Shown: in pieces, positions 1 through 64,000 of the stretch
How positions within the stretch are numbered: the first letter of the stretch is position 1
How the letters are laid out: every line of letters starts with the position of its first letter
Source of the DNA: Candidatus Omnitrophota bacterium
GTDB lineage: Bacteria; Omnitrophota; Gorgyraeia; 2-02-FULL-51-18
Assembly: GCA_022072175.1 (NCBI GenBank)
Contig: JAJVIE010000003.1
Span: 665,840-729,839, forward strand
Reading direction: 5' to 3'
Length of the DNA stretch: 64,000 bases
Made by a program: the position numbers and the translations under genes
Notes under the pieces: generated by a model
Told to the model about the DNA's origin: nothing
What the model saw: the letters and a program-made list of their open reading frames with translations, nothing else
Databases searched by the model: none

Positions 1-721
<721 letters not shown>

Positions 722-760
722 AAGTACCCCCTTGTAAAAGTTGGTGTTTCCGGTCCACTG

Positions 761-787
761 TTAGCACTCGATTAGGTAGAGTGCTAG
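761..787 (-). promoter_or_regulatory. CIRCE operator (HrcA-binding inverted repeat) upstream of groES
   Basis: Sequence TTAGCACTC-gattaggta-GAGTGCTAG is a perfect 9-N9-9 inverted repeat matching the CIRCE consensus TTAGCACTC-N9-GAGTGCTAA. It lies between the putative promoter and the groES start. Confidence 0.85.
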
Positions 788-796
788 CAGAAGGAA

Positions 797-824
797 ATTG
801 TAGCGTGAGCCCCGCAATTGTCAA
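797..824 (-). promoter_or_regulatory. sigma70-like promoter for groES-groEL (TTGACA-16-TACAAT on the minus strand)
   Basis: Minus strand reads TTGACA (819-824), a 16-nt spacer, then TACAAT (797-802). It sits immediately upstream of CIRCE in the classical groESL layout. The -35 element begins only 9 nt after the coaX stop. Confidence 0.5.
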
Positions 825-832
825 CTGCTTTT

Positions 833-1606
833 TTAGCCGCGCTGTGAAAGATGCTTGGCTTCCCGGTAGGAGATGAGAAGGCCCTTGGGCACCAGAAGCG
901 GGTCGATGGGGCCAAGCTCGGGGCAGTAGCCCCTCATGAAGCGCGCATACCCCCCGGTGGACAAGACCTTGAAGCGGGGCTTCCACTCGACCCGGAGGCG
1001 CCTGAGCACACCCTCGCACAGACCGGCGATGCCATAGGCACAGCCGGCGCGGATACTGTCGACGGTGTCCCTGCCGATCAATCCCTTGGGCGCCCTCAAA
1101 CGGATCCTCGGCAGGAGCGCCGTACGGGCCGCCAGAGCATCCAGGCTGATCTCGATCCCCGGAGCGATGAGGCCTCCCTCATAGACGCCGCGCGCGGAGA
1201 CCACGTCGAACGTGATGGCCGTACCGAAGTCGATCACGACGCAGTCGGTCCTGAACCGCCTATGGGCCGCCAGCGCATTGAGCAGGCGGTCGGTGCCGAC
1301 CTGCCGCGGCCGCGCGTAGTGGTTGAGGATCGGGATCGGCAGGTCCTCGCGAGCGACCAGACAGCGCGCGCCGAGCTGGGCGCAAGCACGACGCAGCGCC
1401 CTCGTTCCCGAAGGGACGACGCTGGCCGCGACCACGTCCGCGCCTACACCCGCCGACCGGACCGCGCGGCGCAGCCAGGCGATTCCTTGCGCACCGCCGA
1501 GCTTCGCTGTCGGGATACGGCTTTCACCGCTCAAACGACCCCCTCGGGCAAGAACGGCATGGGCGCTGGTGTTGCCGATGTCCACGAGGATCGCCGAGAA
1601 GCTCAT
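833..1606 (-). CDS. coaX: type III pantothenate kinase
   Basis: 257 aa. ILVDIGNTSAH and VIDFGTAITFDV motifs of the CoaX/Bvg accessory factor family. It overlaps birA by 4 bp. Confidence 0.85.
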   Translation of the reverse strand: MSFSAILVDIGNTSAHAVLARGGRLSGESRIPTAKLGGAQGIAWLRRAVRSAGVGADVVAASVVPSGTRALRRACAQLGARCLVAREDLPIPILNHYARPRQVGTDRLLNALAAHRRFRTDCVVIDFGTAITFDVVSARGVYEGGLIAPGIEISLDALAARTALLPRIRLRAPKGLIGRDTVDSIRAGCAYGIAGLCEGVLRRLRVEWKPRFKVLSTGGYARFMRGYCPELGPIDPLLVPKGLLISYREAKHLSQRG

Positions 1607-2586
1607 GCTCCGCCCTTCCTTTCACGCAGGTGAACGACGTCGCCGGTCAGGACCCTTTCTTGCAGACCGCTGTCCGTCCGGATCCACAACGCCCCGTCCG
1701 CGTCGATGCCTTGGGCGCTTCCGTGGAGCGTGCGCCCCGGCAAGTGCGCCGTGACGCGCCTTCCGGTCGTCGCGGAGTGCTCTTCCCACGCCTCGGCCAG
1801 ACCGCCGAAGCGGCCCTCGCGCAGGTCCGCATAGGCCTTGTCGAGCTCCTCGAGGATGGCCGCCGCCAGCGGCGCTCTGCGCACGGCATGACCCAGCGCG
1901 GCGGCCAGCGAAACGGCCCCCTCGGGCAGGCGGTCCGGATCGGAGTTGACGTTGAGGCCGATCCCGACGACCACGAACGCGACGCGGTCGGTCTCGGCGC
2001 TCATTTCGGTCAGGATGCCGCAGAGCTTCCGATCGCCGAGCAAAAGATCGTTGGGCCACTTGATGCGGGGATCCAGACCCGTCAACCGCTTGATGGCGCG
2101 CACGACGCAGACCGCGGAAGCCAGCGTCAACCGCGGAGCGTCCATCGGAGACATCCTCGGGCGCAGGACGACCGACAGGAGCAGGTTCTGGGCCTTGGGG
2201 CTGGACCAGGTGCGGCCGAGCCGGCCCTTACCCCCTTTCTGATGTTCGGCCAGGACGCACGTGCCGTCGGCGCAGCCCTTCTCGGCCAGCGCGAAAGCCG
2301 TGCTATTGGTCGAATCGAGCTCCTCGTAACAAAGGATGCGTGATCCGACGGTCCTTCCATCACCCAAAAGCGCCTCCAGCTCATCGGCGATCACCCTGTC
2401 GGGGCTCGAGATCAGGCGGTAGCCCGTGTGAGGGGCCGCGTCGATCCGGTATCCGACCTTGCGCAGGACCTGGATCTCTTTCCACACCGCGGCGCGGGAA
2501 ACACCCAGGCGCCTGGACAGCTCCTCACCCGACAGCCCCTGCGCGGGGCCGGACAGTAACAGCGAAAGCACCGTTCGGCGGCTCAT
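1603..2586 (-). CDS. birA: bifunctional biotin--[acetyl-CoA-carboxylase] ligase / biotin operon repressor BirA (N-terminal HTH)
   Basis: 327 aa. N-terminal HTH ([31 protein letters not shown]) followed by a BPL catalytic domain with [12 protein letters not shown]. It overlaps uvrB by 4 bp. Confidence 0.85.
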
Positions 2587-4595
2587 CGACGCGCTCCTCC
2601 GGTCCGGCGCGCGACGGCCTTCGGCCGCTCGGCCTCCAGGCGCTTCTGCAGTTCTTTGAGCTGATCCCGCAACTCGATCGCCCGCTCGAACTTCAATTCG
2701 CGCGCGGCGGCTTCCATCTCGCTCTCGATCTGGGCGATGACCTCGACAAGGTCGCCTTCCGGCTCGGCCAGACCCGCCGCCTGCTGCGCCGTCTCCCGGG
2801 CCTTCTTGATGGACTCGATGCCCTCCCGGATCTCTTTGCGGATGGTCTGCGGCGTGATGCCGTGCGCCTTGTTGTAGGCGATCTGGGCCGCGCGGCGCTT
2901 GGAGGTCTCATCGATGGTCTGGCGCATCGCATCGGTCATCTGGTCCGCGTAGAAGAGCACATGCCCGTTGACGTGCCGCGCAGCCCGGCCGGAGACCTGG
3001 ATCAGCGAGGTGCGGCTGCGAAGGAACCCCTCCTTGTCGGCGTCCAGGACGGCCACCAGCGAAACCTCCGGCAGGTCGATCCCCTCCCTCAACAGATTGA
3101 TGCCCACGATGACGTCGTACTTGCCCAAGCGCAGGTCCCGGAGCAGTTCGACGCGTTGGATCGCGTCGATCTCCGAGTGCAGGTACTTGACACGCGTGCC
3201 CAGCTCCTCGAGGTATTTGCTCAGGTCCTCGGCCATGCGCTTGGTGAGCGTGGTCACGATCACCCTCTCGCCCGAGGCGACGCGCTTGCGGCACTCTCCG
3301 AGCAGGTCATCGATCTGACCTTTGGTGGGCCGGACCTCGATCAGGGGGTCCAGCAGTCCGGTCGGCCGGATCACCTGCCGCACGATGCGTTCCGAACGGC
3401 CGATCTCGAAGTCGCCCGGCGTAGCCGATACGTAGACCACCTGGCGCACCAGCGCGTCGAACTCCTCGTACTTGAGAGGTCTGTTGTCCAAAGCCGACGG
3501 AAGCCGGAACCCGTATTCGACGAGCGTCTCCTTTCGCGCCCGGTCGCCGGCATACATGCCGCGGACCTGAGGGACCGTGATATGCGACTCGTCCACCACC
3601 AACAGGAAGTCCTCCGGGAAGTAATCCAAGAGACAGTACGGCCTCGAGCCCGGGGGACGTCCCGTGATGATCCTTGAGTAGTTCTCGATGCCCGAACAGT
3701 AGCCCAGCTCGCGCATCATCTCGATATCATAGCGAGTCCGTTGATCGAGGCGCTGGGCCTCGACGAGCTTGTTCTGCGCGTTGAGCTCTCGGAATCGCGA
3801 GGCGAGCTCCTCCTCGATCTCCAGGATCGCCCTCTCCAGACGCGGCTCCGAGGTGACGAAGTGCTTGGCCGGGTACACCGCGACGGCGTCCTGCTCGTGC
3901 AGGACCTCCCCCGTCAGCGGATCGATCCTCGAGATGCGGGCCACCGCGTCCCACTCGAGCTGGATGCGCACCGCTGTTTCCTCGTACGCCGGGAACACCT
4001 CGACGACATCCCCACGCACGCGGAACGTACCCCGCTTGAAATCGACGTCGTTCCGGTCGTACTGGATATCGACCAGCCGCTTGAGCACTTCGTCGCGGGA
4101 CACGTTCGATCCCTTCTTCAACAGGACCAGCATGTCCTTGTACTCAGCCGGCGATCCGAGCCCGTAGATGGCCGACACCGACGCCACCACGATGCAGTCC
4201 CTTCTGGAGAGGAGGTTGCTGGTCGCCCGCAGGCGCAGGCGGTCGATGTCCTCGTTGATGGACGAATCCTTTTCGATGTACGTGTCCGTCGCCGGCACGT
4301 ACGCTTCGGGCTGATAGTAATCGTAGTAGCTGACGAAGTATTCGACCGCGTTCTCAGGGAAGATATCGCGCAGTTCCCCGTACAACTGCGCGGCGAGGGT
4401 CTTGTTGTGAGAAAGCACCAGCGTCGGGCGGTTGACGCGGGCGATGACGTTGGCGATCGTGAACGTCTTGCCGCTTCCGGTCACGCCGAGAAGGGTCTGC
4501 GCCCGGTCCCCGGCGAGAACGCCCGCCGTCAGCGAGTCGATCGCCTGGGGCTGATCACCGGTGGGCTTGAGGGTCGATCGGATCATGAAATCCAT
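2583..4595 (-). CDS. uvrB: excinuclease ABC subunit B
   Basis: 670 aa. [11 protein letters not shown] Walker A, a helicase core and a C-terminal UvrB/UvrC interaction coiled coil. Strong SD GGAGGAGG upstream. Confidence 0.95.
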
Positions 4596-4619
4596 CGGTC
4601 CTCCTCCGCCTCCGCGGTC

Positions 4620-5480
4620 TCAGCCGACGATGTCGAGGGCCATGTCCAGCGCGGGGGCTCCGTAGGTCAGACGGCCCACCGAGATCCTCTCCACACCGCA
4701 CTCCGCGTACGCGCGGACGTTCTCCAGGGAGATCCCGCCGGAGACCTCAAGTTCGATGCCGGGGGCGCTGCGAGCGCGCATCTGGACGGCTTCCCGGACG
4801 GTCGGCAGGTCCATGTTGTCCAGCAGGATGTACTGCACATCGGTCTTGAGGGCCTCGGCGAGCTCCTTGAGGTTCTTGACCTCGATGCCGATGACGGTCT
4901 TGCGCAGGGAGGCCTGCCGGACGCGCTGTACGATCTGAGGAATGGACTCGTTGCGCAGGATACGCAAGTGGTTGTCCTTGATGAGCACCTGGTCCATGAG
5001 ACCGAAGCGGTGATTGCGGCCGCCACCGATCTTGACCGCATACTTCTCGAGCGCGCGGAGGTTGGGGGTGGTCTTGCGCGTATCGAGGATGCGCGCGCCG
5101 GTCCCGGCGATCTTATCGACGTACTTGCGCGTGAGCGTGGCGATGCCGCTCAGGCGCTGCAGGAAGTTGAGCGCCGTGCGCTCGGCCACGAGGATGGAAG
5201 CGGCCGGCCCCTGGATGTAGGCGATCTCACGGCCCTTCTCGAGGAGGTCGCCGTCTGCGGACACGGGCAGGAAGCGGATGTTCTCGTCCACGTGGCGGAA
5301 GACCTTCTCGGCGACCTCGATCCCGCACAGCACGCCGCTCTCCCGCGCCTCGATCTCCGCCCGGATCAGCAGGGTCTTGGGGATGATCGCCGAGGTCGTG
5401 ATGTCCCGCAGGCCGACGTCCTCGCGCAGCGCGTACTTGATCGCCAGGTCCGCCGGATTGACCCGCGAGGGATCGCTCAT
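4620..5480 (-). CDS. nadC: nicotinate-nucleotide pyrophosphorylase (quinolinate phosphoribosyltransferase)
   Basis: 286 aa. QPRTase family profile throughout, e.g. the LLDNM..., GIE.EV and RISVG regions. Confidence 0.9.
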   Translation of the reverse strand: MSDPSRVNPADLAIKYALREDVGLRDITTSAIIPKTLLIRAEIEARESGVLCGIEVAEKVFRHVDENIRFLPVSADGDLLEKGREIAYIQGPAASILVAERTALNFLQRLSGIATLTRKYVDKIAGTGARILDTRKTTPNLRALEKYAVKIGGGRNHRFGLMDQVLIKDNHLRILRNESIPQIVQRVRQASLRKTVIGIEVKNLKELAEALKTDVQYILLDNMDLPTVREAVQMRARSAPGIELEVSGGISLENVRAYAECGVERISVGRLTYGAPALDMALDIVG

Positions 5481-8173
5481 TCGCCGAGACTGCGCAGGTT
5501 CTCGTGGAGCCGCTGACGGCGGCTTTCGAGCTCCACGGCCTTCTGCCGTTCCTTGTCGACGATCTCCTTGGGCGCCTTGCGCAAGAACTCCTCGTTCTTG
5601 AGCCGCCCTTCGAGGCCCCGGATCAGACGGTCCACGTCCGCCAGCGCGGCCTCGATCCGTTGGCGTTCGACCTGAACGTCGACGAGCCCGGTGAGCACCA
5701 CGTACGTCTCGACGCGGCCGACGTTGGCGACGGCCGACTCCTTGGGGCGCGCGAGCGTCTTGCCGATCTGCAGCGATGAGACCTTGGCCATCTGCACGAT
5801 GTACGTCGAATATTCACGAAGGATGCGGAGCTCCGTATCGCCGGCGACCTTGACGGCGACGGTCACGGATTCCTTCGGATTGATCTGCCAGGCCGAGCGC
5901 ACGTTGCGGATGGCCTGGATCTCGCCCAGGATGATGTCGACCTCGGTCTCGAGCTTGGGGTCGATGCGGCGCTTCTCGGGCTTGGGCCATTCGCTCACCA
6001 TGATGGACTCGCCCTTGTGGGGGATCTTCTGCCAGATCTCTTCGGTGATGAACGGCATGAACGGGTGCAGCAGTCTCAGCGTTCGCTCCAGCACGTAGTG
6101 CATCGTCCACTGCGTGGCGCGGTCCTTCATCGTGGGTTTGGCCAGCTCCAGGTACCAATCGCAATACTGGTGCCAGATGAAATCGTACAGCGTCGAGGCC
6201 GCTTCGTTGAAACGGTGCCGATCAAGGCTCTCCGCCAGGGAAGCGGCGGTCTGATTGACCCGGCTGATGATCCATCGGTTGATGGGGCCCAGCTGCGCGG
6301 GTGTCGGGACCGCGGATGGGCGCAGCTTGCGGGTGTCGAGGTTCATCAAGACGAGGCGCGAGGCGTTCCAGATCTTGTTGGCGAAGTTGCGGCCGACCTC
6401 GAACTTTTCCTTGGAGCAATAGACGTCTTGGCCCTCCGCGGTGATCGAGATGATGCCGTAGCGCAGGGCGTCGGCGCCGAACTCGTCGATGATCTCGATC
6501 GGATCGACGGCGTTACCGAGGCTCTTGGACATCTTGGCGCCGGTTTCGTCCCGAACGATGCCGTGGATATAGACCTGCTTGAACGGCTCGCGGCCCATGA
6601 ACTCGATGCCGGACATGATCATGCGCGCGACCCAGAAGAAGATGATCTCATAACCGGTCACCAGACAGGCCGTCGGATAGAAGAACTTGAGGTCCTTGTT
6701 CTTTTCGGGCCAGCCCAGCGTCGAGAACGGCCAAAGCCAGGACGAGAACCACGTATCCAGCACGTCCGGGTCCTGCTCGAGAACGCCGCCACAGTCCGGA
6801 CAGGCTTTGGGGTCCTTGCGGGCGACGATCATGCCGGGCTCGCGGTAGACGCGCCCCTGACCGGGACGGAACACGGTCTCCGCGGCGGTCTTCCCCTTGT
6901 CGCGGCAGGCGGCGCACGTCCACACGGGTATGCGGTGCCCCCACCAGATCTGACGGGACACGCACCAATCCTTGATGTTGTGCATCCAGTCGAGGTAGAC
7001 CTTGGTCCACCGTTTGGGCGCGAAGACCGTGCGCTCCTTCTCGACCGCCTCGATCGCGGGGGCCGCCAGCGGTTTCATGTGCACGAACCACTGTGAGGAG
7101 AAATACGGCTCGATGACCGTGGAGCACCGATAGCAGTGTCCGACCGAATGCTGGTGCTCCTTGATCTCCAGCAGGATGCGCCGGTCCTCGAGGTCCGCCA
7201 CGATGCGGCGGCGCGCTTCGAAGCGGTCCAGTCCGGCGTAGGGGCCGGCGTTCTCGTTGAGCGTGCCGTCGGGATTGAGGATGTTGATGAATTCCAGCTC
7301 GTGCTTACGGGCCAGCTCGAAGTCCACCGGATCGTGCGACGGCGTGATCTTGAGCGCGCCGGTGCCGAAGGAGGGGTCGATGGATTCATCGCTGATGATG
7401 CGAAGACGGCGGTTGATCAGCGGCAGCGTCGCGGTCCGGCCGGACAGATGGCGGTAACGCTCGTCCGTCGGATTGAAACCGACCGCCGTGTCGCCCAACA
7501 TGGTTTCCGGGCGCGTCGTGGCGATCGTCACGTGCCCGTCGGTGCCCTCGATGGCGTATTTGAGATGGTACAGGTGGCCGTTGATCTCCTTGTGCTGGAC
7601 CTCCTCATCGGACAGCGCGGTCTGGCAACGCGGGCACCAGTTGATGATGTACTTGCCGCGGTAGATCAGGCCCTTCTCGTACAATCGCACGAACACCTCG
7701 CGCACGGCTTCGGACAAACCCTCGTCCATCGTGAAGCGCGTACGGTCCCAGTCGCACGAGGCGCCCAGCCGGTGCAGCTGGCGAACGATCGTGTTGCCGT
7801 ACTTCTCGCGCCACTTCCAGACGCGCTCGAGGAACGCTTCCCGGCCCAGCTGCTGCCGGGTCAACCCTTCTTCGCGCAGGGAGCGCTCGACGACGTTCTG
7901 GGTGGCGATGCCCGCATGGTCCGTGCCCGGCATCCAGAGCGTGCGGTACCCGCTCATGCGCTTGTAGCGGATCAGGATGTCCTGCAGGGTATTGTTGAGC
8001 GCGTGCCCCATGTGCAGGATGCCCGTGACGTTGGGCGGCGGGATCACGATGGTGTACGGCTTGCCCTTGGGCGCGGCCTTGGCCTTGAAGTAACCCTTCT
8101 TCAGCCAGTGGGCATACCAGTGCTTCTCGACGGATTTGGGCTCGTAGACCTTGGAGAGCTCCGGAGAGGACAT
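5477..8173 (-). CDS. valS: valine--tRNA ligase
   Basis: PNVTGILHMGHALNNT (HIGH motif) and KMSKSLGN (KMSKS motif), with a C-terminal coiled coil. The track ORF extends to 8260. The start was re-assigned to the ATG at 8171-8173 ([20 protein letters not shown]), which overlaps the cimA stop as TGATG. Confidence 0.88.
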   Translation of the reverse strand: MSSPELSKVYEPKSVEKHWYAHWLKKGYFKAKAAPKGKPYTIVIPPPNVTGILHMGHALNNTLQDILIRYKRMSGYRTLWMPGTDHAGIATQNVVERSLREEGLTRQQLGREAFLERVWKWREKYGNTIVRQLHRLGASCDWDRTRFTMDEGLSEAVREVFVRLYEKGLIYRGKYIINWCPRCQTALSDEEVQHKEINGHLYHLKYAIEGTDGHVTIATTRPETMLGDTAVGFNPTDERYRHLSGRTATLPLINRRLRIISDESIDPSFGTGALKITPSHDPVDFELARKHELEFINILNPDGTLNENAGPYAGLDRFEARRRIVADLEDRRILLEIKEHQHSVGHCYRCSTVIEPYFSSQWFVHMKPLAAPAIEAVEKERTVFAPKRWTKVYLDWMHNIKDWCVSRQIWWGHRIPVWTCAACRDKGKTAAETVFRPGQGRVYREPGMIVARKDPKACPDCGGVLEQDPDVLDTWFSSWLWPFSTLGWPEKNKDLKFFYPTACLVTGYEIIFFWVARMIMSGIEFMGREPFKQVYIHGIVRDETGAKMSKSLGNAVDPIEIIDEFGADALRYGIISITAEGQDVYCSKEKFEVGRNFANKIWNASRLVLMNLDTRKLRPSAVPTPAQLGPINRWIISRVNQTAASLAESLDRHRFNEAASTLYDFIWHQYCDWYLELAKPTMKDRATQWTMHYVLERTLRLLHPFMPFITEEIWQKIPHKGESIMVSEWPKPEKRRIDPKLETEVDIILGEIQAIRNVRSAWQINPKESVTVAVKVAGDTELRILREYSTYIVQMAKVSSLQIGKTLARPKESAVANVGRVETYVVLTGLVDVQVERQRIEAALADVDRLIRGLEGRLKNEEFLRKAPKEIVDKERQKAVELESRRQRLHENLRSLGE

Positions 8174-9738
8174 CAGCGCGTCAGTCGGTATTCGATCGAG
8201 TCGACGAGCGCCTGCCAGCTGGCCTCGATGATGTTGCCGGACACGCCGACCGTCGTCCAAACCTCACGTCCGTCGGAGAACTCGATGAACACCCGGACCT
8301 TGGCCGCCGTTCCTTCCTTGGAATCGACGACACGGACCTTGTAGTCTTCCAGCTGAACGCGGCTGACGATCGGGTAGAACGGCTCGAGCGCTTCACGGAG
8401 GGCCTTGTCCAGCGCGTTGACGGGACCGTCGCCGGTGGCGACGCCCACCCCCTTCTTCTTGCCGACCTTGAGCACGACGATCGCCGTGGAGCTCGAGTCC
8501 TTGTCCCCGATGTTCTCGGCGGAAACTTCGACCTTCTCGAACTCGAAGTGCCTCTTGCGGCGGCCGGTGACCTCTCGGATCAGCAATTCGAAGCTCGCCT
8601 CTGCGGCCTCGTACTGGTAACCCTGGTTCTCCCGCTCCTGCACCGCCTGCAGGATACGCCGGGCTTCCGGGGACTCCTTGTCGAACTTGATGGACAGCTC
8701 CTGGGCCTTGAGCATCACATTGGTCTTGCCTCCCAGCTCGGAGACGAGGAAGCGGCGGCGGTTACCGACCTTGGACGGCGTCACGTGCTCATAGGTCTCG
8801 GGCCGCTTCATGACGGCGTTGATGTGCACTCCGCCCTTGTGCGCGAAAGCGCTCTGTCCCGTGTAGGGCTGGTTCTTGGCCGAGGGCAGATTGCAGACCT
8901 CGTAGACGTAACGCGAGAGGTCCGTCATCTCCTTCAGCTTGCCCGCGGGCAGGCAACGGCGCTCCATCTTGAGCTCAAGGTTCGCGATGATCGGCACGAG
9001 GTCCGCGTTGCCGCATCTCTCTCCGAGACCGTTGACGGTGCCCTGCACGTGCGTCGCCCCGCCCTCGACCGCGGCCAGCGAGTTGGCCACGGCCAGCGCG
9101 GAATCGTTGTGGGCGTGGATGCCCAGCGGACAGCGCAGCTGCCGGGCGACCTCCTGCGTGATCCGCCGGACTTCCGTGGGCAAGCTTCCGCCGTTGGTGT
9201 CGCACAGCACGATCGTACGAGCGCCCGCCTCGTAGGCGGTGCCGATGGCCTTGAGCGCATATCCGGGATTGGCCTTGTATCCGTCGAAAAAATGCTCGGC
9301 GTCGAAGATCACCCGGCGCCCCTTGGAGCGCAGGTAGCGGACCGAGTCCTCGATCATGCGGATGTTCTCGTCGAGCTCGATACGGAAAACCTCCCGCACA
9401 TGCATGTCCCAGCTCTTGCCGAAGATCGTGATCGAGCCCGTACGCGCGGCGACCAGACCCTTGAGGACCATGTCCTCGGCGGCCTTGGTATGGGCGCGGC
9501 GCGTGGAACCGAAGGCGACGAGCTCCGCGGTCTTGAGACGAAGCTTGCGGGCCTGCTCGAAGAAAGCGATGTCCTTGGGATTGGCCCCGGGCCATCCGCC
9601 CTCGATGAACGCGAAGCCCTTCTCATCGAGCTTGCGCGTGATGAGCAGCTTGTCCTGCACGGAAAAGGAGATACCCTCTCCCTGCGAACCGTCGCGGAGC
9701 GTGGTGTCGTAGATCTCGACGTGCTTATCGGCGCGCAT
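8173..9738 (-). CDS. cimA: (R)-citramalate synthase, LeuA-related long form (isoleucine biosynthesis via citramalate)
   Basis: 521 aa. [20 protein letters not shown] and [38 protein letters not shown] are typical of the citramalate-synthase branch (about 520 aa) of the 2-isopropylmalate/homocitrate synthase family. Assignment to CimA rather than LeuA is by family resemblance only. Confidence 0.7.
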
Positions 9739-10957
9739 GCGACCTCTTGGTCAGGTTGAAACCCGCATGCAGAGCGCGGACCGACCGCTCGCCGTCGGCG
9801 CGAGCGACCACGCAGGAGATCTTGATCTCGCTGGTGGAGATCATCTCGATGTTGATGCCTTTCTTGGCCAGGATCTCGAACATCGTCGCGGCCACGCCGG
9901 CATGACTGCGCATGCCGATGCCGACGACCGACACCTTGGCGATGTTGGTGTCCTTGGAAACGTCCGTGAAACCGATCGACTTGCGCGCTCCGCGGAGACT
10001 GCGCACGGCGGCATCGGCCTCACCCGCCGGAACGGTGAACGAGATATCCGTCGCGGCCGATCGGCCGATGTTCTGGATGATGACGTCGACGTTGATCCCG
10101 TCGTCCGCCAGGCGGCGGAAGAGCCGGGCGGCCACGCCGGGCTTGTTGGGGACCCTGCGCACGGTCAGCTTGGCCTCGTTCTTGTTGATCGATACTCCGC
10201 GGATCAGCACATCCTCCATCGAGCGGTCCTCCTTGACGATCCAGGTCCCTTCATTGTCCGAAAAACTGCTGCGCACGTGGATCGGGATATCGTATTTCCC
10301 GGCCACCTCGATCGAGCGCGACTGCATGACCTGGGCTCCGGCCGAGGCCATCTCGAGCATCTCCTCATAACTGATCCGTTCGAGCTTGATCGCCGTCGGC
10401 TCGATGCGCGGATCGGTCGTATAGATCCCTTCCACGTCGGTGTAGATCTCGCATGTATCGGCGCTCAGGGCCTTGGCGAGCGCTACAGCGGTCAGGTCGC
10501 TGCCGCCCCGGCCCAGCGTGGTGATGTTCCTCTGCGCGTCCATGCCCTGGAACCCCGCCACGATCACCACTCGCTTGCGGCGCAGTTCCTCCCGGACCCT
10601 CCGGCCGTCGATCTCCACGATCCGCGCCCGCATGTGCGACGCGTCGGTGAGGATGCCCACCTGCGGGCCTGTCAGGGACACCGCGTCACAGCCCAGCTCG
10701 TGCAGGGCCATGGCCAGCAGCGCGATGGAGATCTGTTCGCCCGTCGACAACAGCATGTCCATTTCCCTCTTGGACGGGCAATCCGTGATCTTGCCGGCCA
10801 GTTCGATAAGGTCGTCCGTCGTGTCGCCAAGGGCGCTGACGACGACGACCACGGAGTGGCCTTGTTTGCGGTAGCGAGCCACGCGCCGGGCGACGTTCTT
10901 GATCCGTTCGGGATCGGCGACGCTCGAACCCCCGTATTTCTGTACGATCAAAGCCAA
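9725..10957 (-). CDS. lysC: aspartate kinase (ACT-domain containing)
   Basis: The track ORF runs to 11212. The conserved start (L)ALIVQKYGGSSV is a TTG at 10955-10957, preceded by SD GGAGG at 10963-10967. KYGGSS plus C-terminal ACT repeats. Confidence 0.85.
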   Translation of the reverse strand: MALIVQKYGGSSVADPERIKNVARRVARYRKQGHSVVVVVSALGDTTDDLIELAGKITDCPSKREMDMLLSTGEQISIALLAMALHELGCDAVSLTGPQVGILTDASHMRARIVEIDGRRVREELRRKRVVIVAGFQGMDAQRNITTLGRGGSDLTAVALAKALSADTCEIYTDVEGIYTTDPRIEPTAIKLERISYEEMLEMASAGAQVMQSRSIEVAGKYDIPIHVRSSFSDNEGTWIVKEDRSMEDVLIRGVSINKNEAKLTVRRVPNKPGVAARLFRRLADDGINVDVIIQNIGRSAATDISFTVPAGEADAAVRSLRGARKSIGFTDVSKDTNIAKVSVVGIGMRSHAGVAATMFEILAKKGINIEMISTSEIKISCVVARADGERSVRALHAGFNLTKRSHARR

Positions 10958-10967
10958 GACAACCTCC

Positions 10968-12101
10968 TCAATCCGACCGGCGGTCCGCGTTCCCCGCCCA
11001 GATCCCATGACCGTCCGCGACCGGACGTCCCGGCGCGGTCGCGGCCGCCAACGCATCAGCGGCCGAAACGCTCGACGATCCTCCGCACCTGCCGTCGAGG
11101 TACATCCAGCGGTCCGGCGCCAAGGCCCTGCGCCGGCCCGTGGTCTCGAGCGTGCATGCGGCAAGGGCTCGCGAGCCGTCCGAACCTTCGGCCAGCGATC
11201 CTGTGACCGCATCCCACTCTTCGATGCGGCGGATACGCTCCTTGAGGTCCCCGGCGGGACCCTCGAAGACCGTCATCGCGAACAAAAGATCGTACCCCTC
11301 ATGCTTGCCGTCGAGGGTCTCCGCCCAATCGGCGCCCAAGGCCTTGGCCAATCCACGATGGACAGGACCTCCGCCGATGAAGAGCGGTTTCGAAGAACCC
11401 TTCGACCGAAGCGACGGCAGATCGGCCGACCGGCCCTGAGCCCAGATCCACACCCCATTGCACGGGTTCTCGCCCAGATCGATACGGACCCGGTTGATCT
11501 CGTGCGACTCGAGCCCCTCAGCGGCCGCCGAACGCACTTTTTCGATCAGCGCCGCGGCCGCCGAACGACCCGCGACCGACGGGTACACCTGCCCGATCGA
11601 ACGCCCGGGCTCCGGAAGCTCCAAACCGACAAGCTCATCCGAAAGAAGGACATCGTCGACGACCAGGAACGCACGGCCGCCTTCGGCGGGGTAAAGTTTT
11701 ACTTTATCATCCTCGACACGGGCTTTCAACATCCCGAACAGGGCCTGTGCCTCGCCCTCCTGCAGGTCGCCCGGACTCGCCGAGACCAGACTCCCGGCCT
11801 CGAGCGTCACCAGGTCCATACGGAAGACCACTTGGTGCGGCCTCAGGACCGCGCCGCATCCCATGGCCTCGAACGGCGCCACACCCCCGGCCAGGCTGGC
11901 GGGATCGTACCCCGCGATGGACAAAGCCAAGCGGAGCGGGTCGCGTCGACCCGCGACGACGAAGCGCGCCTGACCCGCGGAGGCCGAGCCGGCCAAGCGG
12001 TTCAGATGCGGGGTTCGTGCCAGGTCCATCGCCGTACGGTTGTCGTAGCCGGGCTCGGGGCCGTCTTCCAGCCCCCACGCGGCCGAGATCAGGGCGGTCA
12101 T
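10968..12101 (-). CDS. cofactor-independent phosphoglycerate-mutase-like protein (archaeal ApgM family), the proposed non-orthologous homoserine kinase
   Basis: About 377 aa from the internal ATG ([17 protein letters not shown]...) that overlaps the thrC stop as ATGA. IAGYDP, PFEAMG and RMDLVTL resemble ApgM/metalloenzyme-superfamily motifs. It is wedged between thrC and lysC, where thrB would be expected. Confidence 0.6.
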
Positions 12102-13183
12102 ACGCCGAGCGCTTTGAGGATCGCTTCGGTGCGGGCGGGATACGCCTTGGGGACGCGTACGGTCTTGAGGGCCCGGTCGGGATCCTTGAGACCGTGCCCG
12201 GTAACGATGCACACGGCGATCCGCTGCGCGCCGGACCGGGCCGTAGCGCGATGCTTACGGAAGTAACCCTGCGCGGCGGCTTTGAGGAGCCCGGCCACCG
12301 ATGCGGCGCTGGCCGGCTCGACAAAAACCCCTTCCCGCGTGGCCAGGAGCTCGTAGGCGGCGAGGATCTCCTTGTCCGTCACCGGATCGATACGGCCACC
12401 GGAAGCGTCGCGCGCCGCGACGGCCTGCTCCCAGCTGGCCGGATTGCCGATACGGATGGCGGTGGCGATGGTCTTGGGTGCGGCGACAGGCTTGCCCTGT
12501 ACGATAGGTGCGGCGCCAGCGGCCTGGTACCCCAGGAGGACCGGCAACGACTTGATGACCTTGTCCCGGTGGTACTCCTGATAACCCTTCCAATAAGCGG
12601 TGATGTTGCCCGCGTTCCCAACGGGGATCACATGGTAATCAGGAGCCGCGCCGAGTTGATCGCAGATCTCAAAGGCCCCGGTCTTCTGCCCCTCGATCCG
12701 GAACGGGTTGACCGAGTTGACCAGGGTGATCGGATATTTGTCCGAGATCTCGCGCACCAGCCGCAGGGCGTGATCGAAGTTGCCCTTGACGGCGATGACG
12801 ACCGCGCCATGGATGAGCGCCTGACTGAGCTTGCCCAACGCGATGGCTCCCTCGGGTATCAGAACGGCGCAGCGGATACCCGCTCGGGCCGCGTAGGCGG
12901 CGGCCGACGCGGAGGTGTTGCCGGTGGAGGCGCAGATGACCATCCGACTGCCCGCCTCCTTGGCCTTGGAGACCGCGACGGTCATCCCCCGGTCCTTGAA
13001 CGATCCGGTCGGATTGAGGCCCTCGCATTTCAAGAAGACCCTCAGCCCGGTCCTGCGGCTCAGTTCGTCGGCGGGCACCAGCGGCGTGTTGCCTTCGCAC
13101 AGCGACACGACGGGGGTCTTGGCCGTGACCGGCAGGCGGTCACGATAGCGATGGATCAGGCCTTGCCAGCGCTCTGCGGGCAT
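12098..13183 (-). CDS. thrC: threonine synthase
   Basis: PLP fold-type II. The start was re-assigned to [43 protein letters not shown] carries the PLP lysine. The track ORF (to 13501) has a 106-aa upstream read-through. Confidence 0.85.
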
Positions 13184-13185
13184 GC

Positions 13186-14499
13186 TCAGCCGTCCACGCG
13201 CAACACGACGGTGCGTTGACGCACATCGGGGCGCCTGTCGATCTGCCGCAGCGCCGCGCGAAGGTCGGCCTCGCGGGCGGTGTACGTCAGGATGATGACG
13301 GGTACGGAGCGTCCGCCGTGCGTGCCCTTCTGCTGAACGCTCAGGATGGAGATATCGTGCTGTCCGAGAGTGCGGGCGATGTTGCCGAGCACACCGGGAC
13401 GGTCCGCGACCTGGAACCGGAGATAATACCTCGAAGCGATCCGATCGGCGGGCAGAACAGGAAGCTTGGGCAGGTCCTCCGGAGCGGGCTCCATCGTCCA
13501 ACTTTGAGCGGCGACGGCCTTGGCGATGGCGATGATATCGCTCATGACCGCGCTGGCCGTCGGGAGCATCCCCGCTCCCTTACCGTAGAAGAGCAGGTCC
13601 CCCGTGTGGTCCCCGTGCATAAAAACAGCGTTGTACACCCCGTGCACGTTCGACAGCGGATGGTCCTTGGGCAGCAGCGTCGGATGCACGCGCAGGTCCA
13701 GACCCTTGCCGTCGCGCTTGCCGATGGCCAACAGCTTGATCGCGTAGCCGAGCTCCGAGGCGTACTGCATATCGACGGCCGACAGCGAGCGGATGCCCTC
13801 GACGGGAATGCGGTCGAAGGGCACTTCCGAACGGAAAGCCAAGCGCGCCAGCACCGCGAGTTTGTGCGCCGAATCGATGCCATCGATATCCAGGGACGGG
13901 TCCTGCTCGGCGTAGCCCATGCTCTGGGCATCGGCCAACGCGTCCGTGAAATCCGAGTTCTGCCGGCTCATGGCGCTGAGGATATAGTTGCACGTCCCGT
14001 TCACGATGCCCATGAAGTGCGAGATGTTGTTGGACGTCAACCCTTCCCGCAGGGACCGGATGATGGGGATGCCCCCGCAGACGCTGGCTTCGATACCCAA
14101 CAGCCTGCGGTGCTTGGCGGCCTCACCGTAGATGGCCGTGGCGGCCTCGGCCAGCAGAGCTTTGTTGGCGGTGACCACATGCTTGCCGTGACGGAACGCC
14201 TCAAGGATCAGATCACGGGCCGGCGCGATACCACCGATCAGCTCGACGACGATGTCGATCGACGGGTCACGCAGGATGGCGTGGGGGTCCGTGGTCAACA
14301 ATCGCGCCGGCAGACGGACCGCCCGTTTCTTGCGGGGGTTGCGGACGCATACGGCCTTGAGCTCGAGCCGGATACCCGTCTTGGCCTGGATCGCGGCGAT
14401 CTCGGACTGTAGGATCCGCACCACACCGGTACCCACGGTGCCGCACCCGATGAGCGCGATCCCCACGGTCCTTCCGGTCGTAACGTTGACGGACCTCAT
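13186..14499 (-). CDS. hom: homoserine dehydrogenase (NAD-binding, catalytic and C-terminal ACT domains)
   Basis: [16 protein letters not shown] Rossmann motif and a homoserine dehydrogenase catalytic region. Start is at MRSVNVTTG (ATG 14497-14499). The upstream part of the track ORF is a translated tRNA gene. Confidence 0.85.
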
Positions 14500-14516
14500 T
14501 TGCCGACCCATAAAAA

Positions 14517-14595
14517 TGGTCGGGGCGAGTGGATTCGAACCACCGATCTCTTGCACCCCAAGCAAGCGCTCTGGACCAAGCTGAGCCACGCCCCG
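14517..14595 (-). tRNA. tRNA-Pro (anticodon GGG), CCA encoded
   Basis: The reverse complement folds as a cloverleaf. Acceptor stem CGGGGCG/CGCCCCG. D-arm GCTCAGCTTGGTCCAGAGC. Anticodon stem-loop CTTGC-TTGGGGT-GCAAG. T-arm GGTGGTTCGAATCCACT. 3' end ACCA. Confidence 0.85.
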
Positions 14596-14656
14596 ATTGA
14601 ATTCGTTGTCATCGACCGGCGCTCACCCGACCCGCGCGCCGGACCGCTCCAGACCT

Positions 14657-15664
14657 CTAGTCCAACTCGCGGGCGACATGCGAACGCATGAGCGCCTCGA
14701 CGGCGACCTTCGGGTCCTTCTTCCTGAAAAGCACGGAATGCACCGCTTCGGTGATCGGCATCGACACGCGGTAACGCTTGGCCAAACGAACGGCCGACTC
14801 GCAGGTGTCCACGCCCTCGACGACCATCTCCGTCTCGGACAGCGCCTGCTTCAGCGTGCGTCCTTTACCGACGCGCTCACCCAGCCAGCGGTTGCGGCTG
14901 TGCGGGCTCAAGCAGGTCGTAGCCAGATCCCCGAGCCCGCTCAGACCCATGAAGGTCTCGCCGCGGGCACCCATCTTGCGCCCGAGCCGGGCCATTTCGG
15001 CAACGCCCCTGGCGAAAAGCGCGGCTCGCGTATTGGAACCGTACCCGAGCCCCTCGACGATCCCGGCGGCGATCGCGATCACGTTCTTGAGCGACCCGCC
15101 GAGCTCGACCCCGAGCACATCCTCGCTCACGAAAAGATTGAAGGAATCCGTCAAGAGCACCTCGCGGACACGGGCGGCCAGTGCGGCGTCCCTGGAAGCC
15201 ACCGACGCGGCGGCAGGCATCTTGAGCGCGATCTCACGAGCGATGCACGGACCCGACAGCACGGCCAACGGTACCCGGCCGAGCCTCTCTTCGACCAACT
15301 GCGACATGACCTTGAGGCTCTTTTTCTCGATGCCCTTGGCGACCGAGACGTATTCCAAGCCCTTGATCCCCGTCGCCCGTATACGGTCGAGCACGCTCCG
15401 CATGTACTGTGACGGAACCGCCAGAACGACGAGCTTGGCTCCGGTCAGTGCGCTCTGAAGGTCCGAGGTCAGCGTCACGTTCTCGGGGATATGGAATCCG
15501 GGCAGGAATTTCACGTTCTCCCGCTTGCGGTCCATCTCGGCGACGTACTTCTCGAAAGCGCCCCACAGACCGACCGGATATCCCTTACTGGCCAGCAAAA
15601 TCGCCAGCGTCGTACCCCAACCGCCGTCACCGATGACGGCTATTTTCGCATCCCTATGCTTCAT
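14657..15664 (-). CDS. gpsA: NAD(P)H-dependent glycerol-3-phosphate dehydrogenase
   Basis: 335 aa. MKHRDAKIAVIGDGGWGTTLA Rossmann motif, and the GpsA family profile throughout. Confidence 0.9.
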   Translation of the reverse strand: MKHRDAKIAVIGDGGWGTTLAILLASKGYPVGLWGAFEKYVAEMDRKRENVKFLPGFHIPENVTLTSDLQSALTGAKLVVLAVPSQYMRSVLDRIRATGIKGLEYVSVAKGIEKKSLKVMSQLVEERLGRVPLAVLSGPCIAREIALKMPAAASVASRDAALAARVREVLLTDSFNLFVSEDVLGVELGGSLKNVIAIAAGIVEGLGYGSNTRAALFARGVAEMARLGRKMGARGETFMGLSGLGDLATTCLSPHSRNRWLGERVGKGRTLKQALSETEMVVEGVDTCESAVRLAKRYRVSMPITEAVHSVLFRKKDPKVAVEALMRSHVARELD

Positions 15665-15749
15665 AAGATGTTATGACGCCACCGATGGTTGTGACAAAGT
15701 GGGCTTTAATATAGCAAAGCCTTACAGGAGGGTCAACGCCAAAAACAGC

Positions 15750-16139
15750 TCAGGGGATCTGGAATTTCGGATGGCCGCCGTGCGGGGAAAGCATATCGAA
15801 CTTGATGGAATGCATGAACACGACCGCGAACAAATGCAGGTCCTGCACCACATAAAAACTTCCGATCACGCGATAGATCATCTGACCCACGCCGGTCTTC
15901 GGGTCGAGGACCTTCTTGATCGACACGTGCCGGTCCTTCCGATTGAAGACATTGGCATGGACTTCCATCCAGGTCTTCATTTCCTGGGCGTCGTGGAACG
16001 GACTCTTTTCGGAAACGTAATACGAATACTTCTTTTCCGCTCGGGCCGTTACGCCGTTCTGCTCGATGATCTCCACGATGCGCAGGTTCTTGCGCTTGTG
16101 GTCGTTGGATGTCGATGTTTGGATGCAGATCTCTCTCAT
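15750..16139 (-). CDS. hypothetical protein (orphan ORF in a low-GC islet)
   Basis: 129-aa ORF on the same strand as its neighbours. It is K/I/N/Y-rich, typical of low-GC DNA, and flanked by AT-rich non-coding stretches. No recognisable motif or domain. The coding frame itself is uncertain, since a 210-aa plus-strand ORF also crosses the islet. Confidence 0.4.
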   Translation of the reverse strand: MREICIQTSTSNDHKRKNLRIVEIIEQNGVTARAEKKYSYYVSEKSPFHDAQEMKTWMEVHANVFNRKDRHVSIKKVLDPKTGVGQMIYRVIGSFYVVQDLHLFAVVFMHSIKFDMLSPHGGHPKFQIP

Positions 16140-16230
16140 GGGATACCAGTTATTTAAACATTGAAAGAAGTAGAGCTAAAAAAAATCCCTTCAATAGTTT
16201 ACAGCCGTAAACATGCATGTGCAAGGGGGG

Positions 16231-16839
16231 CTACTTTTTAAAGGACAGCTCTTCGCCCCGGATCAGGCGGGAGATATTGGACCGATGCGTCCATGTAAGA
16301 AAAACAAATATTAAGAAAAAAAGCCCTTTGACAGGACCGCTGTAATCGGTCCACAGCCCCGCCACGGCCAGCGCCGCCAAACCCGCCAGGGAGCTGATCG
16401 AAACAACGCGTGTCGGCGCGTACACGAGGACCCAGACCAACGCGCAGATACCGAAGAGCCCCGGAAAGCCGGCCAGGAGCGCGCCCGCTCCCGTCGCCAC
16501 CCCCTTGCCGCCTTTGAATCCCAGGAACGGAGTGAACACATGCCCCGCAACGGCGCAAAGCGCCAGAAGGATCCGCGCCAGGGCACGATCGCCCCCGATG
16601 CTCACAGCGCCGAGCGCCAGTTCCTGCAGGCAGAGTACCGGCAGGGCGCCCTTCAGGAGATCCACCACGAACACCGCGATCCCGATCTTCTTGCCGAGGA
16701 CACGGACCGCATTGGTCGCCCCGACATTGCCACTGCCGTGCTGACGGACATCCACCCCCCGGCACCAACGGCCGGCCAGATAGGCCGTCGGGATGCCGCC
16801 GATCAGAAAAGCCCCGACACAGGCCACCCAAGCGCTCAC
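16231..16839 (-). CDS. plsY: glycerol-3-phosphate acyltransferase PlsY (acyl-phosphate dependent)
   Basis: GSGNVGATNAVRVLGKK motif. The start is probably the GTG at 16837-16839, which overlaps the upstream stop. The 50-aa N-terminal extension in the track ORF was rejected. Confidence 0.8.
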   Translation of the reverse strand: MSAWVACVGAFLIGGIPTAYLAGRWCRGVDVRQHGSGNVGATNAVRVLGKKIGIAVFVVDLLKGALPVLCLQELALGAVSIGGDRALARILLALCAVAGHVFTPFLGFKGGKGVATGAGALLAGFPGLFGICALVWVLVYAPTRVVSISSLAGLAALAVAGLWTDYSGPVKGLFFLIFVFLTWTHRSNISRLIRGEELSFKK

Positions 16840-17444
16840 GTCGAGATCCCCTGCAGAGCGCGCGCTCCGCTGCGGACGTAGTGCCAGCCCGAGGCCAGTG
16901 TCAAGATAACGGTCAGCACGAACAGGGGCGATCTCGCCTCGATGGGCAGGCGTGCCAGACAGGCGATCAGGGTCAGCATCTGCACGCAAGTCGTGGCTTT
17001 GCCCACCAGATTGGGCTTGGCCTTCAGGTCACCGGTCGCCATGAAGACGATCATCGATCCGGCCAGGAGCACGATGTCCCGCGTGAGCACCGGGACGGCC
17101 ACCCAAGCGGGGATCCGCGCCGCATCAGGAAGGTTCGGAGCGAAGCACAGCACGACGAACGCGCTCACGATGAGCAGTTTATCGGCGAGCGGATCGATCA
17201 AAGCGCCGAAAGGCGTCATCTGCCCCAGCCGCCGCGCCAGATAACCGTCGAGGGCGTCGGTCACGCACGCGCTGATGAAGAGAGCCAGCGCCCAGTCGAA
17301 CAACTGCTCCTTGCCCGGAGCATAGGAGAGCACGCAGGAGATCACCGCGGGCACCAGAAGCACCCGCAGGAAGGTCAGGCGATTGGGCCAGTTGAGCGGA
17401 TCCGCCGCCGGGACCTGCGGAGCGTCCGGCTTGCGCTCAATCAA
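16836..17444 (-). CDS. CDP-alcohol phosphatidyltransferase (PgsA-like, paralog 1)
   Basis: 202 aa. DALDGYLARRLGQMTPFGALIDPLADK is the D-x2-DG-x2-AR...G-x3-D-x3-D signature. Multi-TM protein. Substrate (PGP, PI or cardiolipin) cannot be told from sequence. Confidence 0.75.
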   Translation of the reverse strand: MIERKPDAPQVPAADPLNWPNRLTFLRVLLVPAVISCVLSYAPGKEQLFDWALALFISACVTDALDGYLARRLGQMTPFGALIDPLADKLLIVSAFVVLCFAPNLPDAARIPAWVAVPVLTRDIVLLAGSMIVFMATGDLKAKPNLVGKATTCVQMLTLIACLARLPIEARSPLFVLTVILTLASGWHYVRSGARALQGIST

Positions 17445-17988
17445 TGCGGCCCATCCTCTTGAGCGGCCACCAGCGCACGAACGCCTTGCCGATCACGTTC
17501 TGCCGCGGCACGAATCCCCAGAAGCGGCTGTCGGTGGAGTTGGCGCTGTTGTCGCCGAGCACGTAGTACTGACCCTCGGGGACCTGGATCTTCTCGTAGG
17601 GCCCGCCGTACGGCTCGTGGTTATAGTAGAAGAACTTCCCGAAGCTCTCCGGATCGTCGAGCACGACGCCGTCCACGTGGATCTTGCCATCACGGATCTC
17701 GACGGTCTCCCCGCCGACGGCGACGAGACGCTTGATGAAGTCCTTCTTGCGGTCGGCCGGGTACTTGAAAACGATGATGTCTCCCCTCTTCGGCTGCTCG
17801 AAGCGGTAGATGAACTTGTTCACGAAGAGCTTGTCCCCTTCGATGAGCGTGGGCCGCATCGACCCGGAAGGGATCTTGAACGCCTGCACCACGAACGTGC
17901 GGATGATGAGCGTGAGAACGAGCGCCACGGCGATCGACTGCGCCCACTCGATGGCCTCACGCTTGAGGAGTTGACGGTCGATCTTCAT
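17437..17988 (-). CDS. lepB: signal peptidase I
   Basis: FKIPSGSMRPTL (catalytic Ser box) and GDNSANSTDSRFWGFV. Start was re-assigned to MKIDRQLLK, whose ATG overlaps the lepA stop. Classic lepA-lepB order. Confidence 0.85.
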   Translation of the reverse strand: MKIDRQLLKREAIEWAQSIAVALVLTLIIRTFVVQAFKIPSGSMRPTLIEGDKLFVNKFIYRFEQPKRGDIIVFKYPADRKKDFIKRLVAVGGETVEIRDGKIHVDGVVLDDPESFGKFFYYNHEPYGGPYEKIQVPEGQYYVLGDNSANSTDSRFWGFVPRQNVIGKAFVRWWPLKRMGRID

Positions 17989-19784
17989 TGTTCGAGCTTG
18001 AGCGCCGCCAGGAAGGCCTCTTGCGGGATCTCGACCTTGCCGAACTGCTTCATGCGCTTCTTGCCCTCTTTCTGCTTCTCCCAGAGCTTGCGCTTGCGCG
18101 TGATGTCGCCGCCATAGCACTTGGCGGTGACGTTCTTGCCCATGGGCCTGACGGTCTCGCGCGCGATGATCTTACCGCCGATCGCCGCCTGGATCACCAC
18201 CTCGAACATCTGCCTCGGGATCAGCTCCTTGAGCTTCTCGCACAGCGCTCTGCCCTTGGTCTGGGCGACGTCGCGGTGCACGATCGAGCTGAACGAATCG
18301 CAGGGCTCGGAGTTGATGAGGATGTCCAGCTTGACCAGATCGCTCTCGCGGTGTCCCGTCAGCTCGTAATCCAATGAACCGTAACCCTTGGTGATGGACT
18401 TGATGCGGTCGTAAAAATCCACGATGATCTCCGACAGCGGGAAATCATAGGTCACCCGCGCGCGGTCCTCGCTCAGGTATTCGGTGGTCTTGTACGTGCC
18501 GCGCCGCTGTTCGCACAGGTCCAGGATGGGCCCCATGCACGACGGCGGGATGATCAGGGAGGCGTCCACGTAAGGTTCGAGGATCGCGTCGATATGCGAC
18601 GGATCGGGCAGCTTGGACGGGTTCTCGATCTCGAGCGTTTCGCCGGTGGTCTTGCGGACCTTGTACACGACGCTCGGCGTCGTGACCACGAGGTTCATGT
18701 CGTACTCGCGCTCCAGGCGCTCCTGCACGATCTCCATATGCAGCAGCCCCAGGAACCCGCAGCGGAAACCGAACCCCACCGAAGCGGAGCTTTCGACCTC
18801 GAACACCAGCGAGGCGTCCGAGAGCTGGAGCTTTTCCATCGAGTCCTTGAGGGCCTGGAAATCCTTGGCGCTCACGGGAAAGATGCTCGCGTACACCATG
18901 GGCTTGATCTTCTTGTAGCCGGGTAGCGCCTCGGAGGCGGGGGACTCCACGGTGGTGACCGTGTCGCCGTTCTCGACCTCCTTGGCCGAACGGATGTTGC
19001 AGGTGATGTAACCGACCTCGCCGCAGAGGATCGCGTCGCACGGTACCGGCTTTGGGGAGAGGACCCCCATCTCGAGGATCTCGTATTCGCGTCCGGTGGC
19101 CATCATGCGGATCTTCATGCCCTTGCGGAGCACGCCGTTGAAGACGCGCACGTACACGATCACGCCCTTGTAGATGTCGAAGTTCGAGTCGAACACCAGC
19201 GCCTGAAGGGGCGCGTCGGGGTCACCCTCAGGAGCGGGGATCCTCTCGACGACACGTTCGAGGATGTCATCGATGCCGATGCCGGCCTTGGCGCTGGCCA
19301 GGATGATCTCCTCCTCGCGGATGCCCAGTGCCTTGTGGATCTGCTTCTTGACCTTGTCCGGATCGGCGGTGGGCAGGTCGATCTTGTTGATGACGGGGAT
19401 GACCTCGAGGTTGTGTTCCATGGCCAACAGCAGGTTGGACACCGTCTGCGCCTCCACGCCCTGACCGGCGTCCACCACCAGCAGGACCCCCTCGCAGGCC
19501 CGCAGGCTCTTGGAGACCTCGAACGTGAAATCCACATGTCCGGGCGTGTCGATGAGGTTGAGCACGTAGTCCTGACCCGCTTTCGACTTGTACGGGATGC
19601 GCACGGCGCTGGCCTTGATCGTGATCCCCCGCTCCTGCTCCAGCTCCATGTCGTCCAACAGCTGGTTGTGGAAGGTCCGCTGGTCGATGACCCCCGTGTG
19701 CTCGAGGATGCGGTCGGCCAGCGTGGATTTCCCGTGGTCGATGTGCGCGATGATCGAGAAGTTGCGGACGAACTGATGTTTCAT
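17985..19784 (-). CDS. lepA: elongation factor 4 (LepA)
   Basis: 599 aa. NFSIIAHIDHGKSTLADR G-domain and the LepA-specific C-terminal domain. Confidence 0.95.
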   Translation of the reverse strand: MKHQFVRNFSIIAHIDHGKSTLADRILEHTGVIDQRTFHNQLLDDMELEQERGITIKASAVRIPYKSKAGQDYVLNLIDTPGHVDFTFEVSKSLRACEGVLLVVDAGQGVEAQTVSNLLLAMEHNLEVIPVINKIDLPTADPDKVKKQIHKALGIREEEIILASAKAGIGIDDILERVVERIPAPEGDPDAPLQALVFDSNFDIYKGVIVYVRVFNGVLRKGMKIRMMATGREYEILEMGVLSPKPVPCDAILCGEVGYITCNIRSAKEVENGDTVTTVESPASEALPGYKKIKPMVYASIFPVSAKDFQALKDSMEKLQLSDASLVFEVESSASVGFGFRCGFLGLLHMEIVQERLEREYDMNLVVTTPSVVYKVRKTTGETLEIENPSKLPDPSHIDAILEPYVDASLIIPPSCMGPILDLCEQRRGTYKTTEYLSEDRARVTYDFPLSEIIVDFYDRIKSITKGYGSLDYELTGHRESDLVKLDILINSEPCDSFSSIVHRDVAQTKGRALCEKLKELIPRQMFEVVIQAAIGGKIIARETVRPMGKNVTAKCYGGDITRKRKLWEKQKEGKKRMKQFGKVEIPQEAFLAALKLEQ

Positions 19785-19794
19785 CGGTCCCCGG

Positions 19795-21210
19795 TCAGGC
19801 CTTGAGGCCGAATGCGATCTCGCGGCCGCTCGAGACCAGCGATGTCGCCAGCTGCTCGGAGGTCGCTTCGGAGTAGATCCGCAGGATCGGTTCCGTGCCC
19901 GACAGGCGGAACAACAGCCAACTGTCGTCCTCCAGCACGAACTTCATCCCGTCGCTCGACTTGACCTCCTTGATGCGGTGACCGGCCAGGGATGCTGGCG
20001 GGTTCTTCTGGAGGTGCTGGAACAGCAGGGGTTTGAGCTCGTTCGGATAGTCGATGTCGTTGCGGACATAGTGGAGCTTGCCGAATTCCTTCTCCACGTC
20101 CTTGAGGATCTGGTCGATGGACTTGCCGCGCACGGCCATCATCTCCATCAAGAGCAGCGACGAGAGCATGCCGTCGCGCTCGTACAGATAGTCCTGAAAT
20201 CCGATCCCGCCCGACTCCTCCCCCCCGATCAGCACGTTCTCGCGGCGCATGATCTCGCAGACGTACTTGAAACCGACCGGGGTCTCATGGACCTTGAGGC
20301 CGAGCTTGCGGGCCATCTTGTAGATCAGCCCGGTATTGGAGATCGTCGTGACGACACTGCCGGTCTTCTTGCGGTCCTCGACCAGGTGCAGCATGATCAG
20401 CGAGAGGATCTTGCCCGGCGAGATGAACTCCCCTCCCGGACGGATAGCGCCGACCCGGTCAGCGTCACCGTCGGTGACCACGCAGAGGTCGTACTTGCCC
20501 GTCCGCATGAGCTCGGTCGCCTGGCGCAGGTTCTGCGGGATCGGCTCCGGCGCCCCACCGCCGAAGGACGTGTCCCGGTCCCCGCGGATGGTCGTGATCC
20601 GGAGCTTGCCGCCGGCCAGAATGGTCTCGAGCCAGCGTCCGGCCACACCGTGCATCGGGTCCACCAGCACATGGTAGGGTCCCTGCTTGATCTTGTCGAT
20701 GTCCACATAGCGCTTGAGGAAGGCGATGTAAGCCTCATTGAGGTCGCGCCGTTCGCTGCCGGCTCCGAGAGGTTTGCGGCGGACGGGGCTCTTGCCGATC
20801 AGCGCCTCGACGGCGTCGGTGATCGCGCGCTCAGCGGAACCGCCGAAGTCGTTCTTGATCTTCACGCCGTTGTAGCCGGGCGGATTGTGGCTGGCCGTGA
20901 TGGCCAGGCCCGAATCGCACTTCTCCTTGACGATCGTATAGCTGACGGCCGGGGTCGGGCAAGCCGTGGTGGACAGGATCACCTCGATACCATTGCCGCT
21001 GAGCACCTCGGCGGCGGCGCGCGCGAAGTTCTCGGAGTTACGGCGCCAGTCGTAGCCGATCACGACCCGGACCTTGGAGGAGCCCTTCTTCTTGGATTCC
21101 GCCCAGAGATGGTCGGCGTAGGCCTGCACGACCCTCTCGACGTTCTCGAGCGTGAAATCCGCGCTCATCAGCGCTCTCCAACCATCGGTGCCGAACTTTA
21201 TTTTTGACAT
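19795..21210 (-). CDS. phosphomannomutase/phosphoglucomutase (alpha-D-phosphohexomutase family)
   Basis: 471 aa. FGTDGWRA N-terminus, ITASHNPPGYNGVKI active-site Ser loop and GDADR metal loop. Confidence 0.8.
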   Translation of the reverse strand: MSKIKFGTDGWRALMSADFTLENVERVVQAYADHLWAESKKKGSSKVRVVIGYDWRRNSENFARAAAEVLSGNGIEVILSTTACPTPAVSYTIVKEKCDSGLAITASHNPPGYNGVKIKNDFGGSAERAITDAVEALIGKSPVRRKPLGAGSERRDLNEAYIAFLKRYVDIDKIKQGPYHVLVDPMHGVAGRWLETILAGGKLRITTIRGDRDTSFGGGAPEPIPQNLRQATELMRTGKYDLCVVTDGDADRVGAIRPGGEFISPGKILSLIMLHLVEDRKKTGSVVTTISNTGLIYKMARKLGLKVHETPVGFKYVCEIMRRENVLIGGEESGGIGFQDYLYERDGMLSSLLLMEMMAVRGKSIDQILKDVEKEFGKLHYVRNDIDYPNELKPLLFQHLQKNPPASLAGHRIKEVKSSDGMKFVLEDDSWLLFRLSGTEPILRIYSEATSEQLATSLVSSGREIAFGLKA

Positions 21211-21845
21211 CGGAGTTCCTCGATCGCTTGTTTGACGTCCGTCTTGCCGAAGATCGCGGTGCCGGCGACGAGCACGTTCGCCCCCGCCTCCACCGCCTGC
21301 CTGCCGGTCGTCTTGTTGATGCCGCCGTCCACCTGGATATCTCCCGGATAGACCGTCCGGAGCCGCCGAACCTTGTCCAGGACCTCCGGCATGAACGCCT
21401 GCCCGCCGAAGCCCGGGTTGACCGTCATCAAGAGCACCATGTCGATCCGCTCCAGGTACGGGAGGATCGGCTCGAGCGGCGTGGCCGGCTTGAGCGAAAC
21501 GCCCGTTCGCGCCCCGGCCGAACGGATGGACGCCAGCACCTCGGACAGACGGTCGCCGCAGGCCTCGGCGTGCACGGTGACACCGTCAGCCCCGGCCTTG
21601 ACGAAGTTCGCCACGTAGCGCTCGGGCTGTTCGATCATGAGGTGGGCGTCCAGAAAGAGCTTCGTCACCTTACGGATGGCCTCCACGATGAACGGTCCGA
21701 TCGTGATGTTGGGCACGAAATGCCCGTCCATCACGTCCAGATGCAGCATCTCGCATCCGCCCGCCTCGACCTTGCGGATCTCCGACCTCAGGTCGGCAAA
21801 ATCAGCGGCCAGCAGCGACGGGGCGATCTTCAGACGAGTTGACAC
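21198..21845 (-). CDS. rpe: ribulose-phosphate 3-epimerase
   Basis: KIAPSLLAADFADL and HLDVMDGHFVPN motifs. Start placed at the GTG (V)STRLKIAPS, preceded by GGAGA. The first 12 codons of the track ORF were rejected. Confidence 0.85.
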   Translation of the reverse strand: MSTRLKIAPSLLAADFADLRSEIRKVEAGGCEMLHLDVMDGHFVPNITIGPFIVEAIRKVTKLFLDAHLMIEQPERYVANFVKAGADGVTVHAEACGDRLSEVLASIRSAGARTGVSLKPATPLEPILPYLERIDMVLLMTVNPGFGGQAFMPEVLDKVRRLRTVYPGDIQVDGGINKTTGRQAVEAGANVLVAGTAIFGKTDVKQAIEELRCQK

Positions 21846-21907
21846 GACCGGTCTCCATAAGGTGTCCAGGCCCACATCCACGAAGGGAAGATTTTAACAG
21901 AATCGAG

Positions 21908-21924
21908 GCCCGTTGGGAACGGGC
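21908..21924 (-). terminator. putative intrinsic terminator hairpin after the M16 peptidase gene
   Basis: GCCCGTT-GGG-AACGGGC is a 7-bp GC-rich stem. On the minus-strand RNA it is followed by CUCGAUUCUGUUAAAAUCUU. It lies in the only sizeable gap (about 89 nt) at the distal end of the recA...M16 gene array. Confidence 0.35.
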
Positions 21925-21934
21925 GTAAACGCCG

Positions 21935-23215
21935 TCAGAGGGACAGCTTGGGGCGGATCTCGGAGGCCAGACGCGAGGCGTCCGGACCCACCAGGGCCAA
22001 TCGGAGCGCCTGTGTCCTGAAAAGCCGCGCCGCGACCCGCTTGAGGTCGTGCGGACGGATGGCTTCGACGCGTCGGCGGATCTGCGCCAGAGTACGGTTG
22101 GACCTCGACGACAGCACGCTCTCCCCCGCCCACAGCATGAGGTTCATCGTGTTCTCCAGCCCCAGGTCGAGCTGGCCGAGGTAGAAATCCTTGGCCCTCC
22201 GCAGCTCGTCCGGTCCCACGTCGGTCGTCGCGATCTTCGACAGCTCCTTGAGCACGACACCGACGGCCTCGGGGGCCTTGCGGCCGTCGACCCCGGCCGA
22301 GATGATGAAAGCGCCCGTCTCGGTGTACCGCCTCACCGAAGAGCCGATATCATAGGCCAATCCCCGCTCTTCGCGCACTTCGTTGAAGAGCCGCGAGGAC
22401 ATATTGCCTCCGAGCACCACATTGAGAAGGTCCAGCGGCAGTTCGTCGGGATGGTCCTTCGGAAGGGCGTGCATGCCGAGGCACAGATGGGTCTGCTCGG
22501 TCTTCTTGTTGAGGCTCCTGACCCTGGAGGTCGCGGCGCTACCGCTGAAAAGCCTGCGCTGGACGCCGGGGGCCGACCGCGGCGGCCGCGCGAAAGCCCT
22601 GAGCACCTCGCGGCTGAGCTGGATCAGGTCGATGTCTCCGGCGGCGCTGACGGTCAAATGCGGCTGTCGATAGTAACGGTCGCGAAAACCCACGATCTGC
22701 TCGCGCGTCATCGCCCCGACGGTCTTCAGCGTGCCGGCGATCGGCCGTCCCAGCGCGTGGCCGTCCCACAACACCTCGCAGAGGATCTCATCGACCAGCT
22801 GGCCCGGCTGGTCCTGGGTCATCTTGATCTCCTCGAGGATCACCGTACGTTCCTTCTCGAGGTCCTCTGTCCGGAGCGTGGCTCCGGTGACCATGTCGGC
22901 CAGGACATCGAAGGTCCCTCTGAAGTGGGCCGCGGTCGTCTTGGCCAGGAAACACGTGTACTCCTCGCCGGTGAACGCGTTGAGGCTCCCGCCCTTGCCC
23001 TCGACGTCCTCCTTGATCTGGTAGGTCGTTCTGCGGTGGGTTCCTTTGAAGACCAGGTGCTCGAGGAAGTGAGAGGCGCCGGAGAGCTCCGGACTTTCGT
23101 CGCGTCCTCCGACGCTGACCCAGATGCCCACTGAGACGGAACGGCGTCCCGGCAAGGGCGCCCACACCAGGCGAACGCCGTTGGGGAGCAGTTTGACGCT
23201 GTATTCCCGCTTCAT
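21935..23215 (-). CDS. M16 family zinc peptidase (insulinase-like)
   Basis: 426 aa. HFLEH inverted zinc-binding motif near the N-terminus, and two M16 domains. Confidence 0.75.
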   Translation of the reverse strand: MKREYSVKLLPNGVRLVWAPLPGRRSVSVGIWVSVGGRDESPELSGASHFLEHLVFKGTHRRTTYQIKEDVEGKGGSLNAFTGEEYTCFLAKTTAAHFRGTFDVLADMVTGATLRTEDLEKERTVILEEIKMTQDQPGQLVDEILCEVLWDGHALGRPIAGTLKTVGAMTREQIVGFRDRYYRQPHLTVSAAGDIDLIQLSREVLRAFARPPRSAPGVQRRLFSGSAATSRVRSLNKKTEQTHLCLGMHALPKDHPDELPLDLLNVVLGGNMSSRLFNEVREERGLAYDIGSSVRRYTETGAFIISAGVDGRKAPEAVGVVLKELSKIATTDVGPDELRRAKDFYLGQLDLGLENTMNLMLWAGESVLSSRSNRTLAQIRRRVEAIRPHDLKRVAARLFRTQALRLALVGPDASRLASEIRPKLSL

Positions 23216-23643
23216 GATGCGCCCGTCGCGCGATGACGCCGCGAGTCCAGATAGCCCTGAAGGATGAGGATGGCCGCCAGCTGATCGCTCTTCTGTTTCT
23301 GCTTCTGCCGAGAGAGGCCCTCCTGGATCATCAGACGCCCCGCCTGCCGGCTGGTGAGACGCTCGTCCCAGGAGGCCACGCCGAGACCCGTCTCACGCGC
23401 CAATCGGTCCATCCACTCACGGGTCAACCGGGCCTTGGGGCCCTCTGTGCCGTCCATATTGACCGGGAGACCGATGACGATCTCCGTCACTCCGCGTTCG
23501 GAGCAGAGGCTCTTCAACGCCGCGACGGTACGGTCCACGCCCTTGTTCTCGAGCGTCTCGAGTCCCTGGGCGGTGTATCCGAGAGGGTCGGAGATCGCCA
23601 GGCCGATCCTTTTGTCGCCCAGATCGATGGCCAGGATCCTCAT
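23212..23643 (-). CDS. ruvX: Holliday junction resolvase-like RNase RuvX/YqgF
   Basis: MRILAIDLGDKRIGLAISD. About 143 aa from the internal ATG that overlaps the manC stop. The 80-aa N-terminal extension of the track ORF was rejected. Confidence 0.85.
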   Translation of the reverse strand: MRILAIDLGDKRIGLAISDPLGYTAQGLETLENKGVDRTVAALKSLCSERGVTEIVIGLPVNMDGTEGPKARLTREWMDRLARETGLGVASWDERLTSRQAGRLMIQEGLSRQKQKQKSDQLAAILILQGYLDSRRHRATGAS

Positions 23644-24659
23644 GAGGCCTGAGCCGCCCAGCGTGCCGCGGATTCGGAGGCGCCTCTTGGACAAACGAGC
23701 ATGCCTTGGTGTGTTCGTACCACGATCGTGTCCTTCAGACCGGACAGACGCGCGCGGCCCGGCAGGGCATCGTGAACAAGGCAGTTCTCGCAATCCTTGA
23801 GCACCGCCCCGCCGATGACCGCGTTGCCCGCGGCATCCTTCGGAGCTTTTTCGTAGTACATGTCCCAACTGCCCATATCGCACCAGTCCATCCGGGTCGA
23901 CAGTACCGTCACGCGGCGCGTTCTCTCCATGAGCGCGTAGTCGATGGAGAGCGCCGGCAATCTCCGATAGGCGGCCCTCAAACGCGCGACGCCCTTGAGG
24001 CGCGTGAACTGCGGAGCGTGCCGCTCCATTTCACCATAGTAGGTGGAGAGCCGCCACGTGAAGATGCCGGCGTTCCATGCGTGCCGGCCGCCTTTGAGAT
24101 AGGCCGCCGCGCGCCGGGAGTCCGGTTTTTCGACGAAACGCCTGACGGTGTGGGCTCCGGCCGTACCGCGGATCGCCTGCCCGCGCTCGATGTAACCATA
24201 GCCGGTGGCGGCGAACGTCGGCCGGATGCCGATCGTGACCAGCGTCCTCGACGATCCGGCCAGACGGATGGCCGCGCGCATCGTGCCGGCGAACGACGCC
24301 GTGTCCTGGATCAGGTGGTCGGCCGGGTAGAAGGAGACGACCTCCTCGCCGCCGCACCTCTGACGCAGGATCTCGCAGGTCAGATGGATCGCCGAGGCCG
24401 TATTGTTGCGGAACGGCTCGATATGCAGATTGCCGGAGCTCAGGGACGTCAGCTCGGCGCGCACATGACGGACATGATCGCGTCCGGTGATGACATGCAC
24501 GCGGGCGGCCCCGTAAACTCGGGCCAGACGGGCGTACGTGGACGACAGCAGGGACGATCGACCGTCGTACCGGATGCGGTATTTGGGGAAATCCGCGGAT
24601 GTCAGCGGCCAGAATCGTTCTCCGATACCGCCGGCCATGATCACTGCCTGGGGCATCAA
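23640..24659 (-). CDS. mannose-1-phosphate guanylyltransferase (nucleotidyltransferase domain, no cupin)
   Basis: 339 aa. AVIMAGGIGERFWPLT sugar-nucleotidyltransferase signature. Confidence 0.7.
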   Translation of the reverse strand: MMPQAVIMAGGIGERFWPLTSADFPKYRIRYDGRSSLLSSTYARLARVYGAARVHVITGRDHVRHVRAELTSLSSGNLHIEPFRNNTASAIHLTCEILRQRCGGEEVVSFYPADHLIQDTASFAGTMRAAIRLAGSSRTLVTIGIRPTFAATGYGYIERGQAIRGTAGAHTVRRFVEKPDSRRAAAYLKGGRHAWNAGIFTWRLSTYYGEMERHAPQFTRLKGVARLRAAYRRLPALSIDYALMERTRRVTVLSTRMDWCDMGSWDMYYEKAPKDAAGNAVIGGAVLKDCENCLVHDALPGRARLSGLKDTIVVRTHQGMLVCPRGASESAARWAAQAS

Positions 24660-25477
24660 TCGCCCCCGGCTTTGACGGACCGGACGGCCCGGACGAACGG
24701 CCGCACCACCCGCCGGGCGAACGCGGAAGCGTCGGACAGGCCGGTCCTGGACAGCTCTCGGACGATCGCGCTGCCGACGATCACACCATCGCTGTACGCG
24801 CAGAAGCGGCGCGCCGCCTCGGGTGTCGAGACACCGAAACCCACGCAGACCGGAAGCTCGCTTCCCCTGCGCGCGCGGCGCACATGCGACTCGATGACGC
24901 GCGAACTGTCCTTGGCGTCCGCTCCGGTGACGCCGGTCAAGGAAACGTAATAGACAAAACCTTTGGAGCGTCTGAGCACCAGGCGTTCACGCTCGCCGGA
25001 GCTGGTCGGGGCCAGCAGGTAGACGGTATGCAGTCCGCGCCGGGCCAGCACACGGTCGATCTCCCCGCCCTCATCTGGAGGCACGTCCGGCAGGATCACC
25101 CCATCGACACCCGCACGGGCAGCGTCAGCGGCGAATCGCCGGATACCGTAACGGAGGATGGGGTTGGCGTAGCTCATGAGCAGGATGGGCAGGCGCACGC
25201 CGCTCCGTCGCGCCTGGCCGACCATGTCCAGCACACGCCGCACGGTCACGCCGTTCTTGAGGGCCGTCAGCGAGGAGGCCTGGATGACGGGCCCGTCCGC
25301 CAGAGGGTCGGAGAACGGCACCCCGATCTCCAGCAGATCCACACCCTCACGCTCGAGCGCGACCGCCAGGCGGACGGTGCTCGTGAGCGTCGGATGTCCC
25401 GCGGTGATGAAGGCGATCATGGCTTTCTGCCGCCGCTCACGCAGCGCGGCGAACGTCCGGTCGATGCGGTTGGTCAT
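24656..25477 (-). CDS. trpA: tryptophan synthase alpha chain
   Basis: 273 aa. TrpA family. [18 protein letters not shown]. Confidence 0.9.
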
Positions 25478-26682
25478 AAGGCCAGCACCTTGGAGACCTG
25501 CTCGACGTCCTTGTCGCCGCGTCCGGACAGGCAGATCAGGAGCGTATCCGTCCTGCGGAAGCGGCGCTTGTTCTTGAGCAGATAGCCGATCGCGTGCGCC
25601 GGCTCGAGCGCCGGAATGATCCCTTCGAGTCGGCTCAGGGCCTGGAGCCCTTCGAGCGCTTCTTTGTCCGTGGCCGAGACGTACTCCGCCCGACCCCTGC
25701 TCTTGAGATAAGCGTGTTCGGGACCGACACCCGGATAATCCAAGCCCGCCGAGATGGAGTGGGCCAACTGGATCTGGCCGTCAGCGTCCTGGAGCACTTC
25801 GGTCCGGCTGCCGTGAAGCACGCCGATCCGGCCGGCGGTGAGCGTCGCCGCGTGCTGGCCCGAGGAGACGCCGTGCCCGGCCGCCTCGACGCCGATCAGG
25901 CGCGCGCGGCTGGCGAGGAACGGATGGAACAGCCCCATGCTGTTGGAGCCGCCCCCCACGCACGCCACCGCGTAGTCAGGGTCCCGCCCGACGGCAACCC
26001 GGAACTGCCTGCGCGCCTCCTGACCGATCACGGCCTGGAAATCCCTGACCAGCCGCGGGTACGGATGAGGCCCGATGACGGAGCCGATGATGTAGTGCGT
26101 GTCGCGCACGTTGGTGACCCAATCCCGGATGGCCTCGTTGACGGCGTCCTTGAGCGTCCGCGAACCCGAGCGGACCGGGTTGACCTTGGCGCCCAGGAGT
26201 TTCATACGAAAGACGTTGAGGGACTGGCGGTGGACATCCTCCTCCCCCATATAGACCTCACAGCGGATCCCCAGAAGCGCGCACACCGTCGCGGTGGCCA
26301 CGCCGTGCTGCCCGGCCCCCGTCTCCGCGATGACGCGTTTTTTGCCCATCCGAAGCGTCAGTAGGGATTGACCGATGGTGTTGTTGATCTTGTGCGAGCC
26401 GGTATGATTGAGGTCCTCGCGCTTCAGGAAAGCACGGCGAACCCCGAGCGCCTTGGCCAGACGCTTGACCTCGGTCAACGCCGTCGGCCGGCCGGCATAA
26501 TGGTGGAGCCGCTGCATGAACTCCCTGCGGAAAGACGGGTCCCTGGAGGCCTTGGCGTACTCGCGCTCCAGCTCGGCGAGCGCGCCCATGAGCGTCTCGG
26601 GCACATAACGGCCGCCGTAGGGGCCGAAATGCCCGTGGCGGTCGGGTTGACTATGGAAGCGTTCGGTAGGCTTTTTGGGCAT
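25474..26682 (-). CDS. trpB: tryptophan synthase beta chain
   Basis: 402 aa. [14 protein letters not shown] and HTGSHKINN (PLP lysine). Confidence 0.92.
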
Positions 26683-27283
26683 TGGTGATGAACCTTTTCA
26701 TCGCGACAGGGTCCTTGATGCCGGGGGCGGTTTCGACCCGGCTGGAAGCCTCGACGCCGTACGGACGCAGCCGGCGGACCGCCTCGGCGACGTTGCCGGC
26801 ATGCAGTCCTCCCGCCAGGATCACCGGCGTCGTTCGCGGCACACCACGGAGCAGGCTCAGATCGAACGTCCGGCCCGTCCCGCCGTCGGACCCGCGAACC
26901 TCGGTATCGAACAGCCATGCCCCGGCCCGGTGGCGCCTCAGGGCGGCGACCGCGAACCCCGGTCCGACACGAAAGGCCTTGATCGTCAGAAGGTTTCCGA
27001 GGATCCGCTCGTATCCGGGTCGCTCCGACCCGTGCAGTTGGACGGCCGTCAGACCCGCTTCATCAGCGATAGCCCGGATCTCGCGTGCCGGCGTATCGAC
27101 AAAAACCCCCACGAGCGCGGGCCACGGACCCACCGCCCGCCGGATGCGTCGGGCCTGCGCCGGCGTAACGCGGCGCTTGCTGCCGGCGGCGAAGACCAGC
27201 CCGACCGCCGTCGCGCCACAGCGGAACGCCAGCTCAGCGTCCTGCTGACGGGTCACACCGCAGATCTTCACGTAACCGCTCAT
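26651..27283 (-). CDS. trpF: phosphoribosylanthranilate isomerase
   Basis: 210 aa. VKICGVT TIM-barrel N-terminus of the TrpF family. Confidence 0.85.
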
Positions 27284-28068
27284 GTGCGCCCCAGGAGTTT
27301 GGCGACGCCCGCGCCGGGATCGGCTTCCCGCATGAACGCTTCGCCCACGAGAACGGCCTTGGCTCCGAGAGCTTTCAAGTATAACAAATCACCATGGGAC
27401 TGTATGCCACTTTCGGAGACCAGCAACCGCTTGTCGTCGACGAGCGGCGCCAATCTCTCCGTCGTGCGAAGGTCCACCGAGAACGTCTGCAGGTCGCGGT
27501 TGTTCACTCCGATGATCCTCGCTCCGACAGCCAGGGCTTTCTGCACATCCTCGTAGCTGTGGGTCTCCACCAGGGCGTCCAGACCGTAGCGTCCGGCCAG
27601 TTCGTACAGCGTCTTGAGCTCTTCGGCCGAGAGCGCCCCGGCGATCAGGAGCAGGGCGTCGGCGCCCATCGCCACCGTCTCGTACACTTGCACTTCGTGG
27701 ATGATGAAATCCTTGCGCAGCACCGGCAGAGCGACCTCGGCCTTGACCGAGCGCAGATAGTCGGCGCTGCCGCCGAAGTAGATCACGTCCGTGAGCACCG
27801 ACAGCGCCGCGGCCCCGCCCTTTTCGAAGGATCGGGCCAGGGAGACCGGGTCGAAATCCGCCCTCAGGAGCCCCTTGGACGGCGAGCGGCGTTTGATCTC
27901 TGCGATGACGGCCATCGGTTCGGGCGCTTCGCGGAGAGCCCGCTCGAAGACGCCCGCGTTCGCGTGGCGGAGCCGCTCGGCCTCGGAACGCCAGGCCGCC
28001 AGGGGCTTGGCCGCCAGCGTCTCCTGGACCTCCTTGCGTTTCTCCATCAGGATCTCCCGGAGGATCAC
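27280..28068 (-). CDS. trpC: indole-3-glycerol phosphate synthase
   Basis: 262 aa. IAEIKRRSPSKG and the IGPS family profile. Confidence 0.88.
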   Translation of the reverse strand: MILREILMEKRKEVQETLAAKPLAAWRSEAERLRHANAGVFERALREAPEPMAVIAEIKRRSPSKGLLRADFDPVSLARSFEKGGAAALSVLTDVIYFGGSADYLRSVKAEVALPVLRKDFIIHEVQVYETVAMGADALLLIAGALSAEELKTLYELAGRYGLDALVETHSYEDVQKALAVGARIIGVNNRDLQTFSVDLRTTERLAPLVDDKRLLVSESGIQSHGDLLYLKALGAKAVLVGEAFMREADPGAGVAKLLGRT

Positions 28069-29081
28069 GCGGCGCTCCCGTAGTAGTCACGCACCTGCTG
28101 GAGCTTGTTCAGGCCGCCCCCGTTCCGCTGGACCGCCACGATCCGCCGGTAACCCTCGGCGATGGACGGCGCCAGACCCGCGGCGCGCAGGCCCGCGCCG
28201 GCGTTCAGGCAGACGATGTCCGAGGCGGGACCCGAAGCGCCCCCGAGGATGTCGAGAGCCAGACGCGAGGCATCCTCGGCATCGGCCACCCTGAGCACAT
28301 CGAGCGGCACCCGACGGATGCCGACATCTTCGGGCTCCAGACGTCCCTCTCGGATCTGCCCGCCCGACAATTCGGCATAGACGCTGGGGGCGGAGATGCT
28401 GATCTCGTCCAGGCCATCCTCGCCGTGCACGATGAGCGCGGAGACACAGCCGAGCTCCTTGAGCGCTTCGGCGAACGCCCGGACCAGCGGACGGGAATAC
28501 ACGCCCAGGAGGTGATGTCCCGCTCCGGTGGGATTGGACAGCGGTCCGATCAGGTTGAAGACCGTCTTGCCGCCGACCCGCTTGCGTGCGGCCATGGCGT
28601 GTTTGACGGCGGGGTGGTACAGCGGCGCGAACAGGAACCCCCAACCGACCTCGGCGATACCCCTTTCGATCTTCTGGGCGCCGGCGTCCATCGGCACACC
28701 CAGGGCCTCCAGAAGATCCGCGCTGCCGCAGACCCCCGACACCGAACGGTTGCCGTGCTTGGCGACGCGGGCGCCGGCGGCCGCGCACAGGAACGATGCG
28801 ATCGTCGAGACGTTGAGCGTCCGGGAGGCATCGCCTCCGGTACCGCACGTATCGAGCCATTCCGGATGATCGGAGGCGGTCCGGACGCCGTGCTCGCGCA
28901 GCACCCTCGCGGCCGCGACGATCTCTCCGACCGACTCTCCTTTCTGACGCAACAGCACCAGCAGGTCGGCGATGTCGGACTCCTGGGCCTGACCGCTCAT
29001 GATGGCGCGCATGGCGTCGGTCATCTCGGAGGAAGCCAGATCACGTCCGGCGCGGAGGAGTTCGACGGCGGGCAGGGTCAC
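28065..29081 (-). CDS. trpD: anthranilate phosphoribosyltransferase
   Basis: 338 aa. DTCGTGGD and HGNRS motifs. Confidence 0.9.
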   Translation of the reverse strand: MTLPAVELLRAGRDLASSEMTDAMRAIMSGQAQESDIADLLVLLRQKGESVGEIVAAARVLREHGVRTASDHPEWLDTCGTGGDASRTLNVSTIASFLCAAAGARVAKHGNRSVSGVCGSADLLEALGVPMDAGAQKIERGIAEVGWGFLFAPLYHPAVKHAMAARKRVGGKTVFNLIGPLSNPTGAGHHLLGVYSRPLVRAFAEALKELGCVSALIVHGEDGLDEISISAPSVYAELSGGQIREGRLEPEDVGIRRVPLDVLRVADAEDASRLALDILGGASGPASDIVCLNAGAGLRAAGLAPSIAEGYRRIVAVQRNGGGLNKLQQVRDYYGSAA

Positions 29082-29647
29082 CGGGTGAGCTCGAGAAAAT
29101 TACGGAGGATGCGTTTCCCGCATCCGGTAAGGATGGACTCGGGATGGAACTGCACTCCGTAGACCGGGTACCGGCGGTGCCGAAGCCCCATGATCTCCCC
29201 CCGGTCGGTCCAGGCGGTCACCGCCAGGTCCTTGGGCAACGAACGGCGTTCGACCAGCAGTGAATGGTAGCGCGTCGCCGTGAACGGCTGATCAAGACCC
29301 TTGAAGATCCCCTTGCCGTCATGATGGATCTCGGATGTCTTGCCGTGCATCAACCGGTCCGCGCGCACGACCCGGCCGCCGTAGACCTGCCCGATGCACT
29401 GGTGCCCGAGGCAGACGCCCAGCACGGGGATGCGCGGCCCGAGCTCACGGATGATGTCGTTGGAGATCCCGGCCTCGTCCGGATTTCCGGGACCCGGAGA
29501 GATGACGATCCGGGCGGGCTTGAGCTTGCGGACACCCGCGAGATCGACGCGGTCGTTACGGACCACCTTGAGGGTCTGCCCCATCTCACCCAGGTACTGC
29601 ACGAGGTTGTAGGTGAACGAATCGTAATTGTCGATCATCAGGATCAT
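29078..29647 (-). CDS. trpG: anthranilate synthase component II (glutamine amidotransferase)
   Basis: MILMIDNYDSFTYNLVQYL and GVCLGHQ (catalytic Cys). Start placed at the ATG overlapping the trpE stop (ATGA). The 198-aa Arg/Gly-rich read-through in the track ORF was rejected. Confidence 0.88.
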   Translation of the reverse strand: MILMIDNYDSFTYNLVQYLGEMGQTLKVVRNDRVDLAGVRKLKPARIVISPGPGNPDEAGISNDIIRELGPRIPVLGVCLGHQCIGQVYGGRVVRADRLMHGKTSEIHHDGKGIFKGLDQPFTATRYHSLLVERRSLPKDLAVTAWTDRGEIMGLRHRRYPVYGVQFHPESILTGCGKRILRNFLELTR

Positions 29648-31146
29648 CGGGCCATCCCTCCTGCCGCGGCCTCGATCGCCCTGAAAAGAGCCTTGGCCTT
29701 GTTGACGGTCTCCTCGTACTCCTTCGCGGGGTCCGAGTCCGCCACGATACCGGCTCCGGCCTGAGCCGTCGCGCGGCCGCCGCTCATCACGATGGTGCGG
29801 ATCGCGATGCAGGTGTCCATGTCCCCGGTATGGGAGAAGTAGCCCACGACACCGGAGTACAGGCCTCTCCTGCGATTCTCGAGACGATCGATGATCTCCA
29901 TGGCCCTGACCTTGGGCGCTCCCGAGATCGTGCCCGCGGGGAACGTCGCGCGCAAAAGGTCGTAGCCGTTGCGGCCCCTCGCCAGGCGACCCTCGACGTT
30001 GCTGACCAGGTGCATGACGTGCGAGTAACGCTCGACGGTGGAGAACTCCGTGACCTTGACGCTGCCGTACCCGCACACGCGGCCCAGGTCGTTGCGGCCG
30101 AGGTCGACCAACATCAGGTGCTCGGCGCGTTCCTTGGGGTCGGCCAGGAGCTCTCTTTCGAGCGCCTTGTCCTCGGAAGCGTCGCGGCCGCGGCGGCGCG
30201 TGCCGGCGATGGGCCTGAGCGAAGCGACCCCGGCGGTGCATTTGACGTGCACCTCAGGCGAGGATCCGGCGACCTTGAGCGGTCCGAAGTTGAGATAGAA
30301 CATGTACGGAGAGGGGTTGATGGAGCGCAGTGCCCGGTAGACCTCGAACGGCTCCGCCTTGAGCGGGGTGCTGAAAGCCTGCGAGAGCACCACCTGGAAA
30401 ATATCGCCCTTGCGGATATGCTCCTGGGCCTCGAGCACGGCCTTGCGGAATCCCGCTCGGGTAAAGTTCGAATCGATGCGGAGCTTGCCCGTCGGCCGCT
30501 CGATGGGCACGGGCAGGTTGCGAAGCTTGGCGGAGCGGAACAACCGAGAGGCGGCCGCATCGATGCGCCGGGCGGCCTCGCGGTAGGCGGCCGAGCCGGA
30601 ACGCCCGCGCCGGACGCGGGCCGAGCTGATGATGCGGATGCGCCGTTCGGTATGGTCGAAGACCACGATGATACGCGGCGCGACGAACACCATGTCCGGG
30701 AGGCCGGTCTTGTCGGGATTCTTGTCGGGGATCCGCTCGAAGAAGCGCACCGTGTCATAGCCCATGTAGCCGACGAAGCCCCCGGCGAAGGGCGGCATTC
30801 CCTGCAGCGGGGCTTGTCTGTACGAACGCTGGAGCGTCTGGAGTTCCCTCAGCGGATCCGTCCGGGTCTGCCAGACACGCGAACGTCCGCGCTCATCGGA
30901 GACCGTGATCTGGCGGCCTTTACTGGTGAAGACGGCGGAGGCGCCGATGCCCAGGATCGAGTAACGAGCCAGGGACTCCCCTCCCTCCACGGACTCCAAG
31001 AGCAGTGAGTAGGGCTCATCGCCGACCTTGAGGAAGCACGATACGGGCGTCTCGAGGTCCGCCAGATACTCGCGATACACGGGTATCGTGTCGTATCTCC
31101 GCGCCAGCCGCGCGAACGTCCGCGGGTCCGGGTGGTATCCCCGCAT
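29644..31146 (-). CDS. trpE: anthranilate synthase component I
   Basis: 500 aa. Chorismate-binding enzyme family. It starts 3 nt after the hisI stop, with no leader region. Confidence 0.9.
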   Translation of the reverse strand: MRGYHPDPRTFARLARRYDTIPVYREYLADLETPVSCFLKVGDEPYSLLLESVEGGESLARYSILGIGASAVFTSKGRQITVSDERGRSRVWQTRTDPLRELQTLQRSYRQAPLQGMPPFAGGFVGYMGYDTVRFFERIPDKNPDKTGLPDMVFVAPRIIVVFDHTERRIRIISSARVRRGRSGSAAYREAARRIDAAASRLFRSAKLRNLPVPIERPTGKLRIDSNFTRAGFRKAVLEAQEHIRKGDIFQVVLSQAFSTPLKAEPFEVYRALRSINPSPYMFYLNFGPLKVAGSSPEVHVKCTAGVASLRPIAGTRRRGRDASEDKALERELLADPKERAEHLMLVDLGRNDLGRVCGYGSVKVTEFSTVERYSHVMHLVSNVEGRLARGRNGYDLLRATFPAGTISGAPKVRAMEIIDRLENRRRGLYSGVVGYFSHTGDMDTCIAIRTIVMSGGRATAQAGAGIVADSDPAKEYEETVNKAKALFRAIEAAAGGMAR

Positions 31147-31149
31147 GGA

Positions 31150-31545
31150 TCAGTAGACTTTCTTGGGATCGAACACGAGCGGGTCCGTCACTTCGCGCGA
31201 AGCATCGTCCTTGATGCGTTCGAAGTAACAGCTGAAATAACCCTTGTGGCATCCGGCGACGTTCTGGTCGATCACGAACAGCAACGACTTGCCCTCGCAG
31301 TCCGGCCTGAACTCCCGCACCGCCTGCGTGTGTCCGGAGGTCTCGCCTTTTTTCATCAGCTTGTTCTGCGAGCGGCGGAACAGGTGGATGTACCCCGTCT
31401 CGAGCGTCGCTCGGAGCGAGATCTCGTTCATGTAGCAGAGCGTCAGCACCTGCTTGGTCTTGCGGTCCTGGATGATGGAGGGGATGAGCCCCTGAGCGTC
31501 GAACTTGAGCGAGCTTTTGATCTGTTCGAAGATGGCGTCGTTCAT
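31150..31545 (-). CDS. hisI: phosphoribosyl-AMP cyclohydrolase (HisI domain only)
   Basis: 131 aa. HisI family profile, with no fused HisE domain. Confidence 0.85.
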
Positions 31546-32300
31546 GACCTGACCGTGATCCCTTTCTGCTTCAGATAGCGTTTGACCTGCCCGACCGTGA
31601 ACTGACGATAATGAAAGATGCTGGCCGCCAGCACCGCGTCGGCCTTGCCGCGGGTCAGTCCGGCCGCCAGATGCGAGAGCTCACCGGCCCCTCCGGAGGC
31701 GATGACCGGCACGCGTACGGCCGAGGACACCCTGCGGAGCAGCTCAAGATCATAGCCGTTCTTGGTGCCATCGCGGTCCATGCTCGTCAGCAGGATCTCC
31801 CCCGCCCCGAGCTTCTCGCAGCGCCTGGCCCACCGGACCGCGTCCAGACCGGTCGCCGTGCGTCCCCCGTGCGTGAAGACCTCCCACCTGCGGGACCCCG
31901 TGCGCTTGGCATCGATGGCGACCACCACGCACTGGGCTCCGAACCTCCTCGAGGCCTTGCGGATGAGCTCGGGATCCTTGACGCCGGCGGTGTTGATGGA
32001 GACCTTGTCGGCCCCGGCCGCCAGGAGCGTGCGGATGTCCTCGATGGAAGAGACACCGCCGCCGACCGTCAGGGGGATGAACACCTGCTCGGCCGTACGG
32101 CGCACGACATCAAGGATGATCTTGCGCTTCTCATGCGAAGCGGTGATGTCCAGGAACACCAGCTCGTCCGCTCCGGCCCGATCATAAAAAAGCGCGCACT
32201 GCACCGGATCTCCCGCATCGCGCAGACCCACGAAGTTGGTCCCCTTGACCACTCGCCCGTCCTTCACATCTAAACAGGGGATCACGCGCTTGGCAAGCAT
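31542..32300 (-). CDS. hisF: imidazole glycerol phosphate synthase, cyclase subunit
   Basis: 252 aa. [20 protein letters not shown]. Confidence 0.92.
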
Positions 32301-33013
32301 GTTCTCACCGCGTCCGCGACGCTGAACTTCTTCTCGTACAAGGCTTTACCGATGATGGCGCCGAGCAGATTGGGCTTGCGCAGCGCTTCGAGCGCCCGGA
32401 GATCGTCCAGGCTCGAGACGCCTCCTGAGGCGATCACCCCGATGCCGCCGAGATCGAGCATCGTGCCGAGCTCCTTGAGGTTCGGCCCGGTCAGGGCTCC
32501 ATCCCGGTCGATGTCGGTGTAGATGATCGTCCGTCCTCCAAGGGACGACACGGACTCCGCCAGGCCCCTGGCCCGCAGTTCCGTGACCTTCCTCCAGCCG
32601 TCCGTGGCGACCTGACCGCGCACCGCGTCGATACCGATGATCGCGCGCTCACCGAACTCCCGCAAGGCCTCTTTCAGGAAACCGGGGTCCAGACAGGCTT
32701 GAGTGCCGAAGATCACCCAGCGCACTCCGGCTTCGAGCGCCCGGTGCGCGCTCCCGAGGTCCCTCAGACCTCCGCCGAGCTCCACGGGCACCTTGACCCG
32801 ACGCAGGATCGCCCTAACAGCGTCCATGTTGGCCTGAGCTCCGTCGCGCGCGCCGTCGAGGTCGACGACATGCAATCGCCGCGCGCCCTGTTCCTCGAAG
32901 ACGGCGGCCACATCGGCCGGGGCGTCCGCATAGACCGTTTCGCGGTCGAAATCGCCCTTGAACAACCGAACGGCCTTGCCTCCGCGCAGATCGATCGCCG
33001 GGATCGGGATCAT
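32282..33013 (-). CDS. hisA: ProFAR isomerase
   Basis: 243 aa. [17 protein letters not shown]. Confidence 0.9.
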
Positions 33014-33615
33014 GAGACGGTCCTCACGAAATTACGCAACAGACGCAAGCCCTGCGACTGGCTCTTCTCCGGATGGAACTGCGTCGCCCAGATGGAGCCG
33101 CTCTCGACGGCCGCGCAGATCCGCGTGCCGTAGAAGGTCGTCGCCGCCAGACAGCCGGGATCCTCGGGGACCGCGTAGTACGAATGCACGAAGTAGTAGT
33201 ACGTTCCGTCCTTGATGCCCGACAGCAGCTTGGGTCGACCGCTCCGCTGGATGTCGTTCCAGCCCATATGCGGGACCTTGAGGCGGCCGCGGAAGCGCAC
33301 GACGCGGCCCTTGAGCAGTCCCAGGCCCCTGACACCCGGCGACTCTTCGCTCGACTCGAACAGCAACTGCAGTCCGAGGCAGAGACCGAGATAAGGCGTG
33401 CCGCTGCGGACCGCATCGCGGACGGACGCGTGCAGGCCCCTGCGGCGCAGTTCGCTGACAGCGTCCCCGTAGGCGCCGACACCAGGCAGCACGATCGCGC
33501 GGGCCCGGGTCAGCCCCGCCGCCGAATCGACGCGGCGCACCCGCGCGCCGGCCTCTTCGAGGGCTTTCTCCACACTGCGGAGATTGCCCATTCCATAATC
33601 GATCAGAGCGATCAC
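33010..33615 (-). CDS. hisH: imidazole glycerol phosphate synthase, glutaminase subunit
   Basis: 201 aa. MIALIDYGMGNLRSV, and GLCLGLQ catalytic Cys. Confidence 0.9.
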   Translation of the reverse strand: MIALIDYGMGNLRSVEKALEEAGARVRRVDSAAGLTRARAIVLPGVGAYGDAVSELRRRGLHASVRDAVRSGTPYLGLCLGLQLLFESSEESPGVRGLGLLKGRVVRFRGRLKVPHMGWNDIQRSGRPKLLSGIKDGTYYYFVHSYYAVPEDPGCLAATTFYGTRICAAVESGSIWATQFHPEKSQSQGLRLLRNFVRTVS

Positions 33616-34253
33616 AGACGGCCTTTGGTCGAAGGGATCCCGCGCGTGCGGGCATCCGGCGTGACGGCCTGATCGAGCGCGCGGGCCAGGGCCTTGAACG
33701 TCGCCTCGATGACGTGATGCGGGTACTCTCCGGCGATCAGCTCGACGTGCAGTGTCGCGCCCATGTTGGCCGCCAAGGATTCCAGGAAATGCTTGGCGTC
33801 GGCCAGGGTGTAGTTCATCGCATTGGGCTTGGACCGCACGGCCGGATGCTCGACCCAGCGCGTTTTCGCCCGTGTGTGGAGATGGAACGAGCCCCTACCG
33901 CTCAAGTCCAGGCTCACCCGCGCTTCGGCGAGAGCCTCATCGAGCGGCGCGCGAAAGTCCCCGAACCTCCGGATGCCGGCCTTATCGCCGAGGGCCTGGC
34001 GGAAAGCCGTGCCGAGAGCGATGCCGACGTCCTCGTTGGTGTGGTGCGTGTCCACCTGCAGGTCACCTGTGGCCGTCAGTCGGATGTCGAAGCGTCCATG
34101 CTTGGCCATCGACTCGATCATGTGGTCCAAAAATGCGATGCCCGTCCGGACCCGCGAGCGTCCGGTGCCGTCCACCGACAGTTCGACGCGGATCGAGGTC
34201 TCTTTGGTGCGCCGGAGAAGTTTGGCGCTTCTTTTCGTGCGAGCCGACTTCAT
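33612..34253 (-). CDS. hisB: imidazoleglycerol-phosphate dehydratase
   Basis: 213 aa. RRTKETSIRVELSVDG, and the IGPD family profile. Confidence 0.88.
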   Translation of the reverse strand: MKSARTKRSAKLLRRTKETSIRVELSVDGTGRSRVRTGIAFLDHMIESMAKHGRFDIRLTATGDLQVDTHHTNEDVGIALGTAFRQALGDKAGIRRFGDFRAPLDEALAEARVSLDLSGRGSFHLHTRAKTRWVEHPAVRSKPNAMNYTLADAKHFLESLAANMGATLHVELIAGEYPHHVIEATFKALARALDQAVTPDARTRGIPSTKGRL

Positions 34254-35488
34254 TTGTGCACCGCCTTTTCGAAACGGATCCGGACCGACTCCATGTGACG
34301 CGGCAGGCCCTCGAGCGTGGCCAGGTGTTCGACGGCGCCTTTGACCCGCTCGAGCGCCTTGCGGCTATAGGAGATCACGTGCGAGCTCTTCAGGAAGTCG
34401 TGCACGCTGATCCCCGAGAAGAACCGCGCAGTCCCATTGGTCGGCAGGACGTGGCTCGGGCCCGCGACATAGTCGCCCACGGCCGTCGGCGTGTAGGGCC
34501 CGATGAAGATCGCGCCGGCGTGACGGATGTCCGGCAGGACGCGCTTGGGGTTGCGGACCATGATCTGCAGGTGTTCAGGGGCGATCTGGTTGACGATCTC
34601 AGCGCCCTGCTTGAGACTGGGCACCGCGACGATGTAACCTTTGATCTGCACGCGGCTGATGAGCCGCGCCAGGCGCTTGGAGGTGGTCACAAGGATAGAG
34701 GTCCCGTTGTGGTGCTCGGCCTGCGCGTGCAAGTCGGCGATCACGAAATCCGGGTCCGCCTCATCGTCCGCCAGCACGACGACCTCGCTGGGACCGGCGA
34801 CCATGTCGATGTCGCAGTAGCCGAACACTTGGCGCTTGGCCTCGGCGACGTAGGCGTTGCCGGGACCCACGATCTTGTCCACCCGGGGGATGGACCGTGT
34901 GCCGAAAGCCAGCGCGCCGATCGCCTGCGCCCCTCCCGCCTTGAAGACCCCGTCCACCTTGAGCAGGTTGGCCACCACCAGGATATGGGGGTCGACGCTC
35001 TTGTACTTGTTGGGCGGCGTGATCAGATAGACCTTCTTCACCCCGGCGAGCTTGGCCGGCAGCACCGTCATGTACACGGACGACGGCAGGGGCACCGTAC
35101 CCGAAGGGATGTAGATGCCGACGGACTCCAGCGGCCGAATCCGCTCCCCCAGCTCCACACCCTCTTCACGCACCGTCCTCCAGGAGCGCTTGACCTGTTT
35201 GCGGTAGAACTGATTGACGTTCTCCACCGCGACCTTGAGCGAGGCGATGAAATCCGGTCCGATGTTCTGATAGGCCCCGTTGATCTCGCTCTCGGTGGCG
35301 CGCAGCTCCTTGGGCGTCAGCCGCACCTTGTCGAAGCGGCGCGTGTAGCGGAGCACCGCGTCGTCCCCGCCGCTCTTGACGTCCTCAAGGATGCGGCGCA
35401 CGGTCTCCTCCACGCGGCGGTTACGCGTGGCGTTGCGTTGGAAGAGCTTCTGGAACTTCTGGCTCGAGGGCTTGACGATCTGCATCAA
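34250..35488 (-). CDS. hisD: histidinol dehydrogenase
   Basis: 412 aa. HisD family profile. Its start overlaps the alaS stop by 4 bp. Confidence 0.9.
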   Translation of the reverse strand: MMQIVKPSSQKFQKLFQRNATRNRRVEETVRRILEDVKSGGDDAVLRYTRRFDKVRLTPKELRATESEINGAYQNIGPDFIASLKVAVENVNQFYRKQVKRSWRTVREEGVELGERIRPLESVGIYIPSGTVPLPSSVYMTVLPAKLAGVKKVYLITPPNKYKSVDPHILVVANLLKVDGVFKAGGAQAIGALAFGTRSIPRVDKIVGPGNAYVAEAKRQVFGYCDIDMVAGPSEVVVLADDEADPDFVIADLHAQAEHHNGTSILVTTSKRLARLISRVQIKGYIVAVPSLKQGAEIVNQIAPEHLQIMVRNPKRVLPDIRHAGAIFIGPYTPTAVGDYVAGPSHVLPTNGTARFFSGISVHDFLKSSHVISYSRKALERVKGAVEHLATLEGLPRHMESVRIRFEKAVHK

Positions 35489-38067
35489 TTCTTCTCCGTG
35501 AGCGTGCGCCGCGCCAACTGTGCCGCGAGGCCCAGCGCTTCGGCGGCGCGCGAAATTTCCTTGGACCCCCCGGTCGCGAAGTCGGGCTTGCCCCCGCCGG
35601 ACCCGCCGATGGCCTTGGCGATCTCCTTCACCGTGTTGCCGCAGTGAAATCCCTTCTTGACCGCCTCGGACCCGGCCGAGAGCGTGAACGAGAACTTGTC
35701 CTCGAACACCGAAACCACGGCCGCCACATGAGAGGCGTCGGACTTACGAAGCGCCTCAAGCTCGCGCCGGATGAGCTCGGGGTCGGCGTTGTTGAAGCTC
35801 AACTCCAGACAGCGGACCCCCGCGAAACTGCTTGCCCCTCCCAATCCCTCGGTCAATCTCTGGCGGACCCGGCTCTGCGCCTGTCCGGACAGACGGTCGC
35901 GCAGGCTCCTGAGCCGCTCGACCTCCATACGGATCCGCCCGACGGTCTGTTCGGGGCTCGGGGACGAGAACTCCCGCTGGAGTTCCTTGAGCTCGGCCCG
36001 GGCCGCTTCCAGCATCGCGTCGGCGGCGCGTCCGGTGACGGCCTCGATCCGGCGCACGCCCGCCTGGATGGAGCTCTCGGAGGTGATCCTGAAAGACCCG
36101 ATCTGCCCGGTCTCGCGCAAGTGCGTGCCACCGCAAAGCTCCTTCGAAAAATCCCCGATGGTCACGACGCGGACCGTGTCGCCGTACTTCTCGCCGAAGA
36201 ACGCGATGGCACCCTCCTTGATCGCATCGTCCTTGGAGAGCTCGCGCTTGTCGAGCGGGGTGTTCTTGGAGATCTCGGTGTTGACGAGCGTCTCGATCTC
36301 CGCGATCTTGTCCGGACCCACGGCCTGGAAGTGGGTGAAGTCGAAACGCAGGTGGTCCGCCGCCACCAACGATCCGGATTGCTTGACGTGATCGCCGAGC
36401 GCGCGGCGCAGAGCCGCGTGCAACAGGTGCGTGGCGGTATGGTTCTTCATGATGTCGGCGCGGCGGACCGCGTCGACAGCCAACGCGTACGTTGTGCCGG
36501 GCCTGAAGGCGCCTTGTTTGACGACGACCTTGTGCGCGATGCAGTGGTCCATCTTCTGCGTGTCCAGGACATCGGCTTCGGCCCCTGCCCCGGCGATCCG
36601 TCCGGCATCGCCGATCTGGCCGCCGGACTCCGCGTAGAACGGAGACTTGTCGAACAACAGCACGCCCTCCTCGCCAGCCTTGAGCTCGGGGACGATGGCG
36701 TCGCCCTTGACGGCGCGAAGCAGGTTCGCCCGGGGCTCCTCGGTCGCATCGTAACCCAGGAAGCGCGTGGGACCCAGGCCGTCGATCAAGTGATAGAAAC
36801 CCTTGGAGAAGATCTCCCCGGCGATCTTCGAGGATTCGCGCGAGCGCTTCTTCTGCTCCGACAGCAACGCCTCGAACCGCTCGGGATCGAGCGTGACGCC
36901 GACCGTCTGAGCGGCCTCCTGGATCAACTCGAACGGCAATCCGTGCGTATCGTAGAACTTGAACGCCGTCGCGGCCGGGTCCTTGGACGCCGGTAGCTCC
37001 GACTTGAGCGCGGGCACCCGAGTGCGGATGATCTCCCAGAACGCCCTCTCCTCGTTCTCGATGATGCCCGTGATCGTCTTCTGACGCTCGGAGATCTCCG
37101 GGTAGACCCCGCCGTACACATCGACCACCGCCGGGATCAGCTTGTGGAAGACCCCGCTGTCGACGGCACCCGCCTTCTGCAGATGGTCGCTGGCCAGGCG
37201 GATGATCTTGCGGATCACATAACCGCGGCCTTCATTGGACGGCAGCGCGCCGTCGGCGATGGAGAACACGGCCGCTCGGATGTGGTCGAGCACCGCGTTC
37301 TCGCGCGCCCGCTCCTTGCCCGGCGTCTTGAGCAAGCGGTGGAGCTCCGCGCGCAGGCGCACGAAGTTATCGGTGTCAAAATTGGACTCCACACCCTGGA
37401 TGACCGCGGCGCAGCGCTCAAGACCCATGCCGGTGTCGATATTGGGCTGGGGCAGCGGCGGCAGGGACCCATCGGACTGGCGGTTGTAGCCGGTGAAGAC
37501 GAGGTTCCAGATCTCCACGCCCTTGCCAGGCACTTCACCCACGTAGATCTCCGAGCAGGGGCCGCACGGACCGTTAGGGCCGTCCTTGGGCGCGTTGGAA
37601 GGCCAGAAGTTGTCCTCAGCGCCCATGCGGACGATGCGCGCCTCGGGCACGCCCATCTTCTTCTTCCAGATGTCGAACGCTTCCTGGTCCTCCTCGTAGA
37701 CGGAGACCCAGAGCTTGTCCTTGGGGAGGCCGAGCTCGCGCGTAACGAACTCCCACCCCATCTCGATGGCGCCTTCTTTGAAATAGTCGCCGAAAGAGAA
37801 GTTACCGAGCATCTCGAAGAAGCTGTGGTGATAATTGGTCTTGCCGACACGATCGAGGTCGGCGGTGCGCAGGCATTTCTGACAGCTGGTGGCCCGTTTG
37901 ACGTCCTTCTTGAGCCCGAGGAAATACGGCTTGAACTGGTTCATGCCAGCGCCCGTGAAGAGCAGCGACGGATCGTCCGCCGGCACGAGCGAGTCGCTGG
38001 GGAACAGGCGGTGGGCCTTCCGTTCGAAGAATTGCAGGTAGGTCTTACGAAGTTCGTCGGTCTTCAT
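35485..38067 (-). CDS. alaS: alanine--tRNA ligase
   Basis: 860 aa. Class II aaRS core (FTGAGMNQFKP), editing domain (HTATHLLHAALR), and a C-terminal DHHA1-like region. Confidence 0.95.
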   Translation of the reverse strand: MKTDELRKTYLQFFERKAHRLFPSDSLVPADDPSLLFTGAGMNQFKPYFLGLKKDVKRATSCQKCLRTADLDRVGKTNYHHSFFEMLGNFSFGDYFKEGAIEMGWEFVTRELGLPKDKLWVSVYEEDQEAFDIWKKKMGVPEARIVRMGAEDNFWPSNAPKDGPNGPCGPCSEIYVGEVPGKGVEIWNLVFTGYNRQSDGSLPPLPQPNIDTGMGLERCAAVIQGVESNFDTDNFVRLRAELHRLLKTPGKERARENAVLDHIRAAVFSIADGALPSNEGRGYVIRKIIRLASDHLQKAGAVDSGVFHKLIPAVVDVYGGVYPEISERQKTITGIIENEERAFWEIIRTRVPALKSELPASKDPAATAFKFYDTHGLPFELIQEAAQTVGVTLDPERFEALLSEQKKRSRESSKIAGEIFSKGFYHLIDGLGPTRFLGYDATEEPRANLLRAVKGDAIVPELKAGEEGVLLFDKSPFYAESGGQIGDAGRIAGAGAEADVLDTQKMDHCIAHKVVVKQGAFRPGTTYALAVDAVRRADIMKNHTATHLLHAALRRALGDHVKQSGSLVAADHLRFDFTHFQAVGPDKIAEIETLVNTEISKNTPLDKRELSKDDAIKEGAIAFFGEKYGDTVRVVTIGDFSKELCGGTHLRETGQIGSFRITSESSIQAGVRRIEAVTGRAADAMLEAARAELKELQREFSSPSPEQTVGRIRMEVERLRSLRDRLSGQAQSRVRQRLTEGLGGASSFAGVRCLELSFNNADPELIRRELEALRKSDASHVAAVVSVFEDKFSFTLSAGSEAVKKGFHCGNTVKEIAKAIGGSGGGKPDFATGGSKEISRAAEALGLAAQLARRTLTEKN

Positions 38068-38082
38068 GTGGCGGCGTTCCCG

Positions 38083-38604
38083 TCACTCCACTTTGAGGTG
38101 CTTGTCGAACAACTTGAAGATCAAACCTTCCCCGAACCCCCTGCGGCGCAGGAGGCCGTACAGGCGCGCCCTGCGCTTGTCCGCCGCAAGACCCGGCATC
38201 TTGGCCAGCCGCCGGAGCAGGAGCGTCTCGGCCGCCGACAGTTCGTCCTCGGGACTCAACCCCGACATCGCTTCGGACACCGTGCGCTCGGCGAACCCGC
38301 GCCGGCGGAGCTCCTGGGCGATCCTCACGCGGCCGAGACCCGCCGAAGCGGCCTTGGCCGAAGCCATCATGCGCGCCACCCGACCGTCGTCGACCAGACC
38401 GGCCGAGGCCAGCTTGTCCACGGCCGCTTCGGCGGTCGCGCGGTCATGGCCTTTATCCGCCAGTCGCTTCAACAGCTCCGCGCGGCTCCTGGGCCGGTAC
38501 GAGAGGAGGCGCAGGGCGTCGCTCTGCGCTCGGACCGACGGATCCTCCGAAACGGCAAGCCCGGCCTTGTCGCGGCCGGGCTTGGGACGCTGTCGGAACG
38601 TCAA
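38083..38604 (-). CDS. recX: recombination regulator RecX
   Basis: 173 aa. RecX family repeats ([19 protein letters not shown]). It overlaps recA by 4 bp. Confidence 0.85.
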
Positions 38605-39647
38605 GCGGCGGTGACGGCGGTGGACTTATCGAGGATCTTCTTCTCGATCTCCGCCAGGACCTTAGGATTCTCGCGCAGGTACGCCTTGGCGTTCTCGCGA
38701 CCCTGACCCAGTCGCTCGTCCCCGTAGAGGATCCAGCTACCGCTCGCCTTGGTGATCTCGTAGGTCTCCGCCATGTCCAGCACGCTGCCGAGGAACGAGA
38801 CGCCCTCGTCGTACATCAGGTCGAACTCCGCTTGCTTGAAGGGCGGCGCGACCTTGTTCTTGACGACCTTCACGCGTACGCGGCCGCCGACGTTCTCCTC
38901 GCCACGCTTGATCTGCGCGATACGCCGGATGTCGAGACGGACGGACGAGTAGAATTTCAGCGCCCTGCCGCCCGGGGTCGTTTCCGGGTTGCCGTACATG
39001 ACACCGATCTTCTCGCGCAGCTGGTTGATGAACACCAGGCAAGACTTGGACTTGGAGATGACCGCCGTCAGCTTGCGCAGCGCATGGCTCATGAGCCGGG
39101 CCTGCAGACCCACGTGCGAGTCGCCCATATCGCCCTCGATCTCGGCCTTGGGCACCAGGGCCGCCACCGAGTCGACGACGATCAGATCGACCGCGTTGGA
39201 GCGCACGAGCATCTCAGTGATCTCCAGCGCCTGCTCTCCGGTGTCCGGCTGGGAGATGAGGAGCTCATCGAGGTTCACCCCGAGCTTCTTGGCGTACGCG
39301 GAGTCGAAGGCATGCTCCGCGTCGATAAAGGCGGCGGTGCCCTTCTGCTTCTGGGCCTGCGCGATGATGCTCAAGGTCAGGGTGGTCTTGCCGCTCGACT
39401 CGGGTCCGTAGATCTCCACGATGCGACCGCGCGGGATACCGCCCACGCCCAACGCGATGTCCAGCGACATCGCGCCCGTCGGAATGACGGACACGTCCGC
39501 CTTGACGTTCTGGCCCAGGGTCATGATGGACCCTTTGCCGAACTGCTTCTCGATCTGCGATACGGCCGCATCGAGTGCCCGGCGCTTTTCGGCCAGGATC
39601 AGCTTCGGGTCGGGCCTGTCTTCTTTGCGCTCCTTGATCTTCGACAT
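38601..39647 (-). CDS. recA: recombinase RecA
   Basis: 348 aa. GPESSGKTT Walker A and the canonical RecA profile. Confidence 0.97.
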
Positions 39648-39725
39648 GAGGTCCCACTGCCTCCGGTGTTATCTCTTTCGCTGTGAACAGGTTACGAGCT
39701 GGCGGCCTCTGCTCCAGAGGTATGC

Positions 39726-39754
39726 ATTATACCCCCCGTCCGAGGGGGTGTAAA
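39726..39754 (-). promoter_or_regulatory. putative recA promoter: TTTACA-17-TATAAT on the minus strand, with a G/C palindrome filling the spacer
   Basis: Minus strand reads TTTACA (39749-39754), a 17-nt spacer, then TATAAT (39726-39731). The spacer contains the inverted repeat CCCCCC-GTCCGA-GGGGG (39732-39748). This gives an about 80-nt 5' UTR holding the GTGAACAGGTTAC element and a CCTCTG-CTC-CAGAGG hairpin. Confidence 0.4.
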
Positions 39755-39815
39755 GCCTCCGCGCCATCCTATAAGTCGTCGTGGGGGCTCGATTTCGTTC
39801 ACTTCGGGACCGGGA

Positions 39816-39845
39816 TTGTGCCTGCCCGGTGCGCGGGTCTATAAT
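39816..39845 (+). promoter_or_regulatory. putative cinA promoter (TTGTGC-18-TATAAT), -10 only 6 nt before the ATG (leaderless-type)
   Basis: Perfect TATAAT at 39840-39845. The cinA ATG is at 39852. No Shine-Dalgarno sequence is possible in the 6-nt interval. Confidence 0.35.
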
Positions 39846-39851
39846 GTCCGC

Positions 39852-41111
39852 ATGCTCGCCGAGATCCTCTCCGTCGGCACCGAGCTTTTGCTCGGCACGA
39901 CGCTCAATACCAACGCCCGCTATCTCGCCGAGAGACTGGCCGAGATCTCGGTGGACGTCCATCGCCACGTGACGGTGGGCGACAACCCCGCGCGTCTGAG
40001 GGCCGCTTTCGAGGAGGCCTCGCGGCGAGCCGACCTCATCATCACCACCGGCGGACTGGGACCGACGGAAGACGATGTGACGATGGCCTCCTTCGCGGCG
40101 TTCGCGGGCCTCGGGCTCCGCAGGGACCCCCGCACGATCGGACACATCACCCGCCAGCTGGCCCGCCGTGGCAAGCAACTGACCCCCCTGATCGAACGGC
40201 AGTCGTTGGTCCCCGTCGGCGCGCGGATCTTCCAGAACCCGGTCGGTACGGCTCCGGCGGTGCTCGCCCGCGTGCGGCGGCGGGAACGAACGGTGCACGC
40301 CTTGCTCCTCCCGGGTCCGCCGCGGGAGATGCGGCCGCTCTACCGGATCGCTCGGGCACACCTGGTTCGACTGACCCCGCGTTCCCGGCGCACGGTCTTC
40401 GTCGTTCGCCGTATCCGCATCACCGGACCCACGGAGGCCGAGGTCGCCTCTCACGTACCGGACCTGCTCAAACTGCCCCCGCCGTTGACGGTCGGTATCT
40501 ATGCCAAGCCCGGTGAGGTCGAGCTGCGGGCGATGTGCAAGGCCCGTACGCGCCCTGCGGCCGACCGCGCCCTGTCCCGTATCGAGAGGGATGTGCGCCG
40601 GCGCCTGGGTCCGGCGGTATACGGGACCGGCGAGTCGGACCTGCCCGCGGTGGTCGGGGAACTGCTCCATAGGAGTCGCATGACGTTGGCCACGGCGGAG
40701 TCCTGCACCGGAGGACTGCTCTCCAAACTGTTGACCGATGTTCCAGGGAGCTCGTCGTATTTCCTGGGAGGGGTCGTCTCTTACCATGACCGGATCAAGA
40801 GACGCTTTCTCGGTGTACCGGCCGCTCTGCTGAAGCGCCATGGCGCCGTCAGCCGTCAGGTCGCCTTGCGCATGGCCGCCGAAGCGCGTCGACGCTTCGG
40901 CTCGGACGTCGCCGTGGCGATCACGGGGGTCGCCGGGCCTGCCGGAGGATCCGCGATCAAGCCTGTAGGATCCGTGCACATCGCGCTGGCGGATCGCCGG
41001 GGGGCGCGTTGTGAGCTGTATCGTTTTACGGGTAATCGCGAGGACGTACGCGCTCGTGCCGCGCACAAGGCGCTCGACCTACTGCGCCTCCGGCTATTGG
41101 TTCAACGGTAG
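39852..41111 (+). CDS. cinA: competence/damage-inducible protein CinA (MoCF-binding N-domain plus C-terminal NMN deamidase PncC domain)
   Basis: MLAEILSVGTELLLGTTLNTNARYLAERLA..., with a C-terminal CinA domain (LATAESCTGGLLS). The only plus-strand gene in the window. The track ORF begins 36 nt earlier. Confidence 0.88.
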   Translation: MLAEILSVGTELLLGTTLNTNARYLAERLAEISVDVHRHVTVGDNPARLRAAFEEASRRADLIITTGGLGPTEDDVTMASFAAFAGLGLRRDPRTIGHITRQLARRGKQLTPLIERQSLVPVGARIFQNPVGTAPAVLARVRRRERTVHALLLPGPPREMRPLYRIARAHLVRLTPRSRRTVFVVRRIRITGPTEAEVASHVPDLLKLPPPLTVGIYAKPGEVELRAMCKARTRPAADRALSRIERDVRRRLGPAVYGTGESDLPAVVGELLHRSRMTLATAESCTGGLLSKLLTDVPGSSSYFLGGVVSYHDRIKRRFLGVPAALLKRHGAVSRQVALRMAAEARRRFGSDVAVAITGVAGPAGGSAIKPVGSVHIALADRRGARCELYRFTGNREDVRARAAHKALDLLRLRLLVQR

Positions 41112-41776
41112 GCCAAGGACATCCAGGCCGAGAAGATCCGGAGCGTCTGAGCACCGAGCCTCTCGTGGCGCGCGCGCCAGTACCGGACGTATTCCTCGAG
41201 CTCCGGCCCCTCCGGGAACCACTGCCGGAGCATCGACTCATCGATCTCCGTGTGGTATTGGACCCCGTAAGCCCTGCTCCCCCACCTGAACGCCTGGTGT
41301 TCGACACGCTCGCCCCGGTGGATCAACACCGCTCCTTCCGGAAGATCGAAAGTGTCCCCGTGCCACTGAAAAACACTGAGCTTCGGACCCAGCTCCGGTC
41401 CGAAGACCTCATCGGGGGCCGAGGTCCGATCGACCGTATCCCATCCGATCTCCTCGCAAGGGGCCTTATAGACACGAGCGCCCAGAGAGCGGGCCAGCAG
41501 CTGCGCTCCGAGACAGATCCCGAAATACGGCTTACCGTCACGGACACAACGCGCGATCAGTTGCTTTTCGACTCCCAGGAACGGGTAACGGGCGTCCTCG
41601 TCGACGTTCATCGGACCCCCCAGGACCAATAGAGCGCCGACGTTCTCCGGCGCGGGCAGCGGCTCGCCCGCGTACAGTCTCACGACCGTATGGGACCTGC
41701 CCGTAGAAACCAACGCGGCGGACCACAGGCCGGCGGGTTCGTTCTCGACGTGCTGGAGGACGTAAAGCGTCTTCAT
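41102..41776 (-). CDS. class I glutamine amidotransferase-like protein
   Basis: MKTLYVLQHVENEP..., with FGICLGAQLL (catalytic Cys) and a His near the C-terminus. Its start overlaps the pgpA stop (ATGA). It converges on cinA with a 10-bp overlap. Confidence 0.7.
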   Translation of the reverse strand: MKTLYVLQHVENEPAGLWSAALVSTGRSHTVVRLYAGEPLPAPENVGALLVLGGPMNVDEDARYPFLGVEKQLIARCVRDGKPYFGICLGAQLLARSLGARVYKAPCEEIGWDTVDRTSAPDEVFGPELGPKLSVFQWHGDTFDLPEGAVLIHRGERVEHQAFRWGSRAYGVQYHTEIDESMLRQWFPEGPELEEYVRYWRARHERLGAQTLRIFSAWMSLAYR

Positions 41777-42201
41777 ATCCATCCGATGCGTACGGCGCCC
41801 CAGGTCAGCGCCAGCGTCACCGCTCCGGCGGCCAGATCGTCCCACATGATGCTGGCGGGGGTCCCGAGCCTCTGGATGAGGATGATCGGCCAAGGCTTGA
41901 CCGTGTCGAGCGCCCTGAAGAGGATGAACGCGGTCAGGTACGGCATCGGCTCGGCGGGCACGAAGAGCACGGAGAGGATCATACCCGCGGTCTCATCGAG
42001 CACGAACCGCTTGGGATCAGGGTCGTCAAAAGCCCGGACGGCCGCTCGGGCGATGGCGAACCCCAATATGGTGGTGAGCGCCAACAAGGGCCACTTGAGG
42101 CCGGGCCAGGACCACACGAGAGCGAGTCCCGCCGCGCTTCCGACGGTCCCCGAGATGCCGGGGATATATCCGCACCCGAACGTCGAGGCCAGCGCCCGCA
42201 C
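41773..42201 (-). CDS. pgpA: phosphatidylglycerophosphatase A
   Basis: FGCGYIPGISGTVGSAAGL matches the PgpA signature (GxGxxxxAPGTxGS). Start tentatively placed at the GTG at 42199-42201, so as not to overlap the upstream gene by 90 nt. The start is uncertain. Confidence 0.7.
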   Translation of the reverse strand: MRALASTFGCGYIPGISGTVGSAAGLALVWSWPGLKWPLLALTTILGFAIARAAVRAFDDPDPKRFVLDETAGMILSVLFVPAEPMPYLTAFILFRALDTVKPWPIILIQRLGTPASIMWDDLAAGAVTLALTWGAVRIGWI

Positions 42202-42221
42202 GATCCGGGCGGCGCCGGTCC

Positions 42222-42788
42222 TCAAGAGCGGGCTCCCGGCACCCTCGATGCGCTCAGATACACGCGCAGTCCGGACCAGAGGGTCATCACGACCACCGCG
42301 TACATGCCCCACAACAAGGCCTGCTCGACGGCCTCGTGGGGCCAGACGGCCGGCAGCGCGTCACGTCCGCAGATATGAACGAGCGCCGCGAGGATGTAGG
42401 CGAGCTGCAGGATCGTCTTGTTCTTTCCGGAGCGGCGCACAGTGGCGCGGTCTTCCGATCCGGGCGTCAGACGCAGCAGCGTCACGGCGATGTCCCGCAA
42501 GGCCATGACGAGCACCGTCCACCCCGGGATCAACGCGAGGAACCACAGCGACGTGAAACAGGTCAGTGTCAGCGCCTTGTCCGCGATCGGGTCCAGCATG
42601 GCTCCGAGCCGGGTGACCTGTCCCGTGCGCCGGGCCAGCTCCCCGTCCCAGTAATCCGTCAGCGCCGCCAACACGAAGAGCGCCGCGGCCGCGGCGGCCG
42701 TCTCCGGGCCGCCCACGAAGAGACACGCGGCGATGACGAACGCCAGGCCGATCCTCGAGAGAGTGATCGCGATGGGTAGATTGATCAC
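42222..42788 (-). CDS. pgsA: CDP-diacylglycerol--glycerol-3-phosphate 3-phosphatidyltransferase-like (CDP-alcohol phosphatidyltransferase, paralog 2)
   Basis: TDYWDGELARRTGQVTRLGAMLDPIADK signature. Start tentatively at the GTG at 42786-42788 ((V)INLPIAITLSRI). Co-located with pgpA. Confidence 0.7.
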   Translation of the reverse strand: MINLPIAITLSRIGLAFVIAACLFVGGPETAAAAAALFVLAALTDYWDGELARRTGQVTRLGAMLDPIADKALTLTCFTSLWFLALIPGWTVLVMALRDIAVTLLRLTPGSEDRATVRRSGKNKTILQLAYILAALVHICGRDALPAVWPHEAVEQALLWGMYAVVVMTLWSGLRVYLSASRVPGARS

Positions 42789-42813
42789 GGTCCGGGGATC
42801 CCGCGCGGACCGC

Positions 42814-44196
42814 TCAGGAGAGGGTCTCGGCGCGGAGATCGTGCTCGTCCGCGCCGGTGATCGTAACGTCGACGAATTCACCGGGTCTCAGCTCCTTTTT
42901 CGAGGTGACCTTGACTTGGCCGTCCACTTCGGGCGCGTCACCCTCGGTGCGTCCGAGATAACGTCCCGAGCGCTTGTCCTTCGTGTCGATGAGCACGCGC
43001 ATCTTACGGCCGATCTTGGCCGCGTTGATCTCCGCGGAGATGGAGAACTGCAGTTCCATGACGGCCTCGTAGCGTTCGCGCTTGAGCGCGGGATCGATGG
43101 GGTCCGGGAGGCTCACCGAGCGCGCGCCTTCTTCCGGTGAGTAGATGAACGCCCCGAGCTTCTCGAACCGGACCTCTTTCATGCACTGGAGCAGGTCCTC
43201 GAACTCCTCCTCGGTCTCCCCCGGGAAGCCCACGATGACCGTCGTTCTGAGCGTCAGCTCGGGCATCGCCCGGCGCAGCTTGAGGATGTTGTCCATCATC
43301 GTCCGCCGATCGACCCCGCGATTCATGCGGCGGAGCATGGCGTCGTGACTGTGTTCGATGGGGAAATCCACGTACTTGCACAGCGAGCGGCCCTCCGCCA
43401 GCGCGGCGATCATCTCGTCGTTGATGTGCCCCGGATGGGCGTAGAGCAGCCTCACCCAGGGAACCCTGCCGGAGCGATCGACCGCGCGCAGAAGCTCGGG
43501 CAGCTCGAAGCGGCGTGAGCGGTCATAGCCGAACGCCGCGGTGTCCTGGCCGATGAGCAGCACCTCGGACAGCGACCGTTCGGCACAAAGGCCCTCGATC
43601 TCGGAGACCACCGACTCGACCGTACGCGAGCGATGAGCTCCTTTCATCTTGGGGATCACGCAGTAGGAGCAGGCGTTGATGCAGCCCTCGGAGATCTTCA
43701 CATAGGCGTAGTGCGGCGGAGTCAGCGCCACGCGAGGCGTCTTCTCGTCCAGCAGATAGGTCGGCCTCGGGCGTACATCATAAACGCGTGCGTGTTTGGC
43801 GCGGAGGGGTTCGAGCACCTCCGCCAGAGCGCCGAAGCTGTCCGTGCCTACGATACCGTCGACCTCGGCGAGCTCCTCGCGGAGCTCTCCGCCGTAACGC
43901 TGGGCCAGACAGCCCAGTACGACGACGGCTCCGAGACGCCCCTTCTTCTTGCGCTCGCACAGCGTCAAGATCGTCTCGACGGACTCGACCTTGGCTTCCT
44001 CGATGAACCCGCAGGTGTTGACGATCGCCACATCGGCATCCTTGACGTCGCGCACGATCTGATAGCCATGCCCTTTCAGCGATCCGAGGGCGACCTCGGA
44101 GTCGACGAGCGTGCGGGCACACCCCAGACTGACGAGCGCGACGCGGGTCGGGCGACCCGCCGCGAGGGGATCAGGAGCGGTTGCGGACGCCGTCAC
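42814..44196 (-). CDS. rimO: ribosomal protein S12 methylthiotransferase (MTTase family: radical SAM plus TRAM domains)
   Basis: 460 aa. N-terminal Cys triad region (VSLGCARTL), radical SAM CSYCVIP, and a C-terminal TRAM domain. Confidence 0.8.
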   Translation of the reverse strand: MTASATAPDPLAAGRPTRVALVSLGCARTLVDSEVALGSLKGHGYQIVRDVKDADVAIVNTCGFIEEAKVESVETILTLCERKKKGRLGAVVVLGCLAQRYGGELREELAEVDGIVGTDSFGALAEVLEPLRAKHARVYDVRPRPTYLLDEKTPRVALTPPHYAYVKISEGCINACSYCVIPKMKGAHRSRTVESVVSEIEGLCAERSLSEVLLIGQDTAAFGYDRSRRFELPELLRAVDRSGRVPWVRLLYAHPGHINDEMIAALAEGRSLCKYVDFPIEHSHDAMLRRMNRGVDRRTMMDNILKLRRAMPELTLRTTVIVGFPGETEEEFEDLLQCMKEVRFEKLGAFIYSPEEGARSVSLPDPIDPALKRERYEAVMELQFSISAEINAAKIGRKMRVLIDTKDKRSGRYLGRTEGDAPEVDGQVKVTSKKELRPGEFVDVTITGADEHDLRAETLS

Positions 44197-44944
44197 GGTC
44201 GATGACCATCTTCTTGACCACGCCCTTGCCGGGCGAGCCGAGCGCGGCGCCGTTGAGCGTCAGGGACATGTTGGAGGAGTTGCCCGTCCAGATCTCGTAG
44301 GAGGACACCGCGGTCCAGGATTCGGTGGCGCCGCGCTTGAGGATGGACTGGAAGACGATCTTGCCGTCCGCGGTCACCCTCATCCAGACGTTGTCGAGGG
44401 CCTTGATGCGCAACTGCAGCGGAGCGTTGCGGTTGATGCGCGGATAGTTGCCCTGAGAGGGGCTCCTCAACCACGTCCCGTCTTTTTCGACGGGGACGAC
44501 AGCGGGCGCCTTGCGCGGGGCCTGAGTCCTGACCTGCGTGCGCTGCGAGCGCAGACCGGAGATCCTCTCATAGGCCGCCTTACCCGCCGCGAAGATCAGC
44601 GCCGCGCCGGCAAGTACAACGCAGAGAAGGATCGCCGGAGCGATCCAGCGGCGGTCCGACGTCTTCTGGCGCGATTCAGCGGGACGGATGAACAGGACCT
44701 GCTCCGGCTCCCGGCGCCCTTGTTTCTCGTAATTGGAGACGACCTGATCGGCGTCGATCTGCAGGAAATCCGCGTAACTGCGCAGGAAGCTCTTGGCGAA
44801 CAGCGGGCTCGGGAGCTTCTCGAACTTGTCCTCCTCCATCAGCTGGAGCACACGGGGATGGATCTTGATCTTCGCGTGCACCTCTTCGTGGGTCAGGGAT
44901 TTTTTCTCACGCGCTTCCTTGAGCTGACCGCCGATGGTGCTCAC
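44171..44944 (-). CDS. rodZ: RodZ-like cytoskeleton protein (HTH plus TM plus DUF4115)
   Basis: 257 aa. N-terminal XRE-type HTH (IGGQLKEAREKKSLTHEEVHAKIKI), one TM helix, and a C-terminal DUF4115-like beta domain. Confidence 0.75.
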   Translation of the reverse strand: MSTIGGQLKEAREKKSLTHEEVHAKIKIHPRVLQLMEEDKFEKLPSPLFAKSFLRSYADFLQIDADQVVSNYEKQGRREPEQVLFIRPAESRQKTSDRRWIAPAILLCVVLAGAALIFAAGKAAYERISGLRSQRTQVRTQAPRKAPAVVPVEKDGTWLRSPSQGNYPRINRNAPLQLRIKALDNVWMRVTADGKIVFQSILKRGATESWTAVSSYEIWTGNSSNMSLTLNGAALGSPGKGVVKKMVIDRDGVRNRS

Positions 44945-47412
44945 GCCGGCGTCTCCTCGGAGCCGCCGGGCTGGGCCTCGGGTCGCTCGACCAGGATCTC
45001 CCTGGGCTTGGCCCCCCTGTAAGGACCGACCACACCGTCCTCCTCCATCATGTCGATCAGGCGCGCCGCGCGGGTGTAACCGACACCCAGGCGCCGCTGG
45101 ACCATCGAGACCGAAGCTTGGCCTGTTTCAAGAACGACCCTCTTGGCTTCTTCGTAGACCTGGTCCCGCTCGAACGTCGCGAAACCCGCCTTCTTCTCCA
45201 CGCCGGCGGAGACCACGTCCGCGTAGGCCGGCTTGCGCTGTTTCTTGATGAAATCCGTGATGCGCTCGACCTCGGCATCCTGGACCCAGGCGCCCTGAGC
45301 GCGCACGAGCTTGGACCGGCGGGGATCCATCAATAGGAGGTCTCCGCGCCCCAACAGCTTGTCAGCGCCGTTCTCGTCCAGGATGGTGCGGCTGTCGACC
45401 TTGGAAGCGACCTGGAACGCCAGTCGGGCCGGAAAATTGGCTTTGATGACGCCCGTGATGACGTCCACGGAGGGCCTCTGCGTGGCGAGGATCATGTGGA
45501 TCCCGACCGCGCGCGCCAACTGCGCCAGACGCGTGATGGCGGTTTCGACCTCCTGGGCGGAGGTCATCATCAGGTCGGCCAGCTCGTCGATCACGAGCAC
45601 GATGTACGGCAGCTTACGGACGATCACCGGTTCGTCCTCATTGTCTTCCGTGATCTTCACGAACCTCGGGTCGATCTGTTTGTTCTCGACCTTCTCGTTG
45701 AACGCCAGGATGTTGCGGGCCCCGACCTTCGACAGGACCTTGTAGCGGCGCTCCATCTCGTTGAGCAGCCAGCCGAGCGCGTTGGGAGCCTTCGTCTTGT
45801 CCGTGACGACCGGGCAGATCAAGTGCGGCAGGTCGTTGTAGAAGTGCAGTTCCACCATCTTGGGATCGATCATGAGGAACTTCACTTCTTCGGGTGTGGC
45901 CCGGTACAGGATCGAGGTGATGATGCTGTTGATGCAGACGCTCTTGCCGGTGTTGGTGGCGCCGGCGATCAAGAGGTGCGGCAGATCGGCCAGGTTGCAG
46001 ACCAGCGGGGAACCTGCCGTGTCCTTGCCGATCGCGATCGCGACCTTCGAGCGCTCGTTCTGGAATTCGGGCGAAGCGAGCACTTCGCGGATGTAGACCG
46101 TGGCGGCGGCGGAGTTGGGGACCTCGATGCCGACGCGCGACTTGCCGGGTATCGGGGCCAGGATGCGCACCGACGCGGCACGCATCACCAGAGCGATATC
46201 GTTCTCGAGCGAAGTGATCTTCTGGACCTTGACGCCCGCCGCGGGCTGCAGCTCATAGCGGGTGATCGTGGGTCCCTGCTCCACCTCGACGACCTTGGCA
46301 TCGATCCCGAAATCCCTGAGCGTATCCTCCAGGACCTTGGAACTCTCCTGGAGCGTATCGCGCATCTTGCCCTGATCGAGCGGCGGCGGGGCCTGCAGGA
46401 GGTCCATGGCCGGCAGAGCGTACGCCGGCAAGTCCTCCTCGACCGGGAGCGGGGCGGCGTCGGCGGCTTTGGGCTTGAGCTCGTCGGCCTTGGCCGCGGC
46501 GGCTTTGGCAGGCTGTGGCGTATCGGTCTTCGGTGTCACCGGGGGTTTGGTCATTTCGCGGACGGCGTCCTTCGAAGGCTCCTTCACGGCATCCTTGCCG
46601 GCCGAGCTCTTGGGTTCGAGCGCCGTCTCGTTCTCGCGGTTGAGCTTGATCTTGGGCGGTTGCGGCGGCGCCGTCGGAGCGGCCGGTACCGGCACGATCT
46701 GAGCCCCGCTGCGCGCCTCCGCTTTGACGACCTTCGCGGGTCCGCGCTCTTTCTGGATGAGCTCCTGCAGGGCCGAACGCTTGACCGCCGGGACGCCGGC
46801 CTTGACAGTGGCCGCCGCGCGCTCGGTCTCAGCGTTCTTGAGGTAGCGGTCGCGGAGCCTGCTGAACAGATCCACCGCCATCTGCAGCAGGAGAAGCTCC
46901 GAGGCCAGAAGGATCGAGAGGATGAGCAACGATAGAGCCACGAACGCTCCGGCCGGACCGACGAACAGGTCGAGCCACTGAGCGCCGAAATACCCGAGCA
47001 TCCCCCCGCTCTCGAAGCGTCCAACGGAGTCCCGTCCGAACAGGATCGAGGCCAGCGCGCAAGAGGAACTCATGAAGATCACGGTGGAGAAGACCTTGAA
47101 GGACAGGTGCTGGCCTTTGCGGCCGGCCCAACGGGAAAGCGCCCAGGTCAAAAGGAGCGGGATCAGCAGGAACGCGGCCGACCCGAAGAGCAGGCGGAGC
47201 GCGAACGCCGTGTAGGCGCCGGCGACACCGGCGTAGTTGTGCGCCGGAGAATTGGGCGCCGACACCAGCCACGAGATATCGGTGGGTGTATAGGACAACA
47301 ACGAGAGCGTCAGAAGGACCGACACGACGATCCAGAAGAACGCCTGGATCTCGCCCCGCTTGCGTTGATCGAGGCGCTCAGACGCCCGTGTGTCCGAAGC
47401 CGCCTGCGGCAC
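44941..47412 (-). CDS. ftsK: DNA translocase FtsK
   Basis: N-terminal TM helices, a Pro/Ala/Lys-rich linker, the motor domain ([20 protein letters not shown]) and a C-terminal gamma domain. Start placed at the GTG at 47410-47412, preceded by GGAAGGGAG. The track ORF reads back into dut. Confidence 0.85.
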
Positions 47413-47827
47413 GCTGGCTCCCTTCCAGATCTTCGACGGTCTCGAACTCGGCCCTGACGACCTCCTGGAGGACCAGCTGGGCCATGCGGGCGCCCCTGCG
47501 AACGACGTAGGGCTCTTTACCGAGGTTGGTGACGATGAGCTTGATCTCGCCGCGGTAGTCGCTATCGATGGTGCCGGGAGCATTCACAAGGGTGACGCCG
47601 TGCTTGAGCGCCAGTCCGCTGCGCGGACGCACTTGCGCCTCGTACCCCGGAGGCAGGTGGATGGAGAGGCCCGTGGGGATCAGATGGATCTCCCCCGGAG
47701 ACAGAACGACCTCTCCGCGGATGTCCGCGGAAAGGTCCATTCCGGCCGCCCCGGCGCTCATGTACGCCGGAGCGGGCAGGTCCTCAGTTCCAGGATTTCT
47801 TTTGATCAGGACCTTGACTGACTTCAC
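47378..47827 (-). CDS. dut: dUTP diphosphatase
   Basis: Conserved Dut motifs ([25 protein letters not shown]). Start placed at the GTG at 47825-47827 ((V)[21 protein letters not shown]). The first 39 codons of the track ORF are Ala/Val/Thr junk from the pnp tail repeat read in another frame. Confidence 0.85.
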
Positions 47828-50063
47828 CGCGCTCGCCCCTGTACGGACGTTCGCCGCGGTCGCCGCGGTCGCCACGACCGCCGCGATCACCGCGGTCGCC
47901 ACGATCCCCCCTGCCGCCGCGATCGCCCCGGTCACCGCGATCATTGCGGCGCTGGACGACGGGCGGGCCCTCCATGGTCGACTGCTTCTTGGAGAGGTTG
48001 ATGCGGCCCTGTGTATCGATCTCGATGACCTTGACGCGGATGGGGTCGCCGACCTTCACGACCTCATCGACGTTCTCCACGTACTTGTCGGAGAGCTCCG
48101 AGATGTGGCAGAGACCCTCTTTGCCGGGCAGGATCTCGCAGAACGCCCCGAAGTTCATGATACGCTTGACGGTGCCGTCGTAGACGCGGCCGACCTCGGG
48201 ATCCTCGGTGATGCCGCGGATCATGTCGATGGCCTTCTGCGAACAGCCCTGATCGCTCGAAGCGATGCGGACCGTGCCGTCGTCCTCGACCTCGATCGTC
48301 GCGCCGGAATCCTGCTGAATCTTACGGATCATCTTGCCGCCGGGGCCGATGATCTCGCGGATCTTCTCCGGATCGATCTTGATCGTGGTGATGCGCGGCG
48401 CGAACGCCGACAGCTCGCGGCGCGGAGCGGACAGCGCCTGGTTCATCTTCTGCAGGATCTCGAGGCGGGCCTTACGAGCCTGCTCGAGCGCGTTCTGCAG
48501 CATCTCGACGGACAGCGACTCCTTGAGCTTCAGGTCCAGCTGGATCGCGGTCACGCCGCGCTCGTTACCGGTGACCTTGAAGTCCATGTCGCCCAGATGG
48601 TCCTCGACTCCGGCGATATCGGTCAGCACGGCGTACTTGCCATTGCGCGTGACCAGACCCATCGCGATGCCGCTGACCGCCGAGCTCGTGGGGACGCCCG
48701 CGTCCATCAGGGCCAGCGATCCGGAGCAGACGCTCGCCATGCTCGAGGAACCGTTGGACTCCAGGATCTCAGAGACGATGCGGAGCGTGTACGGGAAGGC
48801 TTCCTTGGTCGGCAGAACGGGCTTGATGCCGCGTTCGGCCAGGGCGCCGTGACCGACCTCGCGCCGGCCGGGACCGCGCACGGGCTTGATCTCGCCCACC
48901 GAGAACGGCGGGAAGTTGTAGTGCAGCATGAACGACTTGTAGATGTTGCCGTCGAGCGAGTCGATCGAATCGATCATCTGCTCGTCCTTGCTGGTGCCGA
49001 GCGTGGCCACGCCGAGAGACTGCGTCTGTCCGCGCGTGAACAGCGCCGAGCCGTGGGCTCGGGGCAGCACGCCCACCTCGATGGAGATCGGGCGGATCTC
49101 ATCATAGCGGCGGCCGTCGGGACGGACCTGCTTGTCGAGGATGTAGCGGCGGACCTCGTCCTTCTCCACCTCGTGGAACGCCCAGGCCAGTTGGCCCTCC
49201 GTCACGGTGGCGCCTTCGACGAGGTAGTGCTCCTTCGCCTTGGCGTACAACGCATCGACCGCGGCGTAACGCTTCTCCTTCTCACGGTCCTCGTTGTTGA
49301 TCCGCTCGAGCTCCGGAGCGCAGAACTTCGTCAGCTCGGCCAGGAACTCATCGGACACGGTCTGCAGTTCGTGCGCCAGAGTGGGCTTGCCGCACTCGGC
49401 CTGCATCTTGCGTTGGAGCTCCAGGAGCGGCTTGAGCTGCTCGCGGGCGAACTCCAAGGCCTCGATGATCTTGGTCTCCGGCACGAACTTCGCGCCCGCC
49501 TCGATCATGATGATGCCCTTCTCGGTGCTCGCCACGACGATGTCGAGGTCGCCCTTCTCGGTCTCGTCGAACGTCGGATTGAGGATCAGACGGCCGTCCA
49601 CCAGACCGACACGCGCCGCAGCCATCGGGCCCAGGTAAGGCGCGCCGGAGATCATGAGCGCGGCCGAGGCGCCGATCATCGCGGGGATGTCGGAGTTGTT
49701 GACCTTATCGGCGGACAGAACGTTGGCGATGACCTGGACCTCGTGGTAGAAGCCCTCGGGGAACAACGGGCGGATGGGGCGGTCGATCAGGCGAGAGACG
49801 AGCGTCTCCTTCTCCGTCGACTTTCCCTCACGGCGGAAATAGCTGCCCGGGATCTTGCCGCCGGCGTAGCTCTTCTCCTGGTACTCGCACGAAAGCGGGA
49901 AGAAATCCGCGTTGGCCTTGGGCTTTTTGCCCACGCACACGGCGACGAGCACGATCGTGTCGCCGACGCGCACGGTCACGGCGCCGTCGGCCTGCTTGGC
50001 CATGCGGCCGGTTTCGATGACAATACGCTGCTGTCCGAGAGTGATCTCGTATGTTCTATGCAT
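47784..50063 (-). CDS. pnp: polyribonucleotide nucleotidyltransferase (PNPase) with a C-terminal RGD/RGG-repeat tail
   Basis: 759 aa. Two RNase PH domains, KH and S1 domains, then [40 protein letters not shown] at the C-terminus. Confidence 0.95.
47830..47950 (-). repeat. imperfect tandem 9-bp repeat (cgcggtcgc-like) encoding the PNPase RGD tail
   Basis: Sequence gccgcggtcgccgcggtcgccacgaccgccgcgatcaccgcggtcgccacgatc... It is coding low-complexity sequence, not a CRISPR array: there are no spacers and the period is 9 bp. Confidence 0.7.
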
Positions 50064-50069
50064 TGGATT

Positions 50070-50339
50070 TTACTTTCTAAGATCGAGCTGCTGGATGAGT
50101 TTCTGGTAGGCTTCCTGGTCGTTGCGCTTGAGATAGTTCAGCAGCTTGCGTCGCTGCGAAACCAGCTTCAGGAGGCCGTGGCGGGAGTGATGGTCCTTCA
50201 CATGGGCCTTAAAATGATCACCGAGATTGTTGATGCGCTCGGTCAGGACGGCGATCTGGACATGGGATGAGCCGGTGTCCTTGTCGCTCTTCCTATGGGT
50301 CTTGATGACCTCTTGTTTGCGCTGCTTGCTGATGGGCAT
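50070..50339 (-). CDS. rpsO: 30S ribosomal protein S15
   Basis: 89 aa from the internal ATG: [44 protein letters not shown]... The 69-aa N-terminal read-through in the track ORF was rejected. SD GGAGAAGG upstream. Confidence 0.92.
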
Positions 50340-50368
50340 TCTTCTTCCTTCTCCTTTTGGCTTTGTTG

Positions 50369-50397
50369 GATTGGGGTGATTATACTCTGGGCGGAGG
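50369..50397 (-). promoter_or_regulatory. putative rpsO promoter (TTTACA-17-TATAAT on the minus strand)
   Basis: Minus strand reads TTTACA (50392-50397), a 17-nt spacer, then TATAAT (50369-50374). This gives an about 30-nt leader with a strong SD before the rpsO ATG. It sits in the 73-nt ribF-rpsO gap. Confidence 0.5.
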
Positions 50398-50412
50398 GCT
50401 TTGTAAAGGCAA

Positions 50413-51351
50413 TTAGCCCTGTCCGGCGAGGGCCGCTCGGGCCCTGCGGACATCGCCCGTGATGGCTTCGGCAAGTTCGACCGAGGAGCTGAACCTCTTG
50501 ATATCCCGGAGCTTACGCACGAACTCCAGCTCGATCGGCCGCCCATAGAGCGGGCCGTCGGGCGGAGTCAGGAAGTGCGCCTCGATGCTCGGGTCCTGTT
50601 CCCCAAAAGTCGGCCTCGGCCCGATATGGACGACGGCCCTGAGGCGCCTTCGGTCCAGCAGGCCCCAAGCGGCGTAGACCCCCGGCGGAGGCAGGGTCTC
50701 GTGATGGGGATTGAGGTTGGCCGTCGCATAACCGATCCGGCGGCCCCGGCCGTATCCTCGGACGACATCACCGTAGATCGATACCCGGCGTCCGAGCAAT
50801 CGCGCCGCGCCCGCCAGGTCCCCGCTCACGATCATCTCCCGGATGCGGGTGCTCGATACGGCGGTCCCTCCGACACGATAGACCCGCTCGACGTGGATCT
50901 CCCTTCCTCCGGAGGCGCCCCAGCGCTTGAGCCGGTCGGGATCCCCCAGCCCCTGCCGTCCGTACCTGAAATCATGGCCCACGCAGACGACCCGCGCCCC
51001 CAGCTTGCGGTCGAGCGTCTCCAGGAACGCGTCCGCGCTCATCGCCGCGAAGCGCTTGTCGAAGCGCACGACAATGGTCTCCGCGACGCCCAGCGCGGCC
51101 AACTGACTGAGGCGATGGCGCAGCGATTGGAGGATCGGCCTTCGATGATCCGGGTACAGGACGTTCTTCGGATGAGGATCGAACGTCACAACAGCGGCTT
51201 TCAGGCCCCGGCGGCGCGCCGCGGCGACGGCCCGGAGCACGATCCTCCGGTGCGCGCGGTGCACTCCGTCAAAGACCCCGATCGCGACCGCCCTCCCCCG
51301 CACGCGGCCGCTCTTGAGACCGGGATCAGCCAAGCCTTTGTAGACGCGCAT
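50413..51351 (-). CDS. ribF: bifunctional riboflavin kinase / FMN adenylyltransferase
   Basis: MRVYKGL... with [13 protein letters not shown] (FAD synthetase) and a C-terminal riboflavin kinase domain. Start re-assigned from the track's 463-aa ORF. Confidence 0.88.
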
Positions 51352-51352
51352 A

Positions 51353-52021
51353 TCAGAACAGCCGGCCGGCCAGGGTCGGTCCGGCGTCCGTTGCGAGCGA
51401 TTCGACCGTGACGGCTTGGGAAAGATCATAAGGACCGATACGTCTGCGCTTGAGCGCGGACAGGACCGCCCCGCAGCCCAGCCGCTCGCCGAGCTCGGCG
51501 GCCAGCGAGCGTACGTACGTTCCTTTGGAGCAGACGATACGGAACGCCACGTCCGGCTCGCGGTATCCGATGATCTCGAACTCATGCACGGTGACCTTAC
51601 GGGGCTCGGGCAGCACCTCCTGACCCTTGCGGGCCAGGTCGCACGACTTGCGCCCCTTGATCTTGAGCGCCGAGTAGGCCGGCGGTCGCTGCTCGAGCGC
51701 TCCACGCAACGAGGAAGCCGCGGATCGGACGCGGTCGATCGTGACATCGACCGGCGACTGTGAGGACACGCGCCCTTCGAGATCGAGCGTGTCCGTGCGG
51801 ACACCGAGCGTGAGGATGCCTTCGTAGGTCTTGTCCAGCCCCATGAACTCGTCCGACCGCTTGGTGGCCTTGCCCAGGAGCATCACCAACAGCCCCGTCG
51901 CCATCGGGTCGAGCGTACCGGCATGTCCGATGCGGCGAAGGCCGGTGCGCCGGCGCAGGTGGTCGACCGCGTCATGGCTCGTCCAGAGGATCGGCTTGTC
52001 CAGCAGAAGCGCGCCGTCCAT
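51353..52021 (-). CDS. truB: tRNA pseudouridine(55) synthase
   Basis: 222 aa. GHAGTLDPMATGLLV catalytic Asp motif. Confidence 0.9.
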   Translation of the reverse strand: MDGALLLDKPILWTSHDAVDHLRRRTGLRRIGHAGTLDPMATGLLVMLLGKATKRSDEFMGLDKTYEGILTLGVRTDTLDLEGRVSSQSPVDVTIDRVRSAASSLRGALEQRPPAYSALKIKGRKSCDLARKGQEVLPEPRKVTVHEFEIIGYREPDVAFRIVCSKGTYVRSLAAELGERLGCGAVLSALKRRRIGPYDLSQAVTVESLATDAGPTLAGRLF

Positions 52022-52023
52022 GC

Positions 52024-52395
52024 TCAGCCGTCCTTGCGGGGCTCCGCGCCGGCATCCTTCTCGTGGATCTTGCGCAGGATCCCTTCGATCTTCAGACTGT
52101 GATCGATCGAACGGTCGAGCTCGAAGCGCAGCTCCGTGGCGTACTTCATGTTGATGCGCTCCACGGCGAGGTGTTTGATGTAGCCGAGGTTCTCGGAGAT
52201 CGCGCGCGCGGACTCCTGCTTCTTGTCCTCGTCGCCGAGCACGCTGTAGAACACCCGCGCGAAACGCAGGTCATCGGTCACCTCGACCCGCGTGATCGTG
52301 ATGAAACCCAGATGCGGGTCGCTGACCTCCTCGATCAGGATCTGGCTGATGATCTTGCGCAGTTCTTCGGCGACCTGGTTGGCTCTTTGGGACAT
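52024..52395 (-). CDS. rbfA: ribosome-binding factor A
   Basis: 123 aa. RbfA family (RVEVTDDLRFARVFYSV). Confidence 0.88.
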   Translation of the reverse strand: MSQRANQVAEELRKIISQILIEEVSDPHLGFITITRVEVTDDLRFARVFYSVLGDEDKKQESARAISENLGYIKHLAVERINMKYATELRFELDRSIDHSLKIEGILRKIHEKDAGAEPRKDG

Positions 52396-52414
52396 TCGTC
52401 TCCTCTCCGGCGGT

Positions 52415-53299
52415 CTAGGCGCGGGGATGGAACCGCGCGTGGACGGACCTCAATCTGTTCTTCTCGATGTGGGTGTAGATCTGCGTGGTCGATATGTCCG
52501 AGTGGCCCAGCAGTTCCTGGACCACACGCAGATCCGCTCCGTTCTCCAACAAATGCGTCGCGAACGAGTGCCGCAACAGATGCGGGTACACGTTCTTGGT
52601 GATGCCCGCGCAGCGCGCGGCCCGGCGCAGGACCTTCCAGACCCCGATACGGCTCAACGCCTGTCCCCGCCGGCCCACGAAAACCGCCCGCGTGGCCGAC
52701 GCGGCCCAGCGCGGCCGCACTTCGGCCAGGTACGAACCCAATGCCCGTCGGGCGCGGCTGCCGATCGGCACGAAACGCTCCTTGGAGCCCTTGCCGCGGA
52801 CGCGCAACGACCCTTGAGCCAGATCGAGACCCTCCAGCGTGAGCGTCGCGGCCTCGCTGGCCCGCAGGCCGCAGGCGTACAGCACCTCGAGCAGGGCCCG
52901 GTCGCGCAAGAGCTCCTCGCCGTCCCCCGCTCCACCCGCCTCCAAGAGCCGACCCACTTCCTCCTGGGTCAGATAACCCGGCAGACGCTTCCAGAGCTTG
53001 GGCGACTCCAGCGCCTCGGTGACGTCCTTGTCGACGGAGCCCTCCGAGACCAGATAGCGGTGCAGCATCCGCACGGCCACAAGCTCCCGGGCGACGGAGA
53101 CCGGCGACAGGCCCCGATCCCTCTCGCGCAGCAAGAAATCCATCACGTCCTTACGTGATGCGTTGCGCAGCGACGAGCGCTTGGTCCCGAGGTGCGCTTC
53201 GTAGCGGAGCAGGTCGCGGCGGTACGACGACAGCGTGTTGGCCGAAAGCCCTCTTTCGACCGACAGGTGGTCCAGAAAACCCGCGATCAGCGGGTCCAT
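52415..53299 (-). CDS. xerD: tyrosine site-specific recombinase XerC/XerD
   Basis: 294 aa. N-terminal SAM-like domain ([14 protein letters not shown]) and catalytic domain ([39 protein letters not shown]). Its housekeeping context points to chromosome-dimer resolution rather than a mobile-element integrase. Confidence 0.8.
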
Positions 53300-53308
53300 G
53301 CCGAGCTC

Positions 53309-53830
53309 CTAGGCCTGCGGCCCGCCCAGATCGACCACGTCCGGCAGGAGACGGTCCTTGACCTTGCTGTAGTAGTAACCCCCCGCCACGCTCCGGCCGA
53401 TCTGCTCGATCTCAGGCCTCAACGACTCGGGGTTGCTATCGTAATAGCCGGCTTCCAGACGCTCGCGGATCGCCTGCAGGCGGGCGATGATCACATCGAG
53501 CTCGGCCTTCGGTTCCGGCTGAAGATAGTTGGACATCTCGGCCAGGTGGCTGACCACTTCCTGCGCGGCGCGGCGCAAACGCTTCTTGTTGCCGTCTCGC
53601 AGATTGTCCAAGAGATCGTCCTGCCAGGTGCTCCAGAACGTATAGTGGGTCTTGTAGTAATATTCGTTGGAGTACTTCTTCTGATGCGGCCCCTCCTCCA
53701 GATAGATCACGGACTGGGTGCGCTCGGGCGCCTTCTTCTTACGCGTGAACTTCTTCTGGACCGTAGCGCAGCCGGCGGTGCTCGCCGCGAGGACCGTCGC
53801 CAACAGCGCGGCCGTGAGCCTTCTATTCAT
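53309..53830 (-). CDS. hypothetical lipoprotein (Tyr-rich)
   Basis: Start at MNRRLTAALLATVLAASTAGC (signal peptide with a lipobox Cys). SD GGAGG upstream. No recognisable domain. Confidence 0.6.
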   Translation of the reverse strand: MNRRLTAALLATVLAASTAGCATVQKKFTRKKKAPERTQSVIYLEEGPHQKKYSNEYYYKTHYTFWSTWQDDLLDNLRDGNKKRLRRAAQEVVSHLAEMSNYLQPEPKAELDVIIARLQAIRERLEAGYYDSNPESLRPEIEQIGRSVAGGYYYSKVKDRLLPDVVDLGGPQA

Positions 53831-53846
53831 CTCCACATGCCTCCGT

Positions 53847-56161
<2,315 letters not shown>

Positions 56162-56168
56162 GGCTTCA

Positions 56169-57530
56169 TTATACCCGATACCGCGGCCCGAGCAGAACGT
56201 CCGCCAGCCTCTGCACTTCGTTACGGAGCTTGGCGCTGTCGTGTCGGACAAGCTCGGTTTGATTGGCGACATCCGCCCTTACGATCTTGGCCCGGGTCGC
56301 TCGCGAAAGATCCGAAACACCGCCCGCACTGACGGGGGACTGGTCCTTCTTGGCGTACTCGGCGATGGACTCGGCCGAGAAACGCGTATCCGAGACGATC
56401 ACCCCGTCGAGCTTGTCCCCCCCGAGATAGCGGACCACCTCGCGGACGTGGTCCTTGACCGTGTAGCCGTGCGTCTCCCCCGGCTTGGTCATGAGGTTGC
56501 AGATGTACACACGCTTGGACCGGCCCCGGACCACGGCCTCGGCCAGACGGTCCACCGCGAAGTTGGTCAGGACGCTCGTATAGAGGTCTCCCGGACCGAT
56601 GAGCACGAGGTCCGCGAACAGGATGGAAGTGTACGCGTCGATGTGGCAGCGGCTGGCGGGTTCGTGCCAGATCCTGCGGATGCGCAGATCCGGGGCCCGG
56701 CCTTCGCACAGATCGATGCGGCTTTCGCCTTTGACGACGGTGCCGTCCTTGAACTCCGCCACCAGACGGCTCAGCGTCGTCGTCGCCGGCAACACCACAC
56801 CCTGGATGTTCAGGATGTCGCTGAGCGCCCGGACGGCCTCGGCCATGGACCCCCGGACCTCGGCCAGTACGGTGAGGAAAAGATTGCCGAAGCTGTGTCC
56901 GTGCAGTTCGCCGCCCTTTTCGAAACGATGCTGGATGATCTGGTTCATGAGGTCCGGAGCGTTCGATAGCGCCACCAGGCTCCTGCGAATATCACCGGGG
57001 GGCAGGATGCCGAATGTCTGGCTCAATTTGCCGGAAGACCCCCCGTCGTCGCTCATGTTGACGATGGAGGTGAGGAGTGTTTGTGGCAGGGACTTGAGAC
57101 CCAGGAGAAGCGTGAAAAGGCCCGTGCCTCCTCCGATGCAGGTGATCCGGCGCTTGCCCTGCAACACGGCCATCAGGCGAAGGACCAACTCCCGTTGGTG
57201 ATGATCCGAAGACAGGTAGTCGGACGCTCCCGCTTCCAGGGCTTCGAGGGCGCCGTCGGGTTCGGGCCGGCCCGACAACACAACGCAGGGCGGGCCAAGG
57301 CGGCACAAACGGCGCAACAGCGCCGAGCGCTCCCGGCGCGATAGACCGATCCAGTGCGGCTCGTCGAACACGATGAGGCCCGAGCGCTTGGCGTGGGACT
57401 TCAGCGAGGCGGGCCGGAGATCGGCCGTCGATCCGACGGAGACATGGACCCTCGACAACGCCGACCCGATCGCGGCGGCGACCGCCTCCCTTCCGACCAC
57501 GACCAACCGCATCCGGGGGGTCCTAGGCAC
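56169..57530 (-). CDS. fusion protein: N-terminal degenerate receiver (REC-like) domain plus C-terminal YvcK/UPF0052 (CofD-like gluconeogenesis factor) domain
   Basis: Residues about 7-125 align to the CheY fold (MRLVVVG ... LIVFDEP ... CVVLSGRP ... DYLSSD). The acid pocket and the Lys are not conserved. The remainder is collinear with B. subtilis YvcK ([16 protein letters not shown] ... [10 protein letters not shown] ... [13 protein letters not shown] ... [11 protein letters not shown] ... [18 protein letters not shown]). Confidence 0.8.
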
Positions 57531-57533
57531 GGC

Positions 57534-57875
57534 TCACCACTCCCTGAACACGACGTACACCGCCGCAACCATCAATCCAAAACCCAACAGATGGTTCCAC
57601 CGCAGATCCTCCTTGAGATAGAGCACCGAGAAGACCGCGAAGACGACCAGCGTCACGGCTTCTTGGATGGTCTTGAGCTGCACGGCCGTAAGGGTCCCAT
57701 GACCGATCCGGTTGGCCGGGACCTGAAAGCAATACTCGACAAAAGCGATGGCCCAACTGATCAGGATGACCTTCCAGAGCGCCTCGTGCTTGTATTTGAG
57801 GTGACCGTACCAGGCGAACGTCATGAAGACATTGGACAAGACCAGCAGGGCGATGGTTTGCGCGACCCTTGTCAT
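57534..57875 (-). CDS. small DMT-superfamily membrane protein (DUF486-like, four TM helices)
   Basis: 113 aa. Entirely hydrophobic with four predicted TM helices. A family guess only. Confidence 0.55.
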   Translation of the reverse strand: MTRVAQTIALLVLSNVFMTFAWYGHLKYKHEALWKVILISWAIAFVEYCFQVPANRIGHGTLTAVQLKTIQEAVTLVVFAVFSVLYLKEDLRWNHLLGFGLMVAAVYVVFREW

Positions 57876-58306
57876 CGACGGATCCTCGACAAGATCCGCC
57901 CGAGCACTTCGCGGTCCTTGGTGTGGGTCAACATCGTAAGCGCCGTCTCAGGGCGGACCCAACGCGCCTCCGGGTGCGCGGGATCGGTCGGCCGGAGCTC
58001 GGTCTGGTCGGTCTCGAAGTGGAACAACACGATCTCCTTGATCTCGGACAGGTCTTCACCGCCGCCCCTGGCGATCCTGGGACGCTCGTACCGGACGAGT
58101 TCTCCGAGACAGGACAGACGCGTCACACCCGATTCCTCGGCGATCTCCCGGCGAGCGGCGTCCAACTCGCTTTCCCCCGCTTCCAGATGACCTTTGGGTA
58201 GCGACCAGCTGTCCCCGTTCTGATTGACCACGAGGATCCGGCCATCGCGGCCCACGACCACTCCCCCGGCGCTGATCCTCCGTCTCGATCCGGGCTCAGC
58301 GGGCAC
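57872..58306 (-). CDS. Nudix hydrolase
   Basis: 144 aa. Nudix box GHLEAGESELDAARREIAEESGV. Confidence 0.8.
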   Translation of the reverse strand: MPAEPGSRRRISAGGVVVGRDGRILVVNQNGDSWSLPKGHLEAGESELDAARREIAEESGVTRLSCLGELVRYERPRIARGGGEDLSEIKEIVLFHFETDQTELRPTDPAHPEARWVRPETALTMLTHTKDREVLGRILSRIRR

Positions 58307-59405
58307 GCGAGGACCCTCCGGCGGGCGGGGCCAGCTTCAGTTCATAAGCTTCGATACGCGCGTAAGCCTCTTCGGCGGGGCTGGCGGGCGCGCTCAACCA
58401 GGATACGAAGATACGGTCGCCGACACGGGCCAGCGTGGGGCGCGCGGGCAGTTGCCCCCGCTCTCCGACCTTGAAATCCGCCCAGACCTCCATCCTCCGG
58501 TCCATCACTTGCAGATACGCGTCCGACCGCTCCGGAGCCCCCGGCTCCTCCCAGCGCGGCGTCGAGACGTACGTGACGAAATACAGGTCCTTGTGCACGA
58601 GCGAGCCGGAAGGCATCTTCTGCTGGCGGTCATCGTTCTCGAACTGGTAAACGGCCTGAGGGTTGTCGTGGGCGTCGAGCTCGGCGGCTTTGAGGACCCA
58701 GGATTCTCCGTCGCGGGCGGAGTAGTAGACGATCTTACGGTCCGGAGCCAGACCGAGCGCCAGTCCGGCCTCGAAAGCCCCCTCGAAGAACCCGTCCAAC
58801 ACCCGCTCCTCCAGAACAACGCCCTCCGGGGTGAGCTTGCGAAGCGTCAACCGGTCTCCGGGCCCGGCGGTACACAACAGGAACATGCCGTCAAGCCACG
58901 CTACCCCAAAACCCGAGAGAGATTCGCCGGACGGGCCGGTCACGTCGGCCGGAAGGCTCAGCACCAGCGATCGGGCCCTCTGCTCTCCGTGACTGTTCCA
59001 GCGGACCAGGTGCAAGACCTCCCCACCCGAACCGTCCGGAGACTGGTAGAACAGCGCCAACTCGGAACCCGCGCCCAACAGACGGAAGATCGGCTCCGCG
59101 CCGAACCACGCTGTCGGAACGGAAGCGATGCGATCGGCCGAACGCAGCTGGGGATCGACGGCATAGACGAGGATAGCCCTATCTTCGGAGGGTCCCGACG
59201 AACCCGCCAAGAAGAGCTTCCCGTCATCGGTCGAAGCGATCTCGGTGCGCAGGAAGCCCGACCCGACGATGATCTCCCCCTGATGCAGTAGAGACAGGTC
59301 TTCGGGTCGGTGGGGTCCGGCGTCGCTGGCAGCCGCCGCCGGGCTGAGCCCGGCGGCCAGGAGCGCGACCAGCATGATGGCGCGGAGTTGCGGACGGTGA
59401 TTCAT
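58296..59405 (-). CDS. secreted hypothetical protein
   Basis: Start at MNHRPQLRAIMLVALLAAGLSPAAAA (signal peptide). About 370 aa with no recognisable domain. The track ORF extends upstream across the tRNA gene. Confidence 0.55.
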   Translation of the reverse strand: MNHRPQLRAIMLVALLAAGLSPAAAASDAGPHRPEDLSLLHQGEIIVGSGFLRTEIASTDDGKLFLAGSSGPSEDRAILVYAVDPQLRSADRIASVPTAWFGAEPIFRLLGAGSELALFYQSPDGSGGEVLHLVRWNSHGEQRARSLVLSLPADVTGPSGESLSGFGVAWLDGMFLLCTAGPGDRLTLRKLTPEGVVLEERVLDGFFEGAFEAGLALGLAPDRKIVYYSARDGESWVLKAAELDAHDNPQAVYQFENDDRQQKMPSGSLVHKDLYFVTYVSTPRWEEPGAPERSDAYLQVMDRRMEVWADFKVGERGQLPARPTLARVGDRIFVSWLSAPASPAEEAYARIEAYELKLAPPAGGSSRAR

Positions 59406-59448
59406 CGATGGTCCGGAGAAGGGCTTTGAGCGCTTCCGGCCGGCAAAA

Positions 59449-59526
59449 TGGTCGGGATGCAGGGATTTGAACCCTGGACCTCCTGGTCCCGAACCAGGCG
59501 CGCTAGCCAAGCTGCGCTACATCCCG
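59449..59526 (-). tRNA. tRNA-Pro (anticodon CGG), CCA encoded
   Basis: Reverse complement reads CGGGATGTAGCGCAGCTTGGCTAGCGCGCCTGGTTCGGGACCAGGAGGTCCAGGGTTCAAATCCCTGCATCCCGACCA. Acceptor stem CGGGATG/CATCCCG. Anticodon loop TTCGGGA. Confidence 0.85.
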
Positions 59527-59537
59527 AAGTCCCGATA

Positions 59538-60134
59538 TTATAGATGAGCGCTGTGCTTCTGTAAACGTCCGGATTCGAACGACCCGGGACCGCCGCTCTC
59601 CTCGCGGAGAGCCTTGAAGATCAACACCTGGGACCTCACGGTCCTGGCGTCGATGGCCCACTTGATCCCGCACAGGACGGCGAGCGCCACCCATTGAACG
59701 AAGTATCGCGGCACCGCCAACGAGACCACGAAACAGACCACGCAGGCCCCCAACCACGCCCATGCCGCCGCGCGTCTTTTTCCGAGAGCTCCGGCCGCGG
59801 GCGCTTCTATGGCTTTGTGGCAATGCGGACAAACCAAACCCCGCGCACCCGATGCGCCCGCCCCCAGACCGACGGCTTTGAGCGACCACTCCCGAGGAAC
59901 TTCGGGGGCCCCTTCATCGAAGCCCGGCAACCCCGCCCCACCCCGGAGCTCGAGGATCAGATCTTGCAACGATCTGTCCGAAGCCAATGCGCTCAGGACC
60001 CACCTCTCCTCTTCCTCGGTCAACTTACCCTCAATAAAACGAGCCAAAACTTCATTGCTCACGGCCTCCGCCCGGGTTTCACGGCCGCTCGACAACCGTT
60101 TCATGGCCTGCTGGATCCACCGTTCGTCGCTCAT
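59538..60134 (-). CDS. putative membrane-anchored anti-sigma factor
   Basis: 198 aa. N-terminal anti-sigma-like region (ARFIEGKLTEEEERWVLSALASD), a CPHCH motif, and one TM helix. It lies 42 nt downstream of the ECF sigma gene. Confidence 0.55.
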   Translation of the reverse strand: MSDERWIQQAMKRLSSGRETRAEAVSNEVLARFIEGKLTEEEERWVLSALASDRSLQDLILELRGGAGLPGFDEGAPEVPREWSLKAVGLGAGASGARGLVCPHCHKAIEAPAAGALGKRRAAAWAWLGACVVCFVVSLAVPRYFVQWVALAVLCGIKWAIDARTVRSQVLIFKALREESGGPGSFESGRLQKHSAHL

Positions 60135-60176
60135 GGTCTCCCCTTCATATTGGTCGCCGGATGAGACACGGTTCGT

Positions 60177-60776
60177 TCAACCCTCGATGCCTTTTTTTCG
60201 GAGCAGATCGGCCAGGCGCTCACGGGTACGGCGCAGTACCGTCGACACCGTATCCTGCGGCACCCCGAGGATCAGCGCGATCTCCCGGTGCGTTCGCTCG
60301 TGCACGTACGCCAACTCCAGACAGGTCCGCTCGCGGTACGGCAGATCTTCCAGCATCGACCTCAGCACCTGCTCCCGCTCGCGGCTCAGGAGGTCCGAAG
60401 AGGCGTCCAGTCCGTCCGTCGACGCGGCCTCGACGGTCCCGGTATCGACGCCGCCGTACCGTCTCTGACGACGGATATCGGCGCGCATCGCATCGAGCGC
60501 CGTCCTCGTGGCGATGATGGTCAGATATGCGCTCAGGCCCGAGCGTTCGCGCAGACGCTTCAGCTCTCCGCCCTGCAGCAGCTGGCGGAAAACGTCCTGG
60601 AACACATCCGCGGCGAGTCGATCGACCATCGACGGACCGCCTTTGGATAACGCTCGAGATACGGCCCACCGGACCAAGCGGCCGTAGCGGGCAACGAGCG
60701 ATCCCCAGGCGGGGCCGTCGCCCCTGAGACAGGCCTCGACCAGCTCGGTGTCGCTGAGGTCCTGCGGGCCGATCAA
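60177..60776 (-). CDS. RNA polymerase ECF-type sigma factor (sigma-70 regions 2 and 4)
   Basis: 199 aa. Region 2 (DVFQDVFRQL...) and region 4 HTH (LPYRERTCLELAYVHERTHREIALILGVPQDTVSTVLRR). Confidence 0.85.
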   Translation of the reverse strand: MIGPQDLSDTELVEACLRGDGPAWGSLVARYGRLVRWAVSRALSKGGPSMVDRLAADVFQDVFRQLLQGGELKRLRERSGLSAYLTIIATRTALDAMRADIRRQRRYGGVDTGTVEAASTDGLDASSDLLSREREQVLRSMLEDLPYRERTCLELAYVHERTHREIALILGVPQDTVSTVLRRTRERLADLLRKKGIEG

Positions 60777-61582
60777 GTGCCGAGCTTGACGTTCTTCAGG
60801 ATGCGTTCCAGCGTCGCCACGGCGGACAGGACGGCCAGGCGGCTGGTCTTGGGATTCTGCTCGGAGGGAAAGTTCTCGGTACGGGTATAGAAGGACCCGA
60901 AATCCCCGACGACGTACACCTCGTGGATGTTCACGAGCATATGCGGGCAGGCGATGATACGCACCTTGGTCCTTTTGGATCCGATACCGGCCAGCGACAG
61001 GATCGCCGAGACGTTGATGTTCTTCGGGAAGCCTTTGACGGCGCTCAGCGCGTCGCCCTCGTACAACACGCGCTCCTCCTTGAGGTTGCGGAGGTTGATG
61101 CCGTGACGCACCACGTACGGCGCGTCCTCGAATCCTTGGGGCGGTTTGCGCGTCGTGAGCGTCACCCTATGGATCTTGCCGATGTGAGCCGCCTTTAGGC
61201 CGTCGATGCCGACAACGCCTCCGCTGGGAAGATAGACACAACAGCGGTGACGCCGCGCAAGTTCGTAGAACTCCTTCTCGCGGCCGAGAAGACCGCCGGC
61301 GCTCATGACCATGACGTCCTTGCCCAAGGACAGCGCTTTGCGGAGGACCTCGGGCGCGGCGTCGCGCGAGGCCGCCTCGATCACCAGGTCGCATCTCTTG
61401 ACCAGGATGTCGAGAGGCAGGACGGGGGGTTTGGGGCGGAGCGATTTCTGGAGCTTGCGCGACCTCGACGGATCGGCGTCCCAGAGCGCCTCCAGGCTCG
61501 TCTCCTCGACGAACCGCCGCTGGCAGGCGTGAGCCAACTCACGCCCGATGGTGCCGCAACCGACGATACCGACCTTGATCAT
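60773..61582 (-). CDS. nadX: L-aspartate dehydrogenase
   Basis: 269 aa. [16 protein letters not shown] Rossmann motif, and the Asp-DH C-terminal domain profile of the Thermotoga NadX type. Confidence 0.75.
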
Positions 61583-61974
61583 CGACGGGCCTTGACCTTA
61601 CGGCGGCGTCCGGCCGGCGCGTCCTGGGCAGGGATGCGGTTGCGGCCGTCCACGAACACCACCCTGGGTGTCAGCTTGCGGATCTCCGCGTCGCTGAGCA
61701 ATCCGTACGAAATGATGATGACCTTGTCGCCGACCTCCGCCCATCGGGCGGCCGCGCCGTTCATGCAGATGGTGCCGGAGCCGGGGGCGCCCTCGAGGAT
61801 GTAGGTCTCGACGCGTGTGCCGTTGTTCAGGTTGACGATCTGCACCCTCTCGAACGGCATCATATCGGCCGCTTTGAGCAGGTCGCGGTCGATGGTGATG
61901 GATCCGGTGTATCGGAGATTGGCTTCCGTCACCGTCGCGCCGTGGATCTTGGACTTCATCATCACTCGAAGCAT
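61579..61974 (-). CDS. panD: aspartate 1-decarboxylase (pyruvoyl-dependent)
   Basis: 131 aa. [29 protein letters not shown]. The GS-ITID site is the self-cleavage Ser. Confidence 0.9.
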
Positions 61975-61992
61975 CGCGGTCCTTTCGATGGC

Positions 61993-62856
61993 CTAGCGTC
62001 GCCGGGCCGGCACGATCTCATTGTCGATGAGCCGGGTACGTCCGAAGCGTACCGCTCCGGCCAGACAGACCGGCTCTTCAGGGCTCAATCTTACCACACG
62101 CTCGAGCCGCTCCGCCCCGACGGCTTCGAAGTACTCCACACGGCCGCCCGGGGCCGACCGGCGGAACGCCCGGGACATCTCGGAGCTCAGACGGGCGGCC
62201 GATAGCACGCCGCTACGCACCAGGTCGCGTCCACGCAACAGGGCCAACCTCAAAGCCGGTGCCTGCCGGCGCTGCGCCGCGTCGAGACGGATATTACGCG
62301 AACTCATCGCCAGGCCGTCCTTCTCACGGACCGTCGGACAGCCGACCACCCTCACAGGCACGTCGAGGTCCCGGACCATACGCTCGAGGGTCCGGTACTG
62401 TTGGTAGTCCTTGAGCCCCAGGTAGAGCGTGTCGGGGGCGATACGATTGAGCAGCTTGAGCACCACGAGCGCCACTCCGTCGAAATGTCCCGGCCGGGAC
62501 GGGCCGCACAACGATTCGGTGACACCGCGCACGCTCACCGAGGTCGAATGCCCTTCCGGGTAGACATCGCCGGCATCGGGCAGATACAGGAGGTCGGTCT
62601 TCTGTCGCGTCAACAGAGCCAGGTCGCGGTCCAGATCGCGCGGGTAGGTCGAAAGATCCTCGCGGGGGCCGAACTGCGTGGGGTTGACGAAGATACTGAC
62701 GACCGTTCGGTCGTGCTCCGCCCGGGAGCGGCGGATCAGGGAAAGATGACCTTCGTGCAGGTAGCCCATCGTCGGCACAAAGCCGACGGTCAGACCGCGG
62801 TTCCTCCAGCCCTTGATCGCCGCCCTAAGCGGCCCGGCCTGAGTGACCGTTCTCAC
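61993..62856 (-). CDS. panC: pantoate--beta-alanine ligase
   Basis: 287 aa. VGFVPTMGYLHEGHLSLI (HIGH-type motif). Confidence 0.9.
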   Translation of the reverse strand: MRTVTQAGPLRAAIKGWRNRGLTVGFVPTMGYLHEGHLSLIRRSRAEHDRTVVSIFVNPTQFGPREDLSTYPRDLDRDLALLTRQKTDLLYLPDAGDVYPEGHSTSVSVRGVTESLCGPSRPGHFDGVALVVLKLLNRIAPDTLYLGLKDYQQYRTLERMVRDLDVPVRVVGCPTVREKDGLAMSSRNIRLDAAQRRQAPALRLALLRGRDLVRSGVLSAARLSSEMSRAFRRSAPGGRVEYFEAVGAERLERVVRLSPEEPVCLAGAVRFGRTRLIDNEIVPARRR

Positions 62857-63316
62857 GCTCGAGGTCCTCGAGCATCTGCCGTACGGATCGGCCGAGCCGC
62901 GGGTGCACGAGCTCCGGCGCGATCTCCGACAGCGGTTTGAGCACGAACCATCTCTCGTGCAGCCGCGGGTGCGGGACGGTCAGGTGCTTGCCGTCCACGA
63001 TCACCACATCATCATAAAAAAGGATGTCCAAGTCCATCGGCCGCGGCCCGTCCTCTACCGTCTTTACGCGGCCCAGGCGTCGCTCAACGGCCTTGAGCTT
63101 GGACAGGAGGTCCAGCGGCAGAAGCTCCGTATCGAGCTGAACGCAGGCGTTGAGGTACTTCTCCTGAGCGGGCCCGCCGACGGGCTCCGTTTCGTAGGAG
63201 TCGGACAGACGCTCCACCCGGATCTCCGGGGTCTCTTTCAACAGCTCGAGCGCCCGCGCGACGTTCGCCGCCCGGTCGCCCTCGTTGGTGCCGATACCGA
63301 CGTACACCTTCGCCAC
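62825..63316 (-). CDS. folK: 2-amino-4-hydroxy-6-hydroxymethyldihydropteridine diphosphokinase
   Basis: 163 aa. HPPK family (YVGIGTNEGD ... GPRPMDLDIL ... HPRLHERWFVL). Confidence 0.88.
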   Translation of the reverse strand: MAKVYVGIGTNEGDRAANVARALELLKETPEIRVERLSDSYETEPVGGPAQEKYLNACVQLDTELLPLDLLSKLKAVERRLGRVKTVEDGPRPMDLDILFYDDVVIVDGKHLTVPHPRLHERWFVLKPLSEIAPELVHPRLGRSVRQMLEDLERENGHSGRAA

Positions 63317-64000
63317 TAGCGCCCCCTCAGATGCTTGCGCATGCGCTGGCCGGCCTCACGGATCTCATCCTCGGGCACGGTCAGCGTGAACCTCACGTAA
63401 CCCTCTCCCGCAGCCCCAAAACCCACGCCGGGCGTCGCGACGATCCCGGTCTGCTCAAGGAGATCCTTACAGAACGCCGTCGAATCCGTGCGGCCGTCCG
63501 GCAGTCTTGTGAAGACGTAGAACGTCGCGTCGTTCGCCCGGACCGGAAATCCGAGCCCCTTGAGCTCGGACACCAGGAGGTCCCGGCGGCGGCGGTACAT
63601 GATGTTGGTCTTCTTGGTGAATCCGAAGCTGTTCTTGAGCGCCTCGATGGCGGTCTGCTGGACGGCCGTGAACACCCCGGAGTCAACGTTGGATTTGACC
63701 TTCAAGAGCGGCGAGATCACCTCGGGCCTTCCGACCGCGAACCCGATGCGCCATCCGGTCATATTGCAGGTCTTCGACAGCGAGTGATACTCGATGGCGA
63801 CGTCCCGCGCGCCCGGCACCTCAAAAATACTGATCGGCCTCTCCTTGCCGAAATACACCTCCGAATAGGCCAGGTCCGAGACCACCAGCACACGATGCTG
63901 CGCCGCCCAGCGGACCACTTTCTGGTAGAACGATCTCGGGGCCGTGGCGCCTGTCGGATTGTTCGGGTAGTTGACGAACAAGAGCTTGGCTTTCTTGACC
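63316..64000 (-). CDS. class I/II pyridoxal-phosphate aminotransferase, C-terminal part. The gene continues beyond the window end.
   Basis: NYPNNPTGA and SLSKTCNMTGWRIGF (PLP-lysine motif). The reading frame is open to position 64000. It could be an LL-diaminopimelate or aspartate/alanine aminotransferase. Substrate is not assignable. Confidence 0.75.
   Translation of the reverse strand, partial: VKKAKLLFVNYPNNPTGATAPRSFYQKVVRWAAQHRVLVVSDLAYSEVYFGKERPISIFEVPGARDVAIEYHSLSKTCNMTGWRIGFAVGRPEVISPLLKVKSNVDSGVFTAVQQTAIEALKNSFGFTKKTNIMYRRRRDLLVSELKGLGFPVRANDATFYVFTRLPDGRTDSTAFCKDLLEQTGIVATPGVGFGAAGEGYVRFTLTVPEDEIREAGQRMRKHLRGR

Follow-up and report, generated by a model that had tools for sequence, protein, structure and literature searches.

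A HomK-family protein stripped of catalytic residues in the threonine operon of an Omnitrophota lineage: a candidate pseudoenzyme

Introduction

Homoserine is phosphorylated by ThrB, the GHMP homoserine kinase, or by ThrH, a phosphoserine:homoserine phosphotransferase. Archaeal-type cofactor-independent phosphoglycerate mutases (iPGM; the ApgM family, TIGR00306) use a metal-activated serine that accepts the phosphate and passes it on. The same mechanism is assumed for HomK, the ApgM-like family described by TIGR02535 (ThrB2), of which BT2402 from Bacteroides thetaiotaomicron and DET_RS08350 from Dehalococcoides complement an E. coli thrB deletion (10.1101/2024.10.14.618325). Confirmation of HomK as the chief substitute for ThrB is very recent. 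Tools of the GapMind type fill a thrB gap by homology and gene neighbourhood, and the GapMind 2026 preprint demands the catalytic and specificity residues for membership of HomK (10.1101/2024.10.14.618325). By the same account, 8% of prototrophs still have no explanation for the thrB step, and homoserine phosphorylation is one of four steps behind most of the remaining gaps in amino-acid biosynthesis (10.1101/2024.10.14.618325).

The replacement of thrB by an ApgM-like gene is already published. What is new here is a monophyletic HomK lineage, maintained by selection and stripped of its catalytic residues, whose most extreme member is encoded in the DNA described below. The preprint makes no mention of Omnitrophota or of catalytically dead forms of HomK (10.1101/2024.10.14.618325), and full-text literature searches returned nothing further on catalytically dead HomK. 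We analysed a 64,000-nt stretch of an Omnitrophota genome (the window), in which a protein that we call X is encoded at the operon position where the step performed by ThrB or ThrH is expected. A first-pass annotation had proposed X as the missing homoserine kinase.

Results

X is encoded on the minus strand at 10968..12101 (377 codons; ATG at 12101..12099, TGA at 10970..10968), and the protein is identical to NCBI MOGMAGMI_01027, a “hypothetical protein” from a Candidatus Omnitrophica MAG. The gene order on this strand is hom, thrC, X, lysC, followed by cimA and valS, so that X adjoins hom and thrC on the same strand, the context used to recognise HomK. The neighbours had been named from the letters alone, and curated models bear these names out: hom (13186..14511, starting at ATG 14511 or ATG 14499) encodes a homoserine dehydrogenase with a C-terminal ACT domain (NF004976, 534 bits), thrC (12098..13183) a threonine synthase of 361 aa (TIGR00260, 321 bits; cutoff 167) and lysC (9725..10957, TTG start) a monofunctional aspartate kinase of 410 aa (NF005155, 598 bits). 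Downstream, cimA (8173..9738, minus strand; TIGR00977, 731 bits; cutoff 450) overlaps the end of lysC by 14 nt, and valS (5477..8173, minus strand), encoding valyl-tRNA synthetase, is the last conserved member of the array. As cimA encodes a citramalate synthase, isoleucine is probably made via the citramalate route and not from threonine.

The thrC stop codon (12100..12098) overlaps the X start codon as ATGA (12098..12101), an arrangement of translational coupling that is also present at a related locus, L001. Between the X stop codon and the lysC start lies a 10-nt spacer (10958..10967, minus strand; GGAGGTTGTC), in which the Shine-Dalgarno sequence GGAGG (10967..10963) is followed by TTGTC and then by the TTG start codon at 10957. 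The ATGA junction, the spacer and the TTG start are therefore all as first read from the sequence. The wider claim that hom-thrC-X-lysC is overlap-coupled holds for thrC and X but not for hom and thrC, which lie 2 nt apart (TGA GC ATG) without overlap.

Directly upstream of hom, Rfam places a tRNA-Pro gene with anticodon GGG (14517..14595, minus strand). Because it ends 5 nt before ATG 14511, the earliest hom start codon, a longer hom ORF call (start 14589) runs through the tRNA. A second tRNA-Pro gene, with anticodon CGG, lies at 59449-59526 (minus strand); these two tRNAs were the only Rfam matches, with no riboswitch or leader among them. A scan for promoters and terminators between 4.5 and 16.5 kb gave counts no higher than those in shuffled sequence, and is thus uninformative on the operon boundaries.

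X is a homologue of the ApgM family well beyond any chance similarity; the first-pass annotation had noted a resemblance to archaeal-type iPGM. The motifs it quoted, AAWGLEDGP (residues 7-15), IAGYDP (62-67), PFEAMG (76-81) and RMDLVTL (94-100), are all present in the 377-aa translation. The best NCBIfam match is TIGR00306 (136.5 bits, E = 1.2e-39), the sole Pfam match is PF10143 (E = 7e-19), and the best PDB sequence matches are 3kd8 (E = 2.8e-17), 3idd and 2zkt. Built on an alignment of 88 sequences, the AlphaFold model shows high confidence from end to end (pLDDT 92.6, pTM 0.89), and Foldseek returned the same three archaeal-type iPGM structures as its best matches (E ~1e-22, TM 0.63-0.71). 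The two-domain ApgM fold, comprising an alkaline-phosphatase-like core and a cap domain, is therefore kept in the model. ThrB and ThrH have no sequence or fold relationship to X, and Pfam detected no GHMP kinase domain (PF00288 or PF08544) in it.

Assignment to a functional family, proposed by comparing TIGR02535 with TIGR00306, fails on both models. X reaches 106.1 bits on TIGR02535 (cutoff 446.3; residues 12-258 aligned), 340 bits short, and its score on TIGR00306 is likewise far under the cutoff of 320, placing it in neither family. Only residues from about 10 to 262 align to curated models, and there is no match to PF01676 (Metalloenzyme), the Pfam domain that carries the metal site.

Close relatives of X are scarce. 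A collection of 5.8 billion proteins holds only three, at 60-67% identity, which with X make up four clusters (the X-group); one is encoded on a 10-kb contig with the order hom-thrC-X-lysC-cimA-valS. JGI metagenome contigs scanned with an X-group profile yielded no relative. A profile search of 1.84 billion representatives showed a gap down to 194 bits, below which stood proteins of 373-389 residues, also without the canonical N-terminal Asp and Ser. Using a profile of these proteins to scan one genome per species, we obtained 80 loci in Omnitrophota and Planctomycetota MAGs, and tblastn with the neighbouring proteins of the window placed hom, thrC, X and lysC in that order at 41 loci.

We scored the homologues at seven positions without variation among 42 canonical orthologs, Asp9, Ser56, Asp301, His305, Asp344, His345 and His354 (numbering of the L030 protein), together with the specificity residue Glu298. 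The DH motif (Asp344-His345) belongs with Asp9 to the first metal site; the D-x3-H motif (Asp301, His305) and the distal His (His354) we take to be the ligands of the second, from this invariance and from established knowledge of the iPGM/alkaline-phosphatase superfamily. The homologues divide as follows. Class A comprises 42 loci with all seven catalytic residues and the Glu; 38 of the 42, from more distant Omnitrophota species, adjoin thr or lys genes. All six class A proteins tested pass TIGR02535 (524-565 bits; cutoff 446), and class A is bona fide HomK in this slot. The suggestion that the place between thrC and lysC belongs to an ApgM-like homoserine phosphotransferase is thus correct, canonical HomK occupying the identical position in sister Omnitrophota lineages. 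Class B comprises 19 loci, all in the same slot, with none to two of the seven residues, no specificity Glu and no 17-residue loop; the four that were run against TIGR02535 reach 262-338 bits. The four X-group loci, also in this slot, retain none of the seven. Class C comprises 15 Planctomycetota loci with two to four of the seven residues and no threonine context.

Class B, exemplified by A3C47_04100 of Omnitrophica RIFCSPHIGHO2_02_FULL_51_18 and by P0154-P0202, appears in public records as “hypothetical” or “iPGM”. It shares with X the slot, the clade (below), a deletion of the loop and a change of Asn97 to Asp (N97D). The two differ in that identity is only 25-36%, and in that many class B proteins keep an Asp at position 344 alongside a Glu or Gln at position 9, and class B still matches PF01676. 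With 106 bits on TIGR02535 against 262-338 for class B, X is the most degenerate form.

The class C genes (L028, L033, L039, L053, L059, L065, L068, L071, L073, L074, L078, L079, L080, L083, L084) do not adjoin hom or thrC; several immediately precede valS. In their partly altered site the N-terminal Asp is replaced by Thr, Ser, Ala or Pro and the D-x3-H Asp by Asn, and there is no distal His. Among the canonical proteins, those from L029, L030, L031, L023, L066 and L038 are operon-encoded, pass TIGR02535 and carry the HomK specificity Glu; they also score 547-580 bits on NF003242 (cutoff 426), the equivalog model for cofactor-independent phosphoglycerate mutase. Since true HomK proteins pass NF003242, automatic annotation will call HomK iPGM.

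Every scored position is replaced in X. Asp9 corresponds to Trp9 in both the MAFFT and the hhalign alignments, and in the phmmer alignment to 3kd8, too, Trp9 falls on the metal Asp. Ser56 corresponds to Leu56 (MAFFT) or Arg53 (hhalign), and the surrounding RRDPLRLA segment has no Ser or Thr conserved among the four X-group proteins. In the second half of the site, Asp301 falls on a gap (hhalign) or a hydrophobic residue (MAFFT), His305 on Pro282, Asp344-His345 on Thr317-Leu318 (MAFFT) and His354 on Leu327 (MAFFT). The specificity residue Glu298, a Glu in all 42 canonical orthologs, is Val278 in both alignments. The hhalign comparison, an independent profile-profile alignment (probability 100%), gave the same equivalences up to residue 300, short of the region of DH and the distal His. 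X also lacks the 17-residue loop VPGATGYYDTNYxGK. The first-pass annotation had called the putative metal/phosphoserine region (AAWGLEDGP) divergent; this was right, and an understatement.

Set against the residues that define HomK, X has neither the catalytic Ser (S56 of BT2402) nor the first metal site (D9; D346/H347 of BT2402, equivalent to D344/H345 of L030), the second (D-x3-H, in HVEAPDEAGH, and the distal His, in THTxxPVP) or the specificity Glu (E299 of BT2402; Lys in PGMs). The numbers published for the second metal site of BT2402, D274, H278 and H325 (10.1101/2024.10.14.618325, Appendix 3), have no positional fit to D-x3-H or the distal His, and we therefore used the motifs invariant in the canonical orthologs instead; D9, S56, E299 and D346/H347 fit the alignments with an offset of 0-2.

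The losses extend beyond the catalytic set. Of 48 polar residues invariant in class A, 20 survive in X and 19 in class B; those lost include Arg75, His113 and the PPHD motif of the cap domain, all probably substrate-binding. Another cap-domain motif, N-R-V-R-x-D-L-x-E-N-P...W-x-W-G-x-G, is invariant in every class, as are a few other residues, among them Thr23, Glu118 (Glu117 in X) and Asp320. A search for a new active site common to the degenerate clade (class B and the X-group) found N97D as the only shared feature, and the lack of other new shared polar residues argues against a rebuilt site. Among the four X-group proteins themselves, the remodelled strand of the former active site is perfectly conserved.

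A neighbour-joining tree of concatenated LysC and CimA, covering 16 of the 19 class B loci and two of the four X-group loci, united all 18 taxa in one clade with no class A member inside, the X-group being sister to class B. This single clade, together with the loop deletion and N97D common to its members, shows that the catalytic apparatus was lost once, in their ancestor. The loss is old: LysC identities within the lineage now reach down to about 70%.

The gene has not decayed since. The ORF is intact in all 23 degenerate copies and tightly coupled to thrC, and dN/dS for X is 0.10 in the least saturated pair and 0.15-0.25 in the others, compared with 0.03-0.15 for neighbouring genes. X is thus under purifying selection, though its rate of evolution is two to three times that of its neighbours (61% identity between the window and L001, against 81-89% for the neighbours) and about twice that of canonical HomK: at 70-80% LysC identity, class A pairs are 59% identical, class B pairs 43% and the X-group 27% to class B. 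Such relaxed constraint fits the expectation after a loss of catalysis. X combines the marks of a pseudoenzyme, namely a kept fold, lost catalytic residues and purifying selection.

To account for threonine synthesis, another source of O-phosphohomoserine was sought. Pfam scans of all ORFs of at least 195 aa in the window revealed no GHMP, APH-type or ThrH-like/HAD-type gene, and a precomputed Pfam list revealed no GHMP, APH-type or ThrH-like gene in the ~10 kb beyond its right edge. When the window and 84 loci were translated in all six frames, a strict regular expression for the GHMP motif matched nothing, which is weak evidence. Together the search covered ~75 kb, or ~5% of a contig of at least 1.59 Mb.

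The genome appears to be that of a prototroph, judging by a gene set that includes trp, his, dap, arg, cimA and an intact, well-conserved thrC; O-phosphohomoserine must therefore be made somehow. The genes for amino-acid biosynthesis are densely packed: trpA, trpB, trpF, trpC, trpD, trpG and trpE, then hisF, hisA, hisH, hisB and hisD, occupy 24656-35488 (minus strand) of the window, and dapB, dapA, dapF, lysA, argH, argG, argF and argD lie beyond its right edge (L088).

Discussion

X is a positional ortholog and an evolutionary descendant of HomK. It shares with BT2402 and DET_RS08350 the superfamily, the two-domain fold, the slot by hom and thrC and the invariant cap-domain motif, and departs from them in lacking the catalytic Ser, both metal sites, the specificity Glu and the 17-residue loop, as well as in its score and rate of evolution. 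None of the parts of the phosphoserine mechanism is present in X, and the degenerate clade shares no substitute set of conserved polar residues; for these reasons we think that X no longer makes O-phosphohomoserine. The proposal that it is the missing homoserine kinase is not upheld, given the replacement of all seven catalytic and metal residues and of the specificity Glu, and scores of 106 bits (TIGR02535) and 136.5 bits (TIGR00306).

We favour, at a probability of roughly 60%, the reading that X is a pseudoenzyme descended from HomK, that it does not make O-phosphohomoserine by the HomK mechanism, that the kinase is encoded outside the window, and that X is kept for a non-catalytic job. The ancestral enzyme was an ApgM-like homoserine phosphotransferase of the kind that stands in for ThrB in many bacteria without thrB. 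One Omnitrophota lineage has since lost the enzyme's phosphoserine nucleophile, both of its metal sites, the Glu for homoserine specificity and the active-site loop. The gene has nonetheless persisted as an intact, translationally coupled ORF for a well-folded protein under purifying selection, while the O-phosphohomoserine step may be done by an enzyme encoded elsewhere in the genome. The absence of activity is deduced from sequence, and a role without catalysis seems probable on the same footing. Its most plausible form would be the binding of a small anionic ligand through the invariant cap motif, a partnership with neighbouring pathway enzymes, or both.

The main argument against the pseudoenzyme reading is that no other kinase was found in the ~75 kb. 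Retention in the kinase slot with coupling to thrC would also fit a step performed in another way, and the perfectly conserved strand at the former active site of the X-group could be a new functional site. X might still supply O-phosphohomoserine without phosphoserine or metal sites, by direct transfer in the cap domain or only when in a complex with a partner that supplies the missing residues. The kinase slot and the coupling have been kept across 23 species-level loci under purifying selection, in a prototroph-like context; every class conserves the cap motif NRVRxDLxENP...WxWGxG at 100%; and the thrB step lacks an explanation in 8% of prototrophs (10.1101/2024.10.14.618325). We nevertheless judge this unlikely, as all seven catalytic residues, the Glu, the loop and 28 of the 48 invariant polar residues are gone, among them the probable substrate-binding Arg75, His113 and PPHD motif, no replacement polar set is common to class B and the X-group, and evolution runs at twice the rate of canonical HomK. 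A related and similarly doubtful idea concerns the degenerate clade as a whole, which might represent a new operon-embedded type: either a phosphotransferase without phosphoserine or metal machinery, or an obligatory non-catalytic partner or sensor controlling threonine synthase or aspartate kinase, with the true kinase an undescribed enzyme.

The faster evolution of X relative to its neighbours and the rarity of the X-group, in four clusters among 5.8 billion proteins and in none of the JGI metagenome contigs, could suggest a functionless relic on its way to becoming a pseudogene. This is very unlikely, and we rejected a plain pseudogene on the grounds of the ORF being intact at all 23 degenerate loci, a dN/dS of 0.10 in the least saturated pair, a confident and fully folded model, and a clade spanning LysC identities down to about 70%, over which the gene has long been kept. 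Less probable again is that X is a working HomK of the TIGR02535 type that is merely divergent in sequence: its position between thrC and lysC and its ApgM membership agree with this, but 106 bits against a cutoff of 446, and the absence in two independent alignments of the catalytic Ser, both metal sites and the specificity Glu, residues which the preprint that defines HomK demands (10.1101/2024.10.14.618325), speak strongly against it. A glycolytic ApgM, to which the best NCBIfam match, the iPGM name given to relatives by JGI and the fold matches to 3idd and 2zkt might lead, has a negligible chance and was rejected, since X shares only ~20% identity with archaeal-type iPGM, falls short of TIGR00306 (136.5 bits against 320), has lost the Ser and the metal ligands, has neither Lys (PGM) nor Glu (HomK) at the specificity position, and sits among genes of threonine and lysine biosynthesis and not of glycolysis.

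The locus reveals a HomK look-alike, present throughout an Omnitrophota lineage in the right operon position, that would pass a context test and yet, in X, has none of the catalytic residues. If only context and family are considered, annotation will close the threonine pathway in error in genomes of the degenerate clade, and the homoserine-phosphorylation step is reopened in a seemingly prototrophic lineage. The progression from canonical HomK through class B to X offers a natural series for the change from enzyme to pseudoenzyme inside an operon.

Other features of the window

The only plus-strand gene among the annotated ORFs is cinA (39816-41111). An ORF of 465 aa at 39669-41066 (minus strand) is antisense to this well-supported gene and has no family match, and is therefore almost certainly a spurious GC-rich ORF. 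Without a Pfam or NCBIfam match are also the minus-strand ORFs at 58296-59510 (404 residues), 53309-53932 (207 residues) and 59538-60134 (198 residues). The last of these lies directly downstream of an ECF sigma factor gene (60177-60776) and may encode an anti-sigma factor.

Follow-up and report, generated by a model that had tools for sequence, protein, structure and literature searches.

The locus raises the question of whether a run of genes that places his and trp genes between recA-recX-alaS and ruvX in a Candidatus Omnitrophota MAG is read as one unit, how such a unit would be punctuated, and why it exists. Our analysis covered 64 kb around it (the window, meaning the whole stretch of DNA analysed) and compared the locus with those of related genomes. 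We favour, with slightly better than even confidence, a reading in which the array is a superoperon, conserved within its lineage, in a streamlined Candidatus Omnitrophota genome.

Gene content and junctions of the array

The array spans 17.7 kb on the minus strand and runs from the start of recA at window position 39647 to the M16 stop at 21935, in the order recA-recX-alaS-hisDBHAFI-trpEGDCFBA-manC-like-ruvX-M16. The first-pass annotation had counted 22 genes; we found 19 intact ORFs, the number to which its own gene list also sums, each matching its named family in Pfam or NCBIfam over the full length. They are given here with the distance in nt to the preceding gene (negative for overlaps):

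38601..39647, minus strand: recA, 348 aa; PF00154 1e-141 and RecA_C
38083..38604, minus strand: recX, 173 aa, TTG start, -4 to the recA stop; RecX_HTH1/2/3
35485..38067, minus strand: alaS, 860 aa, +15; tRNA-synt_2c 2e-161, tRNA_SAD, DHHA1
34250..35485, minus strand: hisD, 411 aa, -1; Histidinol_dh 6e-150, TIGR00069 above cut-off
33612..34253, minus strand: hisB, IGP dehydratase only, 213 aa, -4; PF00475
33010..33615, minus strand: hisH, 201 aa, GTG start, -4; GATase
32282..33013, minus strand: hisA, 243 aa, -4; His_biosynth 3e-71
31542..32300, minus strand: hisF, 252 aa, -19; His_biosynth 1e-86
31150..31545, minus strand: hisI, PRA-CH only, 131 aa, without HisE domain, -4; PF01502
29644..31146, minus strand: trpE, 500 aa, +3; Chorismate_bind, Anth_synt_I_N
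29078..29647, minus strand: trpG, 189 aa, -4; GATase 7e-61
28065..29081, minus strand: trpD, 338 aa, GTG start, -4; Glycos_transf_3
27280..28068, minus strand: trpC, 262 aa, GTG start, -4; IGPS 3e-84
26651..27283, minus strand: trpF, 210 aa, -4; PRAI 2e-42
25474..26682, minus strand: trpB, 402 aa, -32; PALP
24656..25477, minus strand: trpA, 273 aa, -4; Trp_syntA 4e-83
23640..24656, minus strand: manC-like nucleotidyltransferase, 338 aa, without isomerase domain, -1; NTP_transferase
23212..23643, minus strand: ruvX / yqgF, 143 aa, -4; PF03652 1e-43, TIGR00250 above cut-off
21935..23215, minus strand: M16 peptidase, 426 aa, HFLEH motif, -4, last in the array; Peptidase_M16, M16_C

The NCBIfam RecX models match recX below their cut-offs, the manC-like product aligns with the N-terminal part of TIGR01479, also below cut-off, and hisI scores 124.7 bits against the monofunctional model NF000768 (cut-off 126), while the ruvX product is identical to NCBI protein MCG3176100.1.

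Sixteen of the 18 junctions overlap, and the remaining two, hisI/trpE and recX/alaS, are gaps of 3 and 15 nt. Fourteen are of the -1 or -4 type: twelve are -4 overlaps, and alaS/hisD and trpA/manC share a single nucleotide (TGATG type); the longer overlaps are hisA/hisF (-19) and trpF/trpB (-32). A cross-check against independent Logan gene calls gave agreement on these distances, including -1 for hisD, for which an alternative TTG start would give -4. The first-pass annotation was thus right that no gap from recA to M16 exceeds 15 nt, that most junctions are 4-bp stop/start overlaps, that the hisD start lies on the stop of alaS and the trpE start 3 nt past that of hisI, and that recA-recX-alaS and ruvX enclose the his and trp genes without room for leaders. 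The recA/recX junction is uncertain because the recX start is: the TTG is the sole canonical start before +128. A core SD-like 4-mer was seen at only 6 of the 19 gene starts; recA has GGAGG 12 nt 5' of its ATG, and the 20 nt inspected upstream of trpE hold no SD-like motif.

The tight packing is not peculiar to this locus: the whole window is laid out in this manner. Its roughly 66 genes lie on one strand except for cinA, about half of the junctions outside the array overlap, and there are other mixed overlapping arrays such as hom-thrC-apgM-ask-cimA-valS-nadC. The array is an extreme case of a genome-wide compact layout and not a unique oddity.

Promoter region and the hairpin after recA

The elements that border or interrupt the array are the following:

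39852..41111, plus strand: cinA; MoCF_biosynth, CinA_KH and CinA domains
39775..39800, minus strand: conserved two-box motif (T)GAAC-N18-CG(T/A)C, 5' of the recA -35
39726..39754, minus strand: sigma-70-type promoter TTTACA-N17-TATAAT, about 79 nt 5' of the recA ATG
38556..38584, minus strand: hairpin 3' of recA; 11-bp perfect GC-rich stem, 7-nt loop, poor U-tract
21891..21924, minus strand: M16-rpe gap elements; hairpin and overlapping weak promoter-like site

The only plus-strand gene, cinA, is divergent from recA and forms the upstream boundary of the array. The 204-nt intergenic region between the two contains the recA promoter, which scores 11/12 against TTGACA/TATAAT and 12/12 against TTTACA/TATAAT. 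The same hexamers and spacing are found 5' of recA in 13 other relatives, and one further relative (L025) has TTGACA-N18-TATAAT there. Promoter-like sites were scored as matches of 12 hexamer positions, a consensus scan that misses weak or non-sigma-70 promoters; by this measure the 64 kb hold five sites of at least 10/12, each of them on the coding strand and within one of the few genuine gaps, and three perfect matches against about 2e-4 expected from composition. The two-box motif keeps a constant box spacing around a variable spacer in the window and about 12 relatives, although its count inside the window alone is at chance level; we tentatively suggest that it is a second promoter, of ECF-sigma type, or a protein-binding site of another kind. 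No LexA box was identified, and the SOS link implied by the first-pass annotation is unproven.

The hairpin 3' of recA starts 16 nt past the recA stop, within the first part of the recX ORF as placed by the TTG start. At -35.1 kcal/mol (z = -5.08) it was matched in stability by 0 of 200 shuffles; its stem is the longest perfect one in the 64-kb window, and among the window's longest-stem hairpins it alone directly follows a stop codon. The first-pass annotation had named the hairpin at 21908-21924 as the first plausible terminator. That hairpin exists (7 bp, -16.9 kcal/mol, z = -3.1, no U-tract), and in the M16-rpe gap a weak promoter-like TTCCCA-N17-TAAAAT preceded by a TG (21919-21891) overlaps it, but the much stronger hairpin after recA comes before it. 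In three relatives (L015, L021, L031) the M16-rpe gap holds extended -10-like TGnTAnnnT or TATAnT sequences.

At the matching position after recA, 13 of 18 relatives have a canonical intrinsic terminator, a long GC stem followed by 6-8 T. The recA-recX spacing is 54-91 nt in most relatives, and in the shallow clade the recX ATG directly follows the terminator T-run. In the deep clade (L027, L031, L032) recX is absent, TTTTTGATATAAT lies between the recA terminator and alaS, and a TGATATAAT extended -10 that clearly belongs to alaS comes right past the terminator. Considering that the hairpin of the window stands where most relatives have a terminator, recA is probably set apart from the 18 genes downstream. 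Co-expression across the array, as claimed by the first-pass annotation, fits the single promoter and the lack of a conserved internal site, but it is doubtful that recA is expressed uniformly with the remaining 18.

Conservation among relatives

About 20 species genomes, with proteins 45-89% identical, share the gene order, which is also kept in four deep relatives in which AlaS is 44-55% identical. A recent insertion of his and trp, which the first-pass annotation had proposed to look for by comparison, is not supported, since the order persists down to ~45% AlaS identity. The junctions are similarly constant: alaS/hisD is -4 in 16 of 20 loci, the near-universal ranges are -1 to +8 for hisI/trpE, -1 to +3 for trpA/manC and -4 or +1 for manC/ruvX, and in most relatives hisA/hisF stays at -19 and trpF/trpB lies at -14 to -23. 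The flanks vary, with cinA or pgpA upstream and rpe, an M50-like gene or another gene downstream. The Trp, His and Arg pathways have been reported complete in 176 Omnitrophota genomes (bioRxiv 10.64898/2026.06.07.730766).

Search for internal signals

Neither the window nor 7 relatives yielded an Rfam element, and no T-box, TRAP sites or leader peptides were found in the array, in line with the leaderless junctions described by the first-pass annotation: no attenuator, leader or riboswitch was detected. It had also proposed looking for internal promoters, for example in the 3' ends of alaS and hisI; across 27 loci of 45%-67% GC there was no positionally conserved internal promoter-like site of at least 10/12. 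An apparent enrichment of extended -10 sequences 5' of trpE stems only from codons for Cys-Tyr-Phe in HisI, and the window lacks it. Terminator-like matches in the array number 11, close to the 9.6 expected by chance. With no room for leaders, a single promoter and no conserved internal site, amino-acid-specific transcriptional control of his and trp is unlikely on this evidence, and control is probably exerted at the enzyme level.

How the array may be expressed

The strong sigma-70-type promoter TTTACA-N17-TATAAT between the divergent cinA and recA is the most likely start of transcription, and a second, ECF-like promoter may sit just upstream. The transcript would carry recA first and then the stem-loop, which in this genome would have lost its U-tract and come to lie inside the recX frame, where it most likely lowers or buffers downstream expression, as the leaky terminator between E. 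coli recA and recX does. The 18 genes after recA would then be read, past the hairpin, as one long mRNA, with translation presumably chained by termination-reinitiation at the 1- or 4-nt stop/start overlaps. Amino-acid-responsive transcriptional control would be absent and flux presumably set by the enzymes: the TrpE translation shows the feedback-site motifs LLES and NPSPYM, and HisG, the feedback-regulated first His enzyme, is encoded elsewhere. We suggest that the array exists because most housekeeping genes of this lineage are packed into very long units that run in one direction and have few promoters, and that its gene order is frozen because overlap-coupled junctions are hard to break.

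Against the superoperon reading counts that Rho and decay would threaten an mRNA of 17 kb. In the relatives the recA terminator appears efficient, so that the genes downstream may need an unrecognised promoter, and the extended -10 of the deep-clade alaS suggests that the ancestral state may have been two units. Applied to the window, this would make recA (with or without recX) an essentially monocistronic, terminator-bounded unit and let alaS-his-trp-manC-ruvX-M16 be read mainly from an unrecognised promoter of its own within recX or the 3' end of recA, the array being contiguous and recA yet not functionally co-expressed with the amino-acid genes. The terminators that 13 of 18 relatives have right behind recA, the TTTTTGATATAAT 5' of alaS in the deep clade and the hairpin retained in the window (z = -5.1) all speak for such a division. 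We nevertheless consider it unlikely for this genome, as recX and the recA 3' end hold no promoter-like site of at least 9-10/12 in the window and the shallow clade, the shallow-clade recX ATG abuts the T-run and leaves a promoter without room, the U-tract of the window is degraded and its hairpin falls within an ORF whose start overlaps the recA stop, and one relative (L003) has lost the terminator and has a recX that overlaps recA.

Conventional his and trp operons might also be disguised within the array, with coding-embedded promoters (in the 3' ends of alaS or hisI, for example) and Rho-dependent or other terminators, in which case his and trp transcripts would be separately regulated and the tight packing would reflect genome compaction only. 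Internal promoters inside coding regions are known for the enterobacterial his operon (PMC10138114), and weak or alternative-sigma promoters are invisible to consensus scans. At the same time, the 27 loci share no conserved internal site, the one enrichment seen is a codon effect, the terminator-like matches do not exceed chance, and the conserved stop/start coupling at alaS/hisD and hisI/trpE would be pointless if separate mRNAs began there, all of which makes this arrangement quite unlikely. We think it very improbable that the order is simply a neutral frozen accident, kept by rare rearrangement and unsplittable overlaps, with co-expression that has no selective meaning. Similar mixed arrays make up the whole window and breakpoints within overlaps would be deleterious, as this account expects, but 17-19 internal genes stay in order while the flanks rearrange in the same genomes, and in L025 many junctions have widened to about 90-160 nt with the order unchanged. 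Such an account overlaps with the superoperon explanation and does not exclude it.

Comparison with known systems

Escherichia coli has a cinA-like gene (pncC), recA, recX and alaS in the same order, with csrA next (NC_000913). There, too, a hairpin directly follows recA and precedes recX, although cinA/pncC is co-directional and the gaps are 68 and 127 nt instead of -4 and +15. The E. coli recA terminator is leaky and allows read-through into recX. E. coli alaS has its own autoregulated promoter (its product is annotated as ligase/repressor), whereas here 16 more genes continue past alaS unbroken.

In Actinomycetota, his and trp genes share one genomic context around priA (PMC13055916), as his and trp biosynthetic genes do in the array. 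A single dual-substrate PriA there takes the place of HisA and TrpF, both of which the array encodes; trpG and trpD lie elsewhere and the cluster includes unrelated genes and gaps, whereas the array's trpEGDCFBA is contiguous and 3 nt from hisI. In Mycobacterium tuberculosis, Rv1599-Rv1613 runs from hisD...hisI to trpE...trpCBA.

The whole-pathway trp operon trpEGDCFBA was reportedly proposed as ancestral by Xie et al. in MMBR in 2003, a paper cited in PMC13055916. The array has the same trpE-G-D-C-F-B-A order with translational overlaps, but as an internal segment without promoter, operator or leader of its own. The term supraoperon is used for the Bacillus subtilis aromatic unit (PMC1173090). 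Like the array, that unit nests a complete trp operon in a larger co-directional unit, readable from an upstream promoter; its nesting genes (aro/hisC/tyrA) share the aromatic pathway, whereas the array's flanking genes are unrelated. In Bacillus, a promoter and a leader of its own and control by TRAP serve the trp operon; the array trp genes have no leader or TRAP site.

In B. subtilis, alaS presumably adjoins yrrK/yrrL. These are BSU27390 and BSU27370, respectively (PMC3814617). The alaS-ruvX(yqgF/yrrK)-mltG neighbourhood of Firmicutes and Actinobacteria resembles the array in keeping alaS and ruvX in one conserved co-directional neighbourhood, but the array has 14 genes (6 his, 7 trp and manC-like) between them, and ruvX is followed by M16 or rpe instead of mltG.

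Termination-reinitiation at -1 and -4 gene pairs is experimentally established, and overlapping pairs make up about 15% in typical genomes with a maximum near 30% (Huber et al. 2019; PMC6728339). The array resembles those pairs in its ATGA/GTGA/TTGA (-4) and TGATG (-1) junctions, many of which lack a strong SD, and with 16 of 18 junctions overlapping it is far denser than either the typical genomes or the extreme group.

Nineteen overlapping genes from recA to an M16 peptidase

Our ORF listing, translation and Pfam/NCBIfam scans gave 19 intact ORFs on the minus strand between 39647 and 21935, all co-directional and with no opposite-strand gene among them. The first-pass annotation had spoken of 22 genes, but the sequence holds 19, as does that annotation's own list.

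39647-21935, minus strand: the array, in the order recA-recX-alaS, hisDBHAFI, trpEGDCFBA, manC-like nucleotidyltransferase, ruvX/yqgF, M16 peptidase

Plus-strand ORFs within the array showed neither a coding GC3 pattern nor a Pfam match. According to the Pfam/NCBIfam scans, hisB encodes a dehydratase only and hisI a cyclohydrolase only; the RuvX protein is identical to NCBI protein MCG3176100.1 of a Candidatus Omnitrophota MAG. When candidate starts were listed for each junction, 4-nt overlaps (ATGA, GTGA or TTGA) were found at 12 of them and 1-nt overlaps (TGATG) at two, alaS/hisD and trpA/manC, with longer overlaps at hisA/hisF (-19) and trpF/trpB (-32) and gaps at just two, hisI/trpE (+3) and recX/alaS (+15). 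The tight packing described at first pass, with no gap above 15 nt, thus holds, 16 of the 18 junctions being overlaps on these candidate starts, and gene calls made independently on Logan contigs of identical sequence gave the same coordinates. A core SD-like 4-mer lies at most 18 nt upstream of only six of the 19 starts. Judged from its sequence, the array reads as a superoperon of functionally mixed, overlap-coupled genes in a streamlined genome; their co-transcription is a reasonable prediction.

The array is conserved while its flanks change

A scan seeded with HisI over one genome per GTDB species yielded 53 loci, for which the window proteins were then run by tblastn. In about 20 Omnitrophota species (several of their records auto-labelled 'uncultured Planctomycetia'), all loci of sufficient length showed the full order from recA to M16, with protein identities to the window of 45-89%. 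Four deeper relatives (loci L025, L027, L031 and L032), with AlaS at 44-55%, retain the order in slightly modified form, recX being missing in three and M16 in L031. L025 also has an insert of about 2.3 kb between trpB and trpA and many junction gaps of about 90-160 nt, with the order kept. Junction spacing is conserved as well: alaS/hisD overlaps by 4 nt in 16 of 20 loci, nearly all have hisI/trpE at -1 to +8, the range for trpA/manC is -1 to +3, manC/ruvX takes the values -4 or +1, and most loci have hisA/hisF at -19.

About 24 species-level genomes thus share the array order while their flanks vary, with cinA or pgpA upstream and rpe, an M50-like gene or another gene downstream. The M50-like gene, site-2-protease-like as judged from its RIFGI..VH sequence, replaces rpe directly after M16 in six relatives (L004, L006, L011, L012, L013 and L022). 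With a conserved interior between changing flanks, the array is old and has been held together better than its surroundings. The next-best HisI matches, in Planctomycetota/Brocadiia loci, are without the array, and the best 120 RuvX homologues, none of them below 57% identity, seem to belong to the same lineage. The array can serve as a synteny marker for the lineage.

An apparently decaying terminator behind recA

No hairpin elsewhere in the window has a perfect stem as long as the one directly after the recA stop.

38556-38584, minus strand: recA-3' hairpin, 11-bp perfect stem, -35.1 kcal/mol, z = -5.1

With a GC-rich hairpin directly 3' of recA and a co-directional recX behind it, the region has the layout of a recA-recX unit with a leaky intercistronic terminator. 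The tail that follows, CCGUUUCGGA, contains three T in 10 nt, short of the U-tract of an intrinsic terminator. Our pattern scan for terminators inside the array returned 11 matches against 9.6 expected, none of them at junctions, and it missed the recA hairpin because this has no T-run; the hairpin was detected through comparison with relatives. In aligned recA 3' flanks, a long GC-rich hairpin with a T-rich tail stands directly after recA in 13 of 18 relatives; by sequence it is a canonical intrinsic terminator, and the recX ATG usually comes directly after the T-run. In the window, the hairpin lies inside the recX ORF, whose TTG start sits on the recA stop, and the U-tract is degraded. In the relative L003 the structure is lost altogether. 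In the deep clade (L027, L031 and L032), which has no recX, the extended -10 TTTTTGATATAAT comes immediately after a canonical recA terminator and before alaS, a layout that suggests an ancestral state of two units.

Taken together, the recA terminator appears to be at different stages of decay across lineages, from canonical, to a hairpin inside recX, to lost. The first plausible terminator had initially been placed at 21908-21924; this is wrong, as the stronger hairpin at 38556-38584 precedes it and is conserved as a terminator in relatives. Considering this hairpin or terminator, recA is probably expressed at a level different from that of the 18 genes behind it.

Promoters and array boundaries

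Upstream, recA shares a 204-nt divergent region with cinA, the only plus-strand gene found in the window. The 3' ends of cinA and of a minus-strand class-I glutamine amidotransferase gene overlap by 10 nt (41102-41111), which leaves no room for a terminator. Downstream, the array is bounded by a short gap, beyond which rpe-pgm-lepA-lepB-pgsA-plsY follow on the same strand. A pattern scan of the coding strand over 20 kb found only two promoter-like sites, one at each boundary.

39754-39726, minus strand: promoter-like site upstream of recA, 11/12
M16-rpe gap, 53 nt: downstream array boundary, with a small hairpin (-16.9 kcal/mol, z = -3.1, without a U-tract) and, on the coding strand, the second and weak promoter-like site

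The recA site is perfect when scored against TTTACA/TATAAT, and 13 other relatives, with GC contents between 45% and 62%, have the identical TTTACA-N17-TATAAT before recA; L025 has TTGACA-N18-TATAAT in its place. Across the window and its relatives no internal array site scoring 10/12 or better keeps its position, in a consensus scan that is blind to weak and alternative-sigma promoters. The whole window holds just five sites of at least 10/12, all on the minus strand and all in its few real gaps. Perfect TTTACA-N17-TATAAT occurs three times against about 2e-4 expected from base composition (our calculation). It offers a practical promoter consensus for Omnitrophota.

Before recA, minus strand: site of at least 10/12, perfect
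50407-50379, minus strand: site of at least 10/12, perfect, before rpsO
59565-59537, minus strand: site of at least 10/12, perfect, before tRNA-Pro(CGG)
Before gpsA, minus strand: site of at least 10/12
Before groES, minus strand: site of at least 10/12

From the number and placement of these sites we predict few, very long transcription units in the window. One internal candidate was rejected: TGnTAwwwT is enriched upstream of trpE (42% of loci) and could have marked a trpE promoter within hisI, but it corresponds to the TGY-TAT-TTT codons of a conserved Cys-Tyr-Phe and is absent from the window.

A second conserved element precedes the recA -35 at a distance of about 45 nt.

39775-39800, minus strand: two-box motif (T)GAAC-N18-CGTC(T), at the same position in relatives L003-L022

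In the window and about 12 relatives the box spacing is fixed and the spacer variable. The motif resembles ECF-sigma promoters and is a possible second recA promoter; alternatively, it could be part of the divergent cinA promoter, or an operator. As GAACG-N17-CGWC occurs across the window at chance level, the support for an ECF-like motif comes only from its cross-genome conservation. An ECF-type sigma gene, named from its translation only, is found at 60177-60776 (minus strand), in a 4-nt overlap with the nadX stop; a putative membrane ORF of anti-sigma-like type (59538-60134, minus strand) comes next. A second GAACG-N17-CGAC match (60178-60153) falls in the gap between the two.

His and Trp genes without leaders

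Rfam searches at gathering and E-value thresholds found no family in the window beyond the two tRNAs, even at E <= 1, and no element in seven relatives; within the array they gave no T-box or riboswitch, and no His or Trp leader even at E <= 1. There are no leader ORFs and no His-codon runs in the array, where the only Trp-codon runs are off-frame and without a surrounding leader ORF. With gaps of -1 nt before hisD and +3 nt before trpE, there is no room for leader attenuation, and a regex over the whole array found no TRAP site, that is, no run of at least six (G/U)AG repeats with spacers of 2-3 nt.

The seven genes trpE-G-D-C-F-B-A are contiguous and in that order, a whole-pathway trp operon. 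The his genes fall short of a complete operon (hisGDCBHAFIE), since the array lacks hisG, hisC, hisE and hisN; none of the four was seen among the other window ORFs either, which were mostly named by reading translations rather than by family search. The terminal aminotransferase is DapL-like and not HisC. TrpE carries the motifs LLES and NPSPYM, which in enterobacterial TrpE form the tryptophan feedback site. Control of his and trp at the enzyme level is the economical inference. The Trp, His and Arg pathways are reported to be complete in 176 Omnitrophota genomes (bioRxiv 10.64898/2026.06.07.730766), and hisG, hisC and hisE are therefore presumably sited elsewhere in the genome.

The array within the style of the window

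Of the roughly 66 genes in the window, cinA alone is on the plus strand, and among the junctions outside the array about one in two can also be read as an overlap. By comparison, Huber et al. (PMC6728339) put overlapping co-directional pairs at about 15% for the majority of prokaryotic groups, and at about 30% for the group at the extreme. Other mixed arrays are present as well.

5477-14499, minus strand: tightly coupled mixed array hom-thrC-apgM-like-ask-cimA-valS-nadC
Elsewhere in the window: mixed array uvrB-birA-coaX

Considering these overlaps and mixed arrays, the recA-M16 array is the densest case of a genome-wide style and not an isolated anomaly.

Several other features of the window were recorded. 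The apgM-like gene also matches TIGR02535, 'proposed homoserine kinase', which fits its place between thrC and ask. Two tRNA-Pro genes, with anticodons GGG and CGG (14517-14595 and 59449-59526, minus strand), lie within co-directional runs of protein genes, and hom starts about 18 nt beyond the first. Two pgsA-like CDP-alcohol phosphatidyltransferase paralogues (16836-17444 and 42222-42881, minus strand) stand each in a different tight array, the second followed by pgpA. The C-terminal tail of PNPase (47784-47900, minus strand) consists of low-complexity DRG/GRG repeats. The only sizeable stretch of doubtful coding is 15665-16230; a 129-aa ORF at 15750-16139, just upstream of the gpsA promoter-like site, has no Pfam match and lies in the lowest-GC part of the window (14-18 kb, 0.61-0.62).

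One unit or two

The first-pass annotation had proposed an unusual, leaderless co-expression of the array. This is reasonable in so far as we found neither leaders nor a conserved internal promoter; at the same time, the arrangement is conserved in the lineage and belongs to a genome-wide style, and recA is set apart by its conserved hairpin or terminator. A wider reading, tentative and on balance unlikely, is that a large part of the Omnitrophota has lost every pathway-specific transcriptional control of His and Trp synthesis, the genes being wired by conserved stop/start overlaps into a recombination/translation unit of about 18 kb. The output of this unit would depend on nothing but the two promoters before recA, one housekeeping and one a possible ECF stress promoter, and on the hairpin or terminator 3' of recA as a tunable element. 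If true, a DNA-repair promoter would constitutively carry two costly amino-acid pathways along with it.

As a rule, long operons that combine unrelated genes do not persist for long in evolution; this mixed array of 17-19 genes keeps its overlapping junctions where AlaS identity is only about 45-60%. Should it be a single unit, it would provide a natural system for asking how far translational coupling can be chained, in what way a leaky terminator lowers expression from one part of an operon to the next, and by what means streamlined, possibly host-dependent nanobacteria secure their amino-acid supply without attenuators, T-boxes or repressors.

Comparison with known systems

In Bacillus, yrrK presumably adjoins alaS. 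The Bacillus ruvX/yrrK gene is part of a conserved neighbourhood (PMC3814617), and the order found here also occurs in E. coli, as pncC(cinA-like)-recA-recX-alaS (NC_000913). In Actinomycetota, his and trp genes share a context around priA (PMC13055916), where one dual-substrate enzyme replaces HisA and TrpF; the array differs from this PriA type in having separate hisA (PF00977) and trpF (PF00697) genes. A trp operon inside a longer unit has a precedent in the aromatic supraoperon of B. subtilis (PMC1173090). We found no account of this array in the literature searched, and no compared system unites all of its elements or shows equal coupling density. Compaction-driven mixed operons are already known, and the array mainly documents an extreme and conserved example, of note chiefly for how long and how conserved it is, and for a recA terminator whose decay in evolution can be seen.

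Follow-up and report, generated by a model that had tools for sequence, protein, structure and literature searches.

A predicted disordered Arg-Gly-Asp/Glu repeat tail on the PNPase of an Omnitrophota bacterium, encoded next to an overlapping dut start

The PNPase encoded in the 64,000-nt stretch of Omnitrophota DNA that we analysed (hereafter the window) carries a C-terminal tail of 66 aa beyond its S1 domain, most of which is an R-G-D/E repeat. The analysis confirms that this extension is real. Our preferred reading as a whole, to which we give a probability of roughly 0.55, is that it is translated and disordered, and that it has grown by in-frame duplication and has been kept by selection; we infer that it provides auxiliary contacts with RNA or with partner proteins.

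The pnp gene (47784..50063, minus strand) codes for a polyribonucleotide nucleotidyltransferase of 759 aa, followed by a stop codon, an assignment based on the open reading frame, on Pfam and on the collinearity with PNPases of known structure. Pfam recognises RNase_PH in two stretches (E = 1.5e-63), RNase_PH_C, the alpha-helical PNPase domain PF03726 (aa 242-319), which lies between the two RNase PH-like domains, and then KH_1 (aa 559-616) and S1 on the C-terminal side. The product is collinear over its full length with 3cdi_A (E = 4.8e-219, query residues 8-713), and also with 7ogk, 4nbq and 4am3. An identical database protein (P0001), from a Candidatus Omnitrophica MAG, is annotated as PNPase. 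The canonical enzymes from E. coli (3CDI/7OGK), Caulobacter crescentus (4AM3/4AIM) and Streptomyces antibioticus (1E3P) have the same full domain set, and their alignment with query residues about 8-700 is collinear (E-values as low as 1e-219); the window also keeps the order of rpsO and pnp. In the AlphaFold2 model, built from a 41-sequence alignment, the core is confident (mean pLDDT 83), and the KH and S1 domains are both modelled at pLDDT about 80-90. PNPase is an obligate homotrimer, and the window protein presumably forms a homotrimeric ring with phosphorolytic 3'-5' exonuclease activity, as expected from its family membership.

The S1 RNA-binding domain (47985..48200, minus strand, aa 622-693; Pfam E = 5e-22) is the last folded domain; AlphaFold2 models it at a pLDDT of about 80-87, with beta strands that reach residue 691. 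It is followed by a linker (aa 694-707; 47943..47984, minus strand, outside the overlap with dut), in which a (D/E)(A/G)PPVV motif, which very few of the 71 closest Omnitrophota PNPases lack, precedes basic residues. Then comes the repeat itself (aa 708-747; 47823..47942, minus strand), which according to the codon table consists of one D and 13 R-G-x triplets: 7 RGD, 3 RGE, 2 RGG and 1 RPY. The order of the triplets, which begins (RGD)2RGG(RGD)3RGG(RGD)2, reveals higher-order units of 12 aa, referred to as A (708-719), B (720-731) and C (732-743). The protein ends, in frame after the repeat, with QKKSWN, an ending that 22 of the 71 closest relatives also have; the alignment of these orthologs shows mostly 29-aa tails, and long tails in several branches. 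A first-pass annotation, made from the DNA letters, had placed the tail in frame after S1 as part of PNPase, and the ORF translation and Pfam agree with it, the sequence after S1 being exactly the one that it gave. It had also named two findings that would undermine this view: a frameshift in the repeat, which the clade-specific ending in frame after it contradicts, and orthologs with a stop codon upstream of the repeat, none of which was found, since the stops are at the same place relative to dut.

The repeat contains 13 Arg and 11 Asp/Glu, which alternate strictly, and no Lys, so that its net charge is +2 over 40 aa, compared with +4 for the tail as a whole. Its character is that of a mixed-charge tail, not of a basic RGG box. 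Residues 707-759 are modelled by AlphaFold2 with a pLDDT of 32-37 and without secondary structure, and the tail is thus predicted to be intrinsically disordered. It has no counterpart in any solved PNPase: the alignments end at query residue 713 or earlier, and the canonical solved enzymes stop about 5-20 residues after S1. None of the proteins encoded by the other real genes of the 64-kb window carries an RGD-type tail. A role of RGD as an integrin-type adhesion motif was discarded on reasoning only, PNPase being cytoplasmic and RGD a by-product of the R-G-D repeat.

At the DNA level, Tandem Repeats Finder detects an imperfect tandem repeat at 47851..47942, with periods of 9, 18, 27 and 36 nt and nine copies spaced by 9 nt, which is the only array with a score of at least 70 in the whole window. 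The period of 9 nt corresponds to 9.9 copies with 70% matches (score 80), that of 36 nt to 2.5 copies with 81% matches (score 115). The imperfect 9-nt tandem repeat that the first-pass annotation had seen at 47830-47950 does encode the tail, and its limits are close to those of the triplets. The repeat unit CGC-GGT-GAN duplicates the codons in which dut starts, and the expansions are all 5' of this start.

Units A and B encode identical protein segments, and their DNA differs at 8 of 36 nt, spread over 7 codons, every difference being synonymous. When substitutions are drawn at random, this all-synonymous outcome is obtained in at most 1.2e-4 of the trials, from which it follows that the protein is under purifying selection and that the array is not a fresh product of slippage. 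Read in the frame of dut, A and B differ at 7 of their 12 residues, which indicates that selection acts on the pnp frame. It is important to note that selection merely against harmful residues could mimic part of the synonymous-only signal. The longest exact word repeated in the array is 15 nt, which makes its collapse during assembly unlikely. An exact 26-nt DNA scan of the JGI metagenomes for strain variants gave no match, and the protein database contains no PNPase between 72% and 100% identity to the window protein.

The dut gene (47378..47827, minus strand) codes for 149 aa, plus a stop codon, from a GTG at 47825-47827. Its product matches the Pfam dUTPase family (E = 2e-30, aa 18-148), and its residues 3-148 align to residues 3-148 of a solved dUTPase of 150 aa, 8y1q (E = 2e-45); the trimeric dUTPase fold is collinear from the first beta strand. 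In nine relatives, tblastn alignments of the dut product begin at residue 1 and the N-terminal V-K-x-V-K-V...K-R-x-P-G pattern is kept. According to the codon tables, the last 44 nt of pnp (47784..47827, minus strand) are dual-coding: the GTG is read in the +1 frame and falls within the final triplet of the repeat (CGC-G GTG A-A). A GTG is found at this same offset, 44 nt before the pnp stop, in 6 of 8 relatives (L081, L084, L088, L089, L090 and L091), and the remaining two have a TTG at 47 nt (L086) and a GTG at 50 nt (L082). The codon table, the alignment with 8y1q and the offsets in the relatives all agree with the earlier proposal that dut starts at this GTG, inside pnp and in another frame. 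The AGGGG at 47836..47840 (minus strand), which belongs to the Arg742 (AGG) and Gly743 (GGC) codons of pnp and is located 8 nt upstream of the GTG, is a putative Shine-Dalgarno sequence of dut; its duplex with the canonical anti-SD is worth -5.7 kcal/mol, and stronger equivalents precede dut in L081 (AGAGGAGAG) and L086 (AGGAG). An extended dut starting from within the repeat was rejected as the main form: although the GTG at 47902 follows a strong SD-like run, the long N-terminus is conserved in no relative and is, as first proposed, the repeat read out of frame. A structure of the mRNA over the repeat and the overlap was also rejected as a feature (z = -1.94, centroid almost empty). The overlap has a bearing on the interpretation of the end of PNPase, too: the conservation of the terminal QKKSWN may come from the dut frame rather than from PNPase function.

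The C-terminus of pnp is a length hotspot, since the tail ranges from 24 to 115 aa across species, 29 aa being the modal length, found in most of the close relatives. The net charge of the relatives' tails is +4 to +9 at any length. Expansions at the same site form a graded series, from KRGENSK and KRSERGENGK to KRGDRPGRGDRGERGENNK (P0030), then P0022, P0011, the window protein and P0054. The repeat units vary by lineage: RGD in the window, the 8-aa GPRGGSDR in P0054, RDRD in P0035. Long R/G/D/E tails have evolved on several occasions: on the core tree they are spread over at least three or four distinct branches. They belong mainly to GC-rich lineages, the GC fraction being 0.61-0.65 at loci with long expansions and 0.46-0.54 at loci without. 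The length of the tail also correlates with the GARP/FYMINK ratio of the core (Spearman rho 0.43, p below 1e-6). That tail length tracks GC-rich composition suggests that a mutational bias could drive the expansions. The repeat had been described at first as prone to length variation, and this is so across species; at the strain level such variation would be hypothetical, considering that the units have diverged, that they share exact words of 15 nt at most and that they differ at synonymous sites, and the databases contain no second strain.

Similar tails are also present outside the phylum. In a diverse sample of about 74 genome PNPases among the matches listed, which are at most 53% identical to the window PNPase, at least seven have R/G-rich tails (Gemmatimonadota, Chloroflexota, Zixibacteria); most of the tails in this sample have 6-30 aa and are acidic or neutral. 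A search with S1 plus the tail returned 575 proteins, and RG[DE]RG occurs in 114 of the 120 listed, whose named sources include Gemmata, Ilumatobacteraceae, Anaerolineaceae, Aquabacterium, Sumerlaeota and Streptosporangiaceae. Judging from these sequences, RGD/RGG tails after S1 are widespread in PNPases of other phyla. The statement that the tail is not part of canonical PNPase is accordingly correct for the solved enzymes, but it does not extend to the family as a whole, where R/G/D tails after S1 are frequent in many phyla. The search with the tail alone gave three matches at database-wide E-values, the best of which is annotated as a collagen-like repeat protein and another of which is a fragment of ribosomal protein S6 (P0123). 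The post-S1 tails of P0131 and of the standalone S1 proteins of Paenibacillus have motifs that are nearly identical to those of the window protein, and all directly follow S1. The tails of other phyla have independent origins, as their repeat units are not the same, and neither are the linkers next to S1; many of them run on into Q-rich or acidic ends, unlike the tail of the window, which is set in the Omnitrophota-specific PPVV...QKKSWN layout and abuts the overlapping dut.

It may be that the tail is a tolerated by-product with no function of its own, resulting from GC-driven slippage in a stretch free of constraint, where RGD and RGE units are neutral, soluble and harmless. The restriction of long expansions to GC-rich loci, the correlation of tail length with a GC-type composition of the core, the lineage-specific unit types, the modal tail of only 29 aa in the relatives and the fact that the insert leaves the net charge unchanged are all in line with this idea. 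We consider it possible but rather doubtful, because the synonymous-only divergence of units A and B implies a constraint on the amino acids, and because numerous unrelated lineages, and standalone S1 proteins as well, have very similar RGD/RGG tails behind S1, which goes beyond what drift is expected to produce. The nucleic acid itself might instead be what matters, for the benefit of dut: the repeat copies the dut initiation unit (CGC-G GTG A) and could supply a standby site, SD-like G-runs or further GTGs upstream, so as to tune the translation of dut or to yield an N-extended dUTPase. The dut GTG is indeed inside an RGE unit, there are dut-frame GTGs in the repeat at 47933-47935, 47900-47902, 47888-47890 and 47873-47875, the AGGGGGG that precedes the GTG at 47902 pairs with the anti-SD at -9.9 kcal/mol, a value in the first percentile for the gene, and SD-like motifs tend to be better at expanded loci (-9.1 in L081, -6.6 in L086) than at loci with short tails (0.1 in L089, -0.7 in L090). 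Nevertheless, this explanation is improbable. Only 3 nt separate AGGGGGG from the GTG at 47902, the units are not conserved in the dut frame, no relative keeps any sequence upstream of V-K-(T/S)-V-K, the dUTPase matches solved enzymes collinearly from residue 3 on, the fold of the mRNA is not significant, and the fact that A and B differ only synonymously speaks for selection on the protein encoded by pnp.

Two further explanations concern the nature of the repeat and its very existence. The first is that ten Gly-X-Y triplets per subunit (G710-R739, mostly G-D-R) form a short triple helix, as in collagen, above the ring of S1 domains. Collagen triple helices are stabilised by Arg in the Y position, and the trimeric core of PNPase would nucleate such a helix, which would stand as a rigid stalk or lid over the RNA entry formed by S1 and KH, along the three-fold axis; PNPase would then be the first cytoplasmic RNA-decay enzyme found to bear a collagen-type helix. 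The Gly-X-Y register is perfect over the ten triplets, two more following after one interruption, and the best match of the tail alone carries a collagen-like annotation, as seen above. The match to Pfam Collagen (PF01391) is sub-threshold (E = 0.003, 17.7 bits against a curated cutoff of 27.2), and the register is not conserved among homologs: the longest run with Gly at every third position in the 118 other relatives analysed is 4, and P0054 has a period of 8 residues. In addition, the periodicity simply follows from the 9-nt DNA unit, the 30 residues contain no proline, the run is short for a stable helix, and the AlphaFold2 model of the monomer is devoid of structure in this region, a trimer being beyond what a monomer model can represent. 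The collagen-like stalk is consequently very improbable in our opinion. We give even less credit to an artefact of sequencing or assembly, in which a collapsed or frameshifted repeat would create a false extension. The sequence does come from a single metagenome-assembled contig, of which the metagenome scan found no second copy, but the in-frame QKKSWN and stop codon after the repeat are specific to the clade, the distance from the dut start to the pnp stop is a conserved 44 nt, k-mer assemblers would not collapse diverged units whose longest exact word is 15 nt, and relatives have intermediate expansions at the same site. A genuine PNPase tail retained by selection is the reading that we prefer, and the one that the comparisons below are meant to place.

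Disordered Arg/Gly-rich tails of RNA helicases and of RNase E tune RNA binding, the choice of partners and the formation of condensates, and the C-terminal disordered regions of the helicases RhlE1 and RhlE2 are net basic. Literature searches on PNPase C-terminal extensions or RGG tails returned no paper, and in particular none that views PNPase as carrying an Arg/Gly tuning tail of this kind. The C-terminal disordered regions of RhlE1 and RhlE2 have been described as aiding RNA binding (PMC11260450). Like them, and by extension like the Arg-rich segments of RNase E, the PNPase tail is a disordered, lineage-variable Arg/Gly extension at the C-terminus of a conserved enzyme of RNA metabolism; unlike them, its repeat has almost no net charge (+2 over 40 aa), nearly every Arg-Gly being followed by Asp/Glu. 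The likeness to the RGG tails of RNase E and DEAD-box helicases that had been noted at first is thus valid as far as low complexity in Arg and Gly is concerned, but not for a basic RGG tail, which two RGG and a net charge of +2 do not make.

The comparison with eukaryotic RGG/RG motifs leads to a similar picture. If tri-RG is defined as RG occurring at least three times 0-4 residues apart, and di- and tri-RGG as RGG separated by 0-4 residues, a regular expression finds the tri-RG pattern (12 RG at a spacing of three residues), in a segment that is predicted to be disordered and is joined to KH and S1 domains. The di- and tri-RGG patterns are absent, unlike in eukaryotic motifs, the two RGG (aa 715 and 727) being 9 residues apart, and acidic residues neutralise the charge. 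Direct binding of RNA by the repeat is a candidate function. To our knowledge, arginine methylation of RGG/RG-type motifs is not known in bacteria.

The alternation of Arg (and not Lys) with Asp/Glu at a ratio close to 1:1 resembles the mixed-charge domains of Greig et al., which were studied in a eukaryotic nuclear system. According to that study, RD repeats condense in a length-dependent manner, arginine is essential, and the shortest constructs (RD20 and RD30) do not condense in vitro; the domains are defined there by a charged fraction of at least 0.7 over 60 aa and a ratio of positive to negative charges of 1:1 +/- 0.3, with Arg as the base. The charge ratio of the repeat, 13:11 (1.18), is within these bounds, and that of the best 60-aa window of the protein, 17:13 (1.31), is borderline. 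The charged fraction is lower than required, 0.50 in the best 60-aa window and 0.60 in the best 40-aa window. Unlike the domains of Greig et al., the repeat is one third glycine and has 11 Arg-acid pairs per chain.

We propose the following scenario for the origin and the function of a tail retained by selection. The short tail that is conserved in the clade has the layout S1 - PPVV - KR - [insert] - RGE(N) - ... QKKSWN, in which the insertion point is probably the sole unconstrained gap, directly on the 5' side of the RGE codons in which dut starts. A 9-nt unit (CGC-GGT-GAN, encoding R-G-D/E) would have been duplicated in tandem and in frame at this point, and then a 36-nt unit, after which purifying selection would have fixed the amino acids while the synonymous sites drifted. 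As each triplet brings one Arg and one acidic residue, the tail could lengthen with its small positive net charge unchanged. In the homotrimer, three flexible, Arg-rich arms of mixed charge would project from the S1/KH face, at the RNA entry; they may establish weak, multivalent contacts, unspecific of sequence, with RNA and/or partner proteins, and allow the basic C-terminal end to reach further. An effect of the tail on RNA binding, on a degradosome-like assembly or on condensation would be consistent with such arms. The contribution of the insert to the affinity for RNA may be small, as it is charge-neutral and contains only two RGG.

The presence of such a tail is a modest find that will not greatly surprise a specialist, considering how common similar tails are on the PNPases of many bacteria, and the value of the locus is rather that it points toward comparative or biochemical study. 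It is an example of how an overlapping downstream gene may channel evolution, in that the tail has grown just upstream of the dut start by copying the 9-nt unit that contains it. Together with the similar tails of other phyla, it shows that PNPase has acquired R-G-D/E tails repeatedly. If these tails matter, the trimeric PNPase, with its three multivalent arms, might be its own scaffold in lineages such as the Omnitrophota.

The pnp gene of the window (47784-50063, minus strand) stands in the order ligA-xerC-rbfA-truB-ribF-rpsO-pnp-dut-ftsK-rodZ and encodes 759 amino acids with the complete PNPase domain set; the protein is identical to a database entry named PNPase from a Candidatus Omnitrophica MAG (1.59-Mb contig). 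It runs 66 residues past its S1 domain (domain match at residues 622-693): a 14-residue linker is followed by an aspartate and 13 R-G-x triplets (seven RGD, three RGE, two RGG and one RPY; residues 708-747, 47823-47942, minus strand), and then by a 12-residue end. Tandem Repeats Finder locates the DNA array at 47851-47942, with a period of 9 (70% matches) and a higher-order period of 36 (81%). This is the sole tandem array with a score of at least 70 in the 64-kb window (GC content 0.648), which shows that the repeat is real, and not a chance product of GC-rich DNA. The RGD/RGG-type repeat tail that the first-pass annotation had described after S1 is thus confirmed by both the protein reading and the array. 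On the opposite strand, a 900-residue open frame (47568-50270, plus) is antisense to all of pnp; its Ala/Leu/Arg/Asp-rich, low-complexity translation has no sign of coding, and a stop-poor antisense frame of this kind is usual for a gene whose GC3 is 0.88.

In the 71 closest PNPases (59-72% identity, Omnitrophota where named), the short tail has a fixed layout, S1 - KKQ(S/A)xx(D/E)(A/G)PPVV - xKR - (S/G)EN(S/G)K - xFxQKK(S/F)(W/R)(N/S)-stop, with a modal length of 29 residues; the commonest ending is KKSWN (22 of the 71). The window tail keeps this layout at its beginning, as GPPVVQRR, and at its end, as QKKSWN-stop, the repeat being inserted between the two, which implies that the reading frame is unbroken through the repeat. 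None of these homologs has the stop upstream of the repeat that had been considered a threat to the tail. The other threat, an assembly artefact or a frameshift, is excluded for practical purposes by the unbroken frame, the conserved in-frame QKKSWN-stop end and the divergence of the repeat units, which are too diverged for an assembly collapse (the longest exact word repeated within the array is 15 nt).

No solved PNPase among those compared (including 3cdi, 7ogk, 4nbq and 4am3) aligns past residue 713 of the query. In an AlphaFold2 model built with a 41-sequence alignment, the mean pLDDT of the PNPase core is 83, and residues 707-759, at 32-37 and without secondary structure, have the signature of a region predicted to be intrinsically disordered. 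In nearly all close Omnitrophota PNPases, S1 is followed at a distance of a few residues by a (D/E)(A/G)PPVV motif and then K/R (47943-47984, residues 694-707); since this motif lies outside the dut overlap, it is conserved for the sake of PNPase itself, and could be a short linear interaction motif.

The initial claims that dut starts inside pnp in another frame, and that the long hydrophobic reading upstream of dut comes from reading the R-G-D repeat out of frame, both hold. The last repeat triplet contains the dut GTG (47825-47827, minus strand) in the +1 frame (CGC-G GTG A-A). The dUTPase that begins there has 149 residues, of which residues 3-148 align to 3-148 of the solved dUTPase 8y1q (150 residues), and a tblastn search with this protein gives a match from residue 1 in nine loci. 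The rpsO-pnp-dut-ftsK synteny is kept in eight related contigs; in six of them, the distance from the GTG to the pnp stop is exactly 44 nt, the others having a TTG at 47 nt (L086) and a GTG at 50 nt (L082). The dut-frame peptide V-K-(T/S)-(V/I)-K-(V/I)-x-(V/I/L)-K-R-(N/S)-P-G is conserved in the relatives, and upstream of its V-K-(T/S)-(V/I)-K there is no conservation among those compared. A Shine-Dalgarno-like AGGGG (47836-47840, minus strand), formed by the codons of Arg742 (AGG) and Gly743 (GGC), precedes the dut GTG by 8 nt.

The pnp/dut overlap (47784-47827) is conserved down to the nucleotide within this Omnitrophota clade. The end of PNPase, KKSWN-stop, and the dut residues KRNPGTE are the same bases read in two frames, so that dut may impose the conservation of the PNPase C-terminus. 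Outside the clade, dut is also found directly 3' of pnp (loci L070, L037, L006, L001 and others), among them some Deltaproteobacteria, Binatia and a distant Omnitrophota MAG; the adjacency therefore predates the 44-nt overlap. Many public gene calls open dut at an internal Met (127 residues), so that the first beta strand is lost and the overlap is missed. As for the next gene, the mechanical ftsK ORF (44941-47583, 880 residues) overruns dut (47378-47827) by about 200 nt (47378-47583), and its first 70 or so residues are dut read out of frame. In the relatives, ftsK opens 1-14 nt past the dut stop, and residue 74 of the window ORF is the first that Pfam FtsK_4TM matches; the real ftsK start thus probably lies a little downstream of 47378.

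Where relatives have a short tail, pnp has R-G-E-N (CGC GGT GAA AAC) across the dut start, codons that match the 9-nt unit reiterated in the window (CGC GGT GAY/GAA). Tails at this same site form a graded series: KRGENSK; KRERGENSK; KRSERSDRGENGK; KRGDRPGRGDRGERGENNK, which is database protein P0030; and after these P0022, P0011, the window and lastly P0054 (801 residues, with three GPRGGSDR units). Every expansion sits 5' of the dut start, as expected because the downstream 44 nt encode two proteins. In a neighbour-joining tree of PNPase enzyme cores, long tails are scattered over no fewer than three or four distinct branches (the window; P0071; P0090/P0116/P0117; the P0011/P0022/P0054 subclade), and the repeat units differ as well, so that the expansions are largely independent.

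Two of the 12-residue higher-order units, A (residues 708-719) and B (720-731), encode the same protein and differ at 8 of 36 nt, in 7 codons, all synonymous; read in the dut frame, 7 of 12 residues differ. In simulations of 6-8 random substitutions over some 10 synonymous and 26 non-synonymous sites, an all-synonymous outcome occurs in at most 1.2e-4 of the cases. The array is therefore old enough for silent sites to have drifted while the amino acids of the pnp frame were preserved, which weakens the idea that it is currently hypermutable. A scan of metagenome DNA found no second copy, and the species is represented once in the protein database.

The main rival explanation is an expansion that is driven by GC content and tolerated: GC is 0.61-0.65 in loci with long expansions vs 0.46-0.54 in loci without, and tail length correlates with GC-type core composition (rho 0.43). 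The synonymous-only divergence of A and B, and the fact that the motif recurs widely, however, speak against pure neutrality. In another rival explanation, the repeat would serve the translation of dut or yield an extended dUTPase, as suggested by the in-frame GTGs within the repeat, of which that at 47900-47902, in the dut frame, follows an AGGGGGG (anti-SD duplex of -9.9 kcal/mol); but the spacing is only 3 nt, the mRNA fold is non-significant (z = -1.94), and relatives do not conserve the extension. No other SD-like site in the region is as strong as this AGGGGGG, which is in the first percentile of the gene (47900-47912 with the GTG), and a start at 47900-47902 would add a 25-residue hydrophobic, signal-peptide-like extension to dUTPase.

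A collagen-like triple helix is formally possible, PNPase being a homotrimer whose tail has 10 unbroken G-X-Y triplets with a below-threshold match to Pfam Collagen (E = 0.003). This register, however, follows trivially from the 9-nt unit and exists only in the window sequence, the relatives having at most 4 triplets.

The best description of the extension is a disordered mixed-charge tail, arginine-based and glycine-spaced. In the repeat there are 13 Arg vs 11 Asp/Glu (net +2 over 40 residues; +4 for the whole tail). It conforms to the tri-RG pattern, not to di-RGG or tri-RGG, and the charged fraction, 0.50 over 60 residues, is below the 0.7 that Greig et al. set as the minimum for a mixed-charge domain over that length. 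The tails of relatives have net charges of +4 to +9 whatever their length, which indicates that the insert adds length and Arg valence rather than charge. We infer that, at the face where RNA enters, the three tail arms of the trimer would make weak multivalent contacts with RNA or with partners; we are only moderately confident in any specific function.

In a diverse sample of about 74 genome PNPases, most tails are 6-30 residues long and acidic or neutral, and 7 are R/G-rich (Gemmatimonadota, Chloroflexota, Zixibacteria). A protein search with S1 plus the tail recovered 575 proteins; among the 120 matches listed, RG[DE]RG is found in 114 and a run of three or more RG[DEG] triplets in 75, but this search selected for similarity to the query and shows that such tails exist, not how frequent they are. 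The named sources range over Planctomycetota, Actinomycetota, Chloroflexota, Betaproteobacteria and Sumerlaeota, and such tails are also seen on standalone S1 proteins of Paenibacillus. RGDRGDRGG-type repeats recur in database proteins P0123, P0163, P0164, P0202 and P0229: a fragment of ribosomal protein S6 (P0123) has them at its C-terminus, and in standalone S1 proteins of about 160 residues from Paenibacillus and its relatives, whose end is conserved (...KRGGRGARR), they lie mid-protein. This distribution hints that small RNA-binding folds may quite generally have R-G-D repeats as an accessory.

Bacterial proteins of RNA metabolism are already known to carry disordered Arg/Gly-rich extensions, and the window tail belongs with these; our literature search found no paper on R-G-D/RGG-type tails of PNPase. 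Such tails are common in sequence space and unstudied on this enzyme. What is instructive in the present case is the conserved 44-nt pnp/dut overlap, which both confines and seeds the expansion, together with the selection signal in the repeat and the charge-neutral mode of tail growth.
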